Source: an uncultured Verrucomicrobiae bacterium (GTDB lineage: Bacteria > Verrucomicrobiota > Verrucomicrobiia > Limisphaerales > Palsa-1400). From it: 64,000 bases of DNA. The DNA lies in the NCBI GenBank assembly GCA_963707025.1, contig CAVPOM010000008.1:32001-96000 (forward strand), given 5' to 3'. The notes beneath the pieces are model-generated. The model saw only the letters and a list, made by a program, of their open reading frames with translations, was not told where the DNA came from and searched no databases. A program made the position numbers and the translations under genes. This document shows, piece after piece, positions 1-64,000 of this stretch. How positions within the stretch are numbered: the first letter of the stretch is position 1; every line of letters starts with the position of its first letter.

Positions 1-164
1 GGGTATTACACCGAAAGCGAAGAACCGGTGGGGCTTTATCGGGGACTCCGCACATGGCCAAATCGGCAAGAAATACGTCAACCATCGCGTGCCTGACGAA
101 TTTAGGAAACGCGGAGCCGCCAATCCCATAAAATATACCTACAAGTAGATTCCAAAAGGCCAGG

Positions 165-1457
165 ATGCTGTTCTACAAATATCAACGGCCGGATAATTTG
201 GCGTTTAGCATGCTCCGCAAGGGCGAAGTCTACTTCGCTTCCGTGGGTGAGCTGAACGATGCGAGCGAGTGCCGGCCGAGATTTATTTTCAAGGGTAGCG
301 AAGAGCTCTGGCAACGCTTGACCCACTACATTCTTCTGGAGGCATGCTGCTCCTCAGACTATTTGCAGCCCGACAGATTAGACGCGGTAAAACCGATTCT
401 GAATCTCAGCGATCACATTGGTAGCAGTTTAAAGAAAGCGGCAGGCAACCGGGATCTGGGATTTGAAAGCTTCAGCAAAGTGTTTCGAGACGCGCTGGAA
501 CACCATTTGCCGAGCGAGATTCCACATATTAACCGCGGTTTCTATCTCCATCTGGTTCAGACGTTCATCGAACAAGATCTGCCAAGAGTGATCGCCGATG
601 ACAAGTATATTGCCTCCTTTTCGCGGAACGCTACGAATCCCACGATGTGGGGGCATTACGCCGACGCCGAGCGAGGATTCGTGATCGTGTATGAAACAAC
701 GAATGGCTACATTCACGTTCACTCGCCCATTAATCTGCTGCACGGACACAGGCCATCAAAGCATTTTGAAGGAGTCACGGAAATTGGGATATACAGGGAC
801 GAGCATCTGGAATTGAAAGAAGTCAGGTATGGCAAACGACCACCGAAGGCAAACGCCTTCCATCGTTTGATACACAAATTCCCCTATTCCGAGATGGAAG
901 ATCATTACGACGTGCCGCTTAATCTCGCTGGCGACGCGGAATCGAAAGAAGAAGAGCTTGTTGGTTTAGTGAAGTATTCCGATTGGCGCTACGAGAAAGA
1001 GGTCAGGGCGTTCTTCCCGGCCTTCGATACAATCCTTCCGGATGCTCGCGTTCTCCAAATCGGACTGCCCAATCTGAAAGGTGTGATTTTTGGACCTCGA
1101 ATGTCGTTTGAAAACAAGGCGCGGACCGTTCTGTGCTGCCATCTGCTGGTCGAATCTCGCAACCAACTGTCGGAGACCCGCGGAGAGTTCCAGTTTTTCC
1201 AAGCCCGGCAGTCGTTTGATCGCTTTGATTTTCAGATGTTGCCGGTGGGAATTCTCGATGAGCACTATTTTGCTCGTCACCTACCAGTGAAGCCGATGGA
1301 GAAATTGGATGGGGAGACTCTGGAGAGGCTACGAGCGGTGGCAGCATCAATTGCTGCCTCTAGTTCGACGAGGGCTTACACCGCGAAAATTGACAAACAA
1401 GACCCTGCACCCAATAGCGGCCCACCCTCTCTATCGCCGACGTTGCAGGAAATTTAG
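165..1457 (+). CDS. DUF2971-like protein
   Basis: 430-aa ORF with LND..E, MWGHYAD..RGF and W.YEKE.R motifs typical of this family. Confidence 0.7.
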   Translation: MLFYKYQRPDNLAFSMLRKGEVYFASVGELNDASECRPRFIFKGSEELWQRLTHYILLEACCSSDYLQPDRLDAVKPILNLSDHIGSSLKKAAGNRDLGFESFSKVFRDALEHHLPSEIPHINRGFYLHLVQTFIEQDLPRVIADDKYIASFSRNATNPTMWGHYADAERGFVIVYETTNGYIHVHSPINLLHGHRPSKHFEGVTEIGIYRDEHLELKEVRYGKRPPKANAFHRLIHKFPYSEMEDHYDVPLNLAGDAESKEEELVGLVKYSDWRYEKEVRAFFPAFDTILPDARVLQIGLPNLKGVIFGPRMSFENKARTVLCCHLLVESRNQLSETRGEFQFFQARQSFDRFDFQMLPVGILDEHYFARHLPVKPMEKLDGETLERLRAVAASIAASSSTRAYTAKIDKQDPAPNSGPPSLSPTLQEI

Positions 1458-1524
1458 TCGCTCGATTCACAGCGGAGGTCACCTTCGGCGGCAGTCGCAG
1501 GCGGCGGAGCTGAGTTCGTTAGGC
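1392..1524 (+). repeat. attC-like site
   Basis: ACAAAC...imperfect palindrome...GTTAGGC; next ORF starts just downstream at 1539. Confidence 0.5.
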
Positions 1525-1538
1525 CACTCGACCTCACC

Positions 1539-1850
1539 ATGAAATATCAGCTTGTCCTTCAGTTCCGTGGCGATTCACTCGCCGATTACGACGCGATGAT
1601 TGCCTTAGAAGACCGGCTGATTGATGATTTGGGGCATTCAGCCAAGGTTGATGGGCATGATTGCGGCTCAGGCGAGACGAACATTTTTATTCACACTTTC
1701 GACCCGGCTGCTACTTTTTTGAGAGTGCGGCATACTTTGGAGCGAGAGGGCCGCTTGGAAACGGTCAGAGCAGCTTACCGTGATGTTCAGGGCGAGAATT
1801 TTACGGTGCTTTGGCCGGAAGGTTCGCGAGAAGATTTTAGAGTAATATGA
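1539..1850 (+). CDS. hypothetical protein
   Basis: 103-aa ORF directly after attC-like site. Confidence 0.65.
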   Translation: MKYQLVLQFRGDSLADYDAMIALEDRLIDDLGHSAKVDGHDCGSGETNIFIHTFDPAATFLRVRHTLEREGRLETVRAAYRDVQGENFTVLWPEGSREDFRVI

Positions 1851-1857
1851 GACACGA

Positions 1858-2373
1858 ATGGCGCTCATGAAAGCCGGAACTAATCGACGAGACGCTGCCG
1901 CTGTAGGTAAAAAAGCCGGGACCTACTTGGCGCTAGGAGCCGCTTTGCTCGGGATGATGAGCGTTGTGTGGGTTGCGCAGGGAGACCGTTCGGAAAATTG
2001 GCCCGTTCGCGCTTGGGTTCTCTTTTGGGCCCTAATTGCGGCGGGACTGCTCAGTATAGTCGCAGGCATTCTGGCTACGGGGACCACGCTCGAGGAGCGG
2101 TTGCGCGCTCTGCCTAAAACCGGACTGAAGATGCTGCTCGGCCTCGGCGCCCTGGCGATATTGTTTGGATGGGTGAAAGTTATCCATTTCATTTTCCCCT
2201 CGCTTGATGCGGCTGGCCTCAAGTTCGTGGTAAAGCTTTCCGTGGCGGTTGTCCCAATCTTGCTGGTCATTGGGGCAATATTGGTTTTCAAAGTGCGGTC
2301 AAAAAAAGTTAAGAAGAGAATAGACCGGGCAATGAGGAATGCTTGTGATAGCAAAGAAACAACTCGGGGATAG
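1858..2373 (+). CDS. hypothetical membrane protein
   Basis: four hydrophobic segments. Confidence 0.6.
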   Translation: MALMKAGTNRRDAAAVGKKAGTYLALGAALLGMMSVVWVAQGDRSENWPVRAWVLFWALIAAGLLSIVAGILATGTTLEERLRALPKTGLKMLLGLGALAILFGWVKVIHFIFPSLDAAGLKFVVKLSVAVVPILLVIGAILVFKVRSKKVKKRIDRAMRNACDSKETTRG

Positions 2374-2385
2374 AGCGATAGGCTG

Positions 2386-2481
2386 CGCTAACTCTTCGCG
2401 GGAGCAAATGGCTGGCCCGGAGTGGTCTTGGCTATTCGGAAATCGCGAAAGGGCCAGCCATCGCCCACCTCCACGTTAGCC
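2386..2481 (+). repeat. attC-like site
   Basis: GCTAAC...ATGGCTGGCCC/GGGCCAGCCAT internal inverted repeat...GTTAGC; next ATG at 2489. Confidence 0.55.
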
Positions 2482-2488
2482 GCGCGAC

Positions 2489-3124
2489 ATGATCCACGCA
2501 CTTCCAGGAATGGGCGCTGATCGGCGCATGTATCCGTCACCTTGGGGGACGCTTCCTGATTTCATGGCACATGATTGGGTCCGGCACCACGGCGAGAAGT
2601 GCCTGGCCGAGGTCGCTCAGTCCATGTGCATCGCTCGAGGCATCCAGGATGGCGACATCCTCATCGGCTCCTCCTTGGGCGGCATGGTTGCATGCGAGAT
2701 CACGAAAATCCGCAGAATCCCCAGGCTGTATCTGGTGGGAAGTGCGACCAGAAAAGAGGAGGTGAGCCGCCTCTTGGCCGCCCTTCATCCCCTTGCGCGA
2801 GTGGCGCCGCTGGATTGGCTGCGTCTCTCGGCTGGTAGTATTCCAATCGAGCTTGCCCAGATGTTCACGACGATTGAGGCCTCGTTTGTGCGGGCGATGT
2901 GCTCGGCGATCTTTGAGTGGGAGGGATTGGGGACTCCAGCTACGCGAGTGTTTCGGATCCATGGGCGGCGCGACCTTTTGATTCCCCCACCTGAGGAAGT
3001 GCATTTACTGCTCGATGGCGGGCACTTAATCTCAGTTTCGCACGCCAAAGATTGCGCGGAGTTTATCGGGGCAAACGAGAGCAAGCAGCGGACTGGAGGC
3101 AGCCGTTCCGCTCGGACCGTGTGA
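2489..3124 (+). CDS. alpha/beta hydrolase fold protein
   Basis: PGMGAD oxyanion region, GSSLGG nucleophile elbow, IHG..D and GGH motifs. Confidence 0.8.
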   Translation: MIHALPGMGADRRMYPSPWGTLPDFMAHDWVRHHGEKCLAEVAQSMCIARGIQDGDILIGSSLGGMVACEITKIRRIPRLYLVGSATRKEEVSRLLAALHPLARVAPLDWLRLSAGSIPIELAQMFTTIEASFVRAMCSAIFEWEGLGTPATRVFRIHGRRDLLIPPPEEVHLLLDGGHLISVSHAKDCAEFIGANESKQRTGGSRSARTV

Positions 3125-3130
3125 GTCAGA

Positions 3131-3748
3131 TCAGAGAGTCACGCCGGGGCTTTTTTCGTAGGCTGCGCCCATGTGACAAAGTTCATCGAGCGTTTCGGAA
3201 AACAGGTCATACAATAGTTTCAGCCGGTCCACATCCTTGATGACGCCGGTCACTCGGAAATACAATTCGTCCACGTCCGACGGGAAGTTCCGCCCACCCC
3301 AGAACCGGTCCTCGTCATCCTTCACGCAAAAATGGATCGTCGGCTGGGCGCTGATGAGCTCGCGCAGCTTGGCATCGGCAAAGAGGCGTCTCACCTTGGC
3401 CTCGTCATTCCCCTTGATGATGAAGTCCTCGTCGAATTGCGGATCGCCCACCTCCACGTCCTGCATCCCCAGCCATTTGCCGATGTCGCTGAAAATGCCG
3501 CGCCGATAGATGGTGAACTGAAATCCTTCCGGGTTGACATAGGGCGCGCGCATCCGGGTGTAGGTGACGGAGGATTTGCCGGTGGAGACGGTATAAGTGT
3601 CCAGCGTGATGATCCACTGGCCATGCGCGGCCTCCACCTTGCTGCGGCCCCAAAAACCGCCTTCGGTCATATTGCCACCGACGGCAGCGGCGAATTGCTG
3701 CCAGATTTCGTCGCGGCTGGGACCAAATAAATCGCGGAGAATGCTCAT
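3131..3748 (-). CDS. conserved hypothetical protein
   Basis: 205-aa ORF with strong GC3 codon bias. Confidence 0.7.
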   Translation of the reverse strand: MSILRDLFGPSRDEIWQQFAAAVGGNMTEGGFWGRSKVEAAHGQWIITLDTYTVSTGKSSVTYTRMRAPYVNPEGFQFTIYRRGIFSDIGKWLGMQDVEVGDPQFDEDFIIKGNDEAKVRRLFADAKLRELISAQPTIHFCVKDDEDRFWGGRNFPSDVDELYFRVTGVIKDVDRLKLLYDLFSETLDELCHMGAAYEKSPGVTL

Positions 3749-4526
3749 CTGTTGGAGGCGACTTTAGGTCTGATGTTCCCAGCCGTCCATTATAAATGGG
3801 AAGGCGAATTGGAATCCAAAGGGGTGATGACATCCATCGGACTGCCGGTTGTTCGCGTCGAGGAACGGAACAACGGCACACACTGACCCACTAACAGCCC
3901 GTTAAACCAAACTGCCGAGCCGCTTGGTTAGAGGGGATATCCTTGCCCAGCGGGCCGTTCAGCACATTGACGATCTCTTCTCGGAATGGCACATTCACGG
4001 CAATGGACCCCAATCCGACAATCGAGCAGTTCATTTTCAATTTCATTCAGGAGCGGACCGCGGCTTTGAAAATGGTGTTGGAAAGTCGCCAGGCTTACCG
4101 GCGGTGTTTTTACGATAGCGAATGTCTTTGGGACAGCCGCCGCGGGGGTGTCGAGCTGAGTGAAGGGGAAAAGATTGTCACCGTATCGCCGTTGGAAGTG
4201 GGGTTTGTGGTCTTGACGAGCGGGTCCCACCCCAACCATCGGTCACGTTACCATGTGAGGCCGTCCGGTGATAGTTGGCTGATTGACGAAGTTGATACGG
4301 AATGTCTTCACTGCCGTTTGTCTGGCACATCGTTTGCATGTCCTGAATGCGGCGGGATGGGATGGAGAAAGTGGAAAGATCGGTCGGAACTCCAATAGCA
4401 ACGCACTGTGCCCCCAGCGAGACACGCCGTAATTGAAGAATTGGAAGGAGGTTTGCATAGTGACCTGGCCGTCGAACGATTTATGACCGACCATTTTCGA
4501 GAGCGGACTGATGCACTAAAAAAAGA

Positions 4527-5977
4527 CACAGCCATCCCACAGGAAATTGGAAAAAAGTGTTGGCTTGACCATTTGAACCTGCCACAAGGCAGGCATGAAA
4601 AACAAAAAAATCAAACCGACACGGTCCCGGTTTAACGTTTTGCGCCAGATTTGCAATCTCATTCCTGCGCATGAAGTCTCCAAAATAGCGCGGGAGACCG
4701 GGGCTCTGGATAAGTCGCGCACCTTCAGTCCGTGGAGTCACACGGTCAGTTTGCTGGACGCGCAACTCACCCATTGCATCGGACTCAACGATCTGTGCGA
4801 CTCGCTGCAATTGCATTCCGGGCCGCTGTCCACTTTGCGCGGCGCCAGCGCCCCCAGCCGCAACGGCCTCTCCCACGCCAACCGGGAGCGTCCGGCCCAG
4901 ATGGCCGAACAACTCTTCTGGCGGGTCCTGGAGCATTTGAAAGCACAGACGCCCGGCTTTGCCGCGGGCCAGCGCCGTGGCCCCGCCTTCCGTTTCAAGA
5001 TGCCCATCCATGTGATTGATAGCACGACCATGGAACTGGTGGCCAACTGCCTGGACTGGGCCAAGCACCGCCCGCGCAAGGCCGCCGCCAAAACCCATAT
5101 GCGGTTGAATCTGCAGAATCTTTTGCCCGGTTTTGTCATTGTGGACACTGCCGCCGAGCACGACAACCGACGGGCGCGGGAACTGTGCGCCGACTTGAAG
5201 AGCGGCGAAATCGCCTTGTTCGACAAGGGTTATGTGGACTTCGGCCACTTGCGGGATTTGGACGGGCGCGGGGTCTTTTGGGTGACGCGGGCCAAGGAGA
5301 ACATGGGCTATGAGGTGGTGCGGAAAATGCCCGCCTCCAGAGACCCGAAGATTTTGCGCGACGAAGTGATCGTCCTGAGCAACGAGAACAAACCCGCGCC
5401 GGAGTTGATGCGCCGGGTGGTGGCGCTGGTCGAGATTGATGGAGAGGAACGGGAAATGACCTTCCTGACCAACAACCTGGAGTGGAGTCCGCGCAGCGTG
5501 GCCGACCTTTACCGCTGCCGCTGGCAGATCGAAGTCTTCTTCAAACAAATCAAGCAGACCTTGCAGTTGGCGGATTTTCTGGGCCACAACGCCAACGCCG
5601 TGCGCTGGCAGGTGTGGACGGCGCTGTTGACCTACGTGCTGTTGCGCTACCTCAGTCACCTCTCCAACTGGGCGCACAGCTTCACCCGGCTGTTCACGAT
5701 TTTGCGGGCGGCGCTCTGGGAGAAATATGATCTGCTCAATTTGCTGGCGTGCTATGGGACAGCAGGCGGCAGCTTTCGCCACTTGGCGCGGCCCGAGCAG
5801 GCGTATTTCCCCGGCTTCCAATAAAGCTATGGGACAGCACACGCGCCCAAACAGGCGCATACCAAACCCAAAAGCCAAACTCGGAAAAATCAAAATCTCA
5901 TTTTACCCCGAAGACCAATTAAACCCTTGCAAATGAACAGGTCAGCACCAGACTTTTCCCCTTATGAGACGGGTGTG
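4527..5977 (+). mobile_element. IS4-family insertion sequence
   Basis: imperfect TIRs CACAGCCATCCCA / CACACCCGTCTCA; 9-bp direct repeat AAAAAAAGA at 4518-4526 and 5978-5986. Confidence 0.85.
4595..5824 (+). CDS. IS4-family DDE transposase
   Basis: IDSTT, FDKGY and YRCRWQIEVFFKQIKQ (YREK) motifs. Confidence 0.92.
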   Translation: MKNKKIKPTRSRFNVLRQICNLIPAHEVSKIARETGALDKSRTFSPWSHTVSLLDAQLTHCIGLNDLCDSLQLHSGPLSTLRGASAPSRNGLSHANRERPAQMAEQLFWRVLEHLKAQTPGFAAGQRRGPAFRFKMPIHVIDSTTMELVANCLDWAKHRPRKAAAKTHMRLNLQNLLPGFVIVDTAAEHDNRRARELCADLKSGEIALFDKGYVDFGHLRDLDGRGVFWVTRAKENMGYEVVRKMPASRDPKILRDEVIVLSNENKPAPELMRRVVALVEIDGEEREMTFLTNNLEWSPRSVADLYRCRWQIEVFFKQIKQTLQLADFLGHNANAVRWQVWTALLTYVLLRYLSHLSNWAHSFTRLFTILRAALWEKYDLLNLLACYGTAGGSFRHLARPEQAYFPGFQ

Positions 5978-6331
5978 AAAAAAAGAAATGGAAATTTTCG
6001 CTGACTACGCCAGGGGATTTTACAGTCCGGAATGCGATTGGACCCGATGGGTGGTGTCTGTCCAAGCAAGCGAAGCGGAGAGGATTGTGAACATTGCTCC
6101 TGGTGAAAAGAGGGCAAACGTCATCACAAACGGTTTCAGCCCAATGCTTTTGCGATACCATCTGCGGCGGGAAGGACAAGGTTGGCTAATATGCGATGTG
6201 GATACCGTGCCCTGTCTGCTATCAGAGGGGCAGAAGCGCCGATTGCTTTTGGTGTGGAGGAACAATATGGGAGCACAAGAAGACCCAGGGCGGGTTTACG
6301 CGTGGCAAACCGCCAGGGCAAGGACCTCCAG

Positions 6332-7351
6332 ATGAAAACCCGCGGTTTCAGCCCTAAAAATATGAAAATGCTGTTTTACATTTGTTTGGTTTCTCTTTTC
6401 GCGGAAGTCGCGTGGAGTCAGGAACCGATGACTTTGGAACAGTTCAAGAAACTTGTTGATACGCCGGGGGACACCAACGCTTTGCGTCCTGAATTGGCAT
6501 CACTTCCATTCTGGAGGAATGCGAGGTGCAGTATAAGTCTCAAATATCAAGACGGCAGGGTTTTTAAGGAAGAGTGTGCGCGGACCGCCAAGACGGTTGG
6601 CGGCAAGTATATCGTATTCAGCACGGATTCCCAGTATTACAAGCAGACGATGCATGCCATTGCGGGATACGACGAGAATGCTTCGGCAAACCGGCAATGG
6701 GGGCTTTTTGGAGACACGCTTACGGAAGCAACGATGATTTTTGACCCAGAAAGGAAAACCAGTGCCTCGACGGCGACCTACGCCGGTGGTTTCATAGAAA
6801 TTTCTGTAGGAAGCCATTCGGAAAAGGAAATGTCAGACCACACACTCGTGTATAAAGACGGTGTGCTGTTCATGACTCGAGATGTCAAGACGTGGCCAAT
6901 AGTCGCGCCGACAAAAGCCGATCAAACCGGTGCAACGAACGGAGGTTTACCGGCTGACGTTGTGCGGAAAACAATCCAGACCTACCAGATCGGCGTCACC
7001 ACCTTCACCGACTTCAAAAAGGACGCTAATCTGGAGGAAATGAAACCAGTTTCGGACAAACCGACGACTCACCAATATCTGGATCCGCAGTTGGGCTCCA
7101 TGGATTCAAAAATCCCCGGTGCTTTGCCCATTTACACAACTGGCGAGAACAGCCCTTGGAAAATACTCGAGCAAGGCGCGGAATCGAGTTCTGAATCCCG
7201 CACCACATCAGGCATTATGCTCGGCAAACCAAGTTCCTCATCCAGCCAGACAAGCAAATCGAAATTCGTCGTGGGCGATCCCAAAGGCCCGGTTTGCATC
7301 CTCATATTTGACGGCGCAGGAAAACTTACCGAACTCAAGCCTTTGCCATAA
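6332..7351 (+). CDS. hypothetical secreted protein (possibly a fusion of two remnants)
   Basis: N-terminal signal-like segment; start uncertain. Confidence 0.5.
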   Translation: MKTRGFSPKNMKMLFYICLVSLFAEVAWSQEPMTLEQFKKLVDTPGDTNALRPELASLPFWRNARCSISLKYQDGRVFKEECARTAKTVGGKYIVFSTDSQYYKQTMHAIAGYDENASANRQWGLFGDTLTEATMIFDPERKTSASTATYAGGFIEISVGSHSEKEMSDHTLVYKDGVLFMTRDVKTWPIVAPTKADQTGATNGGLPADVVRKTIQTYQIGVTTFTDFKKDANLEEMKPVSDKPTTHQYLDPQLGSMDSKIPGALPIYTTGENSPWKILEQGAESSSESRTTSGIMLGKPSSSSSQTSKSKFVVGDPKGPVCILIFDGAGKLTELKPLP

Positions 7352-7569
7352 GCAGATCCAGATCACCAGTCTCGCCTGTCCAACGACAATGAATGCCAGT
7401 ATCAATCCAGTTTCGAATCAGACGCCTGGCCAAAACGCGCATCCACGGCTCACTTCGAAAGCGGCCGCCCGTCAGCCGTACCGATTCATGGCGCAGACGT
7501 GTGCTTCGATGCACTTAGAGGAGCGCGAGCTGCTGACCACTCGGCTCGAATAGAATAGCAACAACCTGA

Positions 7570-8355
7570 TTAGCCTCCGGCGGAGGACTCGGGAACCCAG
7601 GCACCGAAACCTCCCCTGCCTGAACGTCTCAGGCCGATGCCGGCAAGCACTCGCTGGAACATCGCGCCATACCAGGATGGCCGGGCGACTTCAAAAGATT
7701 CCGGTTGCGAAGGGAGATCAAGCCTCAATCGTTCGAGTTTTATCCCGCCATCCTGCCAACGGCGAAGCGAGTGCGCCAGGTCTGGCTGCGGCTCGTTCCT
7801 GTCTCTTTGAACCAGCATCACGCGTTGGATTCCGCGCGAAGCGAGGAAGTTAGCCGACGGAAAATCCGTAGTGAAAGAGACCGAACGATTGTCAAACTCC
7901 TCCGGCTGCATCGTCCGGCCGGTGCCACGCCTGTTGGCGTCGAGGAGGAAAACGGGCGGTGCATCAAATGGCAGTTTTGTTCGGACGAGTTGTGCAGCGC
8001 CCTCTCTCAGAGCGCTGAGGATTGGCAAAACGTCAACTGCCGCCACCGCTTTGCTGGTGAGCGGGTCGAGGAGAAGTTCGCTGTATGGCAGGGGCACGGC
8101 ATTGTAGAGCGGGACGGGTTGATAGCCCCGCCCCGCAAGTGCAACTCCGGTCAGAACGCCTTCTGCGCCCGGGAGGTCGAGCACCAGCGCCGTGTTTGCA
8201 CCTGGCGGCGGAGCCCAGCTCACATCACCCGCCACCTCCGTAGTGGGGATTGGTGACATCTCCGAATCGAGGTGCGCGAACAAAACCGGCTTGGCCCAGC
8301 GCGACCAGGGCGAGTCGTCCAGCGCCCAAATTGAAAGGATTTCTTCTTTATTCAT
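7570..8355 (-). CDS. hypothetical protein
   Basis: start overlaps the stop of the upstream ATP-grasp gene. Confidence 0.65.
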   Translation of the reverse strand: MNKEEILSIWALDDSPWSRWAKPVLFAHLDSEMSPIPTTEVAGDVSWAPPPGANTALVLDLPGAEGVLTGVALAGRGYQPVPLYNAVPLPYSELLLDPLTSKAVAAVDVLPILSALREGAAQLVRTKLPFDAPPVFLLDANRRGTGRTMQPEEFDNRSVSFTTDFPSANFLASRGIQRVMLVQRDRNEPQPDLAHSLRRWQDGGIKLERLRLDLPSQPESFEVARPSWYGAMFQRVLAGIGLRRSGRGGFGAWVPESSAGG

Positions 8356-9625
8356 CGTCTTCGAGGAGCAGCGCAATATCCGCCGCCGCAAAATCAATCA
8401 CAGGTTGTTTGGAGCAACGCGCATAGGCGCCTGCGGTTCGTCCGTTCACGGTATATACCCCCACGCACACATGTCGCAGCCCGAGCGGCGTGGACACGGG
8501 CACGGACTCGAAACGCCGTTGAGCCACCCAATTGCCGGGTGAGAGTCCCACGGCCAGCCGCGTCCGCAGCCAGTCCCCAGGCCGCATCAACTCGCGGACG
8601 CTGACGGTATCACCTGTATTGCACAGCGCGGTCTTCAGCAACCAACCGTCATCGCGAGGCCATGGCGCATCCTGCGGGGCGCGTGTTTCAGGAAGCAAGC
8701 CTCGCCAGGTGGGTACCCGAGTGGAAAGTTTATCCCAGACGAGCGGAAAGCGTTTGCTTTCCGAAATGACAGCCAGCGCCGGATTGGCCACGCGCGTTCT
8801 CCCGCCTCGAAAGAAGTATTCCCAGCCGGATTTTTCCGGCAGCCGTGAAAACCACTCGGCCTGGTAAAACCGAACAATCGCATCCAGCGGCCCGCGATGC
8901 CATGCGGTCACAAGATAAGCCAAGCCCTCGCGCCAAAACACCTGTTCCGGCTTGGCCAGATGCGGGTGGCATCCGCGTTCACGCAGCCGCGCTGCCAGAT
9001 ACGCGATGACCTGATGATCCTCCATGTAACCAGGTGCCGATAATAGAGCGACCACGCCGGACGGCCCCGCGGCTGCGGCAAGCGCGTCGCTCCAAACGTT
9101 ACCGGGATTTCCAGTGGGTCGGAGATGCGGAAAGTGTTGCGCCATCAGAGTGGTGAAACAGGACGCTTCCGTGAATCCGCCCGGCACATCGCTGTTGGCT
9201 TCAGAGATTCGCCAGCCCTGGGTGGTGTAATGGAAATCAAACCGCATCACGCGGCCTGCTGCGGGCGTCAGCGGCGCTTTCCCTGCCAAGACTCGACACA
9301 ATGAACGCGGCAACCCCAAAGGACTGAGCAATTCCGGCCGCCGCGAAATCTCTTCCTCTGCGGCAATTGCTTCGGAGGTGAGTTGTTCAGCCTGGGAAGC
9401 GATTTGTCTCCAGGCGCTCGATTTTAACACAAGCGGAAACGGGGTCAGGGTGTCTTCGTCGCCGACTTGCGGGTCCCATTTGCACCCCTCCAACACAGCG
9501 CGCCGACGGAGAGCGGAGAACGGCTCTGCATTAACCGCCTCTTCGGCCCGCAAGTCATGAGGGTTCTCCACCGTTCGTGGAGGGGACTCAGGTTCGCGCC
9601 ATCGTGTCGTGAGAGAAGTTGTCAT
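8348..9625 (-). CDS. glutathionylspermidine synthase-like ATP-grasp protein
   Basis: RFDFH, ISEANSDVPGGF and ESKR motifs; ATG overlaps upstream stop. Confidence 0.7.
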   Translation of the reverse strand: MTTSLTTRWREPESPPRTVENPHDLRAEEAVNAEPFSALRRRAVLEGCKWDPQVGDEDTLTPFPLVLKSSAWRQIASQAEQLTSEAIAAEEEISRRPELLSPLGLPRSLCRVLAGKAPLTPAAGRVMRFDFHYTTQGWRISEANSDVPGGFTEASCFTTLMAQHFPHLRPTGNPGNVWSDALAAAAGPSGVVALLSAPGYMEDHQVIAYLAARLRERGCHPHLAKPEQVFWREGLAYLVTAWHRGPLDAIVRFYQAEWFSRLPEKSGWEYFFRGGRTRVANPALAVISESKRFPLVWDKLSTRVPTWRGLLPETRAPQDAPWPRDDGWLLKTALCNTGDTVSVRELMRPGDWLRTRLAVGLSPGNWVAQRRFESVPVSTPLGLRHVCVGVYTVNGRTAGAYARCSKQPVIDFAAADIALLLEDDE

Positions 9626-10332
9626 TTGGGCATCCCTTCCCAAGGGCCAAGATGCCACACCCAGGTTGCGCCAAACACAAGATAAAGCAGAGCCGGAAGC
9701 ACTCCGTATCCCGGCCACGCCGGAAATGGACGGTGCCGACTCGGCCGGGCGAATCTCTCGATGAACAACGCGATCGCGAATAAGACAGCCGCCGGCCAGC
9801 CATCGTGAATAAAATCGCGGATTGTCGCACCCTCCGAATGCCAGTCCCCGGCCACGGCGCGCCCCAGCATCAGCCCGATCGCCAGCAGGAAACCGCCCAG
9901 CCTCAGACCGGAAGCCAGGTCGCGTTCTTCTGCGATGGACCTGGAGACTCTCGCTCCAACCTCGAGCAGTATCCAGAACACGAGCAAACCTGCTGTCCCA
10001 AGTCCCGCAGAGAAAATGTTGTTCCAATACGAAGGTCCTTCCCCGATGCTGCCGCCGGCATAGATGAAGGATACACCGATGATCGCACCACAAAGAGCGA
10101 CCAGGGCCGCCATATTCTTTCGCTCCGTGACATCGTCGCGAAGACTTAAACCGAGCCAGGAAAAAAGCAAGGTCGCAAGGATGAGCCAAACTGTTCCCAT
10201 GGCCGTAAGATAAAACACCTCGCCGGCATCGGCCCGGATCTCTGCCGCACCCCACAGATGCAGCGCCACGGCGACCATGATCAGGCTCCCCGCGACACAG
10301 AGGCCGAACGCCCAGCGCAGGCTACTTTTCAT
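9622..10332 (-). CDS. DUF350-like membrane protein
   Basis: repeated E.KN.AA / EERDLA.G helix pairs; next to a GSP-like gene. Confidence 0.55.
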   Translation of the reverse strand: MKSSLRWAFGLCVAGSLIMVAVALHLWGAAEIRADAGEVFYLTAMGTVWLILATLLFSWLGLSLRDDVTERKNMAALVALCGAIIGVSFIYAGGSIGEGPSYWNNIFSAGLGTAGLLVFWILLEVGARVSRSIAEERDLASGLRLGGFLLAIGLMLGRAVAGDWHSEGATIRDFIHDGWPAAVLFAIALFIERFARPSRHRPFPAWPGYGVLPALLYLVFGATWVWHLGPWEGMPK

Positions 10333-10712
10333 AACGGATCTGTGATGATTGTTGAGGTTTCAGCATCGCCAGATAAGCGAGCTTGCCCTCCACTTTCGCG
10401 CGGGCGCCATCTGTGACCTCGCTCTTGCTTTTGTGGGACACCTCGCCAAACCGGGCCAACGGCATGGATCAGATGCCGTGCCTTCAGATTGCCGCCCGTC
10501 GTGATGACCGCGTCCCCAATGGGACAACCCCCTATTTTCCGGCACTCTTCATAAATTTTTGTCCCGCCCTTTGTGTGGATGCTTCCATCCGTGCCCGACC
10601 CTTTGTTGAGCCGCCAGTGTGCAGCCGTCACGACGGCATCGGTATCCTGTTCGGCGATGTCACCCGTTACCAAGCGCAGGATGGTCTTTCCAATTTTTGT
10701 TTCAGTCGGCAT
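10329..10712 (-). pseudogene. truncated macro domain (O-acetyl-ADP-ribose deacetylase-like)
   Basis: GDI, AVITTGGNLKA..IHAVGPVW motifs, then similarity is lost. Confidence 0.65.
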
Positions 10713-10850
10713 GGTGCGATGATCGCTGTTCGCCACCGAATTCTTTCACCGGTGAAGATATTCTCCCTGCCAACGGAATTTGTCGAGGGCGCCGTGTTCC
10801 TTGGAAATGGGTTCCGGTTTCGGCCACAATTTTGCCTGTGAATCAACGGA

Positions 10851-11558
10851 CTAAAGCATTTTCCCTCCGAGGAGAGATGTGGCGCATCCGAAAAAATGAC
10901 TCCTGACCGAGACTTTCAGGCCAAGATCACGAAAGACTGTGGCGACTCTTTCGCATGAGCCGAAGGCTTTGGTGTAAACGCCAAGCGTGCGGTAGCATTC
11001 TATATCGCCAAGGCAAATCTTCCCGATGAGAGGGATGATGGAAGCGACATACCAGCGATAGAGCCAACCCAAACACCAGTCTTCGGCGCACGAAATCTCC
11101 AGCAGGGAAAAATGCCCGTTTGGCTTGAGAATGCGCCGAATCTCGCTGCCAAAGCGCACCAGGCCATCGTCCCCCAGCGTCTTCAATCCAAACGCGCTGA
11201 CCACGAAATCCACCGATTCTGGCGGAATGGATGTGGCCACGGCATTCTCGCAACGCACGTCTATTGGCAAACCCTTCGACAAGCGGCGCAGCTTCTGACG
11301 TTCGGTCATCACTTGTGAGAAATCTATGGAGATTACGGGATTCGCCCCCCGGCGAAGAATGTGGGACCAACACTCGCCGGTTCCTGCCATCATGTCGCAA
11401 ACGAAAGCCCTCGGCGTGATTGGCAGGTTGGCCACGCATTGGCGGCGCCAGAACGCGGAAAAACCGAACGAAGAGACCAAATTCACGAGATCGTAGGTCC
11501 GTCCCATGCGATCAAAAAGCGCCTGCACATAAATGTCGTCATACCGAGGCTGAATCAT
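10851..11558 (-). CDS. UbiE-like class I SAM methyltransferase
   Basis: YD..N...SFG...WR, D..AGTG and AFGL motifs. Confidence 0.8.
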   Translation of the reverse strand: MIQPRYDDIYVQALFDRMGRTYDLVNLVSSFGFSAFWRRQCVANLPITPRAFVCDMMAGTGECWSHILRRGANPVISIDFSQVMTERQKLRRLSKGLPIDVRCENAVATSIPPESVDFVVSAFGLKTLGDDGLVRFGSEIRRILKPNGHFSLLEISCAEDWCLGWLYRWYVASIIPLIGKICLGDIECYRTLGVYTKAFGSCERVATVFRDLGLKVSVRSHFFGCATSLLGGKML

Positions 11559-11632
11559 GGCAGACCTTATCATATCTGGGCGGTTCGAGAATGCCCAAAA
11601 AAACGCGTTTGACAAACCGGCAGATTTGTGCG

Positions 11633-11652
11633 ATTTCTGTATTAACAGAAAT
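11633..11652. promoter_or_regulatory. palindromic operator ATTTCTGT-N4-ACAGAAAT
   Basis: perfect 8-bp inverted repeat downstream of TTGACA (11609-11614); second copy at 12206-12221. Confidence 0.65.
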
Positions 11653-11661
11653 GAAAGAATT

Positions 11662-12180
11662 ATGAAACTCAGCGCGGTACAGCAAAAATTCATTCTCCAT
11701 TGGGGCGAGATGGGGACCCGCTGGGGCATCAACCGCACCGTCGCGCAAATTCATGCGCTGCTTTATCTTTCGCCGCACCCGTTGAACGCGGAGGAAATTG
11801 CGGAGGTCCTGGATGTCGCCCGCTCCAACGTGAGCAACAGCCTCAAGGAGTTGCAGGCGTGGCGGATTGTCAAACTCGTCCATGTGTTGGGCGACAAGCG
11901 GGATCACTTTGAAAGCATGAGCGACGTCTGGGAAATGTTCCGGCTGGTGCTGGACGAGCGGAAGCGCCGCGAGGTTGATCCCACGCTGGCCATGCTCCAG
12001 GAGTGCCTGGCGGACGCGGAAAAAGGCGCCGACAAACATACCGAGAACCGCCTGCGCGAACTGCATCGTTTCTTTACGACGACGAGTGCCTGGTATTCGC
12101 AACTGGCCAAGTGGCCCACCTCGGCCTTGGCCAAAATGAGCAACTTGGGGGAAAAGGCATTAAAGGTCCTGAGCGGATAG
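11662..12180 (+). CDS. GbsR/MarR-family transcriptional regulator
   Basis: FILHWGEMG.RWGINRTVAQIHALL...RSNVS.SLKELQ.W. Confidence 0.88.
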   Translation: MKLSAVQQKFILHWGEMGTRWGINRTVAQIHALLYLSPHPLNAEEIAEVLDVARSNVSNSLKELQAWRIVKLVHVLGDKRDHFESMSDVWEMFRLVLDERKRREVDPTLAMLQECLADAEKGADKHTENRLRELHRFFTTTSAWYSQLAKWPTSALAKMSNLGEKALKVLSG

Positions 12181-12209
12181 AGCGGATATTTTTTAAACTA
12201 TGAAATTCT

Positions 12210-13136
12210 GTGACTACAGAAATTACAGAACGAAAGAGAATGGATAAGCCGGCTTTTGCGCCGGCGCCGCACGGCCGCGTGGCGCTGAAGTGGCTTCCCG
12301 CCGTTCTGCCGGTTGCGTTGTGCGCCGCAGTCGCCCGGCATCTCCCCGGCTGGATCTATATGTGGCTCCTCGCCGCCTCAATCTTCGCCGGCGCAAAATG
12401 GGTCACAATCGTGGATGCGCTGCCCCGGAGGGATGTGTCATTGAGACGCATGGCCGCTTACTTGTTCCTGTGGCCGGGACTGGATTTTCGCGGCTTTCAA
12501 AAGGACAGACGCCCGGAAGCGCCGACCGTGGCCGAATCGATCTGGGCGTGCGCAAAAACCCTTTTCGGTGCCGCTCTTGTCTGGGGAGTGCTTCGCTCCC
12601 TTCCATCCGCGCATCCGATTTTGATCGGTTGGATGGGAATGCTTGGAATCGTCTTTGTCCTGCATTTTGGACTTTTCCACATTTTGTCGAATGTTTGGCG
12701 GGCCGTCGGCTTCAACGCTCCACCGCTGATGACAAATCCAATTCGAGCGACTTCGCTTGCCGGATTTTGGGGTGGGCAATGGAACAAAGCGTTCCTCGAC
12801 CTGATGGCCCCTCATATCTTCGCGCCGCTCGCCAGGGCATTTGGAGCGACCAAGGCCGCATTCGCTGTTTTTCTATTCTCAGGATTGCTGCACGAAATGG
12901 TGATATCACTGCCGGCCCGGGGTGGTTTTGGGTTGCCGACTCTTTATTTCACAGTCCAGGGCGCCGGACTTCTAGGGGAGCGCAGCCGCTTGGGCCGAAA
13001 ACTTGGCTTGGGACGGGGATTTCGGGGTTGGCTGTTTACTGCGGTTGTCACCGGCGGTCCCGCCTACTGGCTTTTTCACCCGATCTTCGTCCGCCACGTC
13101 ATATTGCCGATGCTGCGGGCCATCGGCGCAATATAG
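12210..13136 (+). CDS. MBOAT/wax-synthase-like membrane acyltransferase
   Basis: P..ATSLA.FWG..WN and FLFSGLLHE motifs. Confidence 0.75.
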   Translation: MTTEITERKRMDKPAFAPAPHGRVALKWLPAVLPVALCAAVARHLPGWIYMWLLAASIFAGAKWVTIVDALPRRDVSLRRMAAYLFLWPGLDFRGFQKDRRPEAPTVAESIWACAKTLFGAALVWGVLRSLPSAHPILIGWMGMLGIVFVLHFGLFHILSNVWRAVGFNAPPLMTNPIRATSLAGFWGGQWNKAFLDLMAPHIFAPLARAFGATKAAFAVFLFSGLLHEMVISLPARGGFGLPTLYFTVQGAGLLGERSRLGRKLGLGRGFRGWLFTAVVTGGPAYWLFHPIFVRHVILPMLRAIGAI

Positions 13137-13146
13137 AAGAATAACC

Positions 13147-13572
13147 ATGAAAACGAACACCATGATCGTGCTTCTGCAAATTGCCGGAGTTCTGCATCTC
13201 GGATTGATCGCGGCGGGCCTTCTCATGCCCCGCGCGGTGAAGCTGCGATCCCATCTCGCGGCATTGCCGCCATTCATTCGGCGGCTGTATTGGGTTTACT
13301 ATTCGTTCATCGGTTTGTGCTTGGTGGGTTTTGGCTCGCTCAGCTTTGGCCTGGCGGGCGCTCTGGCGGCAGGCGGCCCGTTGCCCCGCGCCATCTGCGC
13401 CTTTCTGGCGGCCTTTTGGACTCTACGGCTAATAGCGGCAATCTTCATTTTTGATGTCCGCCCTTATTTGACATCCTCGTCACTGCGCCTCGGCTATCAC
13501 GCGACAAACATTGCCTTTGTTTATCTTCCCGTGGTTTACGCGCTCGCGGCTTGGCAGGGAGGCACGCCGTGA
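13147..13572 (+). CDS. hypothetical membrane protein
   Basis: four hydrophobic helices; lies within the operon. Confidence 0.7.
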   Translation: MKTNTMIVLLQIAGVLHLGLIAAGLLMPRAVKLRSHLAALPPFIRRLYWVYYSFIGLCLVGFGSLSFGLAGALAAGGPLPRAICAFLAAFWTLRLIAAIFIFDVRPYLTSSSLRLGYHATNIAFVYLPVVYALAAWQGGTP

Positions 13573-14558
13573 AAATCGCGATCACTGGCGGAACGGGTTT
13601 TGTCGGACGCAATGCCGCCCGGTCCTTGGCCGGGGAAGGGCATGAGGTCGTATTGATCGCGCGCGGAATGGACCGGACCGATCCCGGAATCCGCCAATTA
13701 GGCCGGTCGCAATTTGTGGGAATAGGATTGGACGACGTTGACAGTCTGGCGCGCGCATTTGCGGGAGCCAAGGTGGTTGTGCATTGCGCCGGGATCAATC
13801 GCGAAACCGGCGCTCAGACCTTTCAACGCGTTCATGTTGAGGGAACCCGCCATGTGGTCGAGGCGGCGCGACGGGCAGGCGTGGATAAAATCATCTTGAT
13901 AAGCTTTCTCCGCGCGCGGCCCGACTGCGGTTCGGGCTATCATGAATCCAAGTGGGCGGCTGAAGAGATCGTGCGCGGGAGTGGACTCGATTATACCGTG
14001 CTAAAATGCGGGGTGATTTACGGCAAGGGGGACCACATGCTCGACCATCTCAGTCACGGCTTTTACACTTTCCCCATTTTTGCGTTTGTGGGCTTTCGGG
14101 ACAAACCCATCCGGCCAAACGCGGTGGAGGACATCGTGCGCATCATCAAAACTGCGGCCTTGAACGGCGCTCTTTCCCGGCGGACCGTGGCGGTGCTCGG
14201 TCCGGAGGAGATGACGTTGCGGCAGGCCGTCCGCCGCGTCGCCCGGGTTGTGGGCAAGCATCCGCTCATGTTCCCGATGCCCGTCTGGTTTCATTATATC
14301 CTTGGCTGGTTTGTGGAAAGGCTGATGGCCGTGCCCCTGGTTTCCACCGCGCAGGTGCGGATGCTTTCCGAAGGCCTGGCCGAGCCAGCCCCAGCTTGTG
14401 ACCTGGTCCCGGCCGATCTCGCTCCCCGAATCCCCTTCAACGACGAGCAAATTCGCAAGGGATTGCCGCCGCCAGGGCCTTTCGGCTGGCGAGACCTGCG
14501 CTGCTGCCATCGTTCGACCGCTGCGCACACAACGATTGTTTTTCTCGAAATGCCCTGA
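13569..14558 (+). CDS. NAD-dependent epimerase/dehydratase (NDUFA9-like)
   Basis: TGGTGFVG and YHESKW motifs. Confidence 0.85.
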   Translation: MKIAITGGTGFVGRNAARSLAGEGHEVVLIARGMDRTDPGIRQLGRSQFVGIGLDDVDSLARAFAGAKVVVHCAGINRETGAQTFQRVHVEGTRHVVEAARRAGVDKIILISFLRARPDCGSGYHESKWAAEEIVRGSGLDYTVLKCGVIYGKGDHMLDHLSHGFYTFPIFAFVGFRDKPIRPNAVEDIVRIIKTAALNGALSRRTVAVLGPEEMTLRQAVRRVARVVGKHPLMFPMPVWFHYILGWFVERLMAVPLVSTAQVRMLSEGLAEPAPACDLVPADLAPRIPFNDEQIRKGLPPPGPFGWRDLRCCHRSTAAHTTIVFLEMP

Positions 14559-14562
14559 ACGC

Positions 14563-15378
14563 ATGACCAAGCCGTCTCAATTGCAAACTGTGGAATGGCG
14601 CGACCTCGTGACGCTAACGCCAGCGGAAAAGGCTTGGGAACTGACGTTGAGCCTTCCGTGGCTTCTGGTCTCACTCTGGTGCTATGGTCAAGGCTGGTGG
14701 CGGACCGGCCTGGCCTGTTCGTTTTATTTTTTTCTAACCGGTTTGCGACAGTCCCACAATGCGCAGCATTACGCGCTTGGCCTGCCGCGAGCCGTTCAAG
14801 ACAGCGTGCTTTTCGTCCTGAGCGTGTTGATGCTCGCCTCGATGCATGGGGTCCAAGTGACCCATCTTCATCACCATCGCCATTGTCTGGAGGACGACGA
14901 TGGGGAGGGCGCGACCGCGCGGTTGTGCTGGTGGCGGGCGTTGCTGATCGGACCGCTTTTTTTCACAAGATTGCACGTATCGGCATGGCGGCTGGCAACC
15001 GCATCGAAACAGCGGTGGATCGCACTGGAATTGTGCGCAGTCGCCTCAGTTGTGGCATTTGCCGCTTTTCCCTCAGTGCCGTTGGCGCTACGGTGGCACA
15101 CGGCGACCATGTTGACCGGAGAGTGCCTGACGGGATTCTTTGCCGTTTGGACCGTGCATCACGGGTGCAACTCTCACGAGCCGGGGCGCACGCAACGTGG
15201 ACGCTGGTTAAACATGGTCTCGTATTCGATGTTCCTCCATGCGGAGCACCATCTCTTTCCTGCGGTGCCGACAACGCACCTGAAGGAACTCGCCCGCAGA
15301 ATAGACGCGGCGATGCCTGGACGGAATCAACAAGAAGTGCTCCGCTTTGGCGGTGGCGCGCAAAACACAATGATATGA
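14563..15378 (+). CDS. fatty acid desaturase family protein
   Basis: His boxes HNAQH, HLHHHRH, HAEHHLFP. Confidence 0.85.
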   Translation: MTKPSQLQTVEWRDLVTLTPAEKAWELTLSLPWLLVSLWCYGQGWWRTGLACSFYFFLTGLRQSHNAQHYALGLPRAVQDSVLFVLSVLMLASMHGVQVTHLHHHRHCLEDDDGEGATARLCWWRALLIGPLFFTRLHVSAWRLATASKQRWIALELCAVASVVAFAAFPSVPLALRWHTATMLTGECLTGFFAVWTVHHGCNSHEPGRTQRGRWLNMVSYSMFLHAEHHLFPAVPTTHLKELARRIDAAMPGRNQQEVLRFGGGAQNTMI

Positions 15379-16317
15379 AGCATCGTCTTATTCTGGCCGG
15401 CGGTTCGGGTTTTCTTGGACAGGCGCTTGCCGCTCATTTCCACAGCGCCAATTGGGAGGTCGTCGTTTTGACTCGTTCTCCCAAGACCAGGAGCGATGGC
15501 GTTGTAGAAGTTCAATGGGACGCTGGCACCCTGGGCCGATGGGCAGAACAACTCGAAGGCGCGGACGCGGTGGTGAACTTGACGGGTAGATCGGTGAATT
15601 GCCGATACAACGCCCGCAATCGAAAGGAAATCCTGGAATCGCGCGTTCGGTTCAACGCGTGTCCTCGGTGAAGCGATTGGCCGGTGCGCCACCCCGCCTC
15701 CTGTTTGGCTGAATGCCAGCACGGCGACCGTTTATAAGCACACATTTGGTGAGCCTTGGGACGAAACGGGTGCGATGGAGCCCGCAGCGGAAGCAAAAGA
15801 CGCATTTTCCGTCGAAGTCGCAAAAGCCTGGGAAGCCGCTTTGGAGGAAGCGCCGACGCCCAGGACGCGCAAAGTTGCCATGCGCATGGCGCTGGTTCTG
15901 GGCACGGGCAGGAACAGCGTTTTCCCGGTGCTGCGGCGTTTGGTACGGCTTGGACTTGGAGGAAAGATGGGAAGCGGCAAGCAATATGTCTCCTGGATCC
16001 ACGTTGCGGATTACTGCCGGGCTGTCGAGTGGATAATCGCCCACCACGAGCTTTCCGGACCCGTTAACGTGACGGCGCCAAATCCTGTTCCCAATCGAGA
16101 AATGATGCGACTTCTGAGGAAGGCTTGCGGCGTGCATTTGGGTTTGCCTGCTACCAACTGGATGCTGGAAATCGGAGCGTTCTTTCTCAGGACCGAAACT
16201 GAACTGATTATCAAGAGCCGCCGTGTCATTCCAGGTCGCTTGTTGAAATCGGGGTTTTGCTTTGAATTTCCGATTCTCGACGCAACTTTTGAAAATCTCG
16301 TGGACCAGCCAAATTGA
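15375..16317 (+). CDS. TIGR01777-family oxidoreductase (frameshift near 15650)
   Basis: AGGSGFLG, VNLTGRSVNCRY, G.G.QYVSWIH motifs split over two frames. Confidence 0.8.
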
Positions 16318-16369
16318 ATGGCCGCCTTTGGTCCTGCCGGCGAGGCAAACCGAGCGGATGCGCTGGCGC

Positions 16370-17917
16370 TTAATGTCTTCCTTCGGCGCGGACGCCTTGT
16401 TGCGAGTTGTCTTTATCGCCATCGGACTCTTTTTCTTCGGTGGCGCATTTCTTTCGCCTTGGGATAAGCAGGGCGGCGAGCAACAGGGCGAGGCCAAACA
16501 AATTGCGTCCTAAACAGGTCGCGGCAATGGCACCAATGATCAATCCGGCCCAAACCAGACATTGGAACATCGGCGTGGACACAATTGGCTCTGGCTCTCG
16601 CAACGATGCCCTGAAGACTTTGATGGCTGCGACCATTCGCCAGATCCCGAACAGCAGCGCCCCCATGAGGACGACATACACAAACGGTGGGATACTGCCC
16701 CCTGTTCTAACTGGAAAGCCTTTTTGAGGTTGAACGCTTAAGAACCAAAGGATCGCTGCTTCTCCAAGCATTGGCGCATCACTTAAATTGGAGAGAATGC
16801 GCGGCATCGCCAGCGTCCCGTCCGGCAATTCCCAGACTGTGGCCAACATCTCGGTTGATAAGGGGTAGGCCAGGTCGAAGCGGCCGTTCTTCCGAGCCGC
16901 GCCAACCCCGAAGGAGTCGGCCGCCACGCCGAAGCCGGCGATAACGGGGCCTGCGTCCACGTCGATGGTCCAATCGGTATTCGGAACATCGCTCGAAAAC
17001 TCGCGGAAGCCGGCGAAACCGAGCCGCTGCTGCCAAAAGTATTTCTCGTAAAGTTGAAACCACGTTTTGGCGGGACCAGGCCACAGTTCCGGTGCCGTCA
17101 AACAAAAGTAGGAATTCCCGCAACCACGGGACTCTGAGAGCGGCGCTCCGGTCTCCGCCTCCGCGCTATAAGGCGGCAATTTGAGGCGCGTGCTTCTCGG
17201 TCCAATGAAGGCCCGCAGCGACCGGTTGATGAACTCGGAATGATCCGTGCCGAGAACAGCATCGGCGCGACGGATGCACATGATGGCGGCCATCACGTCG
17301 CCCGGATAACATTCGCCCGGATAGTCATTCAGCAATCCGCTTTTGGAATCGTTCAGTTCCTTGGAAAAAGTTTCAACCTGGTCGCGTAACAGATCGAGAT
17401 GAGCGCCATCGTGGAGAAGATTTTCGCGGCTCGTCAGCGCCGCAATGACCAGCATGCGGTAAAAGACGTTTTCGCGGTGCAGGTAGTTCGTCCCCCAATG
17501 CTTTTCGACCCAACTCGCGTGCTTGGGATCAATCACGAGGTCTGAAGCCGCCATGATTGCGTCTTTGCAGAAGATCTTCGGCTCCACGGCAGAGGTGTGG
17601 TCTCCCGCTTCCCAGGCGGTTTGCAGATTTTCAATTGCCCACAGGTAAAAGACAGAACCGAAGAGCGGCCATTCGGTGCCTGAGATGTCGTGCGTTGAAA
17701 GTCCTTCGGCTCGTCCGCCCGCCACCCGCTCTTGCGCCCACGCAGCATTGCGCGGCGTCAAGTTGCGCTCTAACCGCCACGCGAATTTGGGAATTCCTGG
17801 TCCTTTCAACGCCGGATCTTGGATGCTCAGAATAGCGCGCGAGGCTGGATACACCAAAAGCGCCGCCGCCAGCGAAGCGGCGATGATCGAATTGGCCAGG
17901 ATGATTTTCCGGATCAT
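16370..17917 (-). CDS. linalool dehydratase/isomerase-like membrane-anchored protein
   Basis: TEW.LF, DYPGECYPGD and DVDAGPV motifs. Confidence 0.55.
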   Translation of the reverse strand: MIRKIILANSIIAASLAAALLVYPASRAILSIQDPALKGPGIPKFAWRLERNLTPRNAAWAQERVAGGRAEGLSTHDISGTEWPLFGSVFYLWAIENLQTAWEAGDHTSAVEPKIFCKDAIMAASDLVIDPKHASWVEKHWGTNYLHRENVFYRMLVIAALTSRENLLHDGAHLDLLRDQVETFSKELNDSKSGLLNDYPGECYPGDVMAAIMCIRRADAVLGTDHSEFINRSLRAFIGPRSTRLKLPPYSAEAETGAPLSESRGCGNSYFCLTAPELWPGPAKTWFQLYEKYFWQQRLGFAGFREFSSDVPNTDWTIDVDAGPVIAGFGVAADSFGVGAARKNGRFDLAYPLSTEMLATVWELPDGTLAMPRILSNLSDAPMLGEAAILWFLSVQPQKGFPVRTGGSIPPFVYVVLMGALLFGIWRMVAAIKVFRASLREPEPIVSTPMFQCLVWAGLIIGAIAATCLGRNLFGLALLLAALLIPRRKKCATEEKESDGDKDNSQQGVRAEGRH

Positions 17918-18462
17918 GGTGGCGGGCGGTTTGATCCGCCGTATCGTTGATCGTATCCGGATCGCTCCAATTCGCGCGCCCAGCGCAGGCATAACCACAA
18001 TGGCACTGCCCCGAAAACGCCAAAGGAACAGTCAATCAGACGCCATCCCAACGGTATCTGGCGGATAGGGCCGCAAATCAGCGCCAAAGGAACCACGAGA
18101 GCGCAGGCAACAAGACCAGCCTGAAGAACCCAAACATTGCGCACCGGCTTCACAAAGGCGCCGATGAAGAACACAGCCATGACGATGTGCGCGAACGCCA
18201 GCCAATCCGTGCCGTAGGCGATCCAGGGATGCTTCGCATACATTTCCTCAAGACCATCGCGAACGGTGAGAAGCCATGTATCCAATCCATTATGGACATC
18301 CGCCGGGTGCAACTGCGCGATCCCGCGCGCGGAGCACACCATCGCCAGTTCCCGATCCAGTGGAAAGGCAGTGAGACCGCTCAACACAAGGGCAATCATG
18401 AAAAACCCAAGCACGATGCGGAATTTGCGCACGAGAGCGGCGTTCGAAAACTCAGGCGGCAT
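17914..18462 (-). CDS. conserved membrane protein
   Basis: YGTDWLAFAH and W.LIDCSFGV motifs; coupled stop/start. Confidence 0.7.
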   Translation of the reverse strand: MPPEFSNAALVRKFRIVLGFFMIALVLSGLTAFPLDRELAMVCSARGIAQLHPADVHNGLDTWLLTVRDGLEEMYAKHPWIAYGTDWLAFAHIVMAVFFIGAFVKPVRNVWVLQAGLVACALVVPLALICGPIRQIPLGWRLIDCSFGVFGAVPLWLCLRWARELERSGYDQRYGGSNRPPP

Positions 18463-18871
18463 CAGACCTCCCTTGCGGTTTTGTATACCGTGAGAAATAC
18501 AATATCCCCACGCCGCCAACAAAGCAGGCCGCTGTATCGCCATAAAACGGGAACGGCGGCAGCGAGAGGCGAATGCCGTGGAAAAGCAGGACGCATCCTT
18601 CCACCAGCATCAATGCTCCGAACCAGGGGATGGCAGCCGCGAACTTCTGCGGCCAAATCATGAGCACCAAATACCATGCCCCGATCAAGGCGTACGCGCC
18701 CGAAGCCATCCTCAGCCAATAATCGAGCATGGGATCGTAAGCAATTGGCCGTGCGCCCAATCCACCCAAGGCCTCCTCGGCGGCGGACCAGGAGAGAAAC
18801 ACTCCCACAATCGAAATTCCCCAGGCAAATGCCGCAAATCCCAGGAACAGTCTCAAGAGTCGAAGATGCAT
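18452..18871 (-). CDS. hypothetical membrane protein
   Basis: hydrophobic ORF within the operon. Confidence 0.65.
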   Translation of the reverse strand: MHLRLLRLFLGFAAFAWGISIVGVFLSWSAAEEALGGLGARPIAYDPMLDYWLRMASGAYALIGAWYLVLMIWPQKFAAAIPWFGALMLVEGCVLLFHGIRLSLPPFPFYGDTAACFVGGVGILYFSRYTKPQGRSDAA

Positions 18872-18872
18872 A

Positions 18873-19223
18873 TTACTGGTTGGGTTCGATTGGGTGCTGT
18901 TGCCTGGCGCGAGCCGGAACTTCGCACTCCGGCTTCCAACGATTCCATGCCGCGAGCAGGCCCGCTGTGATCAGCAAGATCGGAACCAGTAGAATGAAAG
19001 CAAAGTAGAGCAGCAAATGGATCAGGCCAAGAGTTGAGGCAGTGTGCCAGCTCATATTGACGTTGGGAGATGTCCCGCTGAGAAACGTGGTGTATTCTTG
19101 AAGCCCCGCGGCACACGAAGCCGCATAAAGCGCAGCCAGAATGGCAGCGCGCACCAAAAACGCGGCCGGAGAAAAGGCTTCGGCCTTCCACAAGCGTCGC
19201 AATAGTCCGAAGGTCGTTTTCAT
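18873..19223 (-). CDS. hypothetical membrane protein
   Basis: start overlaps upstream stop. Confidence 0.6.
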   Translation of the reverse strand: MKTTFGLLRRLWKAEAFSPAAFLVRAAILAALYAASCAAGLQEYTTFLSGTSPNVNMSWHTASTLGLIHLLLYFAFILLVPILLITAGLLAAWNRWKPECEVPARARQQHPIEPNQ

Positions 19224-20410
19224 GGTTTGCGAATGCCGTCCCAAAGTGGTCCGAGAACCGACGCGTAAAGGAGCGCGGCGTCGCCAACCTGGTTGCTGGC
19301 GCAGTATTTCAAGCGGCCGTTTTGGCATGAAGGGAATGCCGCCATGTCGAGGGTCGCGACCAAAGACTGGAGAAAATTCCAATCGTGGAAGCTGGATGCC
19401 GCGATGAAGGCCATCCCGCTGGATCCCGCGCTCACTCCCAGCCCCGGGACTACCATTCCAGAATCAACATCCATTGGTCCCTGCCACGACGCAGGCCATT
19501 CCAGACCGTAACCAAAACCGAGAGTGATCCGCCCCAGTTCCTTTCGAGACCGCTCATACTGGTCGCGCGCAAACGGTTCGTCCACCGCTTGCAGACAATG
19601 GGCCACCATCCAAATGGTCGAGCCCTCCGGGCCATATATCGGCTCCCCATTTATCTGATAACTCGACAGGAGCAGCCCGGTCTTCTTATCCACCAAGTGT
19701 TCCTTGGCCACGGCCACCCATTGTCGGCAGAGAGCGGTGTGATCCGTGCCGTCGAGGCGATCTGCGACTTTGAACGCAACCAGGGCAACGGCGTCATCGT
19801 AGGTCCAGCACTCATCGGGATAGCTCTCCATCGCCATCAGCGGATTTGAGCGCATCCGTTGCTCGATGACGTTAAGCCGCTCCGTCATCGGTTGTTTGTA
19901 CCCGGGTTCCTCCTGAAGTATTCGCCGGGCTCCCATCATCAGCGCAATCTCTCCGTCCAGGAACAAACTCCGCGCAGGACTGACTTGGTAGGGGCGCGCT
20001 TTGGCGTAGGGCATGAGGAATGCGTAGATCCCGTCCTGTTTTTCGATTTTGACGGTTTCCTGGATGATCTGGTCAATGACGGGAAGATATTCGCCCTTCA
20101 TCCCCGGTTCACGCAGTCCCATGTTTACCAGTGACCAAACGAGAAAGGTGCGGCCCATGAAATCCCATTCCGCGTTGCTGGCGCGCATTTTCTGAAGCTC
20201 GATCTGCCGGAGTGTAGGCTCTGTCCAGAGTTGCAGGTGCCGGGCAGCCAATTGGCGCGCTTTCGGGGAGACGCCCTTTTCCTGATAAAACTCGGTCAAG
20301 GGTGCGCGAAAGAACAGGTGCAAGCAGGGGAGCCATATAACCGTTGCCAACGTGAACGCGGCAAGGGCGAGACTTGCTTTCTTCACCCACTCCTTCAAGT
20401 TGGATTTCAT
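19220..20410 (-). CDS. linalool dehydratase/isomerase-like protein
   Basis: NAEWDFM, ESYPDECW and DVDSG motifs; paralogous to 16370-17917. Confidence 0.55.
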   Translation of the reverse strand: MKSNLKEWVKKASLALAAFTLATVIWLPCLHLFFRAPLTEFYQEKGVSPKARQLAARHLQLWTEPTLRQIELQKMRASNAEWDFMGRTFLVWSLVNMGLREPGMKGEYLPVIDQIIQETVKIEKQDGIYAFLMPYAKARPYQVSPARSLFLDGEIALMMGARRILQEEPGYKQPMTERLNVIEQRMRSNPLMAMESYPDECWTYDDAVALVAFKVADRLDGTDHTALCRQWVAVAKEHLVDKKTGLLLSSYQINGEPIYGPEGSTIWMVAHCLQAVDEPFARDQYERSRKELGRITLGFGYGLEWPASWQGPMDVDSGMVVPGLGVSAGSSGMAFIAASSFHDWNFLQSLVATLDMAAFPSCQNGRLKYCASNQVGDAALLYASVLGPLWDGIRKP

Positions 20411-20413
20411 AAA

Positions 20414-22036
20414 TCAAACCTCGGCAATTTCTTCGAGAGCCACAGGATCACGCGCAGGATGGCCACGATGATCGCTGCCTGCCTCGGACCCGTCAAGGGC
20501 AAGATCAGCGGGCCGATTTGGCCTCGTTGCCCAGGCGCCTTTGAGAAATTCCGCCAGTGTTGGACCGTGGCGGGTTCGACGATCGTAAAAGAGCCAGTGC
20601 GCAATTTCATACGGCCAGACGCGCCGGCCAATGTTGGAATACCAGCGCATTCCGTTGCGGAAGAGCGGCTCGGGATGCAGCAAAAGCCTCCAGAGCGATT
20701 TCGGCCGCAGTTGGCAGACCGCCTCGATCAGCTTCACCCACAGGAGTACCCGCCAATTGGGAACCTGCGTGCTCTCCAGGACTTGGTGTTTGTAATCCCA
20801 GCGGCTCAGGTCGGTTTGAACCACGCGATGTTGGGCTTCCTGGAGCGCGAAAGGAGTCCAACTATGCGGCGTGGCATACAGCGCCTGAATCTGATCGGGA
20901 TCATACGAAAGGAGTTGCCGCAAAGTGCGCCAATAATCGCTGTCCTTCTCCTGCACGAAACCGGCCACCCACGCGGCCATGGAAATGATGCCATGTTTTC
21001 TCATCAGCCGGATCGCCTCGCGGTCAATCGCCTTGGTGCTTCCTTTGTGAATGGCCTGGAGCGTGGCGTCATCCGTGCTCTCCAGTCCGAGCAGAAACCG
21101 GGCGACGCCCGCCTGTTTGTAAAGGTGCAGGATGTCGGCGTCCCGGACGATGTCGCTCGCCCGGGTGGTGCCGATCAGGATTAAAGGAACGTGGTGGGAG
21201 ATGAGCGCTTCCAGAAACGCCTGCCAAGCCGGGCGGGAGGCCGTGGGGTTTTCATCGGCAAAGTTGACCAGTTCCACTCCGTGCTTGTGGTGCAATCGTG
21301 CCAGTTCGGCGGCAAATCTCACAGGATCGCGATGCCGCCACGCCCGCCAAAAGCTATGTTGTCCGCAATAGTGGCAGCGATGGGGGCAGCCGCGGGAGAA
21401 TTGCACGACCACAGCCCGGCGTTTTCCATAATAGGTATAACGGCGATGGTCGATCAGTTCCCATCCGACGCGACAGCCATCAAGATCACGAATCACCGGC
21501 GCCGGCAAATTCGCTTTAACCTCAGCCAGCAAAGAAAGCGCGTCGCTTGAGCGTCTTTGGCCTGGAACCGTGCCCGCACGAAACACGATCCCAGGCACCT
21601 TTTCCAGACATTGCTGCTTTTCCAGAGCGGTCAACAGGCGGACGATCGTTTCCTCGCCTTCGCCGCGCACGATGAAATCAATTCCAGGCTCCTGATGCAT
21701 GATCTGCGCCCAGTGATACGTCGGGAACACCCCACCATAAACGATCCACGCATGTGGGAACGCATTCCGTAGTGCTTGCACAATCCGACGGGCGGACGGG
21801 TGGCCCGAGGTGGAACCCGAGTGGCCCAAGAGAACCGCGTCCGGGCCATAGTCACTGGTTTTCGAGACGATTTGGTCAAGACTCATGGGACCGAACTCCG
21901 CATCCAGCAGCTTCACCCTGTGGCCGGCATCCAGCAGCGGACCTCCAAGAGCGAGCAAACCGAGCGGAGGCAGGTGCTCACGAAGAATGCGACTGCCAAT
22001 GGAAGGATGCGGCGGATTGACGAGCAGAATTCTCAT
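20414..22036 (-). CDS. B12-binding radical SAM protein (BchE-like)
   Basis: N-terminal cobalamin-binding domain (PPLGL, GGVFPT); SRGCPHRCHYC cluster motif. Confidence 0.88.
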   Translation of the reverse strand: MRILLVNPPHPSIGSRILREHLPPLGLLALGGPLLDAGHRVKLLDAEFGPMSLDQIVSKTSDYGPDAVLLGHSGSTSGHPSARRIVQALRNAFPHAWIVYGGVFPTYHWAQIMHQEPGIDFIVRGEGEETIVRLLTALEKQQCLEKVPGIVFRAGTVPGQRRSSDALSLLAEVKANLPAPVIRDLDGCRVGWELIDHRRYTYYGKRRAVVVQFSRGCPHRCHYCGQHSFWRAWRHRDPVRFAAELARLHHKHGVELVNFADENPTASRPAWQAFLEALISHHVPLILIGTTRASDIVRDADILHLYKQAGVARFLLGLESTDDATLQAIHKGSTKAIDREAIRLMRKHGIISMAAWVAGFVQEKDSDYWRTLRQLLSYDPDQIQALYATPHSWTPFALQEAQHRVVQTDLSRWDYKHQVLESTQVPNWRVLLWVKLIEAVCQLRPKSLWRLLLHPEPLFRNGMRWYSNIGRRVWPYEIAHWLFYDRRTRHGPTLAEFLKGAWATRPNRPADLALDGSEAGSDHRGHPARDPVALEEIAEV

Positions 22037-22106
22037 AAATACTCAACCGTTGATCGCTGCTTCGATGTCGGCAGTGGCGCTTCTCCTGGTTTGTTCGGCA
22101 TCATGC

Positions 22107-22123
22107 ACTTTGCATCACAAAGT
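22107..22123. promoter_or_regulatory. palindromic operator ACTTTG-N5-CAAAGT
   Basis: second copy ACTTTG-N5-CAAAGC at 22360-22376 in front of the divergent gene. Confidence 0.5.
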
Positions 22124-22378
22124 ATATGATGCCATTTGTGCCGTTTTCGTTCAAAACTCGCTCGGAAAATCACTATACAGGCGTTGCCTCCGGCTTTCCG
22201 CGCCAGATGGCTCGCGGGGTTTTTAGCAATCGGGCAGCGTGCCTCGCCCGAAATTTAATTTCTGTCCTCGGCACGCACGGCGCATTGGAGACTGCTGATG
22301 GCAACCCCGGCAAGCATCTCAACAACAAAGAATGAACATATCTCCAGTTATAGGGTCAGACTTTGTAATGCAAAGCGC

Positions 22379-23110
22379 ATGGAAACCGTTATGATATCCG
22401 ACTCCTTCACCTTTGATCTGCGTCATGCTGGCACGCTCCTGCGAGGGGAGTCGGAGGAGATGGCGGGTTGGATAGACCGGGGGGAGACCAAACAGCTTTG
22501 GTATTGCCTGGCGATTGTCTTTGCCGGCGCCGGCCTGTTCGGCGCGGCCCTCGGCGCATGGCGCAGCCCCTTGCAGGCGCTTTACGGTGGAATCAAGTTT
22601 CCACTTGTCATTTTGTTAACAACGACCGGAACCGCTCTGCTGAACGGCATGCTGGCGCCACTCCTTGGTTTGAACATAAATTTCCGCCAGTCTCTGCTCA
22701 TCATCCTGTTCAGCTACACCATCGCCGCCATTATCCTGGGAGGATTCAGCCCAATCCTCCTTTTCGTCGTTTGCAACGCGCCGCCTGTCCAATCCTCATC
22801 CTCGGCGTCGTGGGCCGGCCACAGCATCGTGCTGCTTGTTGAAGTGGGCTTGATCGCCTTCGCCGGGATCGTAGCCAATGTTCGCCTACGGCAACTGCTC
22901 GACCGCCTGAGCGGCAGCTTGCCTGTTTCGAGGCGCATCATGCTTGCCTGGCTGGCGGCCAATCTTTTCTTTGGGGCGCAAATTTCCTGGTTGTTGCGGC
23001 CGTTCGTTGGCTCGCCGGGACTGCCGGTGGAATTCCTGCGCGTCAACGCCTTGCACGGCAATTTCTATGAAAGCGTTTCCCATGCTCTAAAGAACCTGCT
23101 CAATTTCTGA
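22379..23110 (+). CDS. Yip1-like multi-pass membrane protein
   Basis: K.PL and W.LRPFVG motifs; paralogous to the next gene. Confidence 0.65.
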   Translation: METVMISDSFTFDLRHAGTLLRGESEEMAGWIDRGETKQLWYCLAIVFAGAGLFGAALGAWRSPLQALYGGIKFPLVILLTTTGTALLNGMLAPLLGLNINFRQSLLIILFSYTIAAIILGGFSPILLFVVCNAPPVQSSSSASWAGHSIVLLVEVGLIAFAGIVANVRLRQLLDRLSGSLPVSRRIMLAWLAANLFFGAQISWLLRPFVGSPGLPVEFLRVNALHGNFYESVSHALKNLLNF

Positions 23111-23138
23111 ACCATACTCGTCTCAAAAAAGGCCCTCT

Positions 23139-23882
23139 ATGAATGAATCATCCAGCATCCCGCCAGTAATAAATCCGACAATTGCCGGCATAAGCTGCGG
23201 GTCTCATCAACCCGATCCGCCTCTGGGCGAGGTGGAGAGCGACCGCCAGCCCATAGCCAGCTTGATTACGGCCATCGAAGCGGTCCTACGCGAACCGCGC
23301 CGCCTCTTATTTCAATTGACCCAGCAGAATCAAGGCCACTTGGTGCGCAATCTCTTGTTCGTTTCACTGCTGTCCGCCTTCATTTACGGCTTGGTCGTCG
23401 GTACTTTCTCCGGCAGGGAGCAACTCCTGGCCGCGCCCCTCAAGATCGCCGGCGGCCTGCTCTTGTCCGCCGTTATCTGCCTCCCCAGTCTTTATATTTT
23501 TACCTGCCTGAGCGGAGCCCGGGCGCGTTTGGGCGAGGTCTGCGGTTTGCTCACTGCTTTCCTTGCTCTGATGACGATACTGCTCATTGGCTTCGCGCCC
23601 GTCGCCTGGGTGTTCTCGCAATCCACCGCCTCCATCGCCGCGATGGGAGGCCTCCATTTGCTTTTCTGGTTCATTGCCACCGGTTTCGGCCTTCGTTTGC
23701 TGGAGCGCGGCTTCCGTCACCACGGCGCTCAAGGCGGCATGATGCGGATATGGACGATCATATTCCTCCTCGTGGCCTTGCAGATGACCACCGCGCTGCG
23801 CCCGCTCGTCGGCACGGCTCCGACCTTACTGCCAGTGACGAAACAATTCTTCGTCGCTCATTGGATGGAGTCTTTCCAATAA
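23139..23882 (+). CDS. Yip1-like multi-pass membrane protein
   Basis: PSLYIF and QM...LRPLVG motifs. Confidence 0.65.
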   Translation: MNESSSIPPVINPTIAGISCGSHQPDPPLGEVESDRQPIASLITAIEAVLREPRRLLFQLTQQNQGHLVRNLLFVSLLSAFIYGLVVGTFSGREQLLAAPLKIAGGLLLSAVICLPSLYIFTCLSGARARLGEVCGLLTAFLALMTILLIGFAPVAWVFSQSTASIAAMGGLHLLFWFIATGFGLRLLERGFRHHGAQGGMMRIWTIIFLLVALQMTTALRPLVGTAPTLLPVTKQFFVAHWMESFQ

Positions 23883-23914
23883 CGGTATGAACTGGTATCG
23901 AGGAATGATCTTTC

Positions 23915-24211
23915 ATGATGTGCAAAATCCTTCCCGCCCTCGCGCTTGATTTGAGTGGCGGGTGGGCGCGCGAGGAATTTCCCACAACGTTGGATGGGCT
24001 TTCGCCGCTGTTCTTTGGCAAACTTCCACCCGATTTTATCAATGACCAGCCAATGCAATTGCGGCGCACGAATGACGGGCCTTTCCTGCTCTACTCCGTT
24101 GGCTGGAATGGAACGGATGATGGCGGGATCATCGTCCGCAAGGCCTATCCGAACAGTGCCGTTCTCGATATGGAGAATGGCGATTGGGTCTGGGCGGATT
24201 CAGCGAAGTGA
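23915..24211 (+). pseudogene. C-terminal remnant of a hypothetical protein
   Basis: FLLYSVGWNG.DDGG...GDWVW terminal motif without an N-terminus. Confidence 0.45.
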
Positions 24212-24271
24212 TGGCTCTGCAGAACCGACGCCCCTTAATTTATTGACGCTTTCGAGAATAGGGGTTCTCCT

Positions 24272-25768
24272 GTGAAGAGGACGGATTCCATGAGATTCAC
24301 ATCATTCATGCCGTTGACGGCACTTTTTGTCCTCTTTGCCGGGGGGTGCATTTTTCCCAAAGGCGCGCCACCGGATCGTTCGCGTGCGGAATTCGCAAGG
24401 GCTTTGGCAAGAATCAAGGAGAACACGCCTCAGAGCGAGGTGCTTGCCATGCTCTGCCAACCGGACGATGTCCGCACACAATTCGATCCGGGCGGAATCA
24501 GCCGGGTACAGACAAAAGAAGTCTGGTGTTACGGCACCACAGGCCATTTATGTTTTCCCACTCTCGGTTGTGTTTACATTGACGGGAGTGGGCGAACCCA
24601 GGAGGTGATCGGTGGCCAAGGCCGGCCACCGAAATCCGGTCTATTCACTGAGGATGAACTCCGGAATCTTCTTCGCTTGTTGGACACCACGCCAAAGTTG
24701 GAGGGTGATTCCTACGACCCGCTTCCGGTGATTCAAATCGTCAATACGCTGCAATCTCTTGGGAGAGAGAAGGCGCTGGCAGCCATTGGGGAGTATCTCC
24801 GTGTTTCCGAGCCTTGGTCGGACAGGGGATCATCCCTCGTTTTCCGGGTTTTGTTTGATCTTCCGGACGACATTGACCGGACGAAGGGTTGGATCATCGG
24901 GGTCCCCGAACCGCCTGGGCCAAAGAACCCCCATCAGATACCCCGCTTCCCAATCGTTCTGGTGGATGACGTTCCGTTGATGTTGGTGGAAGGTTATACG
25001 ATTGGTAGCTATTTGTCCCTGAAGGGTAACCCAACACCAGTCGAAAGGGATTTGGAATTCTTTCGGCGCAACGGCCATTTTCGTTCCAAGGCACTGGTGC
25101 CCAGCAATGATCCCCTCGGAGCCCTGATGCATTTGGTGGAGTCCACGCAATGGATTTATGCGGACTCAAAACTGGCAGAACCGGGCGTGTTTTCATTCGG
25201 GGATACGGAGACCAACAAACGGGAAAAATCCATGCTCATGGAGCAGCTGCTCAGGTTGATTGACTCCGTGTACCGCCTGCCCACCGACGCGTACGGTGAC
25301 AGGTTGCCCAGTGGAGCATCCCTGGAACCTGCCTGGAAAAAGATCGTCGCCAACGTCTCCTCTCTCAAAATTGAATGGGATCTGCAGAAGAACATCTTCG
25401 TCTTTCAGGATGGCTCACAACTGCCCAAGCTGACCAGCAAGATTCACCAACGCGATATCTGGCGGCTCATCGGCATGGGGTTCGAGGACGCGGAACTCAT
25501 AATCGAGCGGAAGAGTGACGATTGGGTGGATGTCATGGTGACGCGGGTCGAGAAGGCGGGAGCCAAACTTAGACCTGCCACCTTAATTCTCTTTACTGGC
25601 GACGAAAATCAAGCGTCGTTGCTGACATTCACATTTACCGATAAGGTGGCAATCGGAGGAGGTGGTTCGGAGACGCGAACAGTCGCCCTGAAGGCGGATA
25701 CCGAAATCAGGGCGAGATTGGAAATCGCCGGCTACCGCACCAACACCAGCTTCATTTTCAAACCTTAG
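24272..25768 (+). CDS. hypothetical lipoprotein
   Basis: signal peptide with FAGGC lipobox. Confidence 0.6.
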   Translation: MKRTDSMRFTSFMPLTALFVLFAGGCIFPKGAPPDRSRAEFARALARIKENTPQSEVLAMLCQPDDVRTQFDPGGISRVQTKEVWCYGTTGHLCFPTLGCVYIDGSGRTQEVIGGQGRPPKSGLFTEDELRNLLRLLDTTPKLEGDSYDPLPVIQIVNTLQSLGREKALAAIGEYLRVSEPWSDRGSSLVFRVLFDLPDDIDRTKGWIIGVPEPPGPKNPHQIPRFPIVLVDDVPLMLVEGYTIGSYLSLKGNPTPVERDLEFFRRNGHFRSKALVPSNDPLGALMHLVESTQWIYADSKLAEPGVFSFGDTETNKREKSMLMEQLLRLIDSVYRLPTDAYGDRLPSGASLEPAWKKIVANVSSLKIEWDLQKNIFVFQDGSQLPKLTSKIHQRDIWRLIGMGFEDAELIIERKSDDWVDVMVTRVEKAGAKLRPATLILFTGDENQASLLTFTFTDKVAIGGGGSETRTVALKADTEIRARLEIAGYRTNTSFIFKP

Positions 25769-25788
25769 CCACGAGAATAGAACGCGAA

Positions 25789-27711
25789 ATGAGCCTGCTT
25801 GTTCCAGTCGAAGAGTTCGATAATTTTCGGCTTATGCGGGTGGTGGATGCGGCCTCCATCACGCCGGGACTGCGCAGCGTTGTCCGCTCTCTTGATGAAC
25901 GCGAGGAAATGGAACCCTTTTTGCGGATTATCCTGGCCGACGACGCCCAGACTCCGCATGGACCGGCGGAAATTGTGGACATCTTCACCCACAAATTGAC
26001 GCGTAAAGGAACCCACGGCATGGCCGCATTTATTTTAAAGGGCAAGTCGTTTAAGACGGTTCGTCATAGCGACGTCGCGCACCAAATATACCGGCTGGAA
26101 AAGATTGAAGGACTCCGTTTTGCCATATTCGCTACACCGGGAGTTGTCCTCGACGCGGCCAAAGAGCATTTCTGCGCAACCTGTGAACGCATGAAGGTCA
26201 ATTACGGCTTTTTGGATGCGACCGATCTGGCGCGGTTATTTGTTGCTGCGGGCTTTTTTTGCCCGAGGGATGCCTCCCGGATTTCAGCCGGCAGATGCAA
26301 ATGCGGGTACTCGCCCCAGCATCAATTTCTCAATATCCTTCAGCAGGACGCACTAAAGAGTCTGCTGGATGCCCACGCAATAGGGCAAAAAACCGGACTT
26401 GTGGTATTGCCACCGGGCAGTGGCAAAACTCGGATCGCGGCAGAGGACTCCAAGCGATTTAATGCACAGAGGATACTTTACGTCGCCCACACTCAAGAAA
26501 TACTTGACGTTGCGGATTCCGAGTTTCAAGCGATTTTTGGTTCTAAGGAAGTTGGGCGTATTGAACGGCCTTTCCGGGCTACGTCCACAAAACGTGTCAA
26601 TCTTGCCACCATCCAGTTGTTCGCCCGGCACCTTGCCAACTTCGGAAAGGATAAATTCGACTACGTGGTGGTGGACGAATTCCACCACGCAGCCGCAGCG
26701 TCATATCGGAAGCTCATTGCCCACCTGTCGCCCCAATTCCTACTCGGTCTGACCGCCACGCCTTTTCGAGGAGACCGTCAGGACATCTGGAAACTTTGTG
26801 GAGAAAACACTATTGTGAGTTATGAGCTCCGAGGGGGAATCGAGACCGGAGTTCTGGTGCCTTACCACTACTATGGCTGCTTCGATGACTTGGACTACAC
26901 GAAAATTCAAACACATGGAACCACCTACTCCATCCAGGACTTGGAGCGTGCATTAACCGTCCCAGAAAGGGATCATGCGATCATAAAAAAGTGGCGGGAA
27001 ATGGCCGAGAGTCGCCCGACGCTAGCCTTCTGCTGCTCCATCATCCACGCTGATCGTGTCGCCGCGCACTTTGTTAAGGCAGGCGTTTCTTCGGCTGCCT
27101 ATACGTCCTCGCAATCATGGGAGGAACGAAAACGACGGTTGGAACAGTTTAAGAATGGGGCACTTAAAGTCCTTGCTGTCGTTGACGTGTTCAACGAGGG
27201 TGCTGACTTGCCATTTCTTGAGTGCCTCCTGTTTTTGCGCCCAACCGATTCGAAGCGCATTTTCTTCCAGCAACTTGGACGCGGACTTCGTCGCTATCCC
27301 GGCAAAGCACAATGTCTTGTGATTGATTTCATCGGCAACTTCAAGAACGCCTATCGCATTGTCGAATATCAAGGCTTGCTGCCAGTGGAGGAAGACGATG
27401 GGTTCGTCGGACGGCGCGGTCCAAAAACCGCCAAGGAATTTCTGAACCTGCCGCTCGGTTGCGAGGTGCATTTTGATGATAGGGTTATCAACCTTTTCGC
27501 CAGTCAGGCATTTAACCCTGCGAACGCCAACCGTCACAACATCGGAAGAATCTTGATCTACCTGTATCAACGCCTGGAGAGAAGACTCGGTCGCCCGCCG
27601 AGGAGGGTTGAGGTGGACAGACATTCCAGGCTCTCCAGTGATTTCTACAGCCTGGTCTTTGGGAGTTGGAGAGCATTCGAACAATTGATGGCCTCATTTG
27701 GAACAAGGTGA
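25789..27711 (+). CDS. SF2 DEAD/DEAH helicase (type III Res-like) with N-terminal extension
   Basis: PPGSGKT, DEFHH, LTATP, NEGAD.P and QQLGRGLR motifs. Confidence 0.88.
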   Translation: MSLLVPVEEFDNFRLMRVVDAASITPGLRSVVRSLDEREEMEPFLRIILADDAQTPHGPAEIVDIFTHKLTRKGTHGMAAFILKGKSFKTVRHSDVAHQIYRLEKIEGLRFAIFATPGVVLDAAKEHFCATCERMKVNYGFLDATDLARLFVAAGFFCPRDASRISAGRCKCGYSPQHQFLNILQQDALKSLLDAHAIGQKTGLVVLPPGSGKTRIAAEDSKRFNAQRILYVAHTQEILDVADSEFQAIFGSKEVGRIERPFRATSTKRVNLATIQLFARHLANFGKDKFDYVVVDEFHHAAAASYRKLIAHLSPQFLLGLTATPFRGDRQDIWKLCGENTIVSYELRGGIETGVLVPYHYYGCFDDLDYTKIQTHGTTYSIQDLERALTVPERDHAIIKKWREMAESRPTLAFCCSIIHADRVAAHFVKAGVSSAAYTSSQSWEERKRRLEQFKNGALKVLAVVDVFNEGADLPFLECLLFLRPTDSKRIFFQQLGRGLRRYPGKAQCLVIDFIGNFKNAYRIVEYQGLLPVEEDDGFVGRRGPKTAKEFLNLPLGCEVHFDDRVINLFASQAFNPANANRHNIGRILIYLYQRLERRLGRPPRRVEVDRHSRLSSDFYSLVFGSWRAFEQLMASFGTR

Positions 27712-28087
27712 ATGTGTCACCGAGTGTCTCAAAATCATCTACGCGCTGGCAGCCAATCGGACCAACGAATCTGTCAAAACGCTGAAATCACTTCTGAAAG
27801 ACGATGACGAGAAAATCCGAGCGACGACAAGAAAGGCGATTCGAACCGCCTATTTGTATCGGGGCATTTGGCGCGGCACGCCACTCAGGCCGGAGGATTT
27901 TGATGAAACGTTCCGGTAACCCGGACCACCGTGATGAAACCTCTTCGGATTCCTGCACGCACGGATATTTCGTGGATGAGATCTAGACCGCCTGGAGGCG
28001 TGAGATGAGCTTTGCGCTTTGCAAAAGCAACTATCGGCAATAGGGCTGGGCTAGGAATTTCATGCGCAGGAAGTCGTTACCAGACCA

Positions 28088-28420
28088 TCACCCCTTCCGG
28101 TGGTAATCAATGGCAACGCTACGGCTGTCCAGTTCAATGACCGAATAGCCCCAGGGCAAGTAGCGGCTGGGTCCCTGACGTTCGGGATGCTCGACTCGCC
28201 AGGCGATGACCTCCCACCCATTCCCGGATTTTAAGACCTCCCATTCGGCCTGGTCGGCCCAATCCTCCTTTTGCTCCAACAACCGTTGCGCCGCCGCGAT
28301 CTGGTCTCGGTAGTGGACCTGCGGATCCTCGGGGTGTTCCATGCGGGCGGTTTTGCCGCCGCATCCGGTGAGCAACGCGAAAAAAAGGGCGATAATCCAG
28401 TTTCTGGCCATCCCCGTCAT
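28088..28420 (-). CDS. hypothetical lipoprotein
   Basis: LLTGC lipobox. Confidence 0.65.
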   Translation of the reverse strand: MTGMARNWIIALFFALLTGCGGKTARMEHPEDPQVHYRDQIAAAQRLLEQKEDWADQAEWEVLKSGNGWEVIAWRVEHPERQGPSRYLPWGYSVIELDSRSVAIDYHRKG

Positions 28421-28497
28421 ATCGGCAGTACGCCGTTCGGCTGAAACGATATGGCGATAAAACTCGCTTAATCGAAATCAAAGCCGCAGGATGGGCC

Positions 28498-28716
28498 ATG
28501 AATAAAACCACCTCTCCCCGCCTCGTTCGCCAACCACCTTTGGCCGCCGGTCAACTATGGCGCATGGCGGACGGGAATCTTCAAGTCGGCATGGTTGGCA
28601 AATTGCTGGTCCATTATAAATTGGGCAAGCCCAATGCCGTTCGCGTCCCCAATTCCTGCAACTGCATCAAAACCATTGAGAAATATCTGAAAACGAAGAA
28701 GGCCGTCCTGGTTTAG
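28498..28716 (+). CDS. small hypothetical protein
   Basis: 72-aa basic ORF. Confidence 0.55.
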   Translation: MNKTTSPRLVRQPPLAAGQLWRMADGNLQVGMVGKLLVHYKLGKPNAVRVPNSCNCIKTIEKYLKTKKAVLV

Positions 28717-28725
28717 TTACGATTT

Positions 28726-29919
28726 ATGCGCTCAAGCCTTGCATCCTTGCTCCCTTCGCTGGCGCTGGCCGTGACCGTTGGCGTCAGCGCGTCGCAAGCC
28801 GCTTCCGGCAACCCTTACGCCCGCTGGCAATACGGGCCGGCGCGCGATGAAAACTCTTTCCCCATTGCCGTCTGGTTGCAACCTCCCGCCAAGGCGCGGC
28901 AATATCTGGACGCCGGGTTCAACACTTACGTCGGCCTCTGGGAGGGGCCGACCGAAGAACAACTCGCCGCCCTGAAGCAGGCCGGGATGAGGGTGATTTG
29001 CGAGCAGAACGCGGTTTCGCTGAAGCACCTCAACGATCCCACCCTCATCGGCTGGATGCATGGCGACGAGCCGGACAACGCGCAGGAACTGGGCGCCGGC
29101 AAGGGCTACGGGCCGCCGATTCCTCCGGCCACGATCATCGCCGAATATCAGCGTATTCGCGCCGCGGATTCTACCCGGCCGGTCATGGTGAATTTGGGCC
29201 AGGGTGTGGCATGGGACGATTACATCGGCCGCGGCGTTCGCCGAAATCACCCCGAGGATTACGCCGAATACGTCAAAGGCAGCGACATCGCGTCCTTCGA
29301 CATCTACCCGGTGGCGCATGACAGTCCGGTGGTGGCGGGCAAACTTTGGTTCGTTCCGCAAGGGGTTGAGCGGCTGATTAAATGGGCCGGGCCGGATCGC
29401 ATCGTTTGGAACTGCATCGAATGCACGCGCATTGAAAATCCGGACCATAAAGCCACGCCGCGCCAGGTTCGCTGCGAAGTCTGGATGTCTCTCATTCACG
29501 GTTCGCGCGGGCTGATCTATTTCGTCCACGAATGGAAACCGCGTTTCAACGAGTCCGCCCTGCTGGGCGATCCGGAAATGCTCGCCGCTGTGACAGCGCT
29601 CAACCTGCAGATCGCCCGTCTGGCACCGGTTTTGAACAGTCCCACGGTAACGAACGCGGTGGCGGTAGTGTCGGAGAACCGCGAGATTCCCATCGCTGTG
29701 ATGGCCAAACGGTTCGGCGACGCGCTGTATCTTTTTGCGGTCGGGATGCGCGACGGCAAGACCACGGCGGCGTTTACCATGCGCGGTCTGACGGGCGCGC
29801 CGAACGTGGAAGTGCTCGACGAGAACCGCACGCTGAAAACGCAGGACGATGTTTTTCATGACGATTTCCAGCCGTGGGACGCGCATGTTTACCGGATTGC
29901 GGCCACGCACGGTCGTTGA
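28726..29919 (+). CDS. secreted glycoside hydrolase-like protein
   Basis: signal peptide; W..GDEPDN, FDIYPV and HG.RG..YF TIM-barrel-like motifs. Confidence 0.6.
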   Translation: MRSSLASLLPSLALAVTVGVSASQAASGNPYARWQYGPARDENSFPIAVWLQPPAKARQYLDAGFNTYVGLWEGPTEEQLAALKQAGMRVICEQNAVSLKHLNDPTLIGWMHGDEPDNAQELGAGKGYGPPIPPATIIAEYQRIRAADSTRPVMVNLGQGVAWDDYIGRGVRRNHPEDYAEYVKGSDIASFDIYPVAHDSPVVAGKLWFVPQGVERLIKWAGPDRIVWNCIECTRIENPDHKATPRQVRCEVWMSLIHGSRGLIYFVHEWKPRFNESALLGDPEMLAAVTALNLQIARLAPVLNSPTVTNAVAVVSENREIPIAVMAKRFGDALYLFAVGMRDGKTTAAFTMRGLTGAPNVEVLDENRTLKTQDDVFHDDFQPWDAHVYRIAATHGR

Positions 29920-30133
29920 TCGAGGCTGCCCGAATGCTGCCGACTTCGAGCCTCCAAAACTGGGCAGAGGCTGATCCGTGATCGCGTGGAGCGCAACTTT
30001 CCAGAATTCATCTCCCGGGTGTCCGCAGATTATTGACCGAAGTTGGACTGAAGCGACATTACAAGACTCCGGAGGTGGTTAAATTGCTGCGGACTGCCCC
30101 GAAATGTTAAAGGGACCATGCAAGGCGTGTTTC

Positions 30134-31216
30134 TCAATGGCTGATCAGCAGCACGGGCTTGATGGTGCTGCCACGCTTCGAGTCGGCAATGGCCCGGTTG
30201 ATCTTGGTAAAATCATAGAATTTCACCAATCGGTCGAAGGGAAACCGCCCATCCTCGTACAGTTTGATCAGTTTCGGAATGAACTTCTGGGGCACCGCGT
30301 CGCCTTGGATGACGCTGTGGACTTGGCGCTCTCCCGGCAGCCTGCCCAAGGCGCTCGCTCCGCTAAGCAGCGCTGCTTTTCCGCCTGGATTCAGTAGCTC
30401 TGCCGCGAACTGTTCCATCTCATGATCCGCCGTGCTCTCCACAATGTAATCAACGTCGCGGCCCGTTATGGCCTTGATGCGCGCGGCGAGGTCACTTCGC
30501 CGGTTGTTGATCGAGTGGGTCGCCCCTAATTCGCAGGCGAGTGTTAGACGGCGAGGGTTGAGGTCCACCGCGATGATCGTTTTGGCTTTGACTATGCGGG
30601 CGGCCATCACCGCCGCCAGCCCAACCGAGCCGGTGCCAAAAACGGCGATGCTTGATCCGGCGCGAACCGCCAGTGAGTTCATCACCGTGCCGGCGCCCGT
30701 TTGCATACCGCAACCCAACGGAGCAAGCATTTCCAGCGGAAGCGGCTTGGGCACCTTCACCAGATTGCGCATGGTCGCGAGAGCATGGGTGGCGAATGAG
30801 GATTGGCCAAAGAAGTGGCCACGCACGCCGCCGCGCAGCGCATTGGTCCCGTCCAAGCGGGCGAAGCTAAAGTTCGCCTCCCAGAACCGCTGGCAGTCCG
30901 CCGGGTGTCCGCGCCTGCAAGGCCGGCAGCGCCCGCAGGATTGGTAGGAGAGCACCACATGGTCGCCGGGCTTGATTCCCTTCACCGCCTCGCCGATTCG
31001 TTCCACCACCCCGGAGCCTTCGTGGCCCAGCACGACCGGGCCGGAAGCGCCGCCATCGCAGAAATCAATGTCGGTATGGCAAACTCCGCTGGCCACCATG
31101 CGCACCAGCACTTCGTCATCGCGCGGACCTTCCATTTCCAGGCGCTCGATCTTCAGTGGGCGGCCCGGCGTCCGCAATACGGCGGCTCGGATTGGGATGG
31201 TAGGCGGGTCGGGCAT
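30134..31216 (-). CDS. zinc-dependent (aryl-)alcohol dehydrogenase
   Basis: GVCHTD, GHEGSG, CGRCRPC and PLGCG motifs. Confidence 0.92.
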   Translation of the reverse strand: MPDPPTIPIRAAVLRTPGRPLKIERLEMEGPRDDEVLVRMVASGVCHTDIDFCDGGASGPVVLGHEGSGVVERIGEAVKGIKPGDHVVLSYQSCGRCRPCRRGHPADCQRFWEANFSFARLDGTNALRGGVRGHFFGQSSFATHALATMRNLVKVPKPLPLEMLAPLGCGMQTGAGTVMNSLAVRAGSSIAVFGTGSVGLAAVMAARIVKAKTIIAVDLNPRRLTLACELGATHSINNRRSDLAARIKAITGRDVDYIVESTADHEMEQFAAELLNPGGKAALLSGASALGRLPGERQVHSVIQGDAVPQKFIPKLIKLYEDGRFPFDRLVKFYDFTKINRAIADSKRGSTIKPVLLISH

Positions 31217-31237
31217 TTCGAGTTCAGGCCTCTTAAT

Positions 31238-32317
31238 TCAAAGGAGCGCGAGTTGCTGTCCGCTCGGCTCGCGCAAACTGCTGACGCCCAGACCTAGCAA
31301 CCGCAACGGGCGCGAAACCAGTTTGTCCCGGCCCAGCAGGAAACAACCCAGCCGGTAAACGTCAGCCGCCTCGGTGATCGGTTCCTCGACTGAAATCTGG
31401 CGCGTGAGGGTGGTGAAATCACTATAGCGTACTTTTACCTGGACCGTGTGCGCTCCCAATCGCCTGTGTTTGAGCCGTGCCGAAATATCTGTCGCCTGTT
31501 CTCTCAGGCAGGCACGAAGCACTTTTCGGTCGTCGGTGTCTTTGAGAAACGTTTCTTCTCCGCTGATGCTCTTGATCTCGTCTCCGATTTCCAGCGGGCG
31601 GTCGTCTTCACCGAATGCAAACTGCTTCAATTTCGGCCCGAACGAGCCGACCAAGGCACGCAGATCCCCAGCATAATCCTGCAAGTCCCCAACGGTTACG
31701 ATGCCCGCCTGGCCCAATGTCTGTTCGGTGACTTTCCCGACCCCGTAAATCACACGCACCGGCAGCGGCCGCAAAAATGAAACCTTCTCCTGGTCGGAAA
31801 TGACCGTCAGTCCGTCAGGTTTTTTGTGGTCGCTGGCGATTTTAGCGAGCAGTTTGTTGGAGGCAATACCGATGGTGGCAGTCAACCTGCGCTCCGATAG
31901 AATTCGCTGTTTCAAATCCCGTGCCAACGGCAATGCCTTGAGCAGCGATGCGTCGAGGTCCTCCGCCTGAGTGATGGGGGACACGTCGAGATACGCCTCG
32001 TCAATGGACATGGGTTCGATGACCGCCCCGGGCTGGGCGATAATCTGCATGATGTGCTGTGATTCTTCGCGGTAATGATCCATGTGCGGACGGACGAAAA
32101 CACCATGGGGACAAAGCCGCCCCGCCGTCGCGCTGGGCATGGCGGAGCGGACGCCAAATTTCCGCGCTTCATAACTGGCAGCACACACCACCCCACGTTG
32201 CGTCGGGGGCGCGCCGACGATTACCGGACGGCCCCGCAACCTTGGGTCGTCGCGTTGTTCGACGGAAGCGTAGAACGCGTCCATATCCAAATGGAAAATC
32301 ACACGATGCATCGCCAA
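31238..32317 (-). CDS. dinB: DNA polymerase IV
   Basis: HLDMDAFYASVE, ASYEARKFGV, SIDEAYLD and KPDG motifs. Confidence 0.95.
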   Translation of the reverse strand: MAMHRVIFHLDMDAFYASVEQRDDPRLRGRPVIVGAPPTQRGVVCAASYEARKFGVRSAMPSATAGRLCPHGVFVRPHMDHYREESQHIMQIIAQPGAVIEPMSIDEAYLDVSPITQAEDLDASLLKALPLARDLKQRILSERRLTATIGIASNKLLAKIASDHKKPDGLTVISDQEKVSFLRPLPVRVIYGVGKVTEQTLGQAGIVTVGDLQDYAGDLRALVGSFGPKLKQFAFGEDDRPLEIGDEIKSISGEETFLKDTDDRKVLRACLREQATDISARLKHRRLGAHTVQVKVRYSDFTTLTRQISVEEPITEAADVYRLGCFLLGRDKLVSRPLRLLGLGVSSLREPSGQQLALL

Positions 32318-32415
32318 CAGAGATTACCACGGACGCTGCAAAGCCAGAAGATCTGTCGTGTCCTGTCCAGTGCTCGACTTGGCGAATTTGCAGGCCATCC
32401 ATTTTCCAGCAGGGA

Positions 32416-32868
32416 TCACTCCCGGCCTTTCGAATCAATGATGATGGTGACGGGGCCATCGTTGGTCAGACTGACCTTCAGGTCCGCGCCAAATTCGCCG
32501 GTTTGAATGCTCCTTCCCAAATCCTCAGTCAGCCGGCGGATGAATTGCTCGTAAAGCGGAACCGCCATTTCCGGCCGGGCTGACCGGCTGAACGAAGGCC
32601 GGTTGCCCTTCTTCGCGCTGGCAAAAAGGGTGAATTGGCTGACCAGCAGAATCTCGCCTCCCGTTTCCTGCACCGAACGGTTCATCAGGCCCTGATCATC
32701 GTTGAAAATTCGCAGGCGGACGATTTTCCCGCTCAACCATTCAATGTCCTGCACCGTATCGGATTCCTCGATGGCCAGCAAGACCAAGAGGCCGTGTTGA
32801 ATTGTGGCCTTAATGGCGCCAGCGATCATGACGCTGGCCTGGCTCACCCGTTGAATGACAGCGCGCAT
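32416..32868 (-). CDS. dtd: D-aminoacyl-tRNA deacylase
   Basis: MRAVIQRV, SQFTL and NDGPVT motifs. Confidence 0.97.
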   Translation of the reverse strand: MRAVIQRVSQASVMIAGAIKATIQHGLLVLLAIEESDTVQDIEWLSGKIVRLRIFNDDQGLMNRSVQETGGEILLVSQFTLFASAKKGNRPSFSRSARPEMAVPLYEQFIRRLTEDLGRSIQTGEFGADLKVSLTNDGPVTIIIDSKGRE

Positions 32869-33002
32869 GGGTGCTTGATAATGGCAAAAGGTCGAAACGA
32901 ATAGAGATTTTTTGCGAGCCGGCCAGGATAGTTTGGAGCCTGGAGTGGGCGGGGCGGATGACCCTACTTGAGATTCTCGATCTGCTCCTCTAAACTGCGG
33001 CC

Positions 33003-33416
33003 ATGACCGTGTTTCCCGTCAATCCAGAAAAGTCACAGCAACTTGCCCAGCGGATGGCTGCCTTGGGGGTTCGCGAGTCCGATATTGAAGAAACTTTTGT
33101 GAGATCTGGAGGGCATGGGGGGCAAAACGTCAATAAATCGGCGACGTGCGTGATGCTGCTCCATCGGCCAACCGGCCTGCAAGTGAAGTGCCAGACAACT
33201 CGTCAACAAGGACTCAATCGGTTTATTGCCCGGCGTATATTGCTCGACAAAATTGAAGGGAAACAGACCGGGCAAGTGGCGGCGGAGGTATCCCGAATCG
33301 AGAAGATACGCCGGCAGAAGCGCAAGAAGAGCCGCCGGGCCAAGGCGCGGATGCTCGCTGACAAATCCCATCGAGCGGACAAGAAAGCCTCCAGGCGCGA
33401 AGTCGGAGAATCTTGA
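33003..33416 (+). CDS. arfB: ArfB-like ribosome-rescue peptidyl-tRNA hydrolase
   Basis: [10 protein letters not shown] motif plus basic C-terminal tail. Confidence 0.8.
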
Positions 33417-33425
33417 ACCTCGTTG

Positions 33426-34820
33426 TCAATCTTCTGGGCGTTCGCCGCTGGGCGCCATCTTCACCAGCTTGGGATCGAATTGGCCGAGGGTCGTGACCAG
33501 GTCTTTTTGTGCGGCCATCACTTCGCGGATGTTTTTATAGGCCATCGGGACTTCATCCAGTCCGGCGCTAATGAGTGTCACGCCGCGTTCGCGGAGAAGA
33601 CGGTTCACTTCTTTCCAGTTGAATTTCTGGTTGGCGGCTTTGCGGCTCATGGCGCGGCCGGCGCCGTGCGAGGCCGAGTTGAGCGAATCGGGATTTCCCT
33701 TTCCGCTCACGACATATCCCGGCGACGCCATGGAACCGGGAATGATGCCCAGGACTCCCGCCCCCGCCGGCGTGGCGCCTTTGCGATGCACGACGACCTC
33801 CCGTTCCACTCCCCCGATAACGTGCTTTTCTTTCCAGGCGAAATTGTGATGGTTTTCCAAATCGAGCAAAACCTGCGCACCGAGGTTTTCCGCGATGTGC
33901 TGGTGGATGCAGGCGTGGTTGGCTGCGGCATATCGCCCCATCAGTTCCATCGCGTTCCAGTATTCTAGTCCGGGCTGCGAATCGAGCGACAGCCAGGCCA
34001 GCCGTTTCAATTCGCTGGGCAAGTCCGCAAATTGAGCGAACGCGATTTTGCTGTAGTAATCGCAAACCGCCGCGCCCGTCCCGCGACTGCCGCTGTGCGA
34101 CAGCAGCGCGACATAAGTTCCCGGCTCAAGGCTGCTGATTTTTGAGTGCGCTGTGAACAGGCCAAACTCGACAAAATGATTTCCGCTCCCGCTGGTGCCG
34201 AGTTGCGCCCACGCACGGTCCTTGTTCTGCTTCACCACCGGGCTGATCGTCCAATCCGCATCCATCACCTCGTGGGTGCGGCGATTCCGAAACGTCGAGC
34301 CGACGCCGAAGCGCGTTTCCGCTTCGATGGCGCGGGTCAGACGGTCCTGACTGTTCTCCAAATCGCGCGCCGGAATATCCAACACCGTCATTTTCATGCG
34401 GCAGGCAATGTCCACGCCGACGGCGTAAGGAATCACGGCGTTTTCCGTTGCCAGCACGCCGCCGATGGGCAGGCCGTAGCCGACGTGTGCGTCCGGCATG
34501 AGCGCCCCCGCCACGGAAACCGGCAGCAAACAAGCTTTCTCCATTTGCATCACCGCCTCGTGTTCCAGCCCTTCGCCCCACTGCCGGTATTTCACTGGAT
34601 CGGCGCGCAGTGGAGGCGGCGCAGCAAGCAACACCTTCGCGAATTCACCGCGCAGCGGGTCGCCCGCATACGCCGACGGATTGGCCACAATGGCAGCGAC
34701 TTCTTCGCGCAACCGCGACTTGTCGCCGCCACCGAGGATGAACTTGGCAACAAAATCCGTCGCCCGCCGCGTCGCCTCGCCCAGCGGCACACCCAGTCTG
34801 ATAAAATCCTTGGTGTTCAT
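33426..34820 (-). CDS. rtcB: RNA 2',3'-cyclic-phosphate/5'-OH ligase RtcB
   Basis: MPDAH.GYGLPIGG, VGVDIAC, GSGNHFVE, HSGSRG, HRKGAT and SHGAGR motifs. Confidence 0.96.
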   Translation of the reverse strand: MNTKDFIRLGVPLGEATRRATDFVAKFILGGGDKSRLREEVAAIVANPSAYAGDPLRGEFAKVLLAAPPPLRADPVKYRQWGEGLEHEAVMQMEKACLLPVSVAGALMPDAHVGYGLPIGGVLATENAVIPYAVGVDIACRMKMTVLDIPARDLENSQDRLTRAIEAETRFGVGSTFRNRRTHEVMDADWTISPVVKQNKDRAWAQLGTSGSGNHFVEFGLFTAHSKISSLEPGTYVALLSHSGSRGTGAAVCDYYSKIAFAQFADLPSELKRLAWLSLDSQPGLEYWNAMELMGRYAAANHACIHQHIAENLGAQVLLDLENHHNFAWKEKHVIGGVEREVVVHRKGATPAGAGVLGIIPGSMASPGYVVSGKGNPDSLNSASHGAGRAMSRKAANQKFNWKEVNRLLRERGVTLISAGLDEVPMAYKNIREVMAAQKDLVTTLGQFDPKLVKMAPSGERPED

Positions 34821-34950
34821 GTATGAAATCGCCTTTAAACTTAATCCTCCCTGTCCCGATGACGGTAATGGGCGCTGCCCATTCTCCTCCGCGTGAGAAA
34901 GAAGACTGTGACGTGGATTTGGATTGTGTTCGATTCTCTTATGTCCTAAA

Positions 34951-37900
34951 TTACTGCATCGCCTCTGCCAATTGTGTAAAGGCAACTACCTCCTTTGGTG
35001 ATGTCGCCGAACCGCTAAAAAACTGCATTGGAACGAGGTCATCCGTGACAAGCAACCCTTTGAATCGGATCGCCGTCGCCGGAATCCCAGTCAGGGCACA
35101 CACAGCTGACGGGTTCGCCTTTAGCCAGTTTAAACGGCGCAGATGTTTTCCGAGGGAGTCTTCTCGCTCTCCTCGGTAATCGTCCAAACGCTCAACAACG
35201 TCTCGAACGCTTATCGCTGTACGCAGGCGCTTACATTCAATGACAAATATATCTGGAGAGCCGCCTTTCCAGGCCAGCACATCAACGTCTCCAAAGTCCC
35301 CGGCAGATGCAGGGCACCCAAGGGCACTCATAAAAACCTCTCGCCGCGCAACGAATCCTAGTTTTTCCGCCCGATCCGCCACGTCACGCGTGAACTGGTT
35401 ACCTTGTCGGTTCGCCTGATCTCCACAAAATGCCCGCATCGTTCTTGTTCGAAAATGTTCCGTCGGGAATGCGGATTCAGCGATATTTCCTATGATGTAA
35501 GCCGCACTTGTTTTAACCAGTGGTGGATAAACGAGCCAGATCTTGCTGGGTGCGCCCCTCAACATGACGAATGGCCGCATCAGCAGAGACAGCTGACGGC
35601 GGAATCGCCACGGCTGAACGTCTTTTTCCTGGTATCCATGTAAATCTTTGTTCCAGCCGCGGCGGGGCGGCAGTGAGAATCGTCCGATGAAAAACTCAAT
35701 GGTCTTTGCATCCAAATTGCACTCGTTCATTAGTAATGAGCGGAAACTAGCATCGTCCAACTCAAGAATTAGCTTCTGCGTTTTCAAGGCTACATGGCCG
35801 AAGCGGTTGGGAATTGCAACGAACTGATCAATTGTCACCCCAAACTCATCATGGAATGGCTGCTCCATCCGGCGTATGGTTTCGAGACTACGAGCACTCT
35901 CTTTGGGTTGGTAACTTGAAAACCAGCGGTCGTAATTTTGTGCGGAAGAATGAAAGCCCTTTTCAAAAACCGCGCGAACGTAAGGCGACATGACTGTCGC
36001 GTAGAATTCCTTGTCAAAATCCAATTCGCCATTTTGGAAGGAATGGATCTCTGGCTCCATAAATCCCTCCGAGATTGCGTCTCGATGGTTGGCTGCGCTA
36101 AAAAGGTTCTCGAACTGGGCAAGCATCTCCAAACGTGCTGCTTTCGGCATTGCGTGGCCGCCTTCTGCTGGGCATGCGTACATTGCTGTTTCAACCAACA
36201 GGCGATTGGCCAGCGTTGCCGCGTCTCTGTCGCTTCGGCGCCCTTCTGCAAACTTCAAGATTTCTTGTGGGTCGTGCAGAGCAAGCAATGCGCGCGCCGC
36301 CAGACACCAACGCTGTTCGTCCTTTTCCAATTCGGCCAAGGCGGAGAAACACGCGATCACAACCTCTCGCCGATTGAACTGCGCAAGCCCCTTTTCGATT
36401 CTCTGCCAAAGGTTGTCCACGACTCGGTGCAAGTAATCCATGCATTGCTCTCTCCCTAAGCTTTTTCCACTTGCTGAGGGCGGTCCGAGTTCATCCGCCA
36501 GCTCGATCAGGCTATGAGAGCATTCCTCCTCTGGGATGAAGTCAGGCGAAGGCCGATATGTTGCAGCCAGAATTTGAGCCCAATTCTCCGTTTTTACAAA
36601 ATGAAAGAACCGAGCCTCATCATTTGGGAAGATTGAGGTTAATAATCTGACACGGTCGTCAGCCGATATTGTGCTGCCTGCCAATTCGGCTATTGCAGCG
36701 ATTGTGCAATCAATCAACATGCGCTCTGCTTGGTTCCTCGGAGTGTGGAACTTCTCGCTAAATTCTGCAGGCAGCGTAACGACGATCGTCCGGTCGCGCC
36801 GATTGACGGATGAGGTTGGCTGAGAGGAGACTTGAGAATTGGGAATATTTTGATCAGCCCATTTGGAAAGTTCCGGCACGTCTAATTCAATCAAGATTGA
36901 TCCGGCTTGAAGGTTTCGGAACTCTTTTTCGACCACGACACCAGCTCGGTTCATCCAATTGAGCAAACAGTCCCAGAGTTGGAACAAAACGCTTTGCTCG
37001 TCGGGTATCGTGGTGTTCGCTTTAGAAACAATCCACCAATTCCGATTTGTTGTTTCAATTACCCCCATTAGCATTTTCTGCTTAGATCCTTCAAGCGCAA
37101 TATACACTGGAGCCTCCTTGTCTCTGGCATAATAAGCCTTTGCTCCACGGCGTTCTACTCGAACCCAGTGCGTGAGATCATGCGCGAGAATGGAGTGGTC
37201 GTCGTAAGCGTGCAACACCTCCTTTCGAATATCCGCTATGAAGCCAGTTCCAACGGTTAGCATCTTGTGTGGCTGAGACAGCTCCATTTGCCGTGGCACG
37301 AAACGCCAATTATTGGAACGCCAATACGCGTAGAGATTCAGCGGACCGTTAAGGTTCATAATATGGACGCCACGTTTTTCAGCCCATTCTTGATGACGCC
37401 ACATTCTCCAGAGACGGAGGGCAGACATATCATCGCACCGGGCGAGCGTGCGCCAGTCTGGCGGAGAAGCAAAAATCAAGCCCCAGTCCGGTATTTTCTT
37501 CATAGAGAGCGCCACGCCACGTCCCACACCGCCACGCGTTATGAGTGTCATGCCTCCGTTGAACTGAGGCTGCGCTTTTAAAACCGCAGCGCAATCCAAT
37601 AAATGCCTTTCAAATGAATTTTGATGTTGTGCAGTTAACTCGTCGGTATCATGGGCATCGGTCAATTCTCCAGAAACATTGCCATCGAGTAAAACAACAT
37701 GGGCATATTTTCCTTGGTCAAAACTCAAGGTGGCTTGATAAATGGTCGGGAGTTCATTTGATGGTGAAGGAAGGGCAATGTCCATCGGTTCGAAGCCAAG
37801 GCCGTGTTCAAGCGTCCGCATCCACATTGCGAATTGGCTCGTATGTAGCAGCATTTCGAAACGGCGGAGGAAGTCCGTTTCATTCAGTTGTTCGACCAAA

Positions 37901-38727
37901 AAGCGTCGAACGCTCAAAGTTACCGCGTGTGGGGCAGCTAAGACTAAATTATCAGCGAACTGGACGATTGGATATCTCTCCAAGTCGCTATGGCCGGTGC
38001 TTTGTTCTAGCAAACGCTTCCGGTCCTCTTCGGTGAACAGAAACGGGGCAAGATCTCGGCAATTAATGCCCAATTGTTGCAGGTCAGCCGGCGAAAATGT
38101 GACTGCTCGTGAGCAAGCACTTAGGTCATGCCACGGCGGAATAGCGATGCGGCCACAGAATTGAGCGGAACCAAAAGTATATCGCGGCAGTTGGCGGCGC
38201 GATGCAACGGCGTCGATGAGCTTCAGAAATGAGCGAATGTGGCTGAGGCTTGGTTTCAGCGCTTCGGGTGCGTCTGCGCGCTCAAGCGGACGCAGAATTT
38301 GCTCCACCCAATAATCGCCCGACTCTTCGATTCCGCGAAATATTCTAAAATTCCCGAAACTGGTTGCGACGTTTCCGGTAAAAGCGTCTTCGACGGGGTC
38401 CTCCAACCTCGCTAGTTCAGAACCAACGAAGTGACGGCCCGCACATTTCACCAACATTTCACGGTCTGCCTTTCGCTTTCCTGCGCAAGCGTAACAGGCC
38501 AAGTGTGCGAGCGCGTCTAGGCGAAGCGTGTTTTCGTGGTAGTGCGGCAGTGTAAGAAATCCGCCAATAAGCGGTGCCACCGAAGCGTAATCGTAGCGCT
38601 TCAGCTCATTCACTAGTCCGCGATGTTGTTGAGCCAGGTCGGCGATCTGTTTCATACGATTCAACGGCATTCTACGAATTACGGCTTGGGAGAGCGAGCT
38701 TTGACGCTCGCCCTCCCGCAGTTTCAT
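34951..38727 (-). CDS. large hypothetical protein with C-terminal PD-(D/E)xK nuclease-like domain
   Basis: GDVDVLAW...IECKRL near the C-terminus; ATG overlaps the HNH stop (start could also be 38670 or 38655); lower GC. Confidence 0.7.
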   Translation of the reverse strand: MKLREGERQSSLSQAVIRRMPLNRMKQIADLAQQHRGLVNELKRYDYASVAPLIGGFLTLPHYHENTLRLDALAHLACYACAGKRKADREMLVKCAGRHFVGSELARLEDPVEDAFTGNVATSFGNFRIFRGIEESGDYWVEQILRPLERADAPEALKPSLSHIRSFLKLIDAVASRRQLPRYTFGSAQFCGRIAIPPWHDLSACSRAVTFSPADLQQLGINCRDLAPFLFTEEDRKRLLEQSTGHSDLERYPIVQFADNLVLAAPHAVTLSVRRFLVEQLNETDFLRRFEMLLHTSQFAMWMRTLEHGLGFEPMDIALPSPSNELPTIYQATLSFDQGKYAHVVLLDGNVSGELTDAHDTDELTAQHQNSFERHLLDCAAVLKAQPQFNGGMTLITRGGVGRGVALSMKKIPDWGLIFASPPDWRTLARCDDMSALRLWRMWRHQEWAEKRGVHIMNLNGPLNLYAYWRSNNWRFVPRQMELSQPHKMLTVGTGFIADIRKEVLHAYDDHSILAHDLTHWVRVERRGAKAYYARDKEAPVYIALEGSKQKMLMGVIETTNRNWWIVSKANTTIPDEQSVLFQLWDCLLNWMNRAGVVVEKEFRNLQAGSILIELDVPELSKWADQNIPNSQVSSQPTSSVNRRDRTIVVTLPAEFSEKFHTPRNQAERMLIDCTIAAIAELAGSTISADDRVRLLTSIFPNDEARFFHFVKTENWAQILAATYRPSPDFIPEEECSHSLIELADELGPPSASGKSLGREQCMDYLHRVVDNLWQRIEKGLAQFNRREVVIACFSALAELEKDEQRWCLAARALLALHDPQEILKFAEGRRSDRDAATLANRLLVETAMYACPAEGGHAMPKAARLEMLAQFENLFSAANHRDAISEGFMEPEIHSFQNGELDFDKEFYATVMSPYVRAVFEKGFHSSAQNYDRWFSSYQPKESARSLETIRRMEQPFHDEFGVTIDQFVAIPNRFGHVALKTQKLILELDDASFRSLLMNECNLDAKTIEFFIGRFSLPPRRGWNKDLHGYQEKDVQPWRFRRQLSLLMRPFVMLRGAPSKIWLVYPPLVKTSAAYIIGNIAESAFPTEHFRTRTMRAFCGDQANRQGNQFTRDVADRAEKLGFVARREVFMSALGCPASAGDFGDVDVLAWKGGSPDIFVIECKRLRTAISVRDVVERLDDYRGEREDSLGKHLRRLNWLKANPSAVCALTGIPATAIRFKGLLVTDDLVPMQFFSGSATSPKEVVAFTQLAEAMQ

Positions 38728-39308
38728 TCCCGCACGAACAGCCTCCATTCTGGGATGCCGTGGGCGTTGCGAATGAGGGCCGTGGCCGGCAATTCCTTCG
38801 GCGCGCGCGGCACTGAGAGCAGCTTCAGGCCGGCTTCGTGCGGCAGGCGGTTGCCTTTGCGGGCGTTCACCTCCTTCCCGGCCCAAACCAGGTTGTCCCA
38901 GGCGTTCTTGCCACCGCGCGAGCGGGGTAGGACGTGATCCATGCTGCCTTCCTCGGGGCGCAGCACACGGCCGGTGTATTGGCAGCGGTTGCCGTCGCGC
39001 TCGCGAATGGCGCGGGCGCACAGCTTCGGGCGCTTCTTGGGCACCTTGGCGTAATTCACCGCCACGATCACCGTCGGCACGCGGATTGGACCGCGGACGG
39101 TTCGCACCGCATTGTCCTGCGGGCGCATGGGCAGCGTAATCCACTCGTCCCAGGAAACGGGACGAATGTGATTTTCCCCTTCGATTTCCAGGCCGGTCGC
39201 CACGTTCGTCGCCATCATGCAGAAGGCCTCCTGCGGCGTCCGGACGTTGACGGCCTGCCAGTTGCGGTTGAGCACCAGCACCATCGCTTTGTTCAGTATG
39301 TCGTTCAT
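38724..39308 (-). CDS. HNH endonuclease
   Basis: VLVLN..W, RD...CQYTG, DHVLPRSRGG..WDNLV and N..KGN motifs. Confidence 0.92.
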   Translation of the reverse strand: MNDILNKAMVLVLNRNWQAVNVRTPQEAFCMMATNVATGLEIEGENHIRPVSWDEWITLPMRPQDNAVRTVRGPIRVPTVIVAVNYAKVPKKRPKLCARAIRERDGNRCQYTGRVLRPEEGSMDHVLPRSRGGKNAWDNLVWAGKEVNARKGNRLPHEAGLKLLSVPRAPKELPATALIRNAHGIPEWRLFVRE

Positions 39309-39502
39309 AAAAATGTCTGCATACGGCCACCGTGCTTGTCGCGGCGGGGTGTTTGTTCTTTGTTGAGGCATCCCCGGCGGCGAGATCGAGACGCTTCCTG
39401 AGCATCATTCCGTGTCCAGCCCAGACGAGCGTGCTTCCGGCTGGCCTTCGGCACGTTTTTCGCGCATTTTGGGATTGAAGCGTTCGAATTCTGGAGAAAA
39501 TC

Positions 39503-40207
39503 ATGAGACCTTACGTGATCTGCCACATGTGTACGACGATCGACGGTAAAATCCTGGGCGATCGTTGGGGCAAACTTCCCGGCTGCAAAGACAGCGCCAC
39601 GCTCTTCGAAACCACGGCGGCCAGCTTTGGCATCGGCGCCTGGCTTGTGGGCACGACTACGATGAAAGAATTTGCCGGGCGAAACGTGAAACTGCCCCCC
39701 GCCAGGAAACCGGTCGTTCATCGGGACCACATTGCCGACAAAAATGCCAGGCGACTGGCGATCGGTGTGGATGCGAAGGGCGTTTTGCGCTTCCAAGAGA
39801 ACGAAGTGGACGGCGATCATGTGGTCCTGCTTATCACCGATCGTGTCGGTGACGATTACCTGGCGCACCTCCAGGCCGCCGGCGTCTCCTATCTCTTCTG
39901 CGGCCAGAAGGAAGTGGACCTGCACGTTGCCCTTGGCAAGCTGGGCAGCAGTTTTCATCTACGCAAGCTGATGCTCCAGGGCGGTGGAAAGTTCAACGGC
40001 GCCATGCTCCACGCCGGGCTTGTCGATGAAATCAGCCACGTCACCGTGCCAGTCGCCGACGGCGGCGTTGGCATCTCGAGCTTTTTCGACATTCCCGGCA
40101 ACCCGCCGCCCAAATCCGCTGCCACTCTCCGCCTCCTGTCGTGGAAACGACTGCCAGGCAGCGTGACGTGGCTGCGCTACCGCGTCGTCGTTAAGCATAC
40201 GCGCTGA
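39503..40207 (+). CDS. RibD C-terminal/dihydrofolate reductase-like protein
   Basis: RPYVICHM...DGKI and GGG..NG..L.AGLVDEIS motifs. Confidence 0.85.
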   Translation: MRPYVICHMCTTIDGKILGDRWGKLPGCKDSATLFETTAASFGIGAWLVGTTTMKEFAGRNVKLPPARKPVVHRDHIADKNARRLAIGVDAKGVLRFQENEVDGDHVVLLITDRVGDDYLAHLQAAGVSYLFCGQKEVDLHVALGKLGSSFHLRKLMLQGGGKFNGAMLHAGLVDEISHVTVPVADGGVGISSFFDIPGNPPPKSAATLRLLSWKRLPGSVTWLRYRVVVKHTR

Positions 40208-40278
40208 CCGCGGAGCAGGCCGCTGTAATACGCCCGTCGCGCAGCAGACATTCCTTGGTCGGGTTGGCTTGCGGAAAT

Positions 40279-40353
40279 TGGCTGCCTCGCCCGGTTTTGC
40301 TCCAGGTCCTCCGGTGTCAGAGACCGGCGCGCTCCTGATTACGCCACGAGGCA
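40279..40353 (-). tRNA. tRNA-Gln(CUG), atypical T-loop
   Basis: CCGGT-CTCTGAC-ACCGG arm; encoded CCA. Confidence 0.85.
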
Positions 40354-40388
40354 ATGGCCCGCCGAGCGGCAGCCCGGAGGGAGAAGAT

Positions 40389-40462
40389 TGGTCGCCCGGG
40401 GAGGTTCTGCCCCTCCGATTTCTGGGTGTAGGCCAGACGTGATGCTATTTCACCACCGGGCG
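40389..40462 (-). tRNA. tRNA-Val(UAC), C33
   Basis: TCTGG-CCTACAC-CCAGA; CCA. Confidence 0.8.
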
Positions 40463-40467
40463 GAAAT

Positions 40468-40542
40468 TGGCTGCGGGAGCCGGGTTCGCACCGACAACTG
40501 CGCTTTCAAAGAGCGCCGAGTTGCTGGTTACTCCATCCCGCA
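40468..40542 (-). tRNA. tRNA-Gln(UUG)
   Basis: GCGCT-CTTTGAA-AGCGC; CCA. Confidence 0.88.
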
Positions 40543-40548
40543 ACAAAA

Positions 40549-40625
40549 TGGTGGAGCCGGAGGTAGTTGCAACCTCACCATACCGGATTAAAAGTCCGGT
40601 GCCGGTCTTCTGTGGCATCAGCTCC
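40549..40625 (-). tRNA. tRNA-Lys(UUU)
   Basis: CCGGA-CTTTTAA-TCCGG; CCA. Confidence 0.85.
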
Positions 40626-40632
40626 AGGAAAT

Positions 40633-40653
40633 TGGTGCTCGCGGTGGGGCTTG
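40633..40653 (-). pseudogene. 3' tRNA fragment
   Basis: ...CAAGCCCCACCGCGAGCACCA with no matching 5' half. Confidence 0.45.
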
Positions 40654-40837
40654 GGAAACTCCAATAATCACCAAAGGGAAACCGGCGCGGCCGGCATCCC
40701 AGATTCCCTTTGCCTCCGTTTCCGATCCTGCGGGTGTTGGTAAATGTTGGAGTCGCGATTGCGCACCCGCGCACTGGCACTCAAGCGGCCTCTGCGCACA
40801 CAAGCCAGGCCGATTCCTTGAAAAGTTTTCAGTTAAA

Positions 40838-41602
40838 TTGCATCAAAAAAGCTGGCAAAATGGTGTCGTTCACCCTATATTTACACACATAAATGCATCA
40901 CCAGATGACATCCGAAAAGCGGCAGTGGCCGACGCTCGAAGGACGCTTGAGTCAGCCGCTCACTTCACGCGTGGAGGCGGTGCGCCAGCTCCAGACCACG
41001 ATGCCGATTACGCCTGTCGCGCAGGCCGTGTTGAAGCGGAGCAACGGCACCTCATCCAATGGGCCAAAGAAAACGGGAAACTAGGCTCAAGCGGTCGGTT
41101 GCCGCCCGTGTTTGCTCAGGGTGGAGAGCATGATGTCTTTTTTCAAAAATGCACCCAGCGGTATCTCAAGGCGACACGGCAGGATCGACACAAGGGATAC
41201 GGCATTGCCCTCGGTTCGCACACGCACGGTGCAACCCCTGCCGAGTATCTCGACCGTCTCTTCCTTCAGAACTGCATTTTCGATGATGATATTCGGCTTG
41301 AGCGCGTCGTGCAGAACGATGGCAAACCCATAATTATCACATCCCAACCAGCCATCAAAGGAAGCACCCCACGGCAAGACGGACTGGACGAATTGATGAT
41401 CGGGAAGGGCTACGAAAAACTGGCAGAAGGGGCTTATTACGATGAAGGGGCCGGCCTATTGCTGTACGACCTTTTCCCTCGCAACGCCATCCAAGCTGCC
41501 GACGGACATATTTATCCCATTGATCCCGTCATCCAACGCATTACGCCGGACTTTGGGCAGTTTTTGCGGCATGAGCCTTACACGATCGACCTCCCCCGCT
41601 AA
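40838..41602 (+). CDS. putative kinase-like domain of the type found in polyvalent proteins
   Basis: GGEH.V, TP.EYL.RL...N..F.DDI, SQP and DL.PRN...IDP motifs; start uncertain. Confidence 0.55.
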   Translation: MHQKSWQNGVVHPIFTHINASPDDIRKAAVADARRTLESAAHFTRGGGAPAPDHDADYACRAGRVEAEQRHLIQWAKENGKLGSSGRLPPVFAQGGEHDVFFQKCTQRYLKATRQDRHKGYGIALGSHTHGATPAEYLDRLFLQNCIFDDDIRLERVVQNDGKPIIITSQPAIKGSTPRQDGLDELMIGKGYEKLAEGAYYDEGAGLLLYDLFPRNAIQAADGHIYPIDPVIQRITPDFGQFLRHEPYTIDLPR

Positions 41603-41709
41603 ACCCTTCATGCTGCGCACTCGTCTGCGGATTGGGCAAGCGGACTTATTGCGTCCGACTTATTGCGTCACCTTCCGCAATGATAATCGGGTCCGGTAAC
41701 GCCCAGGAA

Positions 41710-41768
41710 CCCGACGCTCATCTAGCGTGACGCTGTGGATAAAACTGCTCACTTTGAGCTACATGCGC
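41710..41768 (-). pseudogene. 5' tRNA-like fragment
   Basis: GCGCATG-TA-GCTC-AAAGT-GAGC D-arm plus ACGCT/AGCGT arm; 3' acceptor strand absent. Confidence 0.5.
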
Positions 41769-41773
41769 GAAAA

Positions 41774-41865
41774 TGGCGGAATGCCGTGGACTTGCACCAC
41801 ACTCCTGTTTCCAGGAGCGCACTGTTTAGCGAACAGGCCCGGGCCCCTCGTCCGGTTGGCATTCC
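41774..41865 (-). tRNA. tRNA-Ser(GCU), C33
   Basis: loop TCGCTAA; long variable arm CTCCTG-GAAA-CAGGAG; G73-CCA. Confidence 0.85.
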
Positions 41866-41869
41866 AGAT

Positions 41870-41953
41870 TGGTCGGCGTGGGGAGACTTGCACTCCCAAG
41901 GCTGTTCGATCTTGAGTCGAACCGGTCTGCTATTCCCGATTAACCACACGCCG
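41870..41953 (-). tRNA. tRNA-Leu(CAA), atypical fold
   Basis: TTCGA-CTCAAGA-TCGAA; no long variable arm. Confidence 0.75.
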
Positions 41954-42036
41954 GTCGGCGACCCGGGACTTGCACCCGGAAGGCTCGGCGATTTTAAGTC
42001 GCCGGGGTCTGCTGTTCCCGCTGAAGCCAGTCGCCG
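41954..42036 (-). tRNA. tRNA-Leu(UAA), atypical fold, no full CCA
   Basis: GGCGA-CTTAAAA-TCGCC; abuts the next tRNA. Confidence 0.75.
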
Positions 42037-42041
42037 TAAAA

Positions 42042-42125
42042 TGGTGGGCATGAAGGGACTTGCACCCCCAAGGCTGCCAGATTCTGAGTCTGGACCCTCT
42101 GCTGTTCGGGTTAAACCACATGCCC
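42042..42125 (-). tRNA. tRNA-Leu(CAG), atypical fold
   Basis: CCAGA-CTCAGAA-TCTGG; CCA. Confidence 0.75.
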
Positions 42126-42132
42126 GTGAAAT

Positions 42133-42209
42133 TGGCAATCCCGGAAGGACTCTCACCCTCATCTCCGACGTTTCGAAGCGTCGCGCTCTGCTCATTGAGC
42201 TACGGGAGC
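42133..42209 (-). tRNA. tRNA-Arg(UCG), 8-nt anticodon loop as sequenced
   Basis: CGACG-CTTCGAAA-CGTCG; weak top of acceptor stem. Confidence 0.7.
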
Positions 42210-42281
42210 GTTGAAATTGGCGGTCGTGCTCCAGCGCCTGCGAATCGCTTTTTGCCCGAAAGCTTGAGACGATGCAGGCGT

Positions 42282-43110
42282 ATGAAGAAAACAGTTCTGA
42301 TCACGGGAGCGTCCTCCGGTATTGGCCAGGCGGCGGCCAAGGTATTTGCAGGCAACGACTGGAACGTCATTGCCACCATGCGCCAGCCGGCGGCGGATTC
42401 GGAATTGGCCCGCCTGCCTGGCGTATTGGTCACATGCCTGGATGTGCAGGATCGAGAGAGCATTGACGCGGCCGTTGCGGACGGTGTTGAGCGGTTCGGC
42501 CGGATCGACGCCTTGATTAACAACGCAGGATTCAGTCTGTTCGGCGTCTTCGAGGCGATTTCCCGCGAAAAGATTCAAGAACAATTCGACGTCAACGTCT
42601 TCGGTGTGATGGACGTTCACGCGGGCGCTGTTGCCGCATTTCCGGCGGAACAGGAGCGGCTTGATTATCAACATCAGTTCGCGCGCGGGGCTGGTCGGCC
42701 TGCCCATGATTTCGCTCTATTGCGCGGGCAAATATGCGCTGGAAGGGTTTTCCGAGGCGCTGGCTTACGAACTGGCGTCGCAGAACATCGTCATCAAGGT
42801 TGTCGAACCTAGCGGCGGCGTCACCGGCACCAGCTTCTCCCAGAGGATGGCCCAGGAAAAGACTGCCGGCACCCTGCCCGCCGATTACGACGATTTTATT
42901 GCCCGCACCAGCGCGATTTTCGCCACCATGCAGGCGGCCCGGAAAACCACCGCAGACGACGTGGCCCGCGTTATCTATGAGGCCGCGACGGACGGATCGA
43001 GCCGGTTTCGCTATTTCATCGGCGAGGACGTTGGAGACTTCGTCCAAGCGAAGCGCGAGAAATCCGACCAGGACTACATTCATTTCATGCGCGCGCGCTT
43101 TTCCTCTTGA
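42282..43110 (+). CDS. SDR-family oxidoreductase (frameshift near 42620)
   Basis: TGASSGIG, NNAG and YCAGK motifs in two frames. Confidence 0.85.
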
Positions 43111-43117
43111 CTGGAAA

Positions 43118-43192
43118 TGGTGGGTTGCCGCGGAATTGCACCGCGTTCTCGCCGGTTAAGAGCCGGGACTTCACTGTAAAAGTTTGCAACCC
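43118..43192 (-). tRNA. tRNA-Lys(CUU)
   Basis: CCGG-CTCTTAA-CCGG; CCA. Confidence 0.82.
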
Positions 43193-43193
43193 A

Positions 43194-43267
43194 GACGCGA
43201 CACGAAGGCGGAGTTGAACCGCCGCAGCCAGGTCTGTGATGCCCTGGCCGGCGCCGGTGTTCGCGTC
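43194..43267 (-). ncRNA. tRNA-like RNA without D-arm or CCA
   Basis: GACGCG-A-ACAC/GTGT-CGCGTC closing stem, GCCAGG/CCTGGC hairpin, GGCGG-TTCAACT-CCGCC T-arm. Confidence 0.55.
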
Positions 43268-43277
43268 GCGAAAGTAT

Positions 43278-43372
43278 CCCCAAGCACGCTGAATCTGGCG
43301 TTTGGCCAGATGGCCGTGCGCAAGCACCTTCGACCGTGCGGAGTCTCTGCCGGCAGGCCAGATTCACTTGGG
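43278..43372 (-). ncRNA. structured RNA with bulged terminal stem
   Basis: CCCAAG-TGAATCTGGC ... GCCAGATTCA-GCGTG-CTTGGG. Confidence 0.5.
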
Positions 43373-43375
43373 AAA

Positions 43376-43466
43376 TGGTCGGGCATCAGGGTAACGCGCC
43401 CTGTATTCCGGTTTGGAAGGCGTTTGCACGCGGCCATCAGCGTGTTTCTCTCAACACCTATGCCCG
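43376..43466 (-). tRNA. tRNA-Gly(UCC) with 16-nt insertion in the anticodon arm
   Basis: perfect CGGGCAT/ATGCCCG acceptor, D and T arms, CTTCCAA loop preceded by GGCCGCGTGCAAACGC. Confidence 0.7.
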
Positions 43467-43522
43467 GAGAAATGGAATTAATCGTCGTTGTTGGTTTTCT
43501 CAAAAGACGCAACAATCCAGCC

Positions 43523-44269
43523 ATGACGATTCCGGCTGAATTGGTCCAACGTCTTGCCACTGCCAAAAGCGTGACCGTGCTCACAGGCGCTGGCGTATCC
43601 GCGGAAAGCGGCGTCCCCACCTTTCGCGATGCCCAAACCGGCCTGTGGGCCAAATACAGTCCCGAAGAACTGGCCACTCCGCGCGCCTTCCGACGCAATC
43701 CCCGCCTCGTTTGGGAGTGGTATGAGTGGCGGCGGAAGCTTGTCGCCGGCGCCAAACCAAACCCAGCGCACTTCGCCTTGGTGGAAATGGAGGGCCTCTT
43801 TCTGCGGTTCCATCTCATTACGCAAAACGTGGACGGTCTTCATCAACGCGCCGGAAGCCGGCACGTCATCGAGCTGCACGGCAATATCACGCGCACGAAA
43901 TGCTCCGACGAAAGCACGATTGTTTCGAGTTGGAAAGACACGGGTGACGTCCCGCCGAAATGTTCGGCCTGTGGCGGCCTGTTGCGCCCCGATGTGGTTT
44001 GGTTCGAAGAGCCGATGCCGGAAGAGGAGATGCAAGAGGCCATGACGGCGAGCACGCATTGCGACTTCTTCTTCTCCATTGGGACATCCACCGTTGTTTA
44101 TCCGGCGGCCGCCCTGCCATCGGAGGCATTGCGCAGCGGAGCGACCGTGGTGGAGATCAATCCGCAACCCACACCATTCACGCCGCAGGCGCATTTGGCT
44201 CTGGCTGGGGCGGCCGGGGTTGTGTTGCCCGAATTGGTGAGGGCTATCAGCGCCTCGCGCCGCTTTTGA
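43523..44269 (+). CDS. cobB: NAD-dependent protein deacylase (sirtuin)
   Basis: TGAGVSAESGVPTFR, TQNVDGLH, ELHG, RPDVVWF and GTS motifs. Confidence 0.93.
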   Translation: MTIPAELVQRLATAKSVTVLTGAGVSAESGVPTFRDAQTGLWAKYSPEELATPRAFRRNPRLVWEWYEWRRKLVAGAKPNPAHFALVEMEGLFLRFHLITQNVDGLHQRAGSRHVIELHGNITRTKCSDESTIVSSWKDTGDVPPKCSACGGLLRPDVVWFEEPMPEEEMQEAMTASTHCDFFFSIGTSTVVYPAAALPSEALRSGATVVEINPQPTPFTPQAHLALAGAAGVVLPELVRAISASRRF

Positions 44270-44272
44270 AAA

Positions 44273-44347
44273 TGGAATCCCGCGTGGGGGGCGCACCCAC
44301 TTTTGCGGCTTTGCAGGCCGCCGCCTGAGCTGTTCGGCCAACGGGAC
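44273..44347 (-). tRNA. tRNA-Cys(GCA)
   Basis: GCGGC-CTGCAAA-GCCGC; U73-CCA. Confidence 0.85.
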
Positions 44348-44352
44348 GCATT

Positions 44353-45099
44353 TCAGATTTCGACGACCAATGAAGGATTAAACCCTTTGCAGCGCTCATC
44401 CGGGTAGCCCAGTTGATTTGTCAGGATACGGGTTGACCCCATCACGTAGTCCACGTTGTAATGCGTGTGTCCGTGGATCCAGAGAGGAACGCCACTCTGT
44501 TCGACCAACGAGTCCAAGTCGGAAGCAAACGCCGCTTTAAGTGGACTGTCCGCGTGATAGAGCGCTTCTGACCGGGCACTCGGTGCATGATGCGTCACAA
44601 CGATGGTGCGGGCGCGATCACATTTGGCCAGCGCGCGGCGCAGCCAGGCGACAGATTCCGCGTGCAATCTGGCGGTGTCACATGCGCGCAGCCTGCGATT
44701 TTCTGTGCTGAACTGAACGATGCCGTAGTCGCTCATGATGGCCTCAGCTACGCGCATCGATCCATCCAGATCGTCACCCAACTGAAAATCTGTCCATAAG
44801 GTGCATCCCAAGAACGTGTAGCCGTTGATTTCCACGGCGTCGTTCTCCAGCAGATGGATGTTGCTGCCATCTGTTTCTCGTTTCAGGGTTTCGGTCAGCT
44901 CGGGCAAGGAGTGGCGATAGAACTCGTGGTTTCCTAAAACGTAAATGACCGGCTTGGCGAAGAATTGATTTCTCGCCCAGATACGCCCTTCGCGGCCAAG
45001 ATGAACGTCACCCGCCAACACCACGACATCCGCGTCGGTCACGGGGATTTTGACTGCTCCGAATTCAAAGTGCAGATCGGCCAAAATGTGTAAACGCAT
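44353..45099 (-). CDS. calcineurin-like metallophosphoesterase
   Basis: DLH, AGD, GNHE, THH and HGHTH motifs. Confidence 0.92.
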   Translation of the reverse strand: MRLHILADLHFEFGAVKIPVTDADVVVLAGDVHLGREGRIWARNQFFAKPVIYVLGNHEFYRHSLPELTETLKRETDGSNIHLLENDAVEINGYTFLGCTLWTDFQLGDDLDGSMRVAEAIMSDYGIVQFSTENRRLRACDTARLHAESVAWLRRALAKCDRARTIVVTHHAPSARSEALYHADSPLKAAFASDLDSLVEQSGVPLWIHGHTHYNVDYVMGSTRILTNQLGYPDERCKGFNPSLVVEI

Positions 45100-45198
45100 A
45101 GGTAACTTTATGTTAGGTGAAAATTGGTTAGGAGTTCAAAGTGCGGGCGGAAGCTTCCGCCTCCGCCCGCGTTGTTCCTGGCGTCCTTGAACCGTTCG

Positions 45199-46906
45199 CT
45201 ATTCGCGAACAAAGTCCGCAATGACGGCTGGCACCGTCGTGTCGAAGCCGACCACGTCCAGCATGCCCGCGGTCGTTTGGGTCGGCGAGGGTGAAGCCGT
45301 TGGAGGTCATGCCCACAACGACCGCCTTCGCGTCGCCGACGAACTCGTCGCGATACTGGCGCAGGGCCTGGGCCGGATGGATGTTGCCCGCCCACGTCTC
45401 GCTGTCCGTATAGGTGATAAACGCCGACACGTTCAGCTTGTTGCGGGCGGCCCACACCATCGGCAGGGCGCAATCCGTGCCACCCATTGGGATGGCTTCG
45501 ATGCGCTTGATGACGTCGGCCAATCTCATGCGCGGCGAGAGGTTCACACGGGTGATGCCCGGTTCGCCGCCGCCGTGCATGCCACCGTAACCACCGCCCG
45601 CCGGAGCCGAGAACGCGATGATCTCGCATTCCGGTTCGGTTGCGGCCGTGATCAGTGCCATCGCCGCGCTGGCTTCGCGGGCCGAGATGCACGAACCCGC
45701 GATCATGGAACCATCCATCGAGCCGCTTACGTCAAGCGCGAGCAGCACCGGCTTGTTGCACGGTTCCACGTTCTGGAACGTCGCGTAAAACGCTTCGTCC
45801 AGCGCGTCCACCACCGCCGACACCGGCGACCACGCAAGCGAACCCTTGTCGCCGTGACCCTGGGCGTAGACCTTCTGCGCCACAAGGACCGCCAGCGGGT
45901 GGATGCGCGCACGCTTGAGCGCCATCTCGTCCTGCAGCTTGCGGACGATCAATCGCTTGGAGTCGCTGAACGGAGCCAGCAGACCGAGGCTCGTCATCTT
46001 GCCGAGGTTGCGGATCATCGCCGTCATCGGCATACGTTCCAGCAAGGCCTCCCACACAACGACTTCATTGAGCCACTGCGTTGGGATGGCTTCGCGCGGC
46101 AGGTCGAACTCGTTGATGATCTTCACGATCTCGTCCGCGCTCAATGCGCGCTTGGCCCGCTCGAAGGCTTCGATGAGCTTCGGCAGTGCGCCGACCGGGC
46201 CATACTTCGCGACACGGTCTTCACCGCGCACTCTGCGCTTCACTTCGCGTTCACCCAACGAATCCGCATGGGAAGCGGAACCTCCGCACAGCAACCAGCG
46301 GAACACCGATTCGTGCTGGGCCGACGGAGCCTTTGGGTGAGCAAGGCGAAGAAGGTCGCCGTGCGACCAACCGTCGCGTTGCTGGTACTTGACCGCCTGG
46401 TGCGCAAGATCATCGGCATCGCGGTAAACATACCAGTCGCCAACGGCGTTGCGCAGGCCACGGCCCCAGCCGCGCATGGCATTGACGTATTCGGCGAAGT
46501 GGAACAAGTGCGTGCCAATGCGGCAGACCTTGTTCAGGCTCGCAAACGCGAGCGCCTTCGCCTGGGCATCACCATGCGTGACGGCCAGCGCGAGGGCGAA
46601 GATGGCCGGATCGTTCTTGGGCGCGCGTCCGGCATCGCTGATCTCAACGATGCGGTTGACGGCACGGACTCCGTCGGCCCTGATGCAGCGGAGAATCGCC
46701 TCGTGGTTCTGCTTCACGAGATCGCGTTCCGCGATGTAATACGTGCCTCCTTCGGCGCCGAGGACGAGGAAACGGTCGAGCCGCGTCCAGTCATCCACTT
46801 CCCACGAGAAGCCGCCGCCCGAATTGCGAACCTGGTTCGCGCCCGGGATCGGCTGCGACTGCGGGGTGATGCGGCGATTAAACTGACGTGCGTAATTGAT
46901 AGCCAT
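45199..46906 (-). CDS. rsr: Ro60/TROVE-domain RNA-binding protein (Rsr); apparent 1-nt frameshift near 45268
   Basis: RLDRFLVLG.EGGTYY, GWGRGLR.AV..WY, KYQQRDGWSH.DLLRL.H and vWA DVSGSM motifs; the shifted frame gives ...GMLDVVGFD...FVRE*. Confidence 0.95.
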
Positions 46907-46966
46907 GGTGGCCTCCTTCTTGTGAGCGTGCCGCCAACTTCCGGCACGGGTTTTCTATCGGTTAAA

Positions 46967-47032
46967 CTGCGGACAAGTTGGTGAACGTGGGATGGTCATT
47001 CGTAGTGATAACCCATGTTCTTCGGCCCGCAG
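46967..47032 (-). ncRNA. Y RNA 1 (minimal, no tRNA-like domain)
   Basis: CTGCGGGCCGAAGAACATGGGTTATC...CCCACGTTC...CTTGTCCGCAG; resembles the Ro60-binding stem of Y RNAs. Confidence 0.8.
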
Positions 47033-47047
47033 TCAATGGGCTTGCGA

Positions 47048-47295
47048 TTATTCGCGGAAAAAAGTGATTCCTCAGAGCGCCGTCATATCGTCCGGAGCGG
47101 AGGCAGCATTTCTTAAAAGCTGCGTCCGGAGCCGCATGGGCAGAGGTCGTTCCGCCCCAGCTTTTCGCTGAGTTCCTTATTCCCGTGAACGAGGCGCACG
47201 CCGCGTTTGACGTTCGTTTCGGACGGGAAGCCCTTGCGGCGTTTGCTGGTGATTTCGAAACTGGCGTCTTCATGATCATGTGTGTTGTTTGCCAT
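47048..47295 (-). CDS. SEC-C motif small protein (frameshifted)
   Basis: [28 protein letters not shown] upstream. Confidence 0.75.
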
Positions 47296-47357
47296 ACGGC
47301 CTCCTCGTTTGAGTATTGCGGTTGAAACATCGTGGCCCGCGCCACGATGAGATAGCG

Positions 47358-47465
47358 GATGGGCAAGGGACGACCCGGGAATTGCTCTATCCACTGAGCT
47401 ACTCCTCGTTGCCGAGGAGACTGGATTCGAACCAATGACCGATAACCCGATGTCTTCGGCCCATC
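47358..47465 (-). ncRNA. Y RNA 2 (YrlA-like, permuted tRNA domain)
   Basis: GATGGGCCGA/CTTGCCCATC stem; T-arm TTCGAAT, closed acceptor hairpin, then D-arm. Confidence 0.9.
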
Positions 47466-47473
47466 AAATTGAA

Positions 47474-47598
47474 AGCGGGCAAGAAAGCGACCGTGGAATT
47501 GCCCAGCGTGCTGCCTTTACACCACTGCGGAACGCTCCGCGGGACGGAATTGAACCGCCGCTGCCGGGTTATCGAGAACCCACAATTTACGGCCCGCT
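47474..47598 (-). ncRNA. Y RNA 3 (YrlA-like)
   Basis: AGCGGGCCG/CTTGCCCGCT stem; T-acceptor-D order. Confidence 0.85.
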
Positions 47599-47607
47599 GA
47601 AAGGGAC

Positions 47608-47736
47608 CGACGGATAAGAAACGAACTGGGAATTTACGTGCTCTACCCCTGAGCTACCCCGGCATTGGAGCCGGAGGCGGGACTCGAACCCGCAACCTCG
47701 TCGTTATCAGCGATAACCCAATCCTGCGACCCGTCG
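47608..47736 (-). ncRNA. Y RNA 4 (YrlA-like)
   Basis: CGACGGGTCG/CTTATCCGTCG stem; GGGTTATC; T-acceptor(TCCA loop)-D order. Confidence 0.88.
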
Positions 47737-47745
47737 AAAAAGCCG

Positions 47746-47859
47746 CGACGGACAAAGAGCGATATGGGAAACAATCGGTCGCCCGATTGCGCGGGGTTCG
47801 AACCCGCTCATCCCGCAGTGCGGAACTTTTCCAGATAACCCATGATCAACGACCCGTCG
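47746..47859 (-). ncRNA. Y RNA 5 (T-arm plus hairpins, no clear D-arm)
   Basis: CGACGGGTCG/TTTGTCCGTCG stem; GGGTTATC; GCGGGTTCGAACCCCGC. Confidence 0.8.
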
Positions 47860-47866
47860 GAAAAAC

Positions 47867-48004
47867 TCGATGGACAAGTGCTGCCGCAGATAGGGATTCG
47901 CAAGCGGGAATCGAACCCGCGTCACCAAACTCACGTTCGGCGGCTCTCTCACGGTGAGCAACCACCCCTGTTGGAGCGATAACCTGCAACATTCGGCCCA
48001 TCGA
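47867..48004 (-). ncRNA. Y RNA 6 (non-permuted tRNA-like domain)
   Basis: TCGATGGGCCGA/CTTGTCCATCGA stem; GGTTATC; D-anticodon-T order. Confidence 0.82.
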
Positions 48005-48007
48005 AAT

Positions 48008-48083
48008 TGGTCAGGAAGCCGGGATTTGCACCCGGACCGTCGCGTTCACAACGCGGAATGCTGCTGTTACACCACAATCCTGA
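48008..48083 (-). tRNA. tRNA-His(GUG), atypical acceptor
   Basis: CGCG-TTGTGAA-CGCG; A73, no G-1:C73. Confidence 0.75.
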
Positions 48084-48090
48084 TTTGAAA

Positions 48091-48166
48091 TGGAGCCCCT
48101 GGTCGGACTCGCACCGACGAATACGAGTTTACGAAACTCGCCCTGTGGCTGCTGAGGCACAGGGGC
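48091..48166 (-). tRNA. tRNA-Thr(CGU)
   Basis: CGAGT-TTCGTAA-ACTCG; CCA. Confidence 0.85.
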
Positions 48167-48170
48167 ACAA

Positions 48171-48248
48171 TGGTGTCCACGGCAGGAATCGCGCCTGCGA
48201 CCTCCACCTTCGCGCGGTGGCGCTCTGATCTAACTGAGCTACGCGGAC
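48171..48248 (-). tRNA. tRNA-Arg(GCG), G32 C33
   Basis: CCACC-GCGCGAA-GGTGG; CCA. Confidence 0.75.
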
Positions 48249-48251
48249 AAT

Positions 48252-48329
48252 TGGCATCCGTGATCGGACTTTCACCGATTAGGCCCGGCTTGAAAGACCG
48301 GCTGCTCGATCTGCTTTGCATTCACGGAC
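48252..48329 (-). tRNA. tRNA-Glu(UUC)
   Basis: CCGGT-CTTTCAA-GCCGG; G73-CCA. Confidence 0.85.
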
Positions 48330-48333
48330 AGGA

Positions 48334-48409
48334 TGGCCGCTGGAGTCGGAATTGCGCCGACACTTCCTGTGCTTCAAGCAGGTGTGCAGACTGACTACAC
48401 CATCCAGCG
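48334..48409 (-). tRNA. tRNA-Phe(GAA), atypical
   Basis: CCTG(C)-TTGAAGC-(A)CAGG; C1-G72, G73. Confidence 0.7.
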
Positions 48410-48417
48410 GGCAAAGC

Positions 48418-48636
48418 GGTGCGCGGCAGCTTGGGTCAGCTACCTTGAAGGGCTGTCTAAGAAGCTTGAGCCTTGCGGGCTGCGGCTTGCATTTTGAACG
48501 AGCTGACCGATGTGGTTTGACAACTCGGCATCAACATCAGCAGGTAATTGGATTTTCGGTCCAATAAGGAACGTTTAGAGCGCTCCAGATTTTGACAGCG
48601 TGCTCCATCGGCGGCATTCCGCCACCACCGCGCACC
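48418..48636 (-). ncRNA. structured RNA downstream of the DIP1984-like gene
   Basis: GGTGCGCGG/CCGCGCACC closing stem; GGTCAGCT/AGCTGACC stem enclosing a CAA-repeat loop; several hairpins. Confidence 0.6.
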
Positions 48637-48658
48637 TGAATCAGAACCGCTGGCGGAA

Positions 48659-49105
48659 TCAAGGATTCACGCTGCGGGTGAAGTTGAACTCGTCCAGCGC
48701 ATCTTGCAGCGACTGAATTTCGGCGTTCAACTCGGTGACAAGTTTGTCCACGTCCACCTTGCCGAGCTGGGCGACATATTCGACCTCGTAGCTTGCATCG
48801 GCAAAACCGCGTCCTTCGTGGAAAACGCCGGCCTTGGTGTCCAGCGCGTTCAACGTGGTGGCCAGACCCTTGAGTTCCGCCAGCCGGAAAATCCGGTCGT
48901 AGATTTCCACGTTGGCGGCCGCGACGGCGGCCTTGACCTTGACCAATTCGTCGAGCTTAACGCGCAGGCGCGTCAAGACTTCGCGATTGTCGTAGTCGAA
49001 CTTCTGTTTAGTGGAACGGGAGTTTTGTTTGGTGAGCAGATCCTTCAACTGGGCGACTTCGCCGGCCAGTTGGTTTTTCATTTTAAGTGCTTTGGCGATT
49101 TTCAT
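48659..49105 (-). CDS. DIP1984-like coiled-coil protein
   Basis: MK.AKALK.K..L...; K.AV..AN; LQD.LD.FN pattern. Confidence 0.65.
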   Translation of the reverse strand: MKIAKALKMKNQLAGEVAQLKDLLTKQNSRSTKQKFDYDNREVLTRLRVKLDELVKVKAAVAAANVEIYDRIFRLAELKGLATTLNALDTKAGVFHEGRGFADASYEVEYVAQLGKVDVDKLVTELNAEIQSLQDALDEFNFTRSVNP

Positions 49106-49146
49106 TGGATACCTTTCATTGGTTGCGTGTGTTTGATCGAATGAGT

Positions 49147-49220
49147 TGGTCGTCCCGGCAGGTAACGCTCCTGCTTCTTCCGGTTATCGACCGGAGGCTC
49201 TGCTTTTGAGCTACGAGACG
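49147..49220 (-). tRNA. tRNA-Ile(GAU), C33
   Basis: TCCGG-TCGATAA-CCGGA; CCA. Confidence 0.85.
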
Positions 49221-49394
49221 GTGGTTAATTGAGGCTTCACGCCAAAACGATGCGCGGGGCGGAACACAAGATTGAGCTTCGTGGTCGGGCGGATTCGAAT
49301 GCCACGTTTTGGCTTGTAGCTTCGACGAAAAGGGCATTGACTTTGATGCCGCATTATGGGTTTCACGGGATTTCCTTTCGTTGAGGGTTAAAAC

Positions 49395-49481
49395 TGGCGG
49401 ATGGTGTAGGGATCGCACCCACGCAGCCCGCAGGCTCACTCGGTTTTCAGGACCGGGGCATTACTTCTCTGCCAACCATCC
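49395..49481 (-). tRNA. tRNA-Ser(UGA), C33
   Basis: CGGT-CCTGAAA-ACCG; variable arm AGCC/GGCT; G73. Confidence 0.85.
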
Positions 49482-49489
49482 GTACAAAT

Positions 49490-49563
49490 TGGCTGCCAGA
49501 CTTGGACTCGCACCAAGACAAGCGGCTTAACAGGCCACCGTGCTACTTTGACACCACCTGGCA
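49490..49563 (-). tRNA. tRNA-Asn(GUU)
   Basis: GTGGC-CTGTTAA-GCCGC; G73-CCA. Confidence 0.88.
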
Positions 49564-49564
49564 A

Positions 49565-49640
49565 TGGCGCTGCCGGCAGGATTCTCACCTGCATCTATCC
49601 GCTTAGAAGACGGATGCCTGATTTGTTCGGCCACGGCAGC
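49565..49640 (-). tRNA. tRNA-Arg(UCU)
   Basis: TCCGT-CTTCTAA-GCGGA; CCA. Confidence 0.88.
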
Positions 49641-49647
49641 GTTGAAA

Positions 49648-49723
49648 TGGTCGGAATGGCAGGATTTTCACCTGCGGCCTCCCGGTCCCAAGCCGGGTGC
49701 TCTAAAGACTGAGCTACATTCCG
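49648..49723 (-). tRNA. tRNA-Pro(UGG)
   Basis: CCCGG-CTTGGGA-CCGGG; C1-G72, A73. Confidence 0.9.
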
Positions 49724-49730
49724 TGAAAAA

Positions 49731-49806
49731 TGGCGGACCCGAAGGGAGTTGCACCCTCAACCCTCCCGCAGACAACGGGGCGCTCTGCTGATTGAGCTAC
49801 GGATCC
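49731..49806 (-). tRNA. tRNA-Asp(GUC)
   Basis: CCCG-TTGTCTG-CGGG; G73-CCA. Confidence 0.85.
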
Positions 49807-49810
49807 GAAA

Positions 49811-49898
49811 TGGTGGGAAGTGCTGGTAATGCTCCAGTCGTCGCTTCCGACATGTTTTGAGACGTCCGGGTTACGGCCGGATTGCCGGATCACTTCCC
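49811..49898 (-). tRNA. tRNA-Tyr(GUA), D-armless, long variable region
   Basis: TCCGG-CCGTAAC-CCGGA; GGGAAGTG/CACTTCCC acceptor; A73-CCA. Confidence 0.7.
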
Positions 49899-49904
49899 TG
49901 AGAT

Positions 49905-49977
49905 TGGTAGCGGGGGTGGGAGTTGCGCCCACGGAGGCTGAGCTTATGGGGCTCGCCTGAATCTCATTCTCCCCGCA
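49905..49977 (-). tRNA. initiator-like tRNA-Met(CAU), reduced D-arm
   Basis: GAGC-CCCATAA-GCTC; 1:72 mismatch. Confidence 0.75.
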
Positions 49978-49983
49978 GTGAAA

Positions 49984-50058
49984 TGGTGGAGTCGGTGGGT
50001 AGCGCGCCCACATCAACCTGCTTGCAGGGCAGGTGCATTGCTTGTCTGCCACGACCCC
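49984..50058 (-). tRNA. tRNA-Ala(UGC), C33
   Basis: CCTGC-CCTGCAA-GCAGG; G3:U70 present. Confidence 0.9.
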
Positions 50059-50064
50059 GGAAAA

Positions 50065-50136
50065 TGGCAGGCTGCCTCCGTGCTGCCCGGAGTAAGCTGA
50101 GTTTTGGAGACTCGGCCGCGTGCTGACGCTCAGCCT
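50065..50136 (-). tRNA. tRNA-Trp(CCA), reduced D-arm
   Basis: GAGT-CTCCAAA-ACTC; G73-CCA. Confidence 0.78.
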
Positions 50137-50145
50137 GTGCATGAA

Positions 50146-50220
50146 TGGTGCGGCTGCCGGGAGTTGCGCCCGGACTTCCTCCATGGCGAGGAGATATTCT
50201 GCTGCTTAAATCACAGCCGC
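50146..50220 (-). tRNA. tRNA-Gly(GCC), C33
   Basis: TCTCC-TCGCCAT-GGAGG; CCA. Confidence 0.85.
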
Positions 50221-50221
50221 G

Positions 50222-50258
50222 AAAGTAAAAGGGCCGGGAGCGTTCAGGCTCCCGGCCC
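50222..50258 (-). terminator. terminator-like hairpin just before the first tRNA
   Basis: GGGCCGGGAGC-CTGAAC-GCTCCCGGCCC followed by TTTTACTTT. Confidence 0.7.
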
Positions 50259-50520
50259 ATGCCATTTCAACAAAGAACAAACACCTCTTGGTGATCTATG
50301 CGATCCCAACCCGCGGTTTCACGGCGGCTGTTTCGGTGTTTAGGGGCACACCTCCTGCGAAGCCCTTGATATGTAAATCTAAAATTCGTCTCGCTCGTCT
50401 TGATGACGCTGTCTTCCGGTCATGGGCAGACCCCACCGGTGAGGCTTCTCTGCTCGTCCTCGCCAAATTCAAGTTGTCGCCAGAAGACATCACCTGGATG
50501 TCGCTTTGTTCTTGTTCACA
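50259..50520 (-). ncRNA. structured leader RNA containing boxA-like TGTTCTTTG
   Basis: AAGAACAAA/TTTGTTCTT closing helix; GACATC/GATGTC, GCAGA/TCTGC and GGTGT/ACACC stems. Confidence 0.5.
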
Positions 50521-50567
50521 GATTGTCCGTCTTTCGTCGTCACTCGTTCACATTCATGGTGTTCAGG

Positions 50568-50606
50568 AAAAATAAAAAACCCTGCTTGCATTTCGGCAAG
50601 CAGGGT
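50568..50606 (-). terminator. intrinsic terminator (attenuator)
   Basis: ACCCTGCTTGC-CGAAAT-GCAAGCAGGGT followed by TTTTTATTTTT. Confidence 0.9.
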
Positions 50607-50628
50607 GGAAAAAATTCTGTTTCGTTCG

Positions 50629-50799
50629 TTACCTGCTTGCCATGAGTCTATCCAACTTGACCTGTTGTTCCGACGCGGTCCTGGATAGGCTAAGGCTAAA
50701 CACACTACCCGGGTTATACCGGCTATGACGTGTCCCAATGGTCATTGGGGCCGTCGTAATCGGCCAACTCGTGGCTGATATGTTTAAGCAAGTTTTCAT
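50629..50799 (-). CDS. putative 56-aa leader peptide MKTCLNISATSWPITTAPMTIGTRHSRYNPGSVFSLSLSRTASEQQVKLDRLMASR
   Basis: starts just after the promoter; last codons overlap antiterminator GGCAAGCAGG; contains all 20 amino acids. Confidence 0.7.
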   Translation of the reverse strand: MKTCLNISATSWPITTAPMTIGTRHSRYNPGSVFSLSLSRTASEQQVKLDRLMASR

Positions 50800-50812
50800 T
50801 GAACTTATGCGA

Positions 50813-50841
50813 AAGCTATCATGGCGTGTTCATGTCGTCAA
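50813..50841 (-). promoter_or_regulatory. sigma70-type promoter of the tRNA array
   Basis: TTGACG-N17-TAGCTT with extended TG; AT-rich UP-like tract at 50842-50880. Confidence 0.75.
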
Positions 50842-50959
50842 CTACTATTTGAAAATATTTTGAGATTTATTTATTTCTCTCGAATTCAAGTATCGGATTA
50901 GTTGATTTGAGATTCTGCGGCAGCGTCAATCGGGAATCAAATACCACTCGTGACTGCGA

Positions 50960-52058
<1,099 letters not shown>

Positions 52059-52192
52059 TCAACATTAGCACCAGGGCTGGGTTTGGGCGAAGGCGAAGTT
52101 GGATTTCCAAAGGCGGAAGATGATGCTTTTGCTTCTCCCTGGCACCAGAATATTAAGATTGCCTTCCGCGCATCAACCGGGCAGATGAAGAC

Positions 52193-52474
52193 ATGGCTAA
52201 AACACCAAAAAAGGCAAAGAGAACACCGAACGCGGCATTCATGAAACCGGTCACGCCGGACGAGGCCCTCGCCAAAGTAATTGGCGACAAACCCCTTCCA
52301 CGGACGGAGTTGACGAAAAAGCTCTGGGCTTACATCCGCAAGAATGGGTTGCAGGATGCAAAAAAGAAGACCCTCATCAATGCTGACGAGGCGCTGAAAG
52401 CCGTGTTCAACGGCAAGAAGCAGGTCAGCATGTTTGAGATGACCAAGCTGGTCTCCGGGCATGTGAAGAAATAA
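52193..52474 (+). CDS. SWIB/MDM2-domain protein
   Basis: LPRTELTKKLWAYIRKNGLQD...VSMFEMTKLVS.H. Confidence 0.92.
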   Translation: MAKTPKKAKRTPNAAFMKPVTPDEALAKVIGDKPLPRTELTKKLWAYIRKNGLQDAKKKTLINADEALKAVFNGKKQVSMFEMTKLVSGHVKK

Positions 52475-52631
52475 GGGCTGGTCTATCTGCGGGCTTTCTT
52501 CACCTGTCATCCCGGAGCCGAGCGAGTGAGGATGGACGCCTTCGCTATCGTTGCTCGGGCGGCGGCTCCGTTGGCTTCGGCCAAAAGAACGCGACAACAT
52601 TGCCGACTCGGGTAATTGTTGAAGACACAGA

Positions 52632-53408
52632 ATGACTGAATCAAAGAGCCAATGGCAGACAGAAGAACTGGCCACAGCTTTTCTTCAGGGGGTGCGTGGC
52701 GCCATTCCGGGGGCCGACCTTCAACTGGAGGTCATGGGGAAGATCGTGGAACTGTGGATCCCCCGGCCTTCACGAATCCTCGATGTTGGGTGTGGCGACG
52801 GCATTCTGGGTCGCATGTTGCTGGAGAAGTTCCCATGCGCTCATGTGACATTCACTGACTTTTCGGACCCCATGCTCGCGGCAGTTCGGGCCAAGCTCGC
52901 AAATTCATCGAGAGCGACTGTCCTCAAGGCAGATTTCTCAGATCCTTCCTGGTTGGAAGCCATGGCGGACAAAGGCCCCTTCGATGTCGTGGTTTCGGGA
53001 TTCGCCATCCACCATCAGGCAGATGGCCGCAAGAAGGCACTTTATGCCGAGATTCATGGCATTCTCGCTCCGGGAGGCGTCTTCCTGAACCTTGAGCATG
53101 TCGCCTCGGCGACGCGCGCAGGTGAGGAGTTGTTTGACGCCCTGTTTGTTGATCACCTGATTCGTTTCCACAAGAGCGCGAAACCCGGCACAACCCGGCA
53201 AGAAATCGAAGCGACCTACTACAATCGTCCGGACAAAAAGGAAAACATTCTTGCGCCGCTGGATGCGCAATGCCAATGGCTTCGCCAGGCAGGATTTCAG
53301 GACGTGGACTGCTTTTTCAAGGTCTTCGAGTTGGCCCTGTTTGGCGGAAGGAAGGCCTCCAACCCCGCGCTGGCACGAACGAGGCTTCCAACCGTCGCCC
53401 GACTTTGA
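52632..53408 (+). CDS. class I SAM methyltransferase
   Basis: LDVGCGDG and FD.VVSGFAIHH motifs. Confidence 0.88.
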   Translation: MTESKSQWQTEELATAFLQGVRGAIPGADLQLEVMGKIVELWIPRPSRILDVGCGDGILGRMLLEKFPCAHVTFTDFSDPMLAAVRAKLANSSRATVLKADFSDPSWLEAMADKGPFDVVVSGFAIHHQADGRKKALYAEIHGILAPGGVFLNLEHVASATRAGEELFDALFVDHLIRFHKSAKPGTTRQEIEATYYNRPDKKENILAPLDAQCQWLRQAGFQDVDCFFKVFELALFGGRKASNPALARTRLPTVARL

Positions 53409-53478
53409 TCGTGAGGTGTCAGCGCACGCGCGCCGCGGCTAAAAAAGTCGTCTTCCATGCTCAACGAACAGATCACGA

Positions 53479-53650
53479 AATGGAAAAATCCCGGTTGATA
53501 AAACAAATCGTTGCCAGCCTGAGCCAAAGCCTGGGTGTTTTGGAAAAGGCCGCCCGGGCGTCTCATGCGGAGGCCACGCACGAGAGCAGCAAGGCGGAAA
53601 GCAAATACGACACGCGCGGACTCGAAGCGGCTTATCTGGCCGGCGGCCAC
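53479..53650 (+). pseudogene. 5' fragment of a GreA/GreB-family-like gene
   Basis: ATHESSKAESKYDTRGLEAAYLA.G, then unrelated sequence. Confidence 0.6.
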
Positions 53651-53760
53651 CTGCGCCAGCGGCAGACAGGAAAACACCTCCGCCGCCTGAAACAATCCTT
53701 CCCCATCACCAAATGCACGTATTTCCATAGTTCTGGCTCTGGTCCTGCGATCGCACCGCT

Positions 53761-53800
53761 TTCGCGCCAATCACGCCACTTTCGCGCCAATCACGCCACT
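53761..53800. repeat. perfect 20-bp tandem duplication
   Basis: TTCGCGCCAATCACGCCACT x2. Confidence 0.9.
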
Positions 53801-53829
53801 ACAGGAAACGGCCATGTCATTTCGTTGCT

Positions 53830-54129
53830 TCATACCAGGTGCTCTTGCCAGTGCCATGCTTGACCATACAATTCCGGCAGAAGGCGGAGGCGGTAGCGTT
53901 TGACCACCGCAGCTGCTTTGGTTCCCGCCTTATGGTTGGCGAAACGTTCCTCCCGGGTCAGCCCTGTCATCCCAACGTAGATATAGGGTTTCTTGGGATT
54001 GCGCTTCGGGTTTTCGGCACGAACCTTTCGGATTTTGCCGACCGCCGGCTCAAGCAGCACGACGTAAACATTGTGATGGTGCTCCGACAGTTGGCCGGGG
54101 CGGAGTCGCCTGAGCGTTCGACGCTTCAT
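53830..54129 (-). pseudogene. GIY-YIG-like protein, C-terminally truncated
   Basis: VYVV.L...YVGMTG....RF.NHK.G. Confidence 0.55.
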
Positions 54130-54201
54130 TCGGCATCCATCGGGAAATCTGGTTCGTCGTCAACCAACCTAAATTGATTCCGTCTACCATAAGCACGGCA
54201 A

Positions 54202-54651
54202 TCAATCGCTGTTCCGCCAAGTAAGCAAAACGTCGCCCCGGAACCCAGCTATACCCAAACACAGGTACGTGGGGCCGGTCAAGGTCATCCATATCCACGC
54301 CTCTTGGCTTTGTTGCATTCGATCCCGATTCACTTTGAATGGAACTCCTTGGCGCTGATTTCTGCATGCATCGCTGACCCAGGCTTCGATCAAATCGGCC
54401 GTCTCAGCGTCTATCTCACTATCACACCAGCCACCCCACTTCGGCCCGGTGAAGTGGCGTTCAAGGCATTCTGTGCTCCACCGTATTGGGACAAACACCC
54501 CCTCCAGGCCATGATCATTGCACATATGACCGCCAACTTGGTTGTAAATCCACACCCCCGATTTGCAGGGCACAATTAAGCCCGCGCCGTGGTATTCGAG
54601 CAGGTCAATTTTTGGCAAATGTTGCTCGTTTTCAAAAATGTTCTCGTCCAT
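54202..54651 (-). CDS. hypothetical protein
   Basis: NQVGG..C....EG.FVP...EAW...LTW.NSD pattern. Confidence 0.6.
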   Translation of the reverse strand: MDENIFENEQHLPKIDLLEYHGAGLIVPCKSGVWIYNQVGGHMCNDHGLEGVFVPIRWSTECLERHFTGPKWGGWCDSEIDAETADLIEAWVSDACRNQRQGVPFKVNRDRMQQSQEAWIWMTLTGPTYLCLGIAGFRGDVLLTWRNSD

Positions 54652-54698
54652 ACGTCAAATCGATCTGGTTGGTTAAGAAGATGCATGGGAAAAGTGCG

Positions 54699-55137
54699 TT
54701 ATACTCCATAACCCTCCATCGCTTGCAGCACTTTGTTCACCTCTCCTGCCCGCAAACAGTCCAAGGGCCTTGTTCCACCGAGGAAACCCTGGTTTGAAAG
54801 GAAAAATAGCATTCGTCCAAAGTCATCCAGCCGGCAACCCGCACTGAGGATTTTAAGAGTCTCTTCCAAGCCGTCCAGCAACTCGCGGTCTTTGATTTGC
54901 CACACGGGGAAACGCGCCGCGCTCGTCCGTCCGTCATTCAGGCAATGATCTGTCCCCTGTGATACATTTTCAAAATGGCCGCTTTGGAGATGCCAAGCTC
55001 TCCCGCCGCCTTTTCCGCTGACCGGCTTCCCCCATCTGCTTCCATCAGCTTTCGGCGCGCGGTAATTCCCCTGGCCCTGGCCTTGGCCAACCGATTATCA
55101 GCCTCGGGAATTGCCTCGCGCTTTTTCATTTTCACCA
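54699..55137 (-). pseudogene. Xre/MbcA/ParS-like antitoxin (split)
   Basis: ADGG..S...AA..LGIS...FPVWQ...LGG.RPLD.LRAG across two ORFs. Confidence 0.55.
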
Positions 55138-55338
55138 TAGCCATACGACGAGGGAATACAGGCCACCCAGCAATATCGCCCACCCGGCCAGACCGATGGC
55201 ATAGCCTTTCCAGGTGGTGCCCCAAACGCGCCAGTGGTCCATAGAATGAACAGCCCAATATCGAAACAGGTGGGGATCGAAATGGGCGATCACCCGCACC
55301 AATAAAATGAACGGCAAGAGGACAATTATTTTCATGCG

Positions 55339-55743
55339 TCAAGAAGGCTCCCCCGATTCCAGCTCGTAGAGCATTCGGCTCACTTGCGCCTCCGTCATCC
55401 CGTTCAATCTCCGCCGCAGGGCTTCGGCAATGCTCTCTCCTCGGTTCCGCTGTATTTTGCCAGCGTCCAAAAGAGCTGCCAGCCGGTACAAGGCGCCAGA
55501 CCGAAAGTCCTCTTCGGGGTCCGTGCCTGATTCAGGGTCAAGAAATGAACCGGTGACACCACTCGGGCCCCAGCCGAGATCCTCGTCGATCTCCGCCCCG
55601 GTCCGGCGATCAAACTCCCAAGCGCCGCAAATAATGCGATCTGCCGTGAGCTGTGTCACCTTGAACCTCATCGGTTTTGGAATTCCTCCGAACCAGCGCA
55701 AGACAAAATCCCCAACTGCTATTTCTGCAAGTTTTTTGCTCAT
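55339..55743 (-). CDS. hypothetical protein
   Basis: 134-aa ORF in a coupled minus-strand string. Confidence 0.6.
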   Translation of the reverse strand: MSKKLAEIAVGDFVLRWFGGIPKPMRFKVTQLTADRIICGAWEFDRRTGAEIDEDLGWGPSGVTGSFLDPESGTDPEEDFRSGALYRLAALLDAGKIQRNRGESIAEALRRRLNGMTEAQVSRMLYELESGEPS

Positions 55744-56060
55744 AATTCTTTCCCGATGCCGGATGACGGCTCAACCGCCGTGACGGCTGCGGAGTGCCCC
55801 TTCGATGCTTCCAACTCGACCGGCTTGAGAGTAAGCGAGTGTTCGTGTCGCTGGTAATCAACCAGAAGACCCACACCGCGAAGCACATTTTTGATTTCCT
55901 CCGCCCGTAGATTGGGGAACCGTTTGACGAACTCTCCAACGCTCTCCCCATCGGCCAGCGCTTCCAACAGAGCGCGCAGCGGCACTGTTGAACCCTTGAA
56001 GACCCAGGCCCTCTGGCCGGTTCGTCGCGAGACGACCTGGCCTGGCGGGCTTTTCACCAT
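55740..56060 (-). CDS. DUF433-family protein
   Basis: VFKGSTVP...L.E.LA.GES..EF...FP.L. Confidence 0.7.
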   Translation of the reverse strand: MVKSPPGQVVSRRTGQRAWVFKGSTVPLRALLEALADGESVGEFVKRFPNLRAEEIKNVLRGVGLLVDYQRHEHSLTLKPVELEASKGHSAAVTAVEPSSGIGKEL

Positions 56061-56121
56061 GCCCCGAGTTTGGTTTGTGGAATCGCTTCATAGCTTCTCC
56101 TGTTGGCGTATCGTCCACAAC

Positions 56122-56991
56122 TCAACGAGGATTCTCCTCGGCCTCGGTGCTTTCTGCAAAACGTCCGAACAACCGCCGCCGCGCATGGGCAAGAACTTCC
56201 GGCGCAGAAATGTGGCAGGGCCAAAACAGTCCCACCACTTCGCCCGCCTGGCGCAAATGGATGGCCACACTGTCCCTGTGCCATGTGAACCTGACCGAAT
56301 CCAACCGTCGGACGGTGTGGTCATACAAGATCGCCGGGACGGCGGCGCCATGACTGAACCAAACATAGTCCAGCAATCCGATGCGGTGGTAAAACACAGG
56401 ACGCACAGGGCGGCCCCGGGTTTTGGAGACTTCAGCCGTGAAAACCTCATCTTTCTCCGCCGGCCTGAGACCTCTGGGCGGGTGTCCCAACACCTGAACG
56501 ACCGCGCCGGACATGTTGCGACCGCTCCCCCAGGCCGGCTTGTCCCACAAATCCACCGAGTAGGCCGGCCGGTTTTGCCAACGGCCCATGCTGCAACGCA
56601 ATCGAACCCGCTTCCTTTCCAGGGGCCCAGAATTCATGGGGAGAAAGAGGTCCTCGTCCTCCGGATGGATCCGCGTCCACCAAACCGCGTCCCGCAGGAC
56701 CCGGGCCATCGGTATCGAACCGGGTTTCCAAAAAGGACTCGGATCGTTCTCGTAGAGCACGTAGAAGTTCTCTCCCGCAGCGCGCGCTGCCTGCGTGAGC
56801 TTCTCCCCGTCCAACGTCAGGTCCAAGTCGGCCTGTTTCAGCAGCCGACCGTGGATGTTGCAAACCTGCGCGTTGAACACAACAAAGTGGCTGCGGTGCC
56901 GCTTGCAATAGCCGCTTTTTGAATTCGCGATCAGGCGTCCCTCGGTAAAACCATGTTCCCGAAGGACGGCTATGATTTGGTTGTGGTGCAT
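56122..56991 (-). CDS. hypothetical protein
   Basis: 289-aa ORF. Confidence 0.6.
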   Translation of the reverse strand: MHHNQIIAVLREHGFTEGRLIANSKSGYCKRHRSHFVVFNAQVCNIHGRLLKQADLDLTLDGEKLTQAARAAGENFYVLYENDPSPFWKPGSIPMARVLRDAVWWTRIHPEDEDLFLPMNSGPLERKRVRLRCSMGRWQNRPAYSVDLWDKPAWGSGRNMSGAVVQVLGHPPRGLRPAEKDEVFTAEVSKTRGRPVRPVFYHRIGLLDYVWFSHGAAVPAILYDHTVRRLDSVRFTWHRDSVAIHLRQAGEVVGLFWPCHISAPEVLAHARRRLFGRFAESTEAEENPR

Positions 56992-58062
56992 GGAATTAAT
57001 ATTGGGTCTCCATTGAGCATCTCATCTAGCCGATCACCGAGGATTTTCCATTGTCCTCGTTCGATTAGGTCAGCTGGAGCATCTCCTTTCAACCGGGGAT
57101 TCGGTCGTTCCAGCCAGCCGATGAGCACTCCGTGACGCAACCCTCGGTCATAAAATGCCAGCAACAACATCGTCCGGACAATGGCGCATTTTCCTCGCCA
57201 TCCGCGCATTTTCACGATGTCAGGTATTCTTAACATGTCCTCATCGGTTCTGATCGCATGCCCGTACTGCAACTGCCGTTCAGCCCGTGTTTTTTCTTCG
57301 TAGGTTTTCACGTGTTCAATGACCCGATCTGTTTTGCCAGACCGGATCAGATCCAGCGGACGTTGATTATCCAAGGCGTGGCATTTCCCCAGGAAAAACT
57401 CCATCATAACCCATTCGTGGCGGCTGCGAAAAACATGTAAAACGGCTTCGACGCCCGCCAGCACCTTTCCGTCTTCGAACTGCCAAACCGGGAACCGAAT
57501 AGTCAACCCTTCCTCCCATGATACCAAACGTCCGTCACGCAAACGCTCCAGCACTGCCGATTCAGATATTCCGAGCATACGGGCCGCATCTTCAACCGAC
57601 ACTCCGCCTCCGTCAGCGAGCTGCATTGTGCGCCGGCCTGCCTGGCATTCAGCGATGGGGTCCGTGTGTGGATCGATCGTTTCTGGCGTGAGTGAATCGT
57701 TCTCCGGAGGAGGCGTAGCATTGGCTGCGGGCATGGGCCCCTCCATTATGATATCGTTCACCTCATCGGCGAGTCTTCTCCACCGCCCTCCCTGAAGCAG
57801 ATCGACAGGGGACTTTCCAGAGAGCCGGGGATTTGGTTTTTCCAGCCAGCTTCGGAACGCCCCAGCGACCCAAAAACTCTCCAGATCCACCAGAAACAAA
57901 ATGGCGCGAACGACCTCGCGGACATCTTTCGACTGGAGCACTTTGACAGGATTAGATTCCTGTGCGATGTCTTCAGCGCTGGCTATTGCCGGCTTCGATT
58001 TCGAGCGCCGCTTTAATGCGGTGTTCTTTCGTGGAGCACCTAATTGTTTCTGCATAGACATC
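56970..58062 (-). CDS. protein with repeated Xre/MbcA/ParS C-terminal-like domains
   Basis: WLEKPNPRLSGKSPVDLL, ALDNQRPLDLI and WLERPNPRLKGDAPADLI. Confidence 0.6.
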
Positions 58063-58255
58063 ATGGCAGTCGTCCTGCTCAATCGGCAGGTCAATTTCGA
58101 TCGTGGCCTACAATCAAGTTTGGTAAAATCGTGTTCAATCATCACCAGTGGACTTTGTCGGAAAGCTGATGCCGGTGAAAGTGATATCCAACCACATGTA
58201 TTTTCTGCAGTGTGCGGGATTTTCTCCAATCCATCGAGGGATTGGCGGCGACTAT

Positions 58256-59077
58256 TCAGCTGCTCTCGACATCAACCACCAGCCAGGAAAGATTCTCGCG
58301 CGCGGTGGAAACTCTGAGTGTATGGAATGGTTGGGCGGCACCGGGCGCCAATTTGGGCGCCGACAGAACATCTTGATCCGCCACGATGACATGCTTTCGC
58401 CCGGCCAATGCGACGATGTCTTTCTGAAGTTCGGGAGCCGCTGACCAAATGCTATTTAGCAAGATCAGTGGTTCCTTCGAAGAGCGTATGGTCGGCCAAA
58501 GCACCCGAATCGCATCCAGGGTTTGGCCTGGGCGGTGAGAATTCGTTGCGTAAAGCAGGGTTCCGATTGGCACGAACCAGCTGGGCTCATGCAAATCCAA
58601 TCCGGCGGGGGTGCGATGCAGCCGGTCGGTGCGACAGAACGCGTGTCCCAAAGCAGTCAAAATAAAGGTGCGTTGAGGAGCGGTACCCCCGGTTATCAGG
58701 GTAAGTCCAACATCCTGAGCGATGAGGTTTTTCAACACCCCGACCGTAACCGGATTGTGTCGCAACCGGGGGTGATCAAGGAGCGGCAGATCCCGGCACA
58801 GTTCGTCGACGACACGGTGGCGATCTTGTGGAGCGAGTTGTTCGAGCAAACAAAAGAACGAGACGAGGTGCGGTTGAGGATAGACGCCAAACCAGTGGCT
58901 GGCAGTGCTCTCCGAGCGTCCCATGAGCCGGGCAAACTCGATGTTGCTGAGGGAATAGCCGCGCGAGGCGCCAACGGCCGCACCGATGCGCTCAAACAAC
59001 TTATTTCCGGCGATGGGATAAGCCGGCGGTCGGATGAAACCGGAGTCGTCCTTGCTGGCACTATGCTTTTTCTTCAT
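58256..59077 (-). CDS. hypothetical protein (possible N-terminal HTH)
   Basis: 273-aa ORF; EFARLMGRSESTASHW. Confidence 0.55.
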   Translation of the reverse strand: MKKKHSASKDDSGFIRPPAYPIAGNKLFERIGAAVGASRGYSLSNIEFARLMGRSESTASHWFGVYPQPHLVSFFCLLEQLAPQDRHRVVDELCRDLPLLDHPRLRHNPVTVGVLKNLIAQDVGLTLITGGTAPQRTFILTALGHAFCRTDRLHRTPAGLDLHEPSWFVPIGTLLYATNSHRPGQTLDAIRVLWPTIRSSKEPLILLNSIWSAAPELQKDIVALAGRKHVIVADQDVLSAPKLAPGAAQPFHTLRVSTARENLSWLVVDVESS

Positions 59078-60550
59078 GGCTTGTGTTTGGCGGCAAACTC
59101 CCGCTCCATTCTCATACTTCTGTCAAGGACAGGCGAGTTTGACGGGTTTGGAAGGTTCGGTCCCGTACCGATCAAAAAGGGGAATTTCTCCCAAAATCAA
59201 TCCTCGACGGTCGGATTGCGACCCTCGCCTTGGTGAATGAATGCCCATTGTTCATTGGCCTCGGTGGCACCCTGGGGCACGACTCCCAGCGGAATTGCCA
59301 GCAAGAGCCTCCTTCGTAGGGTTACGGATCACCCCCCGGTAACCGGACGCGAACCCGGCTCGCACGACCAATTCCGCAAATTGATCGCCCAGAGGCATAC
59401 ATGGAGAGCAGTGCGGCATGAAGCCGCCCAGTTTCGGCACATTATCGGCACAAATTTCTAGCCCGGTGTCGCCCGCCGTCTTTCAGGGATCGAACGCCTG
59501 CCCATGCTGCGTCTCCCCCGTCATCAAATGTCTCCGTGAAATCGGCTCCAGAATTGTCCGATCTCGAACGGCAAGAATCAAATAGTTCAACGGGTCGAAG
59601 GAAATCCCACGTATTGGATATAATCCATCGGGTTGGAGATGAGTTTACGGATTTCTTGCGCGGGTCATAATCGCTCAGATGATGGAGAAATCGAGATTCC
59701 GCGCCGTTGACGCCGCTCGAGAGCGTGAGCGGGTGCATGGCGGCGGTCTGGTTGCGGAACTGTCACGAACCCGTTGTTCCAGCGGATCCTCTATAGCGAG
59801 CCCATTATTCCACCGATATTATAAGCGTCCATTATAAACCCAATGTAATCCCTTGTCAATTTCGAGATGTGTATCCATACATTAACAAACAGTTGTGGCG
59901 GTCTTGAGGACTGGTCCCGATCCGGTGGGCCGGATTGGGCTTCCCATTTCTCTGCCACGCGCGATAAAACGGAAATGATGTCGCAATTGCCGTCGGCAAC
60001 CGGCATGATGCAAGCGTTCGCGAATGCGGACGGGATCGGGCCCGTGTTTCCGTCGGCGCGTCCTCAAATTTGCCCAGGATGGCCTGGGTGGTACTTTGGG
60101 ATCATGGCTCAGTGCGCCCAGCCGGGCCGCCGCAACAAAAAGGGGGTTGAGACTCACATCAGTACCGGCGTGGCCCTGGTACATCGTGAACCCCCTTCGC
60201 CGGCCCCGGTCAAGCTGACCAAAATCAATTGTATTTCGATGAAACCCCTGCGCTTTCTGCAAGCCTGGCAGTGCGAGCTTGACAAGCGAGCTCCCTCTCA
60301 GACCAAGCTCCAAGATCAAACACCCAGCAAACCACGGCTGAAGTCATGCCATGACACCAAAACAACACATTAAATCGGCCAAAAGCGAGGCGGAGGGGGG
60401 CACGATGTACCACGGCTGGCCGGACCCACATCAGTACGGTACTTGTATTACGAGGTTTTCGGCTATAGGGTTGTGGAATATGGGATATTGTAAGGGATAT
60501 TGTAATATCGGAAATCCATTCCTTGTAAGGTTTGAACTGCGATCAAAAGT

Positions 60551-60913
60551 ATGCCGACGACAAATCTTGGTGCCTTCATCCGACAGACCCGAAAGGGAAA
60601 GGGGATCTCGGGGCGTGAGCTTTCACGGCGTATCAACATTTCCGCCCCTGCACTTTCTGAAATCGAGCGGGGAATAAGAAATCCGTCGGACGCCGTTCTT
60701 GAGAGGATAGCTCGAAGCCTCGGCGTGGAATTTGAGCAGTTGCATGCGCTTGATTCATGGTCTGCCCTCAAGGAATTCAGGGAAATGATCGAATCGGACC
60801 GTGATCTAAGTCTGTCGTTTGTGGGGGTGGTCCGTGCGATAAACACAGGAAAAGTCAGCCGGAAAGCTCTGGCTGATAAGCTCTTGCAAATGTGTCACAA
60901 TTCGGGTCGTTGA
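60551..60913 (+). CDS. XRE-family HTH regulator
   Basis: IRQTRK.KGIS.RELS...IS...LSEIERG.RNPS. Confidence 0.88.
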   Translation: MPTTNLGAFIRQTRKGKGISGRELSRRINISAPALSEIERGIRNPSDAVLERIARSLGVEFEQLHALDSWSALKEFREMIESDRDLSLSFVGVVRAINTGKVSRKALADKLLQMCHNSGR

Positions 60914-61522
60914 TGCCCATTGATTCGCCTTCGCCGCAGAGTCCAACCACAATAGGTGGTGTATAGCGGCAAGGAACCACACAATTCTCCCCTTCGGTTC
61001 CACGTTTGTGGAAAGACTCTTCTTCTGTCGTCGGCAGCAACTTCAGCAGGCAAACGGAAAAAATAGTGAATTTTACTTGAACATGTTCCAGATATTCGTT
61101 AATCTGTGGTACGTATGAGAAACACATTACTGCGAACGAGATCGTGCCGAGAGTCTCATCAGGCAGGCATACGCCATGCCACGGCATTCGCTCCAGAGCC
61201 TCTGCAATGAGACGGCATCAATCAAACGATTCATGGTACCCGCCGTCGGGTTTGCTGCCAGTTTCTGGGACGTTTCCTTTTCAGGCGGTAATCGATCTTC
61301 AACCGGCGACCGGGTATCCGGGATTACATCCAAGAGTTGTGAGGCACCTTGTAAAGCTCAACCGCCTTGAAACTCCCGGCAAATCGCGAGACAAAAGGAG
61401 GTTGAACATCAAAAGCTCTCAATTGCTTGAACTTTGTGACGATGTCCAGTGGCTGATTCCATCTCTGCGGCCCGGCACAAAGAGCAGAGGACCCCCTGCA
61501 CATCAAACCTCCGGGTAAGACT

Positions 61523-61831
61523 ATGAACGCGCTTTCCCGCCAAGCCAGGATATTTGCCAAGCCGGAATATCCCGCAGTACTCGATAAACGCCAGGCCCGC
61601 GAAATCCTTGGTTACACGGAAGACGAATTTGATGCGATTATCCGAAGCAAACACATTCAGTTCCTGGGTACACCACGTCCGCGAAGGCAAAAGAAATTTG
61701 CGACAGCCCACATTCTGGAGCTGCGTGACGATGTGGAGTGGCTCTCAAACGCTCAGGACATCATTTCGGGACATTGGCGTAAGCTCAACGCCTCGAAGAG
61801 GAACAAAAATAAAAGGATTTCTTTGTCATGA
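61523..61831 (+). CDS. excisionase-like small DNA-binding protein
   Basis: PAVLD..QA.EILG HTH-like pattern; upstream of the integrase; degenerate paralog near 61200-61500 (LELCDDVQWL vs LELRDDVEWL). Confidence 0.5.
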   Translation: MNALSRQARIFAKPEYPAVLDKRQAREILGYTEDEFDAIIRSKHIQFLGTPRPRRQKKFATAHILELRDDVEWLSNAQDIISGHWRKLNASKRNKNKRISLS

Positions 61832-62411
61832 CAACCAGCTCCGACAGACTCGTTCTGGATAAATGGAAACTCACGTCACCCGAAACGGGCCGGCCAGCTA
61901 TATTAGCATGGCCCTTCCCGATTGACGCGGGCGGATTTATTGTGGATTTGCATGTCAGATGGCCGCTTGCAATGGACGATCACGCCGTAAATCGAGGGAA
62001 TTGCCGCGGTCATATTCATATTGTTAAGCGCCTCTCTGTTCCATTCCAAGGCATCGCAGAAGCCGAATCAGTCACGGATGGATGCCATTCAACGCCGGTG
62101 GAAGACATGGGAAAAAAGCGTGGGACTTTGCGCAAGTGCTTGGTACGCAATGCCCAAATTGTTCATTCCATTTCTAAACGACCCGGGGGAGTTCTTAATC
62201 GCAAGCACCAAATGTCGCCGGCAACCACGATTAACACGGGTGGCCAGTGGGAAAACCTGGTGAGAAAAGTGTACAGCACAATGTGCATTTTGGTAGCTCT
62301 ATACTTGTATGGGCTCATGTATGGCGAAGCTGACACACGAACGGCAATTAGCGCTCGGTTTGGCCTGCTTACATGGTCACTTGGCATTTATATTTCATGT
62401 TTGGACACGTT

Positions 62412-63773
62412 ATGGCGCATATAATCAAAGACCGAAAGTCGCCGTACTATCAGGCGCGGTTCACCAACCAAAATGGAAAGCTCGTGCAACGCAGTACCAA
62501 GACAAAGGATCGCGACCGGGCAAGTAATATGGCGACTTGTTGGGAATTGGAAGCTCGAGCGGTTCGCGAACATCAATTTCCAAAGTCGAGGTATCGCGTC
62601 GTTAGAGAAGTGATGTATCATATGGCATCGGGAGACGCGGTTACTATACCCACCGTGGACGCTTTCCTCGATGCTTTTATCCATGAGAGTGAAGTTCAAC
62701 TTGAAGACCAAACAGCCTTGAGTCGGAAACAAACAGTAAGGCTCTTCTTGAGCTATTTAAAGGAAACCCATGAAAATCCACATCCACATTGATGAAATAA
62801 CGACAACCCACATCAGAGGCTTTAGGGACCACATGATGGCTGCGGGTCACAGTGCCGCTACGATCAACCTTCGTTTACATACCCTCGGTACAGCTTTCAA
62901 CGAGGCCAAGCGCCAGGGACTAATAGACGTGAATCCAGCTAATGGGGTTAAGGTGCGCCAGGCGAAATCGGAAGGCCAAAGAAAGGACAGCCGCAGGCCA
63001 TTCAGGCGGAGCGAAATGCTGCGGATCATCGACATTTCTAGAGTTGAAATAGTGGGCGCAATAGTTACCAGCCTGAACCTTGGAAACAGAAATGGGGACG
63101 TTACGATGATGAGAATTGGCGAGGTAAATTGGGCGAACGCTGAAGTGACACTTACTACAACAGGAAGGGGAAAAAGGACGTGAATGTGCCTGTTCTCCCA
63201 GAATGGGTGGCGTTCGCCGAGGAATTTTTGCAACATCATCCTGATAAGGCAAATCCGGAGGCGTTCCTTTTTTGGACTTACTCTAAATCCGGGCAGAGAG
63301 ATCGTGTGCACCTTTTGGCTCGGGACTTTGCCGATGTATTAATTCGAGCGGGTTTGAGAGATCCGAACGCTCCTAAGCCCTTCGGAGCCGCACGGAGGAC
63401 ATTTGACCTTTGCTTTCATTGCATACGCAGGTCGCTGAACATGGCGTGCAAACTGAGTAATATGCAGACGGACGCTGTTAAAGCATTGTTGAGTCAAGAG
63501 GATGATGCAACGAATAAGCAGTATGACAATTTTGGGGTGCGTGAAATGCGCAAGCAACTCTATAAAGCTGCGGGGAAGCACGAACTTTTGGAGGCAATTG
63601 AGGAGGAAAAGGAGCCATGGATGACTTTACAGGACATAATGGATGTGACGGTTTATGCGACTAATAAACTGCGGGCCATTCGCGTCAACACGGAAAGGGC
63701 ATTGCCTTCAACGCCTCCCGAAATCAGGGCCCCCGCTGTTACTAAGGAATCAAATGATGAAAAAGCGTCTTAA
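62412..63773 (+). CDS. tyrosine recombinase/integrase (split across three frames)
   Basis: arm-type N-terminus (SPYYQARF...RSTKT); GNRNGD, FHCIRR and QY catalytic-like residues. Confidence 0.8.
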
Positions 63774-64000
63774 AATTGGAGTGCGGAACTGCTCCACTCA
63801 GCACATAGCGTCATCCCAGATCGGAAGCGTCGAGTTTCAGAGACTGCTTGAGATTTCAGACGAGGAGTGGCAGGGGATTCTTCGTTTTGGCCGATATTGC
63901 AGTTTCCCCCTGGTTGTTTGCGCTCGGCTGAAACAGGCAAATATTGGGAGCCGCCAGCAAACGTGCCGTTTTTGGGTTTCAAAGACAGGGCAATCCGTTG

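Follow-up and report, generated by a model that had tools for sequence, protein, structure and literature searches.

Gene content and organization of the island

The window analysed here (the whole 64,000-nt stretch of DNA) comes from a peat/soil Verrucomicrobium and contains an island of spare tRNA, RNA quality-control and RtcB genes behind a switch-like leader. On the minus strand, 28 tRNA-like genes lie between positions 50220 and 40279; together they represent all 20 amino acids, and 27 have an encoded CCA. The island also includes six Y RNA-like genes, rsr, a metallophosphoesterase, a SEC-C ORF, a DIP1984-like ORF, an HNH endonuclease, a Upx-like nuclease and rtcB. Profile searches re-found this gene content, which had been claimed in an initial annotation, and a recount with a custom covariance model bore out its tally of co-oriented minus-strand tRNAs, amino acids and CCA ends. 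That annotation had missed four opposite-strand genes within the array (SIR2, a frameshifted short-chain dehydrogenase, Kinase-PolyVal and RibD_C), as well as single-base indels in rsr, the SEC-C ORF and one tRNA. The features are as follows.

50221..50850, minus: conserved leader, ~600 nt, upstream of the array
49147..50220, minus: tRNA block 1, 11 genes (Gly-GCC, Trp-CCA, Ala-TGC, Met-CAT, Tyr-GTA, Asp-GTC, Pro-TGG, Arg-TCT, Asn-GTT, Ser-TGA, Ile-GAT; ARAGORN, Rfam, custom model)
48659..49105, minus: DIP1984-like ORF, 148 aa, accessory (NCBIfam NF038048)
48410..48660, minus: conserved non-coding stretch, ~250 nt, with a 13-bp closing helix
48008..48409, minus: tRNA block 2, 5 genes (Phe-GAA, Glu-TTC, Arg-GCG, Thr-CGT, His-GTG)
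47345..48005, minus: five tandem Y RNA-like genes (Rfam, folds)
47113..47295, minus: small SEC-C motif ORF, 60 aa (Pfam SEC-C, E 5.4e-6)
46962..47040, minus: sixth Y RNA-like gene, plain stem-bulge type without a tRNA-like part
45200..46906, minus: rsr (Ro60: TROVE ring and vWA domain; domain profiles)
44353..45099, minus: calcineurin-like metallophosphoesterase, accessory (Pfam Metallophos, E 2e-14)
44273..44347, minus: tRNA-Cys-GCA
43523..44269, plus: SIR2/CobB-type deacylase (domain profiles)
43118..43466, minus: tRNA-Gly-TCC, then tRNA-Lys-CTT
42282..43110, plus: short-chain dehydrogenase in two frames (frameshifted), insertion
41774..42209, minus: tRNA block, 5 genes (Arg-TCG, Leu-CAG, Leu-TAA, Leu-CAA, Ser-GCT)
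40838..41602, plus: Kinase-PolyVal domain protein, insertion (Pfam PF18762, E 1.5e-12)
40279..40625, minus: tRNA block, 4 genes (Lys-TTT, Gln-TTG, Val-TAC, Gln-CTG)
39503..40207, plus: RibD_C-like reductase, insertion (Pfam, E 5.7e-15)
38724..39371, minus: HNH endonuclease (Pfam HNH_4, E 8e-9)
34951..38670, minus: Upx-like anti-phage nuclease, ~1240 aa (NCBIfam, PADLOC)
33426..34829, minus: rtcB RNA ligase (Pfam RtcB, E 5e-85)
33003..33416, plus: ArfB-like RF-1 domain gene, flank, outside the island
32416..32868, minus: dtd, flank, outside the island

A supernumerary array of unusual tRNAs

Standard tools undercount the array tRNAs: ARAGORN at default settings found 11, and the Rfam tRNA model found 13 when the whole window was scanned and, in a focused scan, 18 that reached its gathering score. 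Our covariance model, built from 18 clear array members and run with filters off, returned 28 minus-strand tRNA-like matches outside the Y RNA zone (E ≤ 0.11), plus one match inside a Y RNA and one antisense; anticodons were taken from its alignment. The weakest two genes, Trp-CCA (13.9 bits) and Tyr-GTA (11.8 bits), have scores that alone are near chance, but are 80–98% identical to the same genes of other arrays. The sole gene without CCA, Leu-TAA, ends in ...CCG, as it does in relatives, and encoded CCA is not peculiar to the array, being present also in 34 of 35 dispersed tRNAs of the host genome. A spacer of ~170 nt precedes Ile-GAT in block 1, a 16-nt hairpin is inserted into tRNA-Gly-TCC on the 5′ side of the anticodon, and one extra A gives Arg-TCG an 8-nt anticodon loop.

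Elsewhere in the genome, dispersed canonical tRNAs are present for every one of the 20 amino acids, making the array supernumerary, and the genome holds two further tRNA arrays (contigs C2 and C4). The proposal that the array tRNAs form a replacement set fails, as not all codons are readable (e.g. only Thr-CGT is present for threonine); with an anticodon set incomplete for the code, the array supplements the normal tRNA set and cannot replace it.

The U at position 55 of the tRNA T-loop is near-universal. Among 760 unique array tRNA sequences from 94 loci, 718 have G in its place, with matching D-loop changes and mostly A at putative position 18, and in the host genome the TTCRA T-loop is found in none of 47 array tRNAs versus 34 of 35 dispersed tRNAs. 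Where position 56 is C, G stands at putative nucleotide 19 in 348 of 596 sequences; where it is A, in 0 of 59 (T in 32 of these), a pattern of covariation that keeps the 19:56 pair. Compensatory changes occur in 19 of 20 cloverleaf pairs, and the Ala gene retains G3:U70. Type-I CCA tRNAs on the Ro60 strand of related loci comprise 720 with G55 versus 10 with T55, and on the opposite strand none of the type-I CCA tRNAs is of G55 type. Judged by sequence, the array tRNAs are a distinct structural class (G55, A18 and covarying 19:56), unlike the Y RNAs, which retain the canonical tRNA elbow.

The absence of U55 departs from a near-universal rule and may bear on how well these tRNAs suit the ribosome, and one alternative is that the array RNAs are non-decoding, acting as tRNA-shaped decoys, sponges or sensors whose G55/A18 elbow would mark a pool that absorbs tRNA-targeting nucleases or feeds Ro60/RtcB rather than the ribosome. 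Such a role would fit the widespread replacement of U55, the many array genes missed by standard detectors and the incomplete anticodon set, and a sponge role was raised by the authors of the Anabaena array study (PMC8421152). We nevertheless consider it unlikely: the anticodons represent exactly the 20 amino acids through sensibly chosen isoacceptors, covariation is seen in the cloverleaf stems and in the 19:56 tertiary pair, Ala G3:U70 and nearly all CCA ends are kept, and 23 of 26 Anabaena array tRNAs, which need not be of the G55 type, are charged in vivo (PMC8421152).

Ro60, Y RNAs and the leader

Each of the five tandem Y RNAs has a long closing stem, an inner tRNA-like part and a canonical TTCRA T-loop, and all six modules fold with a long closing 5′/3′ stem. 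Y RNA families of Rfam match four of the six at E < 1e-4 (YrlA twice, Deinococcus Y RNA and nematode sbRNA): the YrlA and Deinococcus matches, in the tandem genes, are all below gathering scores, while the sixth gene matches nematode sbRNA (RF01656, a Y RNA relative) with 42.8 bits versus a gathering score of 38 and has a fold z-score of −3.5. A fifth module has a weak Rfam match (E 0.45), and one of the six has no Rfam match. The GNCGAAN0-1G motif near the 5′ end (PMC4201824) occurs in three of the six modules. In rsr, a 1-base frameshift near 45266 changes the last ~22 residues; relatives match the product only to residue 547–548, and the intact end is present in a related locus (L019). RNA-library contigs have one base fewer at 45266.

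The leader has a promoter-like site, picked by eye, near 50843-50815, and contains two terminator hairpins (50606-50579 and 50258-50231) that are the strongest two terminator-like sites in 18 kb, each with an upstream segment capable of alternative pairing. It is 71–89% identical upstream of arrays (seven aligned loci), its helices show compensatory changes, and Rfam yields no family below E 1.7. One relative has a shortened leader ahead of an rtcB, with no array between. A conserved leader with this pair of strong terminators and their alternative pairings is in keeping with conditional expression.

Conservation and spread

Co-conservation had been set beforehand as a test that could refute the proposed unit. 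We compared 62 genome loci encoding a Ro60 at least 64% identical to that of the island: 55 hold at least three co-oriented tRNAs of the same type, 37 have HNH, 31 RtcB, 23 both HNH and RtcB, and 31 the leader, the HNH, RtcB and leader counts being lower bounds as many contigs end inside the locus. The conserved core is the leader, tRNAs, Y RNAs, Ro60, HNH and RtcB, and to this extent the earlier picture of one fused unit stands; the phosphoesterase, DIP1984, dtd and arfB, found in 4, 2, 1 and 0 of 80 related loci, respectively, do not share this conservation. Compact islands entirely on one strand exist (e.g. loci L003, L004 and L012), but in the present copy the four opposite-strand genes divide the array into blocks, so that the single co-transcribed 17-kb unit envisaged initially is unlikely here. 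Ro60 itself is patchy, occurring in 12 of 60 relatives and 0 of 5 same-genus genomes, yet reaches 93% identity in other genera. Since leader-bearing arrays are commoner (31 of the 60 relatives), Ro60 is an optional rather than an obligatory module.

Metatranscriptome contigs from four runs in four studies align at ≥90% to the leader, tRNAs, Y RNAs, rsr and rtcB, a weak hint of island expression, as RNA-library contigs may contain DNA and at 90% identity may derive from related strains.

The frameshifts, 8-nt anticodon loop and 16-nt insertion of the present copy may reflect decay or errors in assembly. In the same-genus genome G002 the corresponding site holds a decayed form of the island, so its loss need carry no obvious cost. 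Such observations, with the insertions in the present copy, would suit a decaying remnant of a large-phage tRNA/RNA-repair module that has no host role and persists through its HNH endonuclease and drift. Jumbo phages do carry modules of tRNAs, RNA ligase and ROT/TROVE proteins, with a Ro-type protein in a subset and, as in the island, self-encoded tRNAs supplemented by RtcB; large phages likewise combine tRNA arrays with HNH, RtcB and sometimes Ro60 (Iyer et al., 2021, PMC7824862). Tunturiibacter phage Tunturi_5 has an HNH homologue, >30 tRNAs and RtcB in one stretch, although its tRNAs have the canonical TTCRA loop, unlike the G55 tRNAs of the island, and one virus-like contig of 120 kb combines Ro60 and HNH with 13 G55-type tRNAs. 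However, the island is chromosomal, profile searches found no phage structural or integrase genes in or beside it, and viral contigs offer no Ro60 above 54% identity. Furthermore, the unit is conserved, 600-nt non-coding leader included, in several families of the order, many tRNAs are 95–100% identical across loci, the rsr frameshift is absent from environmental contigs, and an own-genome search found no RtcB besides that of the island; we therefore judge a phage remnant distinctly improbable.

The HNH–rtcB end and accessory genes

The island HNH shares 83% identity with its counterpart in the second array of the host genome, and homologues of it adjoin tRNA arrays on a Nostoc plasmid and in an RtcB-encoding jumbo phage. 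The probable start of rtcB lies near 34829, as in relatives, which align from residue 53. Between the two lies the Upx-like gene, for which the listed 1517-aa ORF begins too early. Its product resembles Upx in matching the profiles over their full length (PADLOC Upx, 501 bits, positions 28-1249 of 1271) and shows a C-terminal PD-(D/E)xK-like motif, but differs in scoring 549 bits for NCBIfam NF042954, far under the equivalog cut-off of 1900, and in its placement in an RNA-repair island, which is not conserved; its activity is predicted. Upx is described as sensing phage terminase and acting as an exonuclease on DNA (PMC13099982, PMC13601566), and was found in 0 of 80 related loci, both of which speak against the initial assignment of this large nuclease to an RNA-repair unit. 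The slot that it occupies is variable, holding DUF3800, a NERD-like protein or an unknown protein in relatives, with no slot gene conserved, and in many relatives HNH and rtcB are directly adjacent. That the whole island is an anti-phage defence island, with Upx and the variable genes by HNH as effectors and the tRNAs, Ro60 and RtcB protecting the cell from its own or phage-triggered RNA damage, seems very unlikely: the Upx homologue, the differing defence-like genes in the slot, the phosphoesterase match to a PADLOC candidate and the Macro and Fic genes adjoining one relative's island favour it, but with Upx unconserved, the slot variable or empty and Upx described as DNA-acting, the defence genes look like lodgers rather than the island's reason.

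The remaining accessory genes are similarly sporadic. The metallophosphoesterase matches PADLOC candidate PDC-S10 (E 1e-12) and has no PDB relative. The DIP1984-like ORF has a weak match (23 bits versus a cut-off of 70) and no Pfam or PDB match, and recurs in L005 in addition to the related loci above; the adjoining non-coding stretch at 48410..48660, which has no Rfam match and is overlapped by the metatranscriptome contig of highest listed depth, is a candidate structured RNA travelling with this gene. The SEC-C ORF has relatives in 22 of the 80 loci; in the present copy a stop at a T-run within the motif leaves profile positions 1–13 of 19 covered. SIR2 is common to the island and the second array of the host genome and occurs in 2 of 80 related loci, RibD_C in 1 of 80, and both the Kinase-PolyVal gene, of a family typical of mobile elements, and the dehydrogenase in 0 of 80; one contig joins 42214 to 43115 without the dehydrogenase. 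Upx, SIR2, the dehydrogenase, kinase, RibD_C, phosphoesterase and DIP1984 are later cargo. The adjacency of arfB and dtd noted initially is real, but both have the same neighbours in a same-genus genome and are mere neighbours of the insertion site.

Relation to known systems

The combination belongs to known kinds, namely long tRNA arrays with HNH/rtcB and Ro60–Y RNA–RtcB operons; our literature search found no description of a tRNA array, Ro60/Y RNAs, RtcB and a switch-like leader together, and the combination is common among relatives of the host. With 28 genes in 9.9 kb, the island satisfies the definition of a tRNA array unit (at least 20 tRNA genes at two or more per kb; Tran et al., 2016, PMC4758250), and differs from such units, also reported in Mycobacterium (Morgado and Vicente, 2018, PMC5966550), in its interleaved protein and Y RNA genes and its tRNA class. 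The long array of Anabaena PCC 7120 is induced by translational stress, with 23 of 26 tRNAs aminoacylated, and is co-regulated with an HNH gene and rtcB; like the island, it comprises dozens of co-oriented supernumerary tRNAs with horizontal spread, an adjacent HNH gene and rtcB nearby or co-regulated, and Verrucomicrobia are among the phyla listed with long arrays (Santamaria-Gomez et al., 2021, PMC8421152). The two differ in that HNH is downstream in the island and upstream in Anabaena, in control (apparently a transcribed leader with two terminators versus repressor-bound DNA repeats), and in the embedded Ro60 and Y RNAs, the terms Ro60, TROVE and Y RNA being absent from the main text of that study (PMC8421152). 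The island HNH is homologous to HNH genes directly adjoining arrays on cyanobacterial plasmids, but the cyanobacterial plasmid array examined is mostly canonical in tRNA class, unlike the G55 array here.

Salmonella Typhimurium reportedly has an rsr–Y RNA–rtcB(A) RNA-repair operon with RtcR, in work attributed to Chen 2013 and Hughes 2020. The island shares Ro60, adjacent same-strand Y RNAs including tRNA-like modules and RtcB in the unit, but has six rather than two Y RNAs and lies within a tRNA array preceded by a different leader; 12 tRNA genes, HNH and Upx separate its rtcB from rsr over ~10 kb. Its regulation differs from the Salmonella type: neither RtcR nor RtcA was found in the 88%-complete host genome, where the island RtcB is the only one found.

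A model for the island

Beyond its observed anatomy, co-conservation and sequence class, we infer that the island functions as an inducible tRNA backup-and-repair unit, with induction, decoding and repair as its probable activities. The best explanation of the whole, to which we assign a probability of about 60%, is a copy of a horizontally spreading accessory tRNA operon for leader-controlled tRNA backup and RNA repair. Its conserved core is, in order, the ~600-nt leader with two terminator/antiterminator switches, ~25–30 supernumerary tRNAs, Y RNAs and rsr, HNH, and rtcB. The leader would hold the unit off until a translation- or RNA-damage-linked signal permits RNA polymerase readthrough, and the long transcript would then be processed into tRNAs and Y RNAs. 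The array tRNAs may top up or replace damaged housekeeping tRNAs, Ro60–Y RNA particles would deal with misfolded or broken RNAs, RtcB would reseal cleaved tRNAs, and HNH may serve spread or maintenance of the element. This accessory tRNA operon is widespread in Verrucomicrobiota of the Limisphaerales/Pedosphaera group.

Layout of the island and its genome setting

The genome carrying the window as part of its contig C8 (G000; 6.96 Mb in 18 contigs, ~60% G+C, completeness estimated at 88%) contains an island whose closest loci come from Verrucomicrobiota of the Limisphaerales/Pedosphaera group, with peat and soil as habitats. The island is laid out as follows.

From ~50850, minus strand: leader, then 11 tRNA genes (5′ part of the island)
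After the first 11 tRNA genes, minus strand: DIP1984-like ORF and a 250-nt non-coding stretch, then 5 tRNA genes
After the five-tRNA group, minus strand: five Y RNA-like genes and, behind a small SEC-C ORF, one more of the same type (six in all)
Minus strand: rsr (Ro60), a metallophosphoesterase, then 12 further tRNA genes in four groups
38724–39371, minus strand: HNH gene
From the HNH gene down to 33426, minus strand: large Upx-like gene and rtcB (3′ end of the island)
Beyond rtcB: ArfB-like gene and dtd
Between tRNA groups, opposite strand: SIR2, a frameshifted short-chain dehydrogenase, a Kinase-PolyVal protein and a RibD_C protein

The HNH gene was recognised via its paralogue; another ORF (39305–39958) was rejected for this role, having no HNH match and overlapping the true opposite-strand RibD_C gene. 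Four single-base faults were found, in rsr (near 45266), the SEC-C ORF, the dehydrogenase and tRNA-Arg-TCG, at least three of them at single-base runs. The SEC-C ORF ends at profile position 13 of 19, and tRNA-Arg-TCG carries one extra A in its anticodon loop that is seen in none of the relatives. Contigs of two RNA-library runs have one base fewer at 45266 and so restore the rsr frame, suggesting that these faults may stem from the assembly or have arisen by mutation very recently. Searches of PDB sequences returned no match to the phosphoesterase at E ≤ 0.01 and only three chance-level matches to the DIP1984-like protein.

Two further arrays lie on contigs C2 and C4 of the same genome, making three in all. 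The C2 array has in common with the window many tRNAs, the opposite-strand SIR2 gene, the HNH gene and a leader of 89% identity, and is without Ro60, Y RNAs, Upx and RtcB. Separately, a 1457-bp repeat, 99.8% identical between window positions 4527–5983 and contig C4 (positions 1343–2798 of the fetched locus L002), is probably an insertion sequence.

The tRNA array

The initial annotation had counted 28 co-oriented tRNA genes for all 20 amino acids, 27 of them with an encoded CCA, and our covariance model and reading of the anticodons uphold these figures. The 28 tRNA-like genes, five or six of them low scorers, run from 50220 to 40279, all on the minus strand, at 2.8 per kb, which places them among long arrays as delimited here (at least 20 co-oriented tRNA genes at ≥2 per kb). 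ARAGORN at default settings reports 11 of them, and the Rfam tRNA model reports 13 in a scan of the whole window and 18 at or above gathering score in a focused scan. We built a covariance model from 18 clear members, which match it by construction, and scanned 38500–51500 with filters off; this added 10 minus-strand genes at E ≤ 0.11, for the total of 28, the extras being one match within a Y RNA and one antisense. Compensatory changes occur in 19 of the 20 predicted cloverleaf pairs in the alignment of the clear members. The weakest scores, those of Trp-CCA (13.9 bits) and Tyr-GTA (11.8 bits), are insufficient on their own; these and the other weak genes are 80–100% identical to same-position genes of other arrays. 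That over half of the array genes are missed by default tRNA finders is a caution for annotators.

All 20 amino acids are represented among the anticodons, and codon coverage would be incomplete by ordinary wobble rules, the sole Thr gene, for example, being CGT. The one gene that does not encode CCA, Leu-TAA, is identical in relatives. Encoded CCA is normal for this genome, since 34 of its 35 dispersed tRNAs have it too. As canonical dispersed tRNAs elsewhere in the genome cover all 20 amino acids, the array is supernumerary.

Two local features of the array were also observed. In tRNA-Gly-TCC (43377–43466, minus strand) a 16-nt insertion with its own small hairpin lies directly 5′ of the anticodon; it is common to three other loci (L031, L095 and L041), with compensatory changes, and is missing in the paralogue and in L003. 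It could represent a mini-intron, an expansion or an inactivation, and deserves attention because the host island encodes RtcB. The tRNA-Ser/tRNA-Ile spacer (49225–49390, minus strand) shows 82% conservation with the genome's second array; a short arginine-rich peptide could be encoded there.

A tRNA class with G at position 55

Canonical elongator tRNAs carry T54-U55-C56-R57-A58 in the T-loop and G18-G19 in the D-loop. In the window's genome the corresponding TTCRA T-loop is found in 0 of 47 array-type tRNAs versus 34 of 35 dispersed tRNAs. A custom scanner, requiring four stems and CCA only and run on the window and 93 loci, yielded 760 unique type-I sequences, of which 718 have G55, 41 have T55 and one has another base. 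Within the G55 class, position 56 and the putative D-loop nucleotide 19 covary: with C56, nucleotide 19 is G in 348 of 596 sequences, while none of the 59 sequences with A56 has G there and 32 have T. The numbering of D-loop positions 18 and 19 is approximate throughout owing to variable loop lengths. A occupies putative position 18 in 403 of the 718 G55 sequences, and a D-loop ‘GG’ occurs in 55 of the 718 as against 38 of the 41 T55 sequences. From these sequence patterns, the G55 elbow looks rebuilt but coherent, rather than decayed. More than 700 bacterial tRNA genes departing from the U55 rule in a coordinated fashion offer natural material on what reads the tRNA elbow.

A lone tRNA-Glu-CTC (contig C7, 240632–240706), the sole dispersed tRNA of the 35 without TTCRA, has the array-type T-loop with G55, and the Glu-CTC of a Nostoc plasmid array (L178) has the same T-loop type. 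HNH homologues adjoin tRNA arrays on this Nostoc plasmid, where the tRNAs are mostly canonical, and in a jumbo phage, where they are canonical; no ARAGORN tRNA lies within 10 kb of the HNH homologue on an Acaryochloris plasmid. A virus-like 120-kb contig (L105) carries Ro60 (49% identical), HNH, endolysin-like and endonuclease VII-like genes and 13 G55 tRNAs, and the G55 class may thus also travel in phages.

Ro60, Y RNAs and RtcB

The rsr product matches the Pfam families TROVE (E 1e-47) and vWA_Ro60 (E 2e-49), its C-terminal end being frameshifted, and scores 464 bits with NCBIfam Rsr, under the equivalog cut-off of 900. The set of rsr and six Y RNA-like genes first proposed from inspection was recovered. 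All six modules share the strand of rsr and are found in the 1.1 kb upstream of it. Y RNA families were hit at E < 1e-4 by four of them (YrlA by two, Deinococcus Y RNA and nematode sbRNA by one each), and only the sbRNA hit exceeds the family's gathering score; a fifth module has a hit at E 0.45 and the sixth none. Folding predicts a long 5′/3′ closing stem in all six, with z ≤ −2.7 relative to shuffles for three modules and the other three indistinguishable by energy. The motif GNCGAAN0-1G, described for YrlA (PMC4201824), occurs in three of the six. The inner tRNA-like parts have, in sequence, a canonical TTCRA T-loop and a D-loop containing GG.

Salmonella-type operons combine rsr, same-strand Y RNAs a few kb away at most (with a Ro-binding stem and a tRNA-like domain) and rtcB (and rtcA) with a divergent RtcR, a sigma-54 activator with a sensor domain. 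The island resembles this type in its Ro60 with TROVE ring and vWA domain. Its same-strand Y RNA-like genes are candidate counterparts of the Y RNAs, and its rtcB, on the same strand, lies 10 kb downstream of rsr with Upx inserted ahead of it (rtcB is HNH-adjacent in relatives). The island differs in that the 88%-complete genome has neither an RtcR match (PF06956; the E. coli control was found, and no such ORF occurs among the scanned neighbours) nor an RtcA family match (control genomes gave matches). The island rtcB is the sole RtcB family match in this 88%-complete genome.

Leader and other non-coding RNA

The leader, ~600 nt upstream of the first array tRNA, is 71–89% conserved across seven aligned loci, and no terminator-like hairpins in the 18-kb stretch are stronger than the two that it contains. 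Terminator-like sites are otherwise unremarkable (22 versus a shuffle mean of 23), only these two hairpins being exceptional, and each is predicted to have an upstream segment able to pair with its 5′ arm. In the alignment of 35 leader 3′ domains, one helix does not vary, a second alternates between CCGC/GCGG and CCAC/GTGG, a third, read by eye, has at least six Watson–Crick variants, and the terminator shows compensatory changes. Covariation in helices P2 and P3 was read by eye, as RNAalifold missed both in the 35-sequence alignment owing to a one-column shift between groups. The leader has no Rfam match (best E 1.7). A T-box-like or leader-peptide mechanism was rejected, there being no T-box match and the short ORFs being unconserved, with indels not in threes. 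A consensus scan found no minus-strand promoter, and a promoter-like site chosen by eye matches the −10 hexamer at only three of six positions. A conserved two-terminator leader outside known families may represent a novel means of sensing damage to translation or to tRNA.

In the complete genome of one relative (G009), a shortened leader with terminator lies ~780 nt upstream of an array-less rtcB, and five further copies of a 90-nt sub-motif occur elsewhere. This 90-nt piece, matching window ~50367–50275, is present there in six to seven copies (L179–L184); five of the six stand-alone copies examined have no interpretable downstream gene. A second conserved non-coding stretch of ~250 nt (48410–48660, minus strand) follows the DIP1984-like gene. 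Its closing helix of 13 bp is invariant, with hairpins further in; the stretch has no Rfam match and is present only alongside DIP1984 (in loci L005 and L064).

Six metatranscriptome runs contain 25–30% of the sampled words of 44300–50900. Contigs of four runs from four studies cover, at ≥90% identity, the leader, the tRNA and Y RNA zones, rsr, phosphoesterase, HNH and rtcB, and hint that the island may be transcribed; such contigs may derive from DNA or related strains and carry information neither on strand or ends nor on regulation or charging. The deepest lie over 48252–48692 and over the leader. The single deepest among those listed (depth 1844) spans the 250-nt stretch and the next two tRNAs. 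Island versions without the phosphoesterase or the dehydrogenase exist, as some contigs join 44347 to 45138 or 42214 to 43115 across these genes. No contig of the four runs falls on 34851–38552 (Upx), which is uninformative about its expression.

Conservation and spread

Ro60 is found in 12 of 60 relatives and in none of the five same-genus genomes searched, yet other genera have it at identities of up to 93%; the leader is found in 31 of the 60. This patchy distribution, together with three arrays in one genome, is consistent with horizontal transfer. Array tRNAs stand beside Ro60 in 9 of the 11 loci fetched around relatives' Ro60 genes. Three of these relatives' loci (L003, L004, L012) have HNH followed by an rtcB 82–90% identical to the window's, and in three others (L005, L007, L009) a distant RtcB (27–28% identity) lies inside or next to the array.

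Scanning species-representative genomes yielded 80 loci, 62 with Ro60 ≥64% identical and 18 more distant. The proposed co-conservation of the core is borne out: at least three co-oriented window-type tRNAs occur in 55 of the 62 close loci, HNH in at least 37, RtcB in at least 31, both in at least 23 and the leader in at least 31, these counts being lower bounds because many contigs stop within the locus. The 18 distant loci (Chloroflexi and others) include four arrays of ordinary tRNAs, three HNH and three RtcB genes. Across all 80 loci, Upx, the kinase, the dehydrogenase and arfB are absent (0 each); dtd and RibD_C (1 each), SIR2 and DIP1984 (2 each) and the phosphoesterase (4) are rare, and relatives of the SEC-C ORF occur in 22. 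Of the membership first listed for the island, Ro60, HNH, RtcB and the tRNAs are kept together, and the phosphoesterase, DIP1984, arfB and dtd are not co-conserved.

Same-genus synteny is mostly too fragmented for defining an empty site, only two genomes (G001 and G002) being informative; in G002 the same chromosomal site (dtd, arfB, rtcB) holds a decayed array of which only tRNA-Cys and SIR2 are left. In a separate observation, near-identical islands with Ro60 81–96% identical (L024, L026, L033, L035, L040, L044, L045, L048, L054) come from bins assigned to Pseudomonadales, Proteobacteria, Acidoferrum, Dongiaceae, Saccharimonadales, Terracidiphilus, Terriglobales, Limnocylindria and Akkermansia. 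This spread reflects either binning error, such contigs being hard to bin, or very wide transfer.

The slot between HNH and rtcB varies in content, holding Upx in the window, DUF3800 in G002, a NERD-like protein in G025 and a protein of no assigned family in G030. The identity of the large protein called nuclease-like in the initial annotation is corrected here to a Upx homologue: it aligns over its full length (profile 10–1224 of 1240) at 549 bits, well under the NCBI equivalog cut-off of 1900, and at 501 bits in PADLOC. A 1517-aa reading of this ORF was rejected as too long, the first ~280 residues being low-complexity read-through across the HNH gene in another frame. In two 2026 papers Upx is reported as a single-protein anti-phage system that has DNA exonuclease activity and recognises phage terminase (PMC13099982, PMC13601566). 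Beside the related island of G030, Fic/DOC and Macro domain genes lie just past dtd (L003, 42–2352). Together with the DUF3800 and NERD-like genes, they suggest that the island's downstream end gathers conflict-type genes.

Interpretation and implications

Long tRNA arrays are described from seven phyla including Verrucomicrobia, with a conserved HNH gene beside them and rtcB nearby and co-regulated; a long array is induced by translational stress, with 23 of 26 array tRNAs charged (Santamaria-Gomez et al., 2021; PMC8421152). The window array is like these in being dense, co-oriented, supernumerary and patchily distributed, with an adjoining HNH gene of the array-associated family. The main text of that paper makes no mention of Ro60, TROVE, Y RNA, G18 or the elbow. 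Iyer et al. (2021; PMC7824862) describe RtcB as a supplement to the tRNAs of jumbo phages, joined in some of these phages by a ROT/TROVE protein, and this paper was the only one bringing tRNA, TROVE, RtcB and HNH together in the full-text literature searched. The same literature, which mostly excludes subscription journals and supplements, yielded no description joining a tRNA array with Ro60, none on the present arrangement among accounts of tRNA arrays and RtcB, and no account of tRNA arrays with an altered T-loop U55 or elbow.

On the best-supported reading, the island is a tRNA operon of the long-array kind, accessory and transferable, and its remaining genes are lodgers. In this lineage, the Ro60/Y RNA module would have been taken into a long-array operon, with HNH–rtcB as its end and a switch-like leader in front. 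Other readings would take the array RNAs, with their altered elbow, as non-decoding decoys, the island, with relatives of its parts on a virus-like contig, as a phage remnant, or the same island, with its Upx homologue, as a defence island; each matches the conservation pattern less well than an accessory tRNA operon does. By analogy with Anabaena and Salmonella, and from its gene content, this operon may serve as an inducible backup-and-repair kit.

A bolder reading, to which we would give somewhat less than one chance in five, joins these parts: the G55/A18 tRNAs as an orthogonal reserve, Y RNA–Ro60 as bait or sensor, RtcB as repair and the leader as the gate for release. The rebuilt elbow would still fit synthetases and ribosomes, and would evade some enzyme that recognises the canonical T-loop/D-loop corner, for instance a toxin directed at tRNA, a nuclease of phage or defence origin, or a decay path that depends on modification. 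The canonical-elbow Y RNAs on Ro60 would act as bait or sensor for the same enzyme, cut RNAs would be mended by RtcB, and release would be governed by a leader RNA of a new class, equipped with two switches in tandem and sensing translation or the tRNA pool. If this is true, the copy of the leader motif ahead of a stand-alone rtcB would point to a small RNA-controlled regulon.

For the accessory tRNA operon itself, the finding unites two separately studied fields, those of inducible spare-tRNA operons and of Ro60/Y RNA/RtcB repair operons: in dozens of soil and peat Verrucomicrobiota, both modules form one conserved, transferable unit.

Follow-up and report, generated by a model that had tools for sequence, protein, structure and literature searches.

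The tRNA array of the window (the whole stretch of 64,000 nucleotides analysed here) is probably an L-array that provides a complete second set of working tRNAs, with the T-loop switched from the tRNA form to the general form. The tRNA form, U54-U55-C56-R57-A58 with a stacked G18, would thereby be replaced by Y-G-N-R-A followed by N-Y, which is known from FMN and cobalamin riboswitches. The novelty is structural: a riboswitch-type T-loop at the elbow of a whole second tRNA set, maintained in evolution. We found no published description of a tRNA set with such a swapped elbow.

Every tRNA unit of the array carries G55

The array consists of 29 tRNA units on the minus strand (40282-50220), 27 of which are apparently intact, and its anticodons represent all 20 amino acids (Table 1). 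The sequence-only reading had counted 28 tRNAs; our count is 29 units, two of them damaged, namely Gly-TCC, whose anticodon arm contains an insertion, and the Ile-TAT-like unit, which has no 3' acceptor strand. ARAGORN called 11 array tRNAs in the window. Rfam gave 13 with its gathering cut-off, rising to 18 when filters were relaxed and hits of 29 bits or more were accepted. A covariance model trained on array tRNAs gave 24 matches, and five further units came from a CCA-anchored cloverleaf scan and folds. The pattern GG-N-G-[A/C]-R-NNN-CC-N11-CCA has 24 minus-strand matches in 40279-50170, in comparison to 1.24 expected in the whole window.

In all 29 units the second T-loop base is G in place of U55, and most have AG in place of G18-G19 in the D-loop, both as first read. 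The T-loops TGCAAGT, TGCGAGT, CGCAACT, AGCGTTA, GGCAGAA and TGAAAAT, listed in that reading, all occur in the array, whose loop forms include TGCRA, CGCRA and GGCRG. Anticodon loops of the set have 7 nt with ordinary anticodons, tRNA-Ala retains the G3:T70 identity mark, and R37 is kept in 232/240 unique array tRNAs (the array tRNA-Asp has T37). CCA is encoded in 248 of the 263 G55-type array tRNAs from 15 genomes. C33 replaces U33 in 56/240 unique tRNAs, the Met-, Trp- and Tyr-like window units have a reduced D-arm or none, and the three Leu units of the array on contig C4 of the genome have no long variable arm.

Table 1. Array tRNAs (loops as D-loop / T-loop) and neighbouring features of the window. 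CM, array covariance model; scan, CCA-anchored scan.
Feature	Position	Strand	Loops and remarks	Detection
tRNA-Gly(GCC)	50149..50220	-	AAGCAGCA / CGCAACT; C33	Rfam relaxed, CM
tRNA-Trp(CCA)-like	50068..50136	-	CAGC (4-nt D-loop) / GGCAGCA	scan, fold; C2-array homologue
tRNA-Ala(TGC)	49987..50058	-	ACAAGCA / CGCGCTA; G3:T70	CM
tRNA-Met(CAT)-like	49908..49977	-	3-nt D-loop / CGCAACT	CM 29.6 bits, fold
tRNA-Tyr(GTA)-like	49814..49898	-	long variable arm, D-stem unclear; T-loop AGCATTA	scan, fold, pattern
tRNA-Asp(GTC)	49734..49806	-	AATCAGCA / TGCAACT; T37	ARAGORN, Rfam, CM
tRNA-Pro(TGG)	49651..49723	-	AGTCTTTA / TGAAAAT; A56, D-loop TT	ARAGORN, Rfam
tRNA-Arg(TCT)	49568..49640	-	AACAAATC / TGAGAAT; A56 with AT	ARAGORN, Rfam
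tRNA-Asn(GTT)	49493..49563	-	CAAAGTA / TGCGAGT	ARAGORN, Rfam
tRNA-Ser(TGA)	49398..49481	-	AGAAGTA / TGCGATC; long variable arm	ARAGORN, Rfam, CM
tRNA-Ile(GAT)	49150..49220	-	AAAAGCA / AGCGTTA; A54-T58	Rfam relaxed, CM
tRNA-Phe(GAA)	48337..48409	-	AGTCAGTCT / CGCAATT	Rfam, CM
tRNA-Glu(TTC)	48255..48329	-	AAGCAGATCG / TGAAAGT; A56	CM
tRNA-Arg(GCG)	48174..48248	-	AGTTAGATCA / CGCGATT	ARAGORN, Rfam
tRNA-Thr(CGT)	48094..48166	-	AGCAGCCA / TGCGAGT	ARAGORN, Rfam
tRNA-His(GTG)	48012..48081	-	AACAGCA / TGCAAAT; acceptor stem imperfect	ARAGORN, Rfam, CM
Five tandem Y RNA-like modules	47364..48004	-	canonical tRNA-type T-arms GGTTCRANYCC at 47423, 47546, 47680, 47794, 47907	
Sixth Y RNA-like stem module	46966..47034	-	immediately upstream of Ro60 gene	RF01656, 42.8 bits (gathering score 38)
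Rsr / Ro60 orthologue	45128..46906	-	TROVE and Ro60 vWA domains	
Calcineurin-like metallophosphoesterase	44353..45099	-		
tRNA-Cys(GCA)	44276..44347	-	AACAGCTC / TGCGCCC	ARAGORN, Rfam relaxed
tRNA-Gly(TCC), probably damaged	43379..43466	-	T-loop CGCGTTA	scan, CM, fold; intact C2 homologue
tRNA-Lys(CTT)	43121..43192	-	TTACAGT / TGCAATT; A8	scan, CM
tRNA-Arg(TCG)	42136..42209	-	AATGAGCA / TGAGAGT; A56	Rfam, CM
tRNA-Leu(CAG)-like	42045..42125	-	D region enlarged; T-loop TGCAAGT	Rfam, scan, CM, fold
tRNA-Leu(TAA)-like	41955..42036	-	T-loop TGCAAGT; 3' tail CCG, not CCA	CM
tRNA-Leu(CAA)-like	41873..41953	-	T-loop TGCAAGT	Rfam relaxed 30.5 bits, scan
tRNA-Ser(GCT)	41777..41865	-	long variable arm; T-loop TGCAAGT	scan, pattern
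Ile(TAT)-like remnant, pseudogene	41690..41768 (approximate)	-	T-arm GGCGTTA, 3' acceptor unmatched	fold; intact C2 homologue
tRNA-Lys(TTT)	40552..40625	-	CAGAAGAC / TGCAACT	scan, CM
tRNA-Gln(TTG)	40471..40542	-	AACCAGCA / TGCGAAC	ARAGORN, Rfam
tRNA-Val(TAC)	40392..40462	-	AATAGCA / GGCAGAA; G54-G58, C33	Rfam relaxed, CM
tRNA-Gln(CTG), final array gene	40282..40353	-	AATCAGGA / AGCAAAA	Rfam, CM
HNH endonuclease, 215 aa	38724..39371	-	conserved companion gene of arrays	
Upx-like large protein	34951..38652	-		
RtcB RNA ligase	33426..34985	-		

tRNAs outside the arrays keep the canonical elbow

Housekeeping tRNAs of the same genome, in which G55 would have spoken against a marked class, do not have it: all 45 Rfam-detected tRNAs outside the arrays have a TTC T-loop and a GG D-loop, and they are a near-complete set by themselves. 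The other 24 Rfam-detected tRNAs all have G55 and belong to the window array, the arrays on contigs C2 and C4, or a lone gene on contig C7. The host genome encodes TruB; chemistry rules out conversion of G55 to pseudouridine and of A18 to Gm18. Besides these two additional arrays, the elbow change is present in arrays of 14 related genomes, which gives 263 G55-type tRNAs (240 unique) from 15 genomes in two families of one order.

The elbow is maintained by covariation

In an alignment of 44 array tRNAs, G55 is the sole invariant column. Among 97 distinct array tRNAs all 21 stem pairs show compensatory changes, with both sides affected. The covariance check of positions 19 and 56, which had been proposed to co-vary, bore the proposal out: the D-loop dinucleotide tracks base 56 among the 240 unique array tRNAs, positions 18 and 19 being assigned from dinucleotide presence or a model-fitted alignment. 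AG is found in 172/201 tRNAs of the C56 class, in just 2/27 of the A56 class (AT 10, TT 10) and in 0/10 of the G56 class (AC 7). The cloverleaf of the 97 tRNAs has 95.3% of cells paired vs 56.3% in shuffles, and the dinucleotide presence matches base 56 in 190/240 tRNAs vs 151 +/- 3.4 with shuffled labels, both being comparisons that overstate independence because the array sequences are related. By alignment columns, the 19-56 pairs are GC 57, UA 8 and CG 1. Within the Arg-TCT family, base 56 alternates between A, G and C in step with its D-loop partner. As for the A56 cases of the window, Pro (TT) and Arg-TCT (AT) stand as first read, Glu carries AG as well as AT, and Arg-TCG, with AG, is as ambiguous as had been noted.

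Other tertiary positions vary in pairs as well: 54-58 (T-A 131, A-T 45, C-A 31), 8-14 (T-A 175, A-T 20) and 15-48 (A-T 89, G-C 42). G53-C61 is retained in 235/240 and R57 in 261/263.

The T-loop form is that of riboswitches

The sequence-only reading spoke of a rebuilt elbow. We find instead that the loop has changed to the T-loop form common outside tRNAs, Y-G-N-R-A with an adenosine intercalated: only the inner layer (18-55) and bases 54/58 are altered, and the outer face, with the 19-56 pair, is kept. This pair is the stacking surface for elbow readers such as RNase P, T-boxes and the ribosome. Strict Y-G-N-R-A accounts for 162/240 unique loops; the A54-T58, A-A and G-G classes, about a third, fall outside it and need a geometry of their own.

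According to a preprint (bioRxiv 10.1101/2022.12.26.521914), riboswitch T-loops follow the consensus (YGNRA)NY (UGNRA 88.7%, CGNRA 10.9%), their intercalating base is almost exclusively adenosine, and tRNA T-loops are set apart by U as the second base. It also describes the C-A pair as nearly as good as U-A in T-loops, and reports an rRNA GGAAG loop. FMN and cobalamin riboswitch T-loops resemble those of the array in their seven bases, (Y-G-N-R-A)-N-Y, in the adenosine coming from a partner loop, and in a contact to the third T-loop base similar to the 19-56 pair; they dock on receptor loops, whereas the T-arm loop of the array docks on the D-loop. By analogy, A18 would intercalate as in riboswitches, and the preference of Y-G-N-R-A T-loops for an intercalating adenosine would explain the joint change of G55 and A18. 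Since 19-56 and 54-58 are kept by covariation, the L-shape and the flat outer face should survive. The array tRNAs are presumably charged and used in translation. The benefit may be that the elbow can fold with no need of TruB, Gm18 or m5U54 modification, and that it would differ chemically from the elbow of host tRNAs when translational stress calls for the back-up set.

The array belongs to the L-array family with an HNH endonuclease

In 9 of 17 related loci an HNH gene 77-92% identical to that of the window adjoins the last tRNA, and the window gene matches the one next to the trn operon of Nostoc PCC 7120 (44% over 87 aa, E 3e-22). The window array is a member of a family that is already known, "L-array + HNH endonuclease", and that has spread horizontally. 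Like the Nostoc L-array, it has dozens of tRNA genes on a single strand that come on top of a full host set, and it shares with L-arrays multiple copies and a patchy distribution. The elbow sets it apart: 29/29 units here, in comparison to 1/21 detected tRNAs in Nostoc, that one being Ile-GAT (GGCAGTA with AAAAGTG), and 0/22, 0/23 and 0/5 in L-arrays of an Acidiphilium plasmid, a Curtobacterium plasmid and a Pseudomonas phage, so that three of these four other L-arrays are canonical throughout. The Nostoc operonic tRNA-Ile(GAU) was detected and aminoacylated in vivo, and operonic tRNA-Ile migrated aberrantly on acid gels (PMC8421152). The words T-loop, D-loop, G18, U55 and elbow are absent from the main text of the L-array paper.

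The elbow-swapped lineage is widespread in Verrucomicrobiota, with multi-copy loci in entries titled Verrucomicrobiaceae, Opitutus, Limisphaerales and Prosthecobacter. Metatranscriptome contigs of related strains, drawn from four studies, span between 20 and 27 of the 30 array bins, which is weak support because DNA carry-over is possible.

The array is fused to an RNA-repair island

The window array is joined to a repair island with Rsr(Ro60), Y RNA modules and RtcB. In agreement with the first reading, the Y RNA modules keep canonical T-loops, GGTTCRANYCC being present in five modules (47423-47917), and three Y modules have GG-containing D-loop-like segments read directly off the sequence; the first reading had named Y2-Y4. 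The motif occurs in none of the window array tRNAs, and elsewhere in only one hairpin (43210-43220). In Rfam the tandem modules match YrlA (E 4.6e-7 and 4.9e-6) and Deinococcus Y RNA (E 4e-4), none of these matches reaching its gathering score. The listed 1517-aa Upx-like ORF extends to 39504, its first approximately 284 codons overlapping the HNH gene in another frame.

Known Rsr-YrlA/Y RNA-RtcB loci likewise have a Ro60 orthologue, same-strand upstream Y modules and RtcB nearby, and the tRNA-like domains of Salmonella Y RNAs have canonical T- and D-loops modified by TruB and DusA (PMC4201824). Unlike those loci, the window has six tandem modules, YrlA scores under the Rfam gathering threshold and an island embedded in a tRNA array. 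Among 17 loci, many of which are cut by contig ends, tblastn detected Ro60 in five and RtcB in four. There was no tblastn match to Ro60 in the genome outside contig C8; the C2 and C4 arrays nonetheless share the elbow, so the change is not peculiar to the window array or to Ro60 linkage.

Alternative explanations

Decaying pseudogenes or selfish repeats, with a functionless G55 inherited from one ancestor, are a highly improbable source of the pattern. Two window units are damaged and arrays are duplicated within the genome; however, this reading is contradicted because stems and tertiary pairs co-vary, with compensatory changes in all stems and four tertiary pairs, G55 is invariant amid varying flanking bases, and base 56 shifts with its partner inside isoacceptor families such as Arg-TCT. 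As the sequence-only reading had held, the elbow change is selected. It is also doubtful that the RNAs take no part in decoding and act instead as decoys or sponges, as signalling RNAs, or as donors in aminoacyl transfer away from the ribosome. C33, the reduced D-arms and the Leu units without a long arm would fit such roles, and the Nostoc array is dispensable for recovery of protein synthesis, its authors leaving non-canonical roles possible (PMC8421152). However, the full range of amino acids, ordinary anticodons in 7-nt loops, R37, G3:T70 and encoded CCA argue for decoding, and in Nostoc 23/26 operonic tRNAs are aminoacylated and operonic tRNAs are present in polysome fractions (PMC8421152).

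A somewhat stronger, still tentative, alternative is a hardened back-up set, in which the elbow swap would have been selected for making the array tRNAs immune to some agent, perhaps a toxin tRNase or a phage factor, by which canonical T-loops or elbows are recognised or cut. T-loop-cutting CDI toxins exist. The island would then repair (RtcB), clear (Rsr/Y RNA) and replace damaged host tRNAs, and the canonical-elbow Y RNAs may absorb the agent. The roles suggested in the first reading, escape from elbow-binding nucleases or from Ro60 sorting and Y RNAs as decoys, are speculative. This would suit the linkage to RtcB, Rsr, six Y RNA-like modules, a phosphoesterase and an Upx-like anti-phage gene, the confinement of the change to the 18-55 layer and bases 54/58 with the outer pair intact, and the odd anticodon loops with C33. 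The link to RtcB, physical in the window, is by co-regulation in Nostoc, whose operonic tRNAs were proposed to be toxin-RNase sponges (PMC8421152). Against it, the window and related loci yielded no candidate elbow-directed nuclease, and neither the low counts of Ro60 and RtcB among the loci nor the C2 and C4 arrays fit well.

Extra and unusual tRNAs in other systems

Phage tRNAs with anticodon-loop changes evade host anticodon nucleases. Like the array, they are additional tRNA genes carried by mobile DNA, and they depart from host tRNAs at positions that are normally conserved; the hallmark of the array, however, is in the elbow, and any evasion by it is putative. In metazoan mitochondria, tRNAs whose D/T arms are non-canonical or missing (mentioned in PMC7912444) likewise function without the canonical G18-U55 / G19-C56 elbow. 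They are reduced, AT-rich and variable, whereas the array has full-sized, GC-rich arms of one uniform co-varying design.

Array tRNAs and housekeeping tRNAs differ at the elbow

Few bases in biology are as conserved as U55 (as pseudouridine) and G18, and the tRNA elbow is presented in textbooks as fixed. In the array of the window, G is the second base of the T-loop in 29 of 29 tRNA units, and A-G replaces G18-G19 in most of the D-loops. The sequence-only reading had counted 28 array tRNAs, a number that we correct to 29 units; its statement that all of them carry G55 stands, and every T-loop that it quoted is present. A pattern for the altered arm (GG-N-G-[A/C]-R-NNN-CC-N11-CCA) gave 24 matches on the minus strand of the array, versus 1.24 expected in the whole window. 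The canonical arm, GGTTCRANYCC, was found by pattern search in none of the array tRNAs; it is confined to five Y RNA-like modules (47423-47917), whose tRNA-like domains had indeed been described as keeping canonical T-loops, and to a hairpin at 43210.

A genome in which housekeeping tRNAs also have G55 had been named beforehand as the finding that would speak against a marked tRNA class. Since all 45 of the Rfam tRNA matches outside the arrays (69 matches in the genome) have TTC loops together with GG D-loops, this is not such a genome. The remaining 24 matches all carry G55 and lie in the window array, in two further arrays on contigs C2 and C4, and in one lone gene on contig C7. The dispersed canonical tRNAs alone cover nearly all amino acids. 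The lone G55-type gene, a tRNA-Glu(CTC) with the T-loop TGCGATT, stands outside any array and about 3 kb from a paralogue of the HNH endonuclease encoded next to the window array; a second Glu-CTC gene was not found in the assembly by ARAGORN.

On function, only one point can be read from the sequence itself: array tRNAs have lost the sites for Psi55 and Gm18. TruB is encoded by the host genome, and this enzyme cannot act on G55. Models of TrmFO and TrmA gave only sub-threshold matches to paralogues in the genome, which is 88% complete.

Standard tRNA finders miss over half of the array genes

ARAGORN found 11 of the 29 array units. The Rfam model RF00005 recovered 13 at the gathering score with default filters; when the filters were relaxed, 18 scored at least 29 bits. 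Thus, as a practical warning, over half of such genes escape standard tRNA finders at default settings. A covariance model built from 44 confident array tRNAs of the window's genome retrieved 24 array tRNAs from the window, and a CCA-anchored cloverleaf scan combined with folding added Trp, a Tyr-like unit, Leu-CAA, Ser-GCT and an Ile-TAT-like remnant. All 20 amino acids are represented among the anticodons of the set. Two units look damaged, namely Gly-TCC and the Ile-TAT-like unit, which is without a 3' acceptor strand. A wrong-strand artefact was rejected, as all units are minus-strand cloverleaves with covariation. The element located between Gly-TCC and Lys-CTT was not counted as a tRNA, because it folds into a long hairpin and forms no cloverleaf; it may be a Y RNA-like or a tRNA-derived fragment.

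The anticodon loop has 7 nt, with a purine at position 37 in 232 of the 240 unique array tRNAs from the window and the 23 loci taken for comparison; the Asp family of the window array has T37-G38. U33 is near-universal in tRNAs. It is present in 183 of the 240, and 56 have C33, chiefly members of the Gly-GCC, His, Val-TAC, Ala-TGC, Glu-TTC and Ser-CGA families. The three tRNAs with Leu anticodons in the C4 array have 5-nt variable loops, without the long arm of bacterial tRNA-Leu.

Features of the array, its surroundings and related loci of the same genome (window coordinates unless a contig or locus is named)
Feature	Coordinates	Strand	Remarks
D-Tyr-tRNA deacylase gene	32416-32868	-	adjoins RtcB at island edge; second, partial copy on contig C6
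1517-aa ORF	34951-39504	-	over-extended at 38653-39504: first ~284 codons overlap the HNH gene; Upx-like match from residue 285
HNH endonuclease	38724-39371		215 aa
tRNA array	40282-50220	-	29 units in 10 kb, one strand
Three Leu units	41873-42125	-	enlarged D regions
Short-chain dehydrogenase	42060-43110	+	split into two ORFs between array tRNAs
Hairpin element	43195-43275	-	stable, 11-bp closing stem, z -3.7; canonical arm GGCGG-TTCAACT-CCGCC
Gly-TCC	43379-43466	-	insertion in anticodon arm
Rsr/Ro60 gene	45128-46906		TROVE and vWA domains
Y RNA-like module, sixth	46966-47034		
Y RNA-like modules, five in tandem	47364-48004		
Further array	C2: ~106-113 kb		
Further array	C4: ~150.7-154 kb		
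Leu-anticodon tRNAs of C4 array	L002:5843-6070		n=3
HNH paralogue	C7:237206-237793		36% identical
Lone tRNA-Glu(CTC)	C7:240635-240706 (L003:2635-2706)		G55-type

Covariation argues for selection

The uniform change of the elbow had been ascribed to selection rather than to decay, and the covariation of stems and tertiary pairs, together with the invariance of G55, supports this view. In the alignment of the 44 array tRNAs used for the model, G55 is the sole invariant column. With this model we searched 40 related genomes; similar arrays occur in many of them, not in all, and 20 loci were fetched. The cloverleaf scan of the window and 23 loci gave 286 cloverleaves, of which 263 are G55-type, 13 canonical and 10 probable false positives. 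The G55-type tRNAs (240 unique, with G55 in 240 of 240 by choice of the set) belong to 15 genomes, which fall into two families of a single order. In an alignment of 97 distinct sequences to the model, paired positions made up 95.3% of the stem cells, versus 56.3% in shuffles, and all 21 cloverleaf stem pairs (7/4/5/5-bp stems) had changed on both sides.

The proposed covariation between positions 19 and 56 was borne out as well. With positions 18 and 19 assigned via presence of the dinucleotide or via the model-fitted alignment, C56 goes with A-G in 172 of 201 D-loops, A56 in 2 of 27 and G56 in 0 of 10; A56 tRNAs have AT in 10 cases and TT in 10, and G56 tRNAs have AC in 7. Overall, 190 of 240 tRNAs match at 19-56, compared with 151 +/- 3.4 for shuffled labels, although the sequences are related and the shuffles overstate their independence. 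Within the Arg-TCT family alone, position 56 is A, G or C, and the D-loop changes to match. Other tertiary pairs vary likewise: 54-58 is T-A in 131, A-T in 45 and C-A in 31; 8-14 is T-A in 175 and A-T in 20; 15-48 is A-T in 89 and G-C in 42.

The altered elbow resembles riboswitch T-loops

According to a preprint on T-loops (bioRxiv 10.1101/2022.12.26.521914), those of FMN and cobalamin riboswitches follow the consensus (Y-G-N-R-A)-N-Y, with UGNRA in 88.7% and CGNRA in 10.9%, and nearly always it is an adenosine that intercalates between loop positions 4 and 5. The same preprint sets tRNA T-loops apart by a U in second place, rates a C-A first/last pair as nearly as good as U-A, and gives GGAAG as an existing rRNA loop. 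In tRNA, the base stacked beside purine 57 is G18, as stated in a T-loop review (PMC7912444).

Array T-loops read TGCRA-N-T, CGCRA or GGCRG. Y54 with A58 is found in 162 of the 240 unique loops, and the remaining 78 form variant classes (A54-T58, A-A, G-G), so that roughly one loop in three departs from the strict Y-G-N-R-A consensus. R57 is present in 261 of the 263 G55-type tRNAs and, in the sequence of most array D-loops, an A lies directly 5' of the base pairing with 56. We infer that A18 of array tRNAs intercalates between loop positions 4 and 5. Because the riboswitch consensus has G second and an intercalating adenosine, and the arrays have A where tRNA has G18, the most fitting reading of the joint G55/A18 change is a switch from the T-loop peculiar to tRNA to the general flavour of T-loop and its partner adenosine, with the L-shape and the outer 19-56 pair probably retained.

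Distribution of the G55/A18 elbow

In three control arrays fetched from plasmid and phage BLAST matches, the G55/A18 elbow was seen in 0 of 22 tRNAs (Acidiphilium plasmid), 0 of 23 (Curtobacterium plasmid) and 0 of 5 (Pseudomonas jumbo phage). Thus, it is not a general trait of the long tRNA arrays known as L-arrays. The Nostoc trn operon, unlike the window array, is canonical in 20 of 21 detected tRNAs; the exception is tRNA-Ile(GAT), with the T-loop GGCAGTA and the D-loop AAAAGTG. The operonic tRNA-Ile(GAU) was reported in the Nostoc study (PMC8421152) to be detected and aminoacylated, with aberrant gel migration. This is the one experimental indication that processing and charging may be compatible with an elbow of this kind.

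In a pattern scan of one genome per species, nearly all multi-copy loci among the matches listed bear Verrucomicrobiota titles (Verrucomicrobiaceae, Opitutus, Limisphaerales, Prosthecobacter), and one contig has the label Methylomirabilota. Among the matches listed there were also lone tRNA-Cys(GCA) genes with an AG-type D-loop and a TGCRA T-loop (loci L071, L076, L077, L083, L086, L098 and L096) in Marine Group II archaea, Omnitrophota, Bdellovibrionales, Saccharibacteria, Bacteriovoracia and a cyanobacterium, so the alternative elbow is found outside arrays too. Two CPR genomes, again among the matches listed, have several G55/A18 tRNAs, and mixed arrays were seen in one genome of Kofleriaceae (4 of 12) and one of Chloroflexi (4 of 15).

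No published description of an A18/G55 elbow in tRNAs was found in the literature searched, which excluded subscription journals and about 1.7 million PMC articles; the main text of the L-array paper (PMC8421152) contains none of the terms T-loop, D-loop, G18, U55 and elbow. A targeted search on U55G and G18A elbow changes returned mutagenesis studies only, and the term G55 is absent from the T-loop review (PMC7912444).

The array as an L-array with an HNH endonuclease

The trn operon of Nostoc is the studied case of long, horizontally transferred tRNA arrays; that study (PMC8421152) includes Verrucomicrobia among the phyla with L-arrays, describes the HNH gene as conserved, and reports 23 of 26 operonic tRNAs as aminoacylated under induction and the array as co-regulated with rtcB. 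Like L-arrays, the window array is long, dense, on one strand, larger by far than accretion of genes would yield, extra to the housekeeping set, to which it contributes isodecoders instead of new anticodons, and adjoined by an HNH gene, and at this level of sequence it has the features of the family. In 9 of 17 related loci the HNH gene comes right after the last tRNA, with 77-92% identity among these loci, and the window HNH matches the one beside the trn operon on plasmid delta of Nostoc PCC 7120 with 44% identity over 87 aa (E 3e-22). As to a possible horizontal spread, many relatives carry arrays and others do not, and the Methylomirabilota-labelled contig has near-identical tRNAs. Part of the array, compared by BLAST with plasmids and phages, gave generic tRNA-level similarity only.

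The array is interrupted by the Rsr/Ro60 gene, the six Y RNA-like modules, a metallophosphoesterase and a small ORF with a SEC-C motif; the opposite strand carries a polyvalent-protein kinase, a Sir2 deacylase-like gene and the split short-chain dehydrogenase. The Ro60 orthologue scores 464 bits with the Rsr model (cut-off 900 bits). YrlA matches at the Y RNA-like modules (E 4.6e-7 and 4.9e-6) do not reach the gathering score, and RF01656 exceeds its own. Beyond the HNH gene come an Upx-like anti-phage protein (549 bits, below the NCBIfam cut-off; PADLOC E 1e-150) and then RtcB, whose link to the array in the window is physical, the gene ending about 5.3 kb beyond the last tRNA. The N-terminal 284 codons of the 1517-aa ORF were rejected as an array-linked domain, being the HNH gene read in another frame. 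By tblastn over the 17 related loci, many of them cut by contig ends, RtcB was found in 4 and Ro60 in 5, hence the elbow is not tied to Ro60.

A possible role of the altered elbow

The verrucomicrobial arrays might form a distinct, modification-independent tRNA set, hidden by its riboswitch-type elbow from an elbow- or T-loop-directed damaging agent or from Rsr/Y RNA clearance, with the Y RNAs as bait; we regard this as an unlikely reading. Damaged canonical tRNAs could then be destroyed or repaired by the island as translation runs on the back-up set, and the tandem Y RNAs with their canonical elbow would serve as the bait. From the sequence alone it had been proposed, as hypotheses on function, that the elbow would need no modification or would escape elbow-binding nucleases or Ro60 sorting, and that the Y RNAs may act as decoys. 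The elbow is a concrete molecular difference between L-array and host tRNAs, and bears on the role of the arrays under stress. Hundreds of natural full-sized bacterial tRNAs appear to swap the inner elbow layer for the riboswitch T-loop design with the rest of the fold kept. They may offer a natural test set for what this layer serves, be it TruB-assisted folding, modification, or recognition by quality control or nucleases, and A18/G55 could be a ready-made co-varying pair for engineering orthogonal or modification-free tRNAs.

RNA contigs and strain variants

When 40200-50300 was divided into 30 bins, metatranscriptome contigs of four studies covered 20 to 27 of them, with 95-99% identity. 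This cover is compatible with transcription of the array and possibly includes DNA carry-over; the contigs say nothing on mature tRNAs, nor can the start, the end or the level of an RNA be derived from them. The bins without cover at 42222-42895 are uninformative; one RNA contig, in another strain, bridges them, and a related-strain RNA contig skips 900 nt, from 42214 to 43115. At 48288-48624, which holds tRNA-Phe and about 215 nt of conserved non-coding sequence upstream of it, the summed contig depth in metatranscriptome X19 was 987 versus 0 to ~40 in its other bins, depths which cannot rank expression. In RNA contigs of related strains, inserts of ~32-36 nt, or loose ends, ending in GCGAAGG, occur at 49811, 48091, 41954 and ~43273; those at 49811 and 48091 directly follow tRNA CCA ends.

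Follow-up and report, generated by a model that had tools for sequence, protein, structure and literature searches.

What would a bacterium do with six Y RNAs for a single Ro60 protein, and how might so varied a set arise? Y RNAs are an established class in bacteria, but what they do is for the most part an open question and where they came from is conjecture. The sections of Chen et al. 2014 covered here (PMC4201824) count 355 YrlA RNAs in 254 bacteria and 22 phages, with at most three per species in the rows of Table S1 covered, in agreement with a first-pass annotation of this DNA, which had described YrlAs as usually few per locus. Pedosphaera parvula, listed in that table under Verrucomicrobiae, has three beside rsr. 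The window considered here, a stretch of 64,000 nucleotides from an uncultured Verrucomicrobiae bacterium, shows a familiar kind of RNA in an arrangement of uncommon richness, one that reaches seven units in some related loci.

The locus

The genes and units given with coordinates below lie on the minus strand, and coordinates are positions in the window. The rsr gene (45128..46906) encodes a protein of 592 aa that is a true Ro60, as judged by its Pfam domains (TROVE, 163.8 bits; Ro60 vWA, 168.2 bits) and by its matches in the PDB to Xenopus Ro60 (1yvp, 407.3 bits) and to 9nen (RNA-binding protein RO60, 403 bits), with D. radiodurans Rsr (2nvo, 346 bits) below both. The gene of a calcineurin-like metallophosphoesterase (44353..45099; Pfam Metallophos 54.9 bits, PHROG metallo-phosphoesterase E 6.7e-45) begins 29 nt downstream of rsr, and the two genes probably form one operon. 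RtcB, an RF-1 domain protein and D-Tyr-tRNA deacylase are encoded 12-14 kb off on the same contig, and a PNPase gene is present in the genome.

The six units lie 58-1100 nt upstream of rsr, on its strand and at the positions where the first-pass annotation had put them. Its layout of five in tandem and a sixth past the SEC-C gene also holds. Units A (47864..48005), B (47746..47859; recognized by motifs and fold), C (47607..47737), D (47474..47598) and E (47358..47465) follow one another with spacers of 2-8 nt, by the unit bounds given. Then come a GC-rich hairpin (8 bp, loop GCGG) followed by GUUUC (47329..47348), a small ORF with a SEC-C motif (47113..47295, 60 aa in frame 0) that lies within the Y RNA array, and unit F (46965..47034), a minimal unit that ends 58 nt before the ATG of rsr (46906). 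The hairpin, as read from the sequence, may be a weak terminator or may mark a site of processing; it was left unmarked by a terminator scan of 44000-51000, and contigs from RNA libraries continue through it.

One handle in six units

Each unit begins with GGGCCG or GGGUCG, continues 8-9 nt further on with GGUUAUC (GGUUCUC in unit D) and ends with a 3' strand reading CUUGUCC, UUUGUCC, CUUAUCC or CUUGCCC. The common stem and GGTT(A/C)TC motif that had been claimed for all six can in fact be read directly from each, all three motifs included. A search of the genome (6.96 Mb) with the pattern GGGYCGN{8,9}GGTTMTC gave seven matches, six of them inside the cluster, while a reversed-pattern control gave three. 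The clustering of the motif is well beyond chance. Folding of single sequences predicts the terminal stem in A, B, E and F, and folding of alignments predicts it in all types. Of the motif GNCGAAN0-1G, which Chen et al. 2014 give for the 5' strand, A has an exact copy (GCCGAAUG), as do E and F (GCCGAAG), with departures in B (GUCGUUG), C (GUCGCAG) and D (GCCGUAA).

In sequence, the handle strands (GGGYCG.../...YUURYCC) and GGUUAUC are closely like the part of animal Y RNAs that binds Ro60. Conserved features of Y RNAs include a loop that opens with UUAUC on its 5' side and, in the lower stem, a cytosine that bulges out (PMC4450293), both present in unit F, and the likeness to animals extends to the Ro60 itself, given its higher scores with Xenopus Ro60 and 9nen than with D. 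radiodurans Rsr. Unlike the animal RNAs, F is bacterial and probably derives from a polycistronic tRNA precursor. The resemblance to vertebrate Y1 RNA that was first noticed is faint in Rfam: the vertebrate Y_RNA model RF00019 gives F 16.7 bits (E 3.6), too weak for use as support.

What the handles carry

The payloads, as the first-pass annotation described them, are confirmed for all six units by sequence, folds and Rfam alignments. The simplest is unit F, consisting of the handle, an upper stem and a short loop, with no insert. It scores 42.8 bits with the model of stem-bulge RNAs (RF01656), above the gathering score of 38, and its orthologues score 37.3-39.9 bits. F follows the consensus over its lower stem, through UGGGUUAUC and the CCCA strand, and at CACCAACUUG-CCG. 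I take this as a sign that Y RNA ancestry is shared or that the handle has converged, rather than of membership in the nematode family. In unit B the handle bears a T arm set between two hairpins, the second of them closed by GCGA, and there is no D arm. It is a D-arm-less relative of the YrlA-type units, and its only Rfam match is a weak one to RF01656 (20.2 bits).

Units C, D and E are circularly permuted tRNA mimics of the YrlA type, carrying between the two handle strands a T arm, a closed acceptor stem and a D arm in that order, as seen in the sequence and in alignment folds with compensatory changes. They share with YrlA this order of arms, a position no more than 1 kb from rsr and the strand of rsr. 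Unit C consists of a small V hairpin, a T arm, a 7-bp acceptor-like stem whose loop begins with U-CCA, and a D arm; it shares the small V hairpin with YrlA, and its acceptor stem of 7 bp resembles that of the M. smegmatis YrlA, which is cleaved by RNase P. The T arm, the acceptor 3' strand and UCCA of unit C are identical at 28 of 29 positions to the 3' end of a housekeeping tRNA-Leu(UAA), and an N-CCA loop occurs in at least 23 of 37 type C orthologues. The acceptor loop of unit C resembles the 3' end of a tRNA joined to the 5' end of the tRNA that follows it. Unit D has the GGUUCUC variant and a GGUGUAAAGGCAGCAC D arm. In unit E the 7-bp acceptor-like stem is capped by a GCAA tetraloop. Folded singly, C and D are no more stable than shuffled sequences (z -0.52 and +0.04); A, E and F have z values of minimum free energy of -3.03, -2.49 and -3.41.

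The YrlA model (RF02553) finds three matches in the whole genome (6.96 Mb): C with 43.4 bits, E with 39.8 and a third with only 18.6 bits (E 0.97). The first two are below the gathering score of 69. Chen et al. 2014, in the portion covered (PMC4201824), took as YrlA the best match in a genome if it was at most 4 kb away from rsr and shared its strand, and the matches at C and E are the best of this genome, within 4 kb of rsr and on its strand. Unit D has no match to an Rfam Y model and an overlapping match of 25.1 bits to the tRNA model. The units differ from known YrlAs in more than score. Here the Ro60 helix is conserved in both its strands, whereas the 5' strand alone can be recognized in the RNAs of Salmonella and M. 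smegmatis, according to the sections of PMC4201824 covered; the exact GNCGAAN0-1G is present in E and absent from C and D; and the acceptor loop of unit C bears N-CCA.

Unit A is built differently. Its payload runs from a D-like hairpin (stem GCUC/GAGC) through a tetraloop hairpin to a T arm, and the first-pass annotation took this non-permuted, normal order for a new type. It is not new in kind, since unit A matches in arrangement D. radiodurans Yrn1, in which the T and D arms are oriented opposite to those of YrlA (Chen et al. 2014, PMC4201824, as far as that source was covered). The Deinococcus_Y_RNA model RF01053 matches A with 38.8 bits, its single match in the genome at E <= 1, and gives 46.8 and 48.8 bits to related units of type I. 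Unit A and the model consensus agree in their handle, in UUAUC...CUCCAAC and in their T arm; the three hairpins of A are in the Yrn1 order with the T arm last; and, like Yrn1, A lies upstream of rsr on the same strand. It differs in its score, well short of the gathering score of 80, and in its setting, which is another phylum and the company of YrlA types.

Rfam, to which the first-pass annotation had pointed as a check, gives a divided answer: F passes RF01656 and the best YrlA matches of the genome fall on C and E, while the YrlA and Y_RNA models stay under their thresholds. That the top genome-wide matches to the YrlA and Deinococcus_Y_RNA models should fall at C, E and A argues for the identity of the units as Y RNAs. 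A permissive Rfam scan of 39500-51000 found no Y-type match beyond the six.

Related loci

The arrangement recurs. A search found 280 relatives of rsr, of which 80 loci were retained, mostly from Verrucomicrobiota MAGs, with Ro60 proteins 48-96% identical to that of the window. A scan of 831,871 bases for the motif plus flanking pairing gave 248 units on the strand of rsr and 5 on the opposite strand. Among the 81 sources, 18 had no unit, 7 had one, 6 had two, 11 had three, 12 had four, 13 had five, 9 had six and 5 had seven. When units were clustered by identity to the six of the window, types were mixed because the shared handle dominates identity, and clustering by payload only replaced it. 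Eleven payload classes recur across the related loci, as does the succession of slots (A/I/K)-B-(J)-C-(D/H)-(E/G)-SEC-C-F-rsr. F and B are the types most widely kept (46 and 49 units).

Compensatory changes were found in 7 of 15 pairs of type F (45 distinct orthologues), 9 of 32 of type C (36 sequences) and 5 of 35 of type A (11 orthologues); a script gave 17 of 23 predicted pairs for type B (49 related units), 10 of 30 for type E (16 orthologues) and 7 of 37 for type D (9 orthologues). In the alignment fold of the 11 type A sequences, covariation is confined to the tetraloop stem and the first pair of the T stem; the D-like stem and T arm are invariant and so offer no evidence of this sort. 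The handle positions GGGC.G and CUUG.CCG are unchanging across 45 F-type sequences, a conservation that is partly by construction, since the regular expression used to choose the related units requires the handle to be there.

The tRNA array and its proposed transcript

A long tRNA array of patchy distribution has the Y RNA genes as its 3' end. Directly upstream of unit A lie tRNA genes (48008..48409; 35.3-51.9 bits with the Rfam tRNA model) in the order GAA anticodon (48337-48409), Arg, Thr, His, where the GAA anticodon was read by eye from the alignment and the other three were called by ARAGORN. The spacer 48249-48336 was considered as a degenerate tRNA and rejected: its minimum free energy fold keeps just an 8-bp end stem (z -1.86). 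Unit A begins 2 nt beyond the CCA of tRNA-His. The 10 kb between 40282 and 50220 contain 18 minus-strand matches to the tRNA model, and the tRNAs of this island score low with the model, several at 30-40 bits. The patchiness is seen in the genomes searched, in which rsr was found in none of five of the same genus and 5 of 24 of the same family. Elsewhere, same-strand tRNAs end within 30 nt of the first unit in 20 of 63 unit-bearing loci, and in several related loci tRNAs are interspersed among the units.

Is the array transcribed as one? Two strong minus-strand terminators (50258-50231 and 50606-50579) precede the tRNA array in its entirety, the first of them just upstream of the uppermost tRNA match (50149-50220). 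The scan of 44000-51000 found no promoter-like site on the minus strand and flagged no unit as a terminator. RNA-library contigs from all four studies cover the units, a hint of expression, the contigs coming from related strains, mostly 95-99% alike, and showing neither ends, strand nor level. Stretches left bare in some RNA runs carry no weight here. The contigs bridge F-SEC-C-E-D (46953-47535) and B-A-tRNA-His (47746-48117), with DNA carry-over a possible source. Over 91 spacers between adjacent units in related loci, the median length is 8 nt and U makes up 44%, compared with 20% in the background. The idea that each unit ends in an oligo-U tail was given up: a TTT run lies within 12 nt downstream in 141 of 240 units and upstream in 170. 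TTT runs being no commoner downstream, what is supported is no more than that the short spacers are rich in U.

The island resembles the long, horizontally transferred tRNA arrays, or L-arrays, of Santamaria-Gomez et al. 2021 (PMC8421152, in the sections covered) in its 18 same-strand tRNA matches within 10 kb, its patchy spread and the nearby genes for RNA processing and translation, including rtcB, that they report. It differs in that its tRNA array harbors an array of Y RNAs together with rsr; the main text of that paper, so far as covered, contains neither 'Y RNA' nor 'tRNA-like'. As to a viral source, 354 records of phage Ro60 are all less than 60% identical (best 47.3%), one mycobacteriophage has annotated tRNAs about 2.8 kb from its Ro gene and not adjoining it, and this search yielded no evidence for the island as a prophage.

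What the array may do

I propose that the six paralogous Y RNAs are small-RNA partners of the Ro60 encoded downstream and that the array works as follows, an explanation to which I assign a probability of about 0.7. The tRNAs and the Y array would be transcribed as one precursor and then cut into discrete RNAs, each of which would dock on Ro60 by the common handle. The Yrn1-like unit A would tether Ro60 to PNPase, after the example of D. radiodurans, where Yrn1 forms such a tether (RYPER); that example and a modular model of Y RNAs are set out in the sections of 10.1101/312249 covered here. The tRNA-like RNAs would bring Ro60 to enzymes that recognize tRNA, or would gain stability from the tRNA fold, and the bare handle of unit F would only gate Ro60. 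The island as a whole, with its tRNAs, Ro60 and Y RNAs, phosphoesterase and RtcB ligase, would keep RNA under quality control and repair it when translation is stressed. The library of adaptors or decoys envisaged by the first-pass annotation would be the standard modular model of Y RNAs, here applied to this locus.

On an alternative view, the main part of the tRNA-like units is to be decoys or sponges for enzymes directed at tRNA (toxin RNases, modification enzymes, RNase P), in addition to the sponge role proposed for the tRNAs of such arrays, and Ro60 does no more than stabilize them. The units do lie within a long tRNA array, and a sponge against toxin RNases has been suggested for such arrays (PMC8421152, in the sections covered). 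Type C retains its 7-bp acceptor stem and N-CCA, and the M. smegmatis YrlA is a substrate of RNase P (PMC4201824 and 10.1101/312249, both as covered). However, F and B are the types retained most widely although their tRNA body is slight or absent, and the Ro60 handle is strictly conserved, allowing for how the units were chosen, which would put docking on Ro60 at the center. Furthermore, the target of the best-known tRNA nucleases is the anticodon loop, and all the units are without one. I consider the decoy role unlikely as the main one.

It is harder still to see the units chiefly as punctuation in cis, attenuating read-through from the tRNA array and forming a leader that controls rsr, with any free RNAs as by-products. 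A U-rich spacer follows each handle stem, F sits 58 nt ahead of the start of rsr, and the +1 frame of the SEC-C gene crosses F, so that translation could unfold it. Attenuators, however, have no need of a metazoan-like Ro60 helix, of conserved sequences for tRNA-like tertiary contacts or of eleven recurrent payload classes kept in order, and the terminator scan marks none of the six units. That the units are non-functional debris of recombination among tRNA genes in a mobile array is hardly credible and is disfavored here. It might account for an acceptor loop in unit C that looks like the fusion of one tRNA to the next and for the low scores of the island's tRNAs, but it is too much to expect of debris that slot order be conserved, that every type have compensatory changes and that strand bias be 248 to 5 over loci whose Ro60 proteins are 48-96% identical.

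How the array may have arisen

Yrn1-like, YrlA-like and animal-like Y RNAs stand on one handle in one array, in this locus and roughly 60 relatives. Chen et al. 2014 found no orthologues of Yrn1 by BLAST and deemed Yrn1 and YrlA to have evolved independently (PMC4201824, in the sections covered). The two have been treated as separate lineages; less expected is that both should be found on a metazoan-like handle. Three kinds of Y RNA on one handle argue for a single diversifying family. The origin of YrlA from dimeric tRNA precursors was raised in the discussion of a 2018 structure preprint (10.1101/312249, as covered here), and an array of Y RNAs joined to an array of tRNAs, along with the CCA of unit C, is the arrangement to be expected if that were so.

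A broader view is that Y RNAs are born and reshuffled in mobile tRNA arrays. Taken jointly with the components that follow, I regard it as doubtful. The Yrn1-like, YrlA-like and minimal animal-like Y RNAs may be paralogues on an ancestral handle of the animal type, acquiring new payloads, perhaps, by recombination with neighboring tRNA genes. The island of Ro60, Y RNAs, tRNAs and repair enzymes may spread horizontally as a back-up kit induced by stress. RNase P may open type C to give a tRNA-like particle on Ro60 that ends in CCA and could possibly be charged. Finally, the candidate frameshift in the SEC-C gene, described below, may sense termination or translation stress.

Through this locus Ro60 is also tied to long tRNA arrays, and the study of what these do when translation is stressed is young. 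The eleven payload classes, with their natural swaps at fixed slots, make a comparative set for matching module to partner.

A candidate frameshift in the SEC-C gene

At 47118-47113 the SEC-C ORF reads UUU-UAA, a candidate site of +1 frameshifting, from which the +1 frame extends to 46962 and so passes through unit F. A search of the literature for a SEC-C frameshift found no paper with 'SEC-C motif' among the matches listed. The full SEC-C motif (19 of 19 positions, 39.2 bits) is obtained solely after the +1 step. In 27 of 30 related SEC-C ORFs the stop comes after a Phe codon, and the peptide of the +1 frame is conserved.

Six units on a common handle

All features relevant here lie on the minus strand of the window. 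Five tandem structured units, A to E, run from 48005 to 47358 and are followed by a GC-rich hairpin (47348 to 47329), a ribosome-binding site with a small ORF carrying a SEC-C motif (47295 to 47113), and, beyond that ORF, a sixth unit, F (47034 to 46965). Next come rsr, encoding Ro60 (46906 to 45128; TROVE 163.8 bits, Ro60 vWA 168.2 bits), and, starting 29 nt after it, a calcineurin-like phosphoesterase (45099 to 44353). The Ro60 scores higher against Xenopus Ro60 (1yvp, 407 bits) and the RNA-binding protein RO60 (9nen, 403) than against D. radiodurans Rsr (346). Only some relatives match it over residues 548-592, the last 45, and many matches end at residue 547.

The first-pass annotation had placed six units here and described them as Y RNAs with one stem and differing payloads. 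The observation is confirmed and its structural reading is correct. In every unit the shared terminal stem, or handle, carries GGGCCG or GGGUCG on its 5' side and CUUGUCC, UUUGUCC, CUUAUCC or CUUGCCC on its 3' strand, and GGUUAUC (in unit D, GGUUCUC) stands 8-9 nt after GGGYCG. The combined 5' handle pattern occurs 7 times in the 6.96 Mb genome, 6 of them in this cluster, and a reversed-pattern control occurs 3 times. What differs is the payload, the module at the far end. Unit F has none, being a bare handle with a short loop. Units C, D and E run from a T arm through a closed acceptor-like stem to a D arm; unit B, which lacks a D arm, has a T arm preceded by one hairpin and followed by another, closed by a tetraloop. 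Unit A follows normal tRNA order: a D-like hairpin (GCUC/GAGC) comes first, then a hairpin with a tetraloop, and last the T arm, GGGUUCGAUUCCC.

Relation to known Y RNAs

The Rfam search that had been suggested as a check came out divided. At the gathering threshold F alone is called, by the nematode stem-bulge RNA model RF01656 (42.8 bits vs 38), a family described as Y RNA homologues in nematodes (PMC4450293). The model for YrlA, the circularly permuted tRNA mimic of bacteria, matches C (43.4 bits) and E (39.8 bits), the two best of its three matches genome-wide, but its gathering score is 69. Deinococcus_Y_RNA matches A at 38.8 bits, its sole match in the whole genome, against a gathering score of 80. 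Because these scores fall below threshold, the units stand formally outside YrlA and Yrn1 (the main Y RNA of Deinococcus radiodurans), though they have the architectural features. The paper that defined YrlA took the best match in a genome, at most 4 kb from rsr and on the same strand (PMC4201824).

That paper, Chen et al. 2014, put the number of putative YrlAs at 355, in 254 bacteria and 22 phages. In its Table S1, Pedosphaera parvula has three next to rsr and planctomycetes have as many as three, so YrlA-type RNAs were already known in the lineage. It also states that the T and D arms of Yrn1 are oriented opposite to those of YrlA (PMC4201824). The suggestion that unit A, with its normal order, is a new kind of Y RNA is therefore unsupported as made: A is Yrn1-like, and that arm order was already published. 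Three points do go beyond the statements of Chen et al.: a Yrn1-like RNA exists outside Deinococcus, it shares an array with YrlA types, and all six units have a common handle, conserved on both strands and near the animal consensus. The literature since 2015 covered here for Yrn1 and YrlA amounts to a 2018 structure preprint and passing mentions of YrlA. What gives the locus moderate interest is that the Y RNAs sharing its handle include Yrn1-like, YrlA-like and animal-like ones, and that they are fused to a mobile tRNA array.

Conservation and structure

Six of 40 sampled relatives of the genome have a Ro60 relative (none of five in the genus, 5 of 24 in the family), and identity across genera reaches 93%; the distribution is patchy and transfer-like. 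In a species-representative collection, 280 stretches encode a Ro60 relative, and the best 80 of them were retained as related loci. Their titles are mostly those of Verrucomicrobiota, Verrucomicrobiia or Limisphaerales MAGs; the few binned to other phyla could reflect transfer or mis-binning. When the handle was scanned for, with flank pairing required, 831,871 bases yielded 248 units on the strand of rsr and 5 on the other. Among the 80 loci and the window, 18 sources had no unit, 7 had one, 6 two, 11 three, 12 four, 13 five, 9 six and 5 seven, all lower bounds, since many contigs end within the locus.

Clustering on payload only gives eleven recurrent classes, the six window types and five more, G to K. 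Their order is kept: a normal-order type (A, I or K), B, sometimes J, C, D or H, E or G, the SEC-C gene, F and rsr, with tRNA genes flanking the units and at times lying between them. The Deinococcus model scores type I units (46.8 and 48.8 bits) higher than unit A. In type J the normal-order cloverleaf is almost complete, with a short loop in place of the anticodon loop. This type is absent from the window and occurs as nine related units (loci L030, L034, L035, L036, L041, L049, L063, L071 and L090; e.g. L071:4177-4302), in which the Ro60 handle bears a 4-bp acceptor stem followed by UA, a D arm, a stem with a short loop where the anticodon arm would be, and a T arm.

Alignments of related units contain compensatory pair changes in every window type: at 7 of 15 pairs in type F (45 sequences), 9 of 32 in type C (36 of 38 class members, two with long inserts being omitted) and 5 of 35 in type A (11 sequences), where the D-like stem is invariant, as is most of the T stem. 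Counted by script, they come to 17 of 23 in type B (49 sequences), 10 of 30 in type E (16) and 7 of 37 in type D (9). Conservation of the handle is partly by construction, because units were ascertained through its motif. Single-sequence folds of C and D were no better than those of shuffles.

Seventeen RNA-designated runs contain part of the stretch, and contigs from four of them, from four studies, cover every unit. Some bridge F, the SEC-C gene, E and part of D (46953-47535), others E and D (47275-47635) or B, A and tRNA-His (47746-48117). Most are only 95-99% alike, so they come from related strains, and they only hint at expression: ends, strand and level are not readable from contigs, and DNA carry-over is possible. 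In contigs of two runs, X5 and X2, 47699 is joined to 47384, so that unit C's T arm leads, by way of a different acceptor hairpin of 17 nt, into the D arm of unit E. These have the top depth on the stretch (225.9 in X5, 29.8 in X2), and the joined RNA is probably an abundant YrlA variant from a related organism.

Continuity with a tRNA array

The Y units are physically continuous with a row of tRNA genes, found as tRNA-model matches from 50220 down to 48008. Counting those downstream of rsr, 18 matches of at least 29 bits lie on this one strand between 40282 and 50220, broken up by a few ORFs; ARAGORN's names for them include His, Thr, Arg, Ser, Asn, Arg, Pro and Asp. Unit A starts 2 nt past the encoded CCA of tRNA-His, a gap too small for a promoter, so that co-transcription of the two would be the simplest reading. 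Adjacent units are separated by short, U-rich spacers (median 8 nt, range 5-29, n=91), with 44% U against a background of 20%.

The T arm of unit C, with its 7-nt acceptor 3' strand, discriminator and CCA, is identical at 28 of 29 positions to the 3' end of the genome's own housekeeping tRNA-Leu(UAA), a single case to which general T-arm conservation could be a large contributor. Among type-C units, at least 23 of 37 have N-CCA at the start of the acceptor loop. Such an arrangement is what one would expect where two tandem tRNA genes meet.

The island matches the pattern of the long tRNA arrays, horizontally transferred, that Santamaria-Gomez et al. 2021 described, whose neighbourhoods are enriched in RNA-processing genes, rtcB among them, and of which that of Anabaena is induced by translational stress (PMC8421152). 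The main text of that paper uses neither 'Y RNA' nor 'tRNA-like'. Farther along the contig, at the island's edge, genes for a D-Tyr-tRNA deacylase (32416-32868), an RF-1-domain (ArfB-like) protein (33003-33416) and RtcB (33426-34985) adjoin as a translation-rescue and RNA-repair cluster (32416-34985). A 1517-aa ORF (34951-39504, minus) overlaps the start of RtcB; Pfam and PHROG gave no match to it. The contig also encodes a kinase of the polyvalent-protein type (40838-41602) and, at 43184-44269, a SIR2 protein. Several tRNA hits in the island score only 30-40 bits, and ARAGORN reports a four-base anticodon (tcga) at 42133-42209. An 88-nt spacer between two tRNAs (48249-48336, minus) has an 8-bp end stem, then GCCA; drawn by eye as a degenerate cloverleaf with a UUC anticodon, it is called by no tRNA tool, and its MFE fold is the end stem alone. 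Beyond the island, at 54202-58229 and 62770-63183, lie possible remnants of mobile elements or toxin-antitoxin systems: a DUF6210 protein, one that combines an HTH with an Xre/MbcA/ParS antitoxin C-terminal domain, and a short ORF whose match is of the integrase N-terminal type.

What the units may do

The units form a conserved, structured RNA family of several classes, on a Ro60-type handle and beside Ro60. The first-pass annotation took them for modular adaptors giving Ro60 different partners or decoys, and by analogy this is plausible. Extending homology and published models, I propose that the units would dock on Ro60 via the handle, that the Yrn1-like unit A would tether PNPase (whose gene is present in the genome), that tRNA enzymes would recognise the tRNA-like units, and that the bare handle of F may gate Ro60. 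Jointly with the phosphoesterase and RtcB, the assembly could serve RNA quality control and repair.

It is unlikely that the tRNA-like units serve instead as a decoy or sponge, and a little less likely still that the units are mainly punctuation acting in cis, or a leader of rsr. That they are debris of recombination is scarcely credible, given their conservation and covariation. Reading the units as Y RNA partners of Ro60 is preferred to all three.

A candidate frameshift in the SEC-C gene

Read in frame 0, the SEC-C ORF breaks off midway through its zinc-binding motif, with a stop directly after CPCGSGRSF. A +1 step at UUU-U (UUU-UAA) gives ...F-KKCC and a full Pfam SEC-C match (19/19 positions and 39.2 bits, vs 13/19 and 26.6 bits in frame 0). 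Homologous ORFs upstream of rsr have a stop directly after the Phe codon in 27 of 30 cases (22 UAA, 5 UAG) and a sense codon in 3. In all 27 with the stop, the +1 frame reads [K/R]xCC-LR(S/T)GR(Y/F)DG...FFPR, conserved at the level of protein. Judged from sequence, the site is a candidate for programmed +1 frameshifting like that of prfB, and a conserved one; among the papers listed in a literature search on it, none contains 'SEC-C motif'. In the window the +1 frame passes through unit F and ends at 46962, just beyond it.
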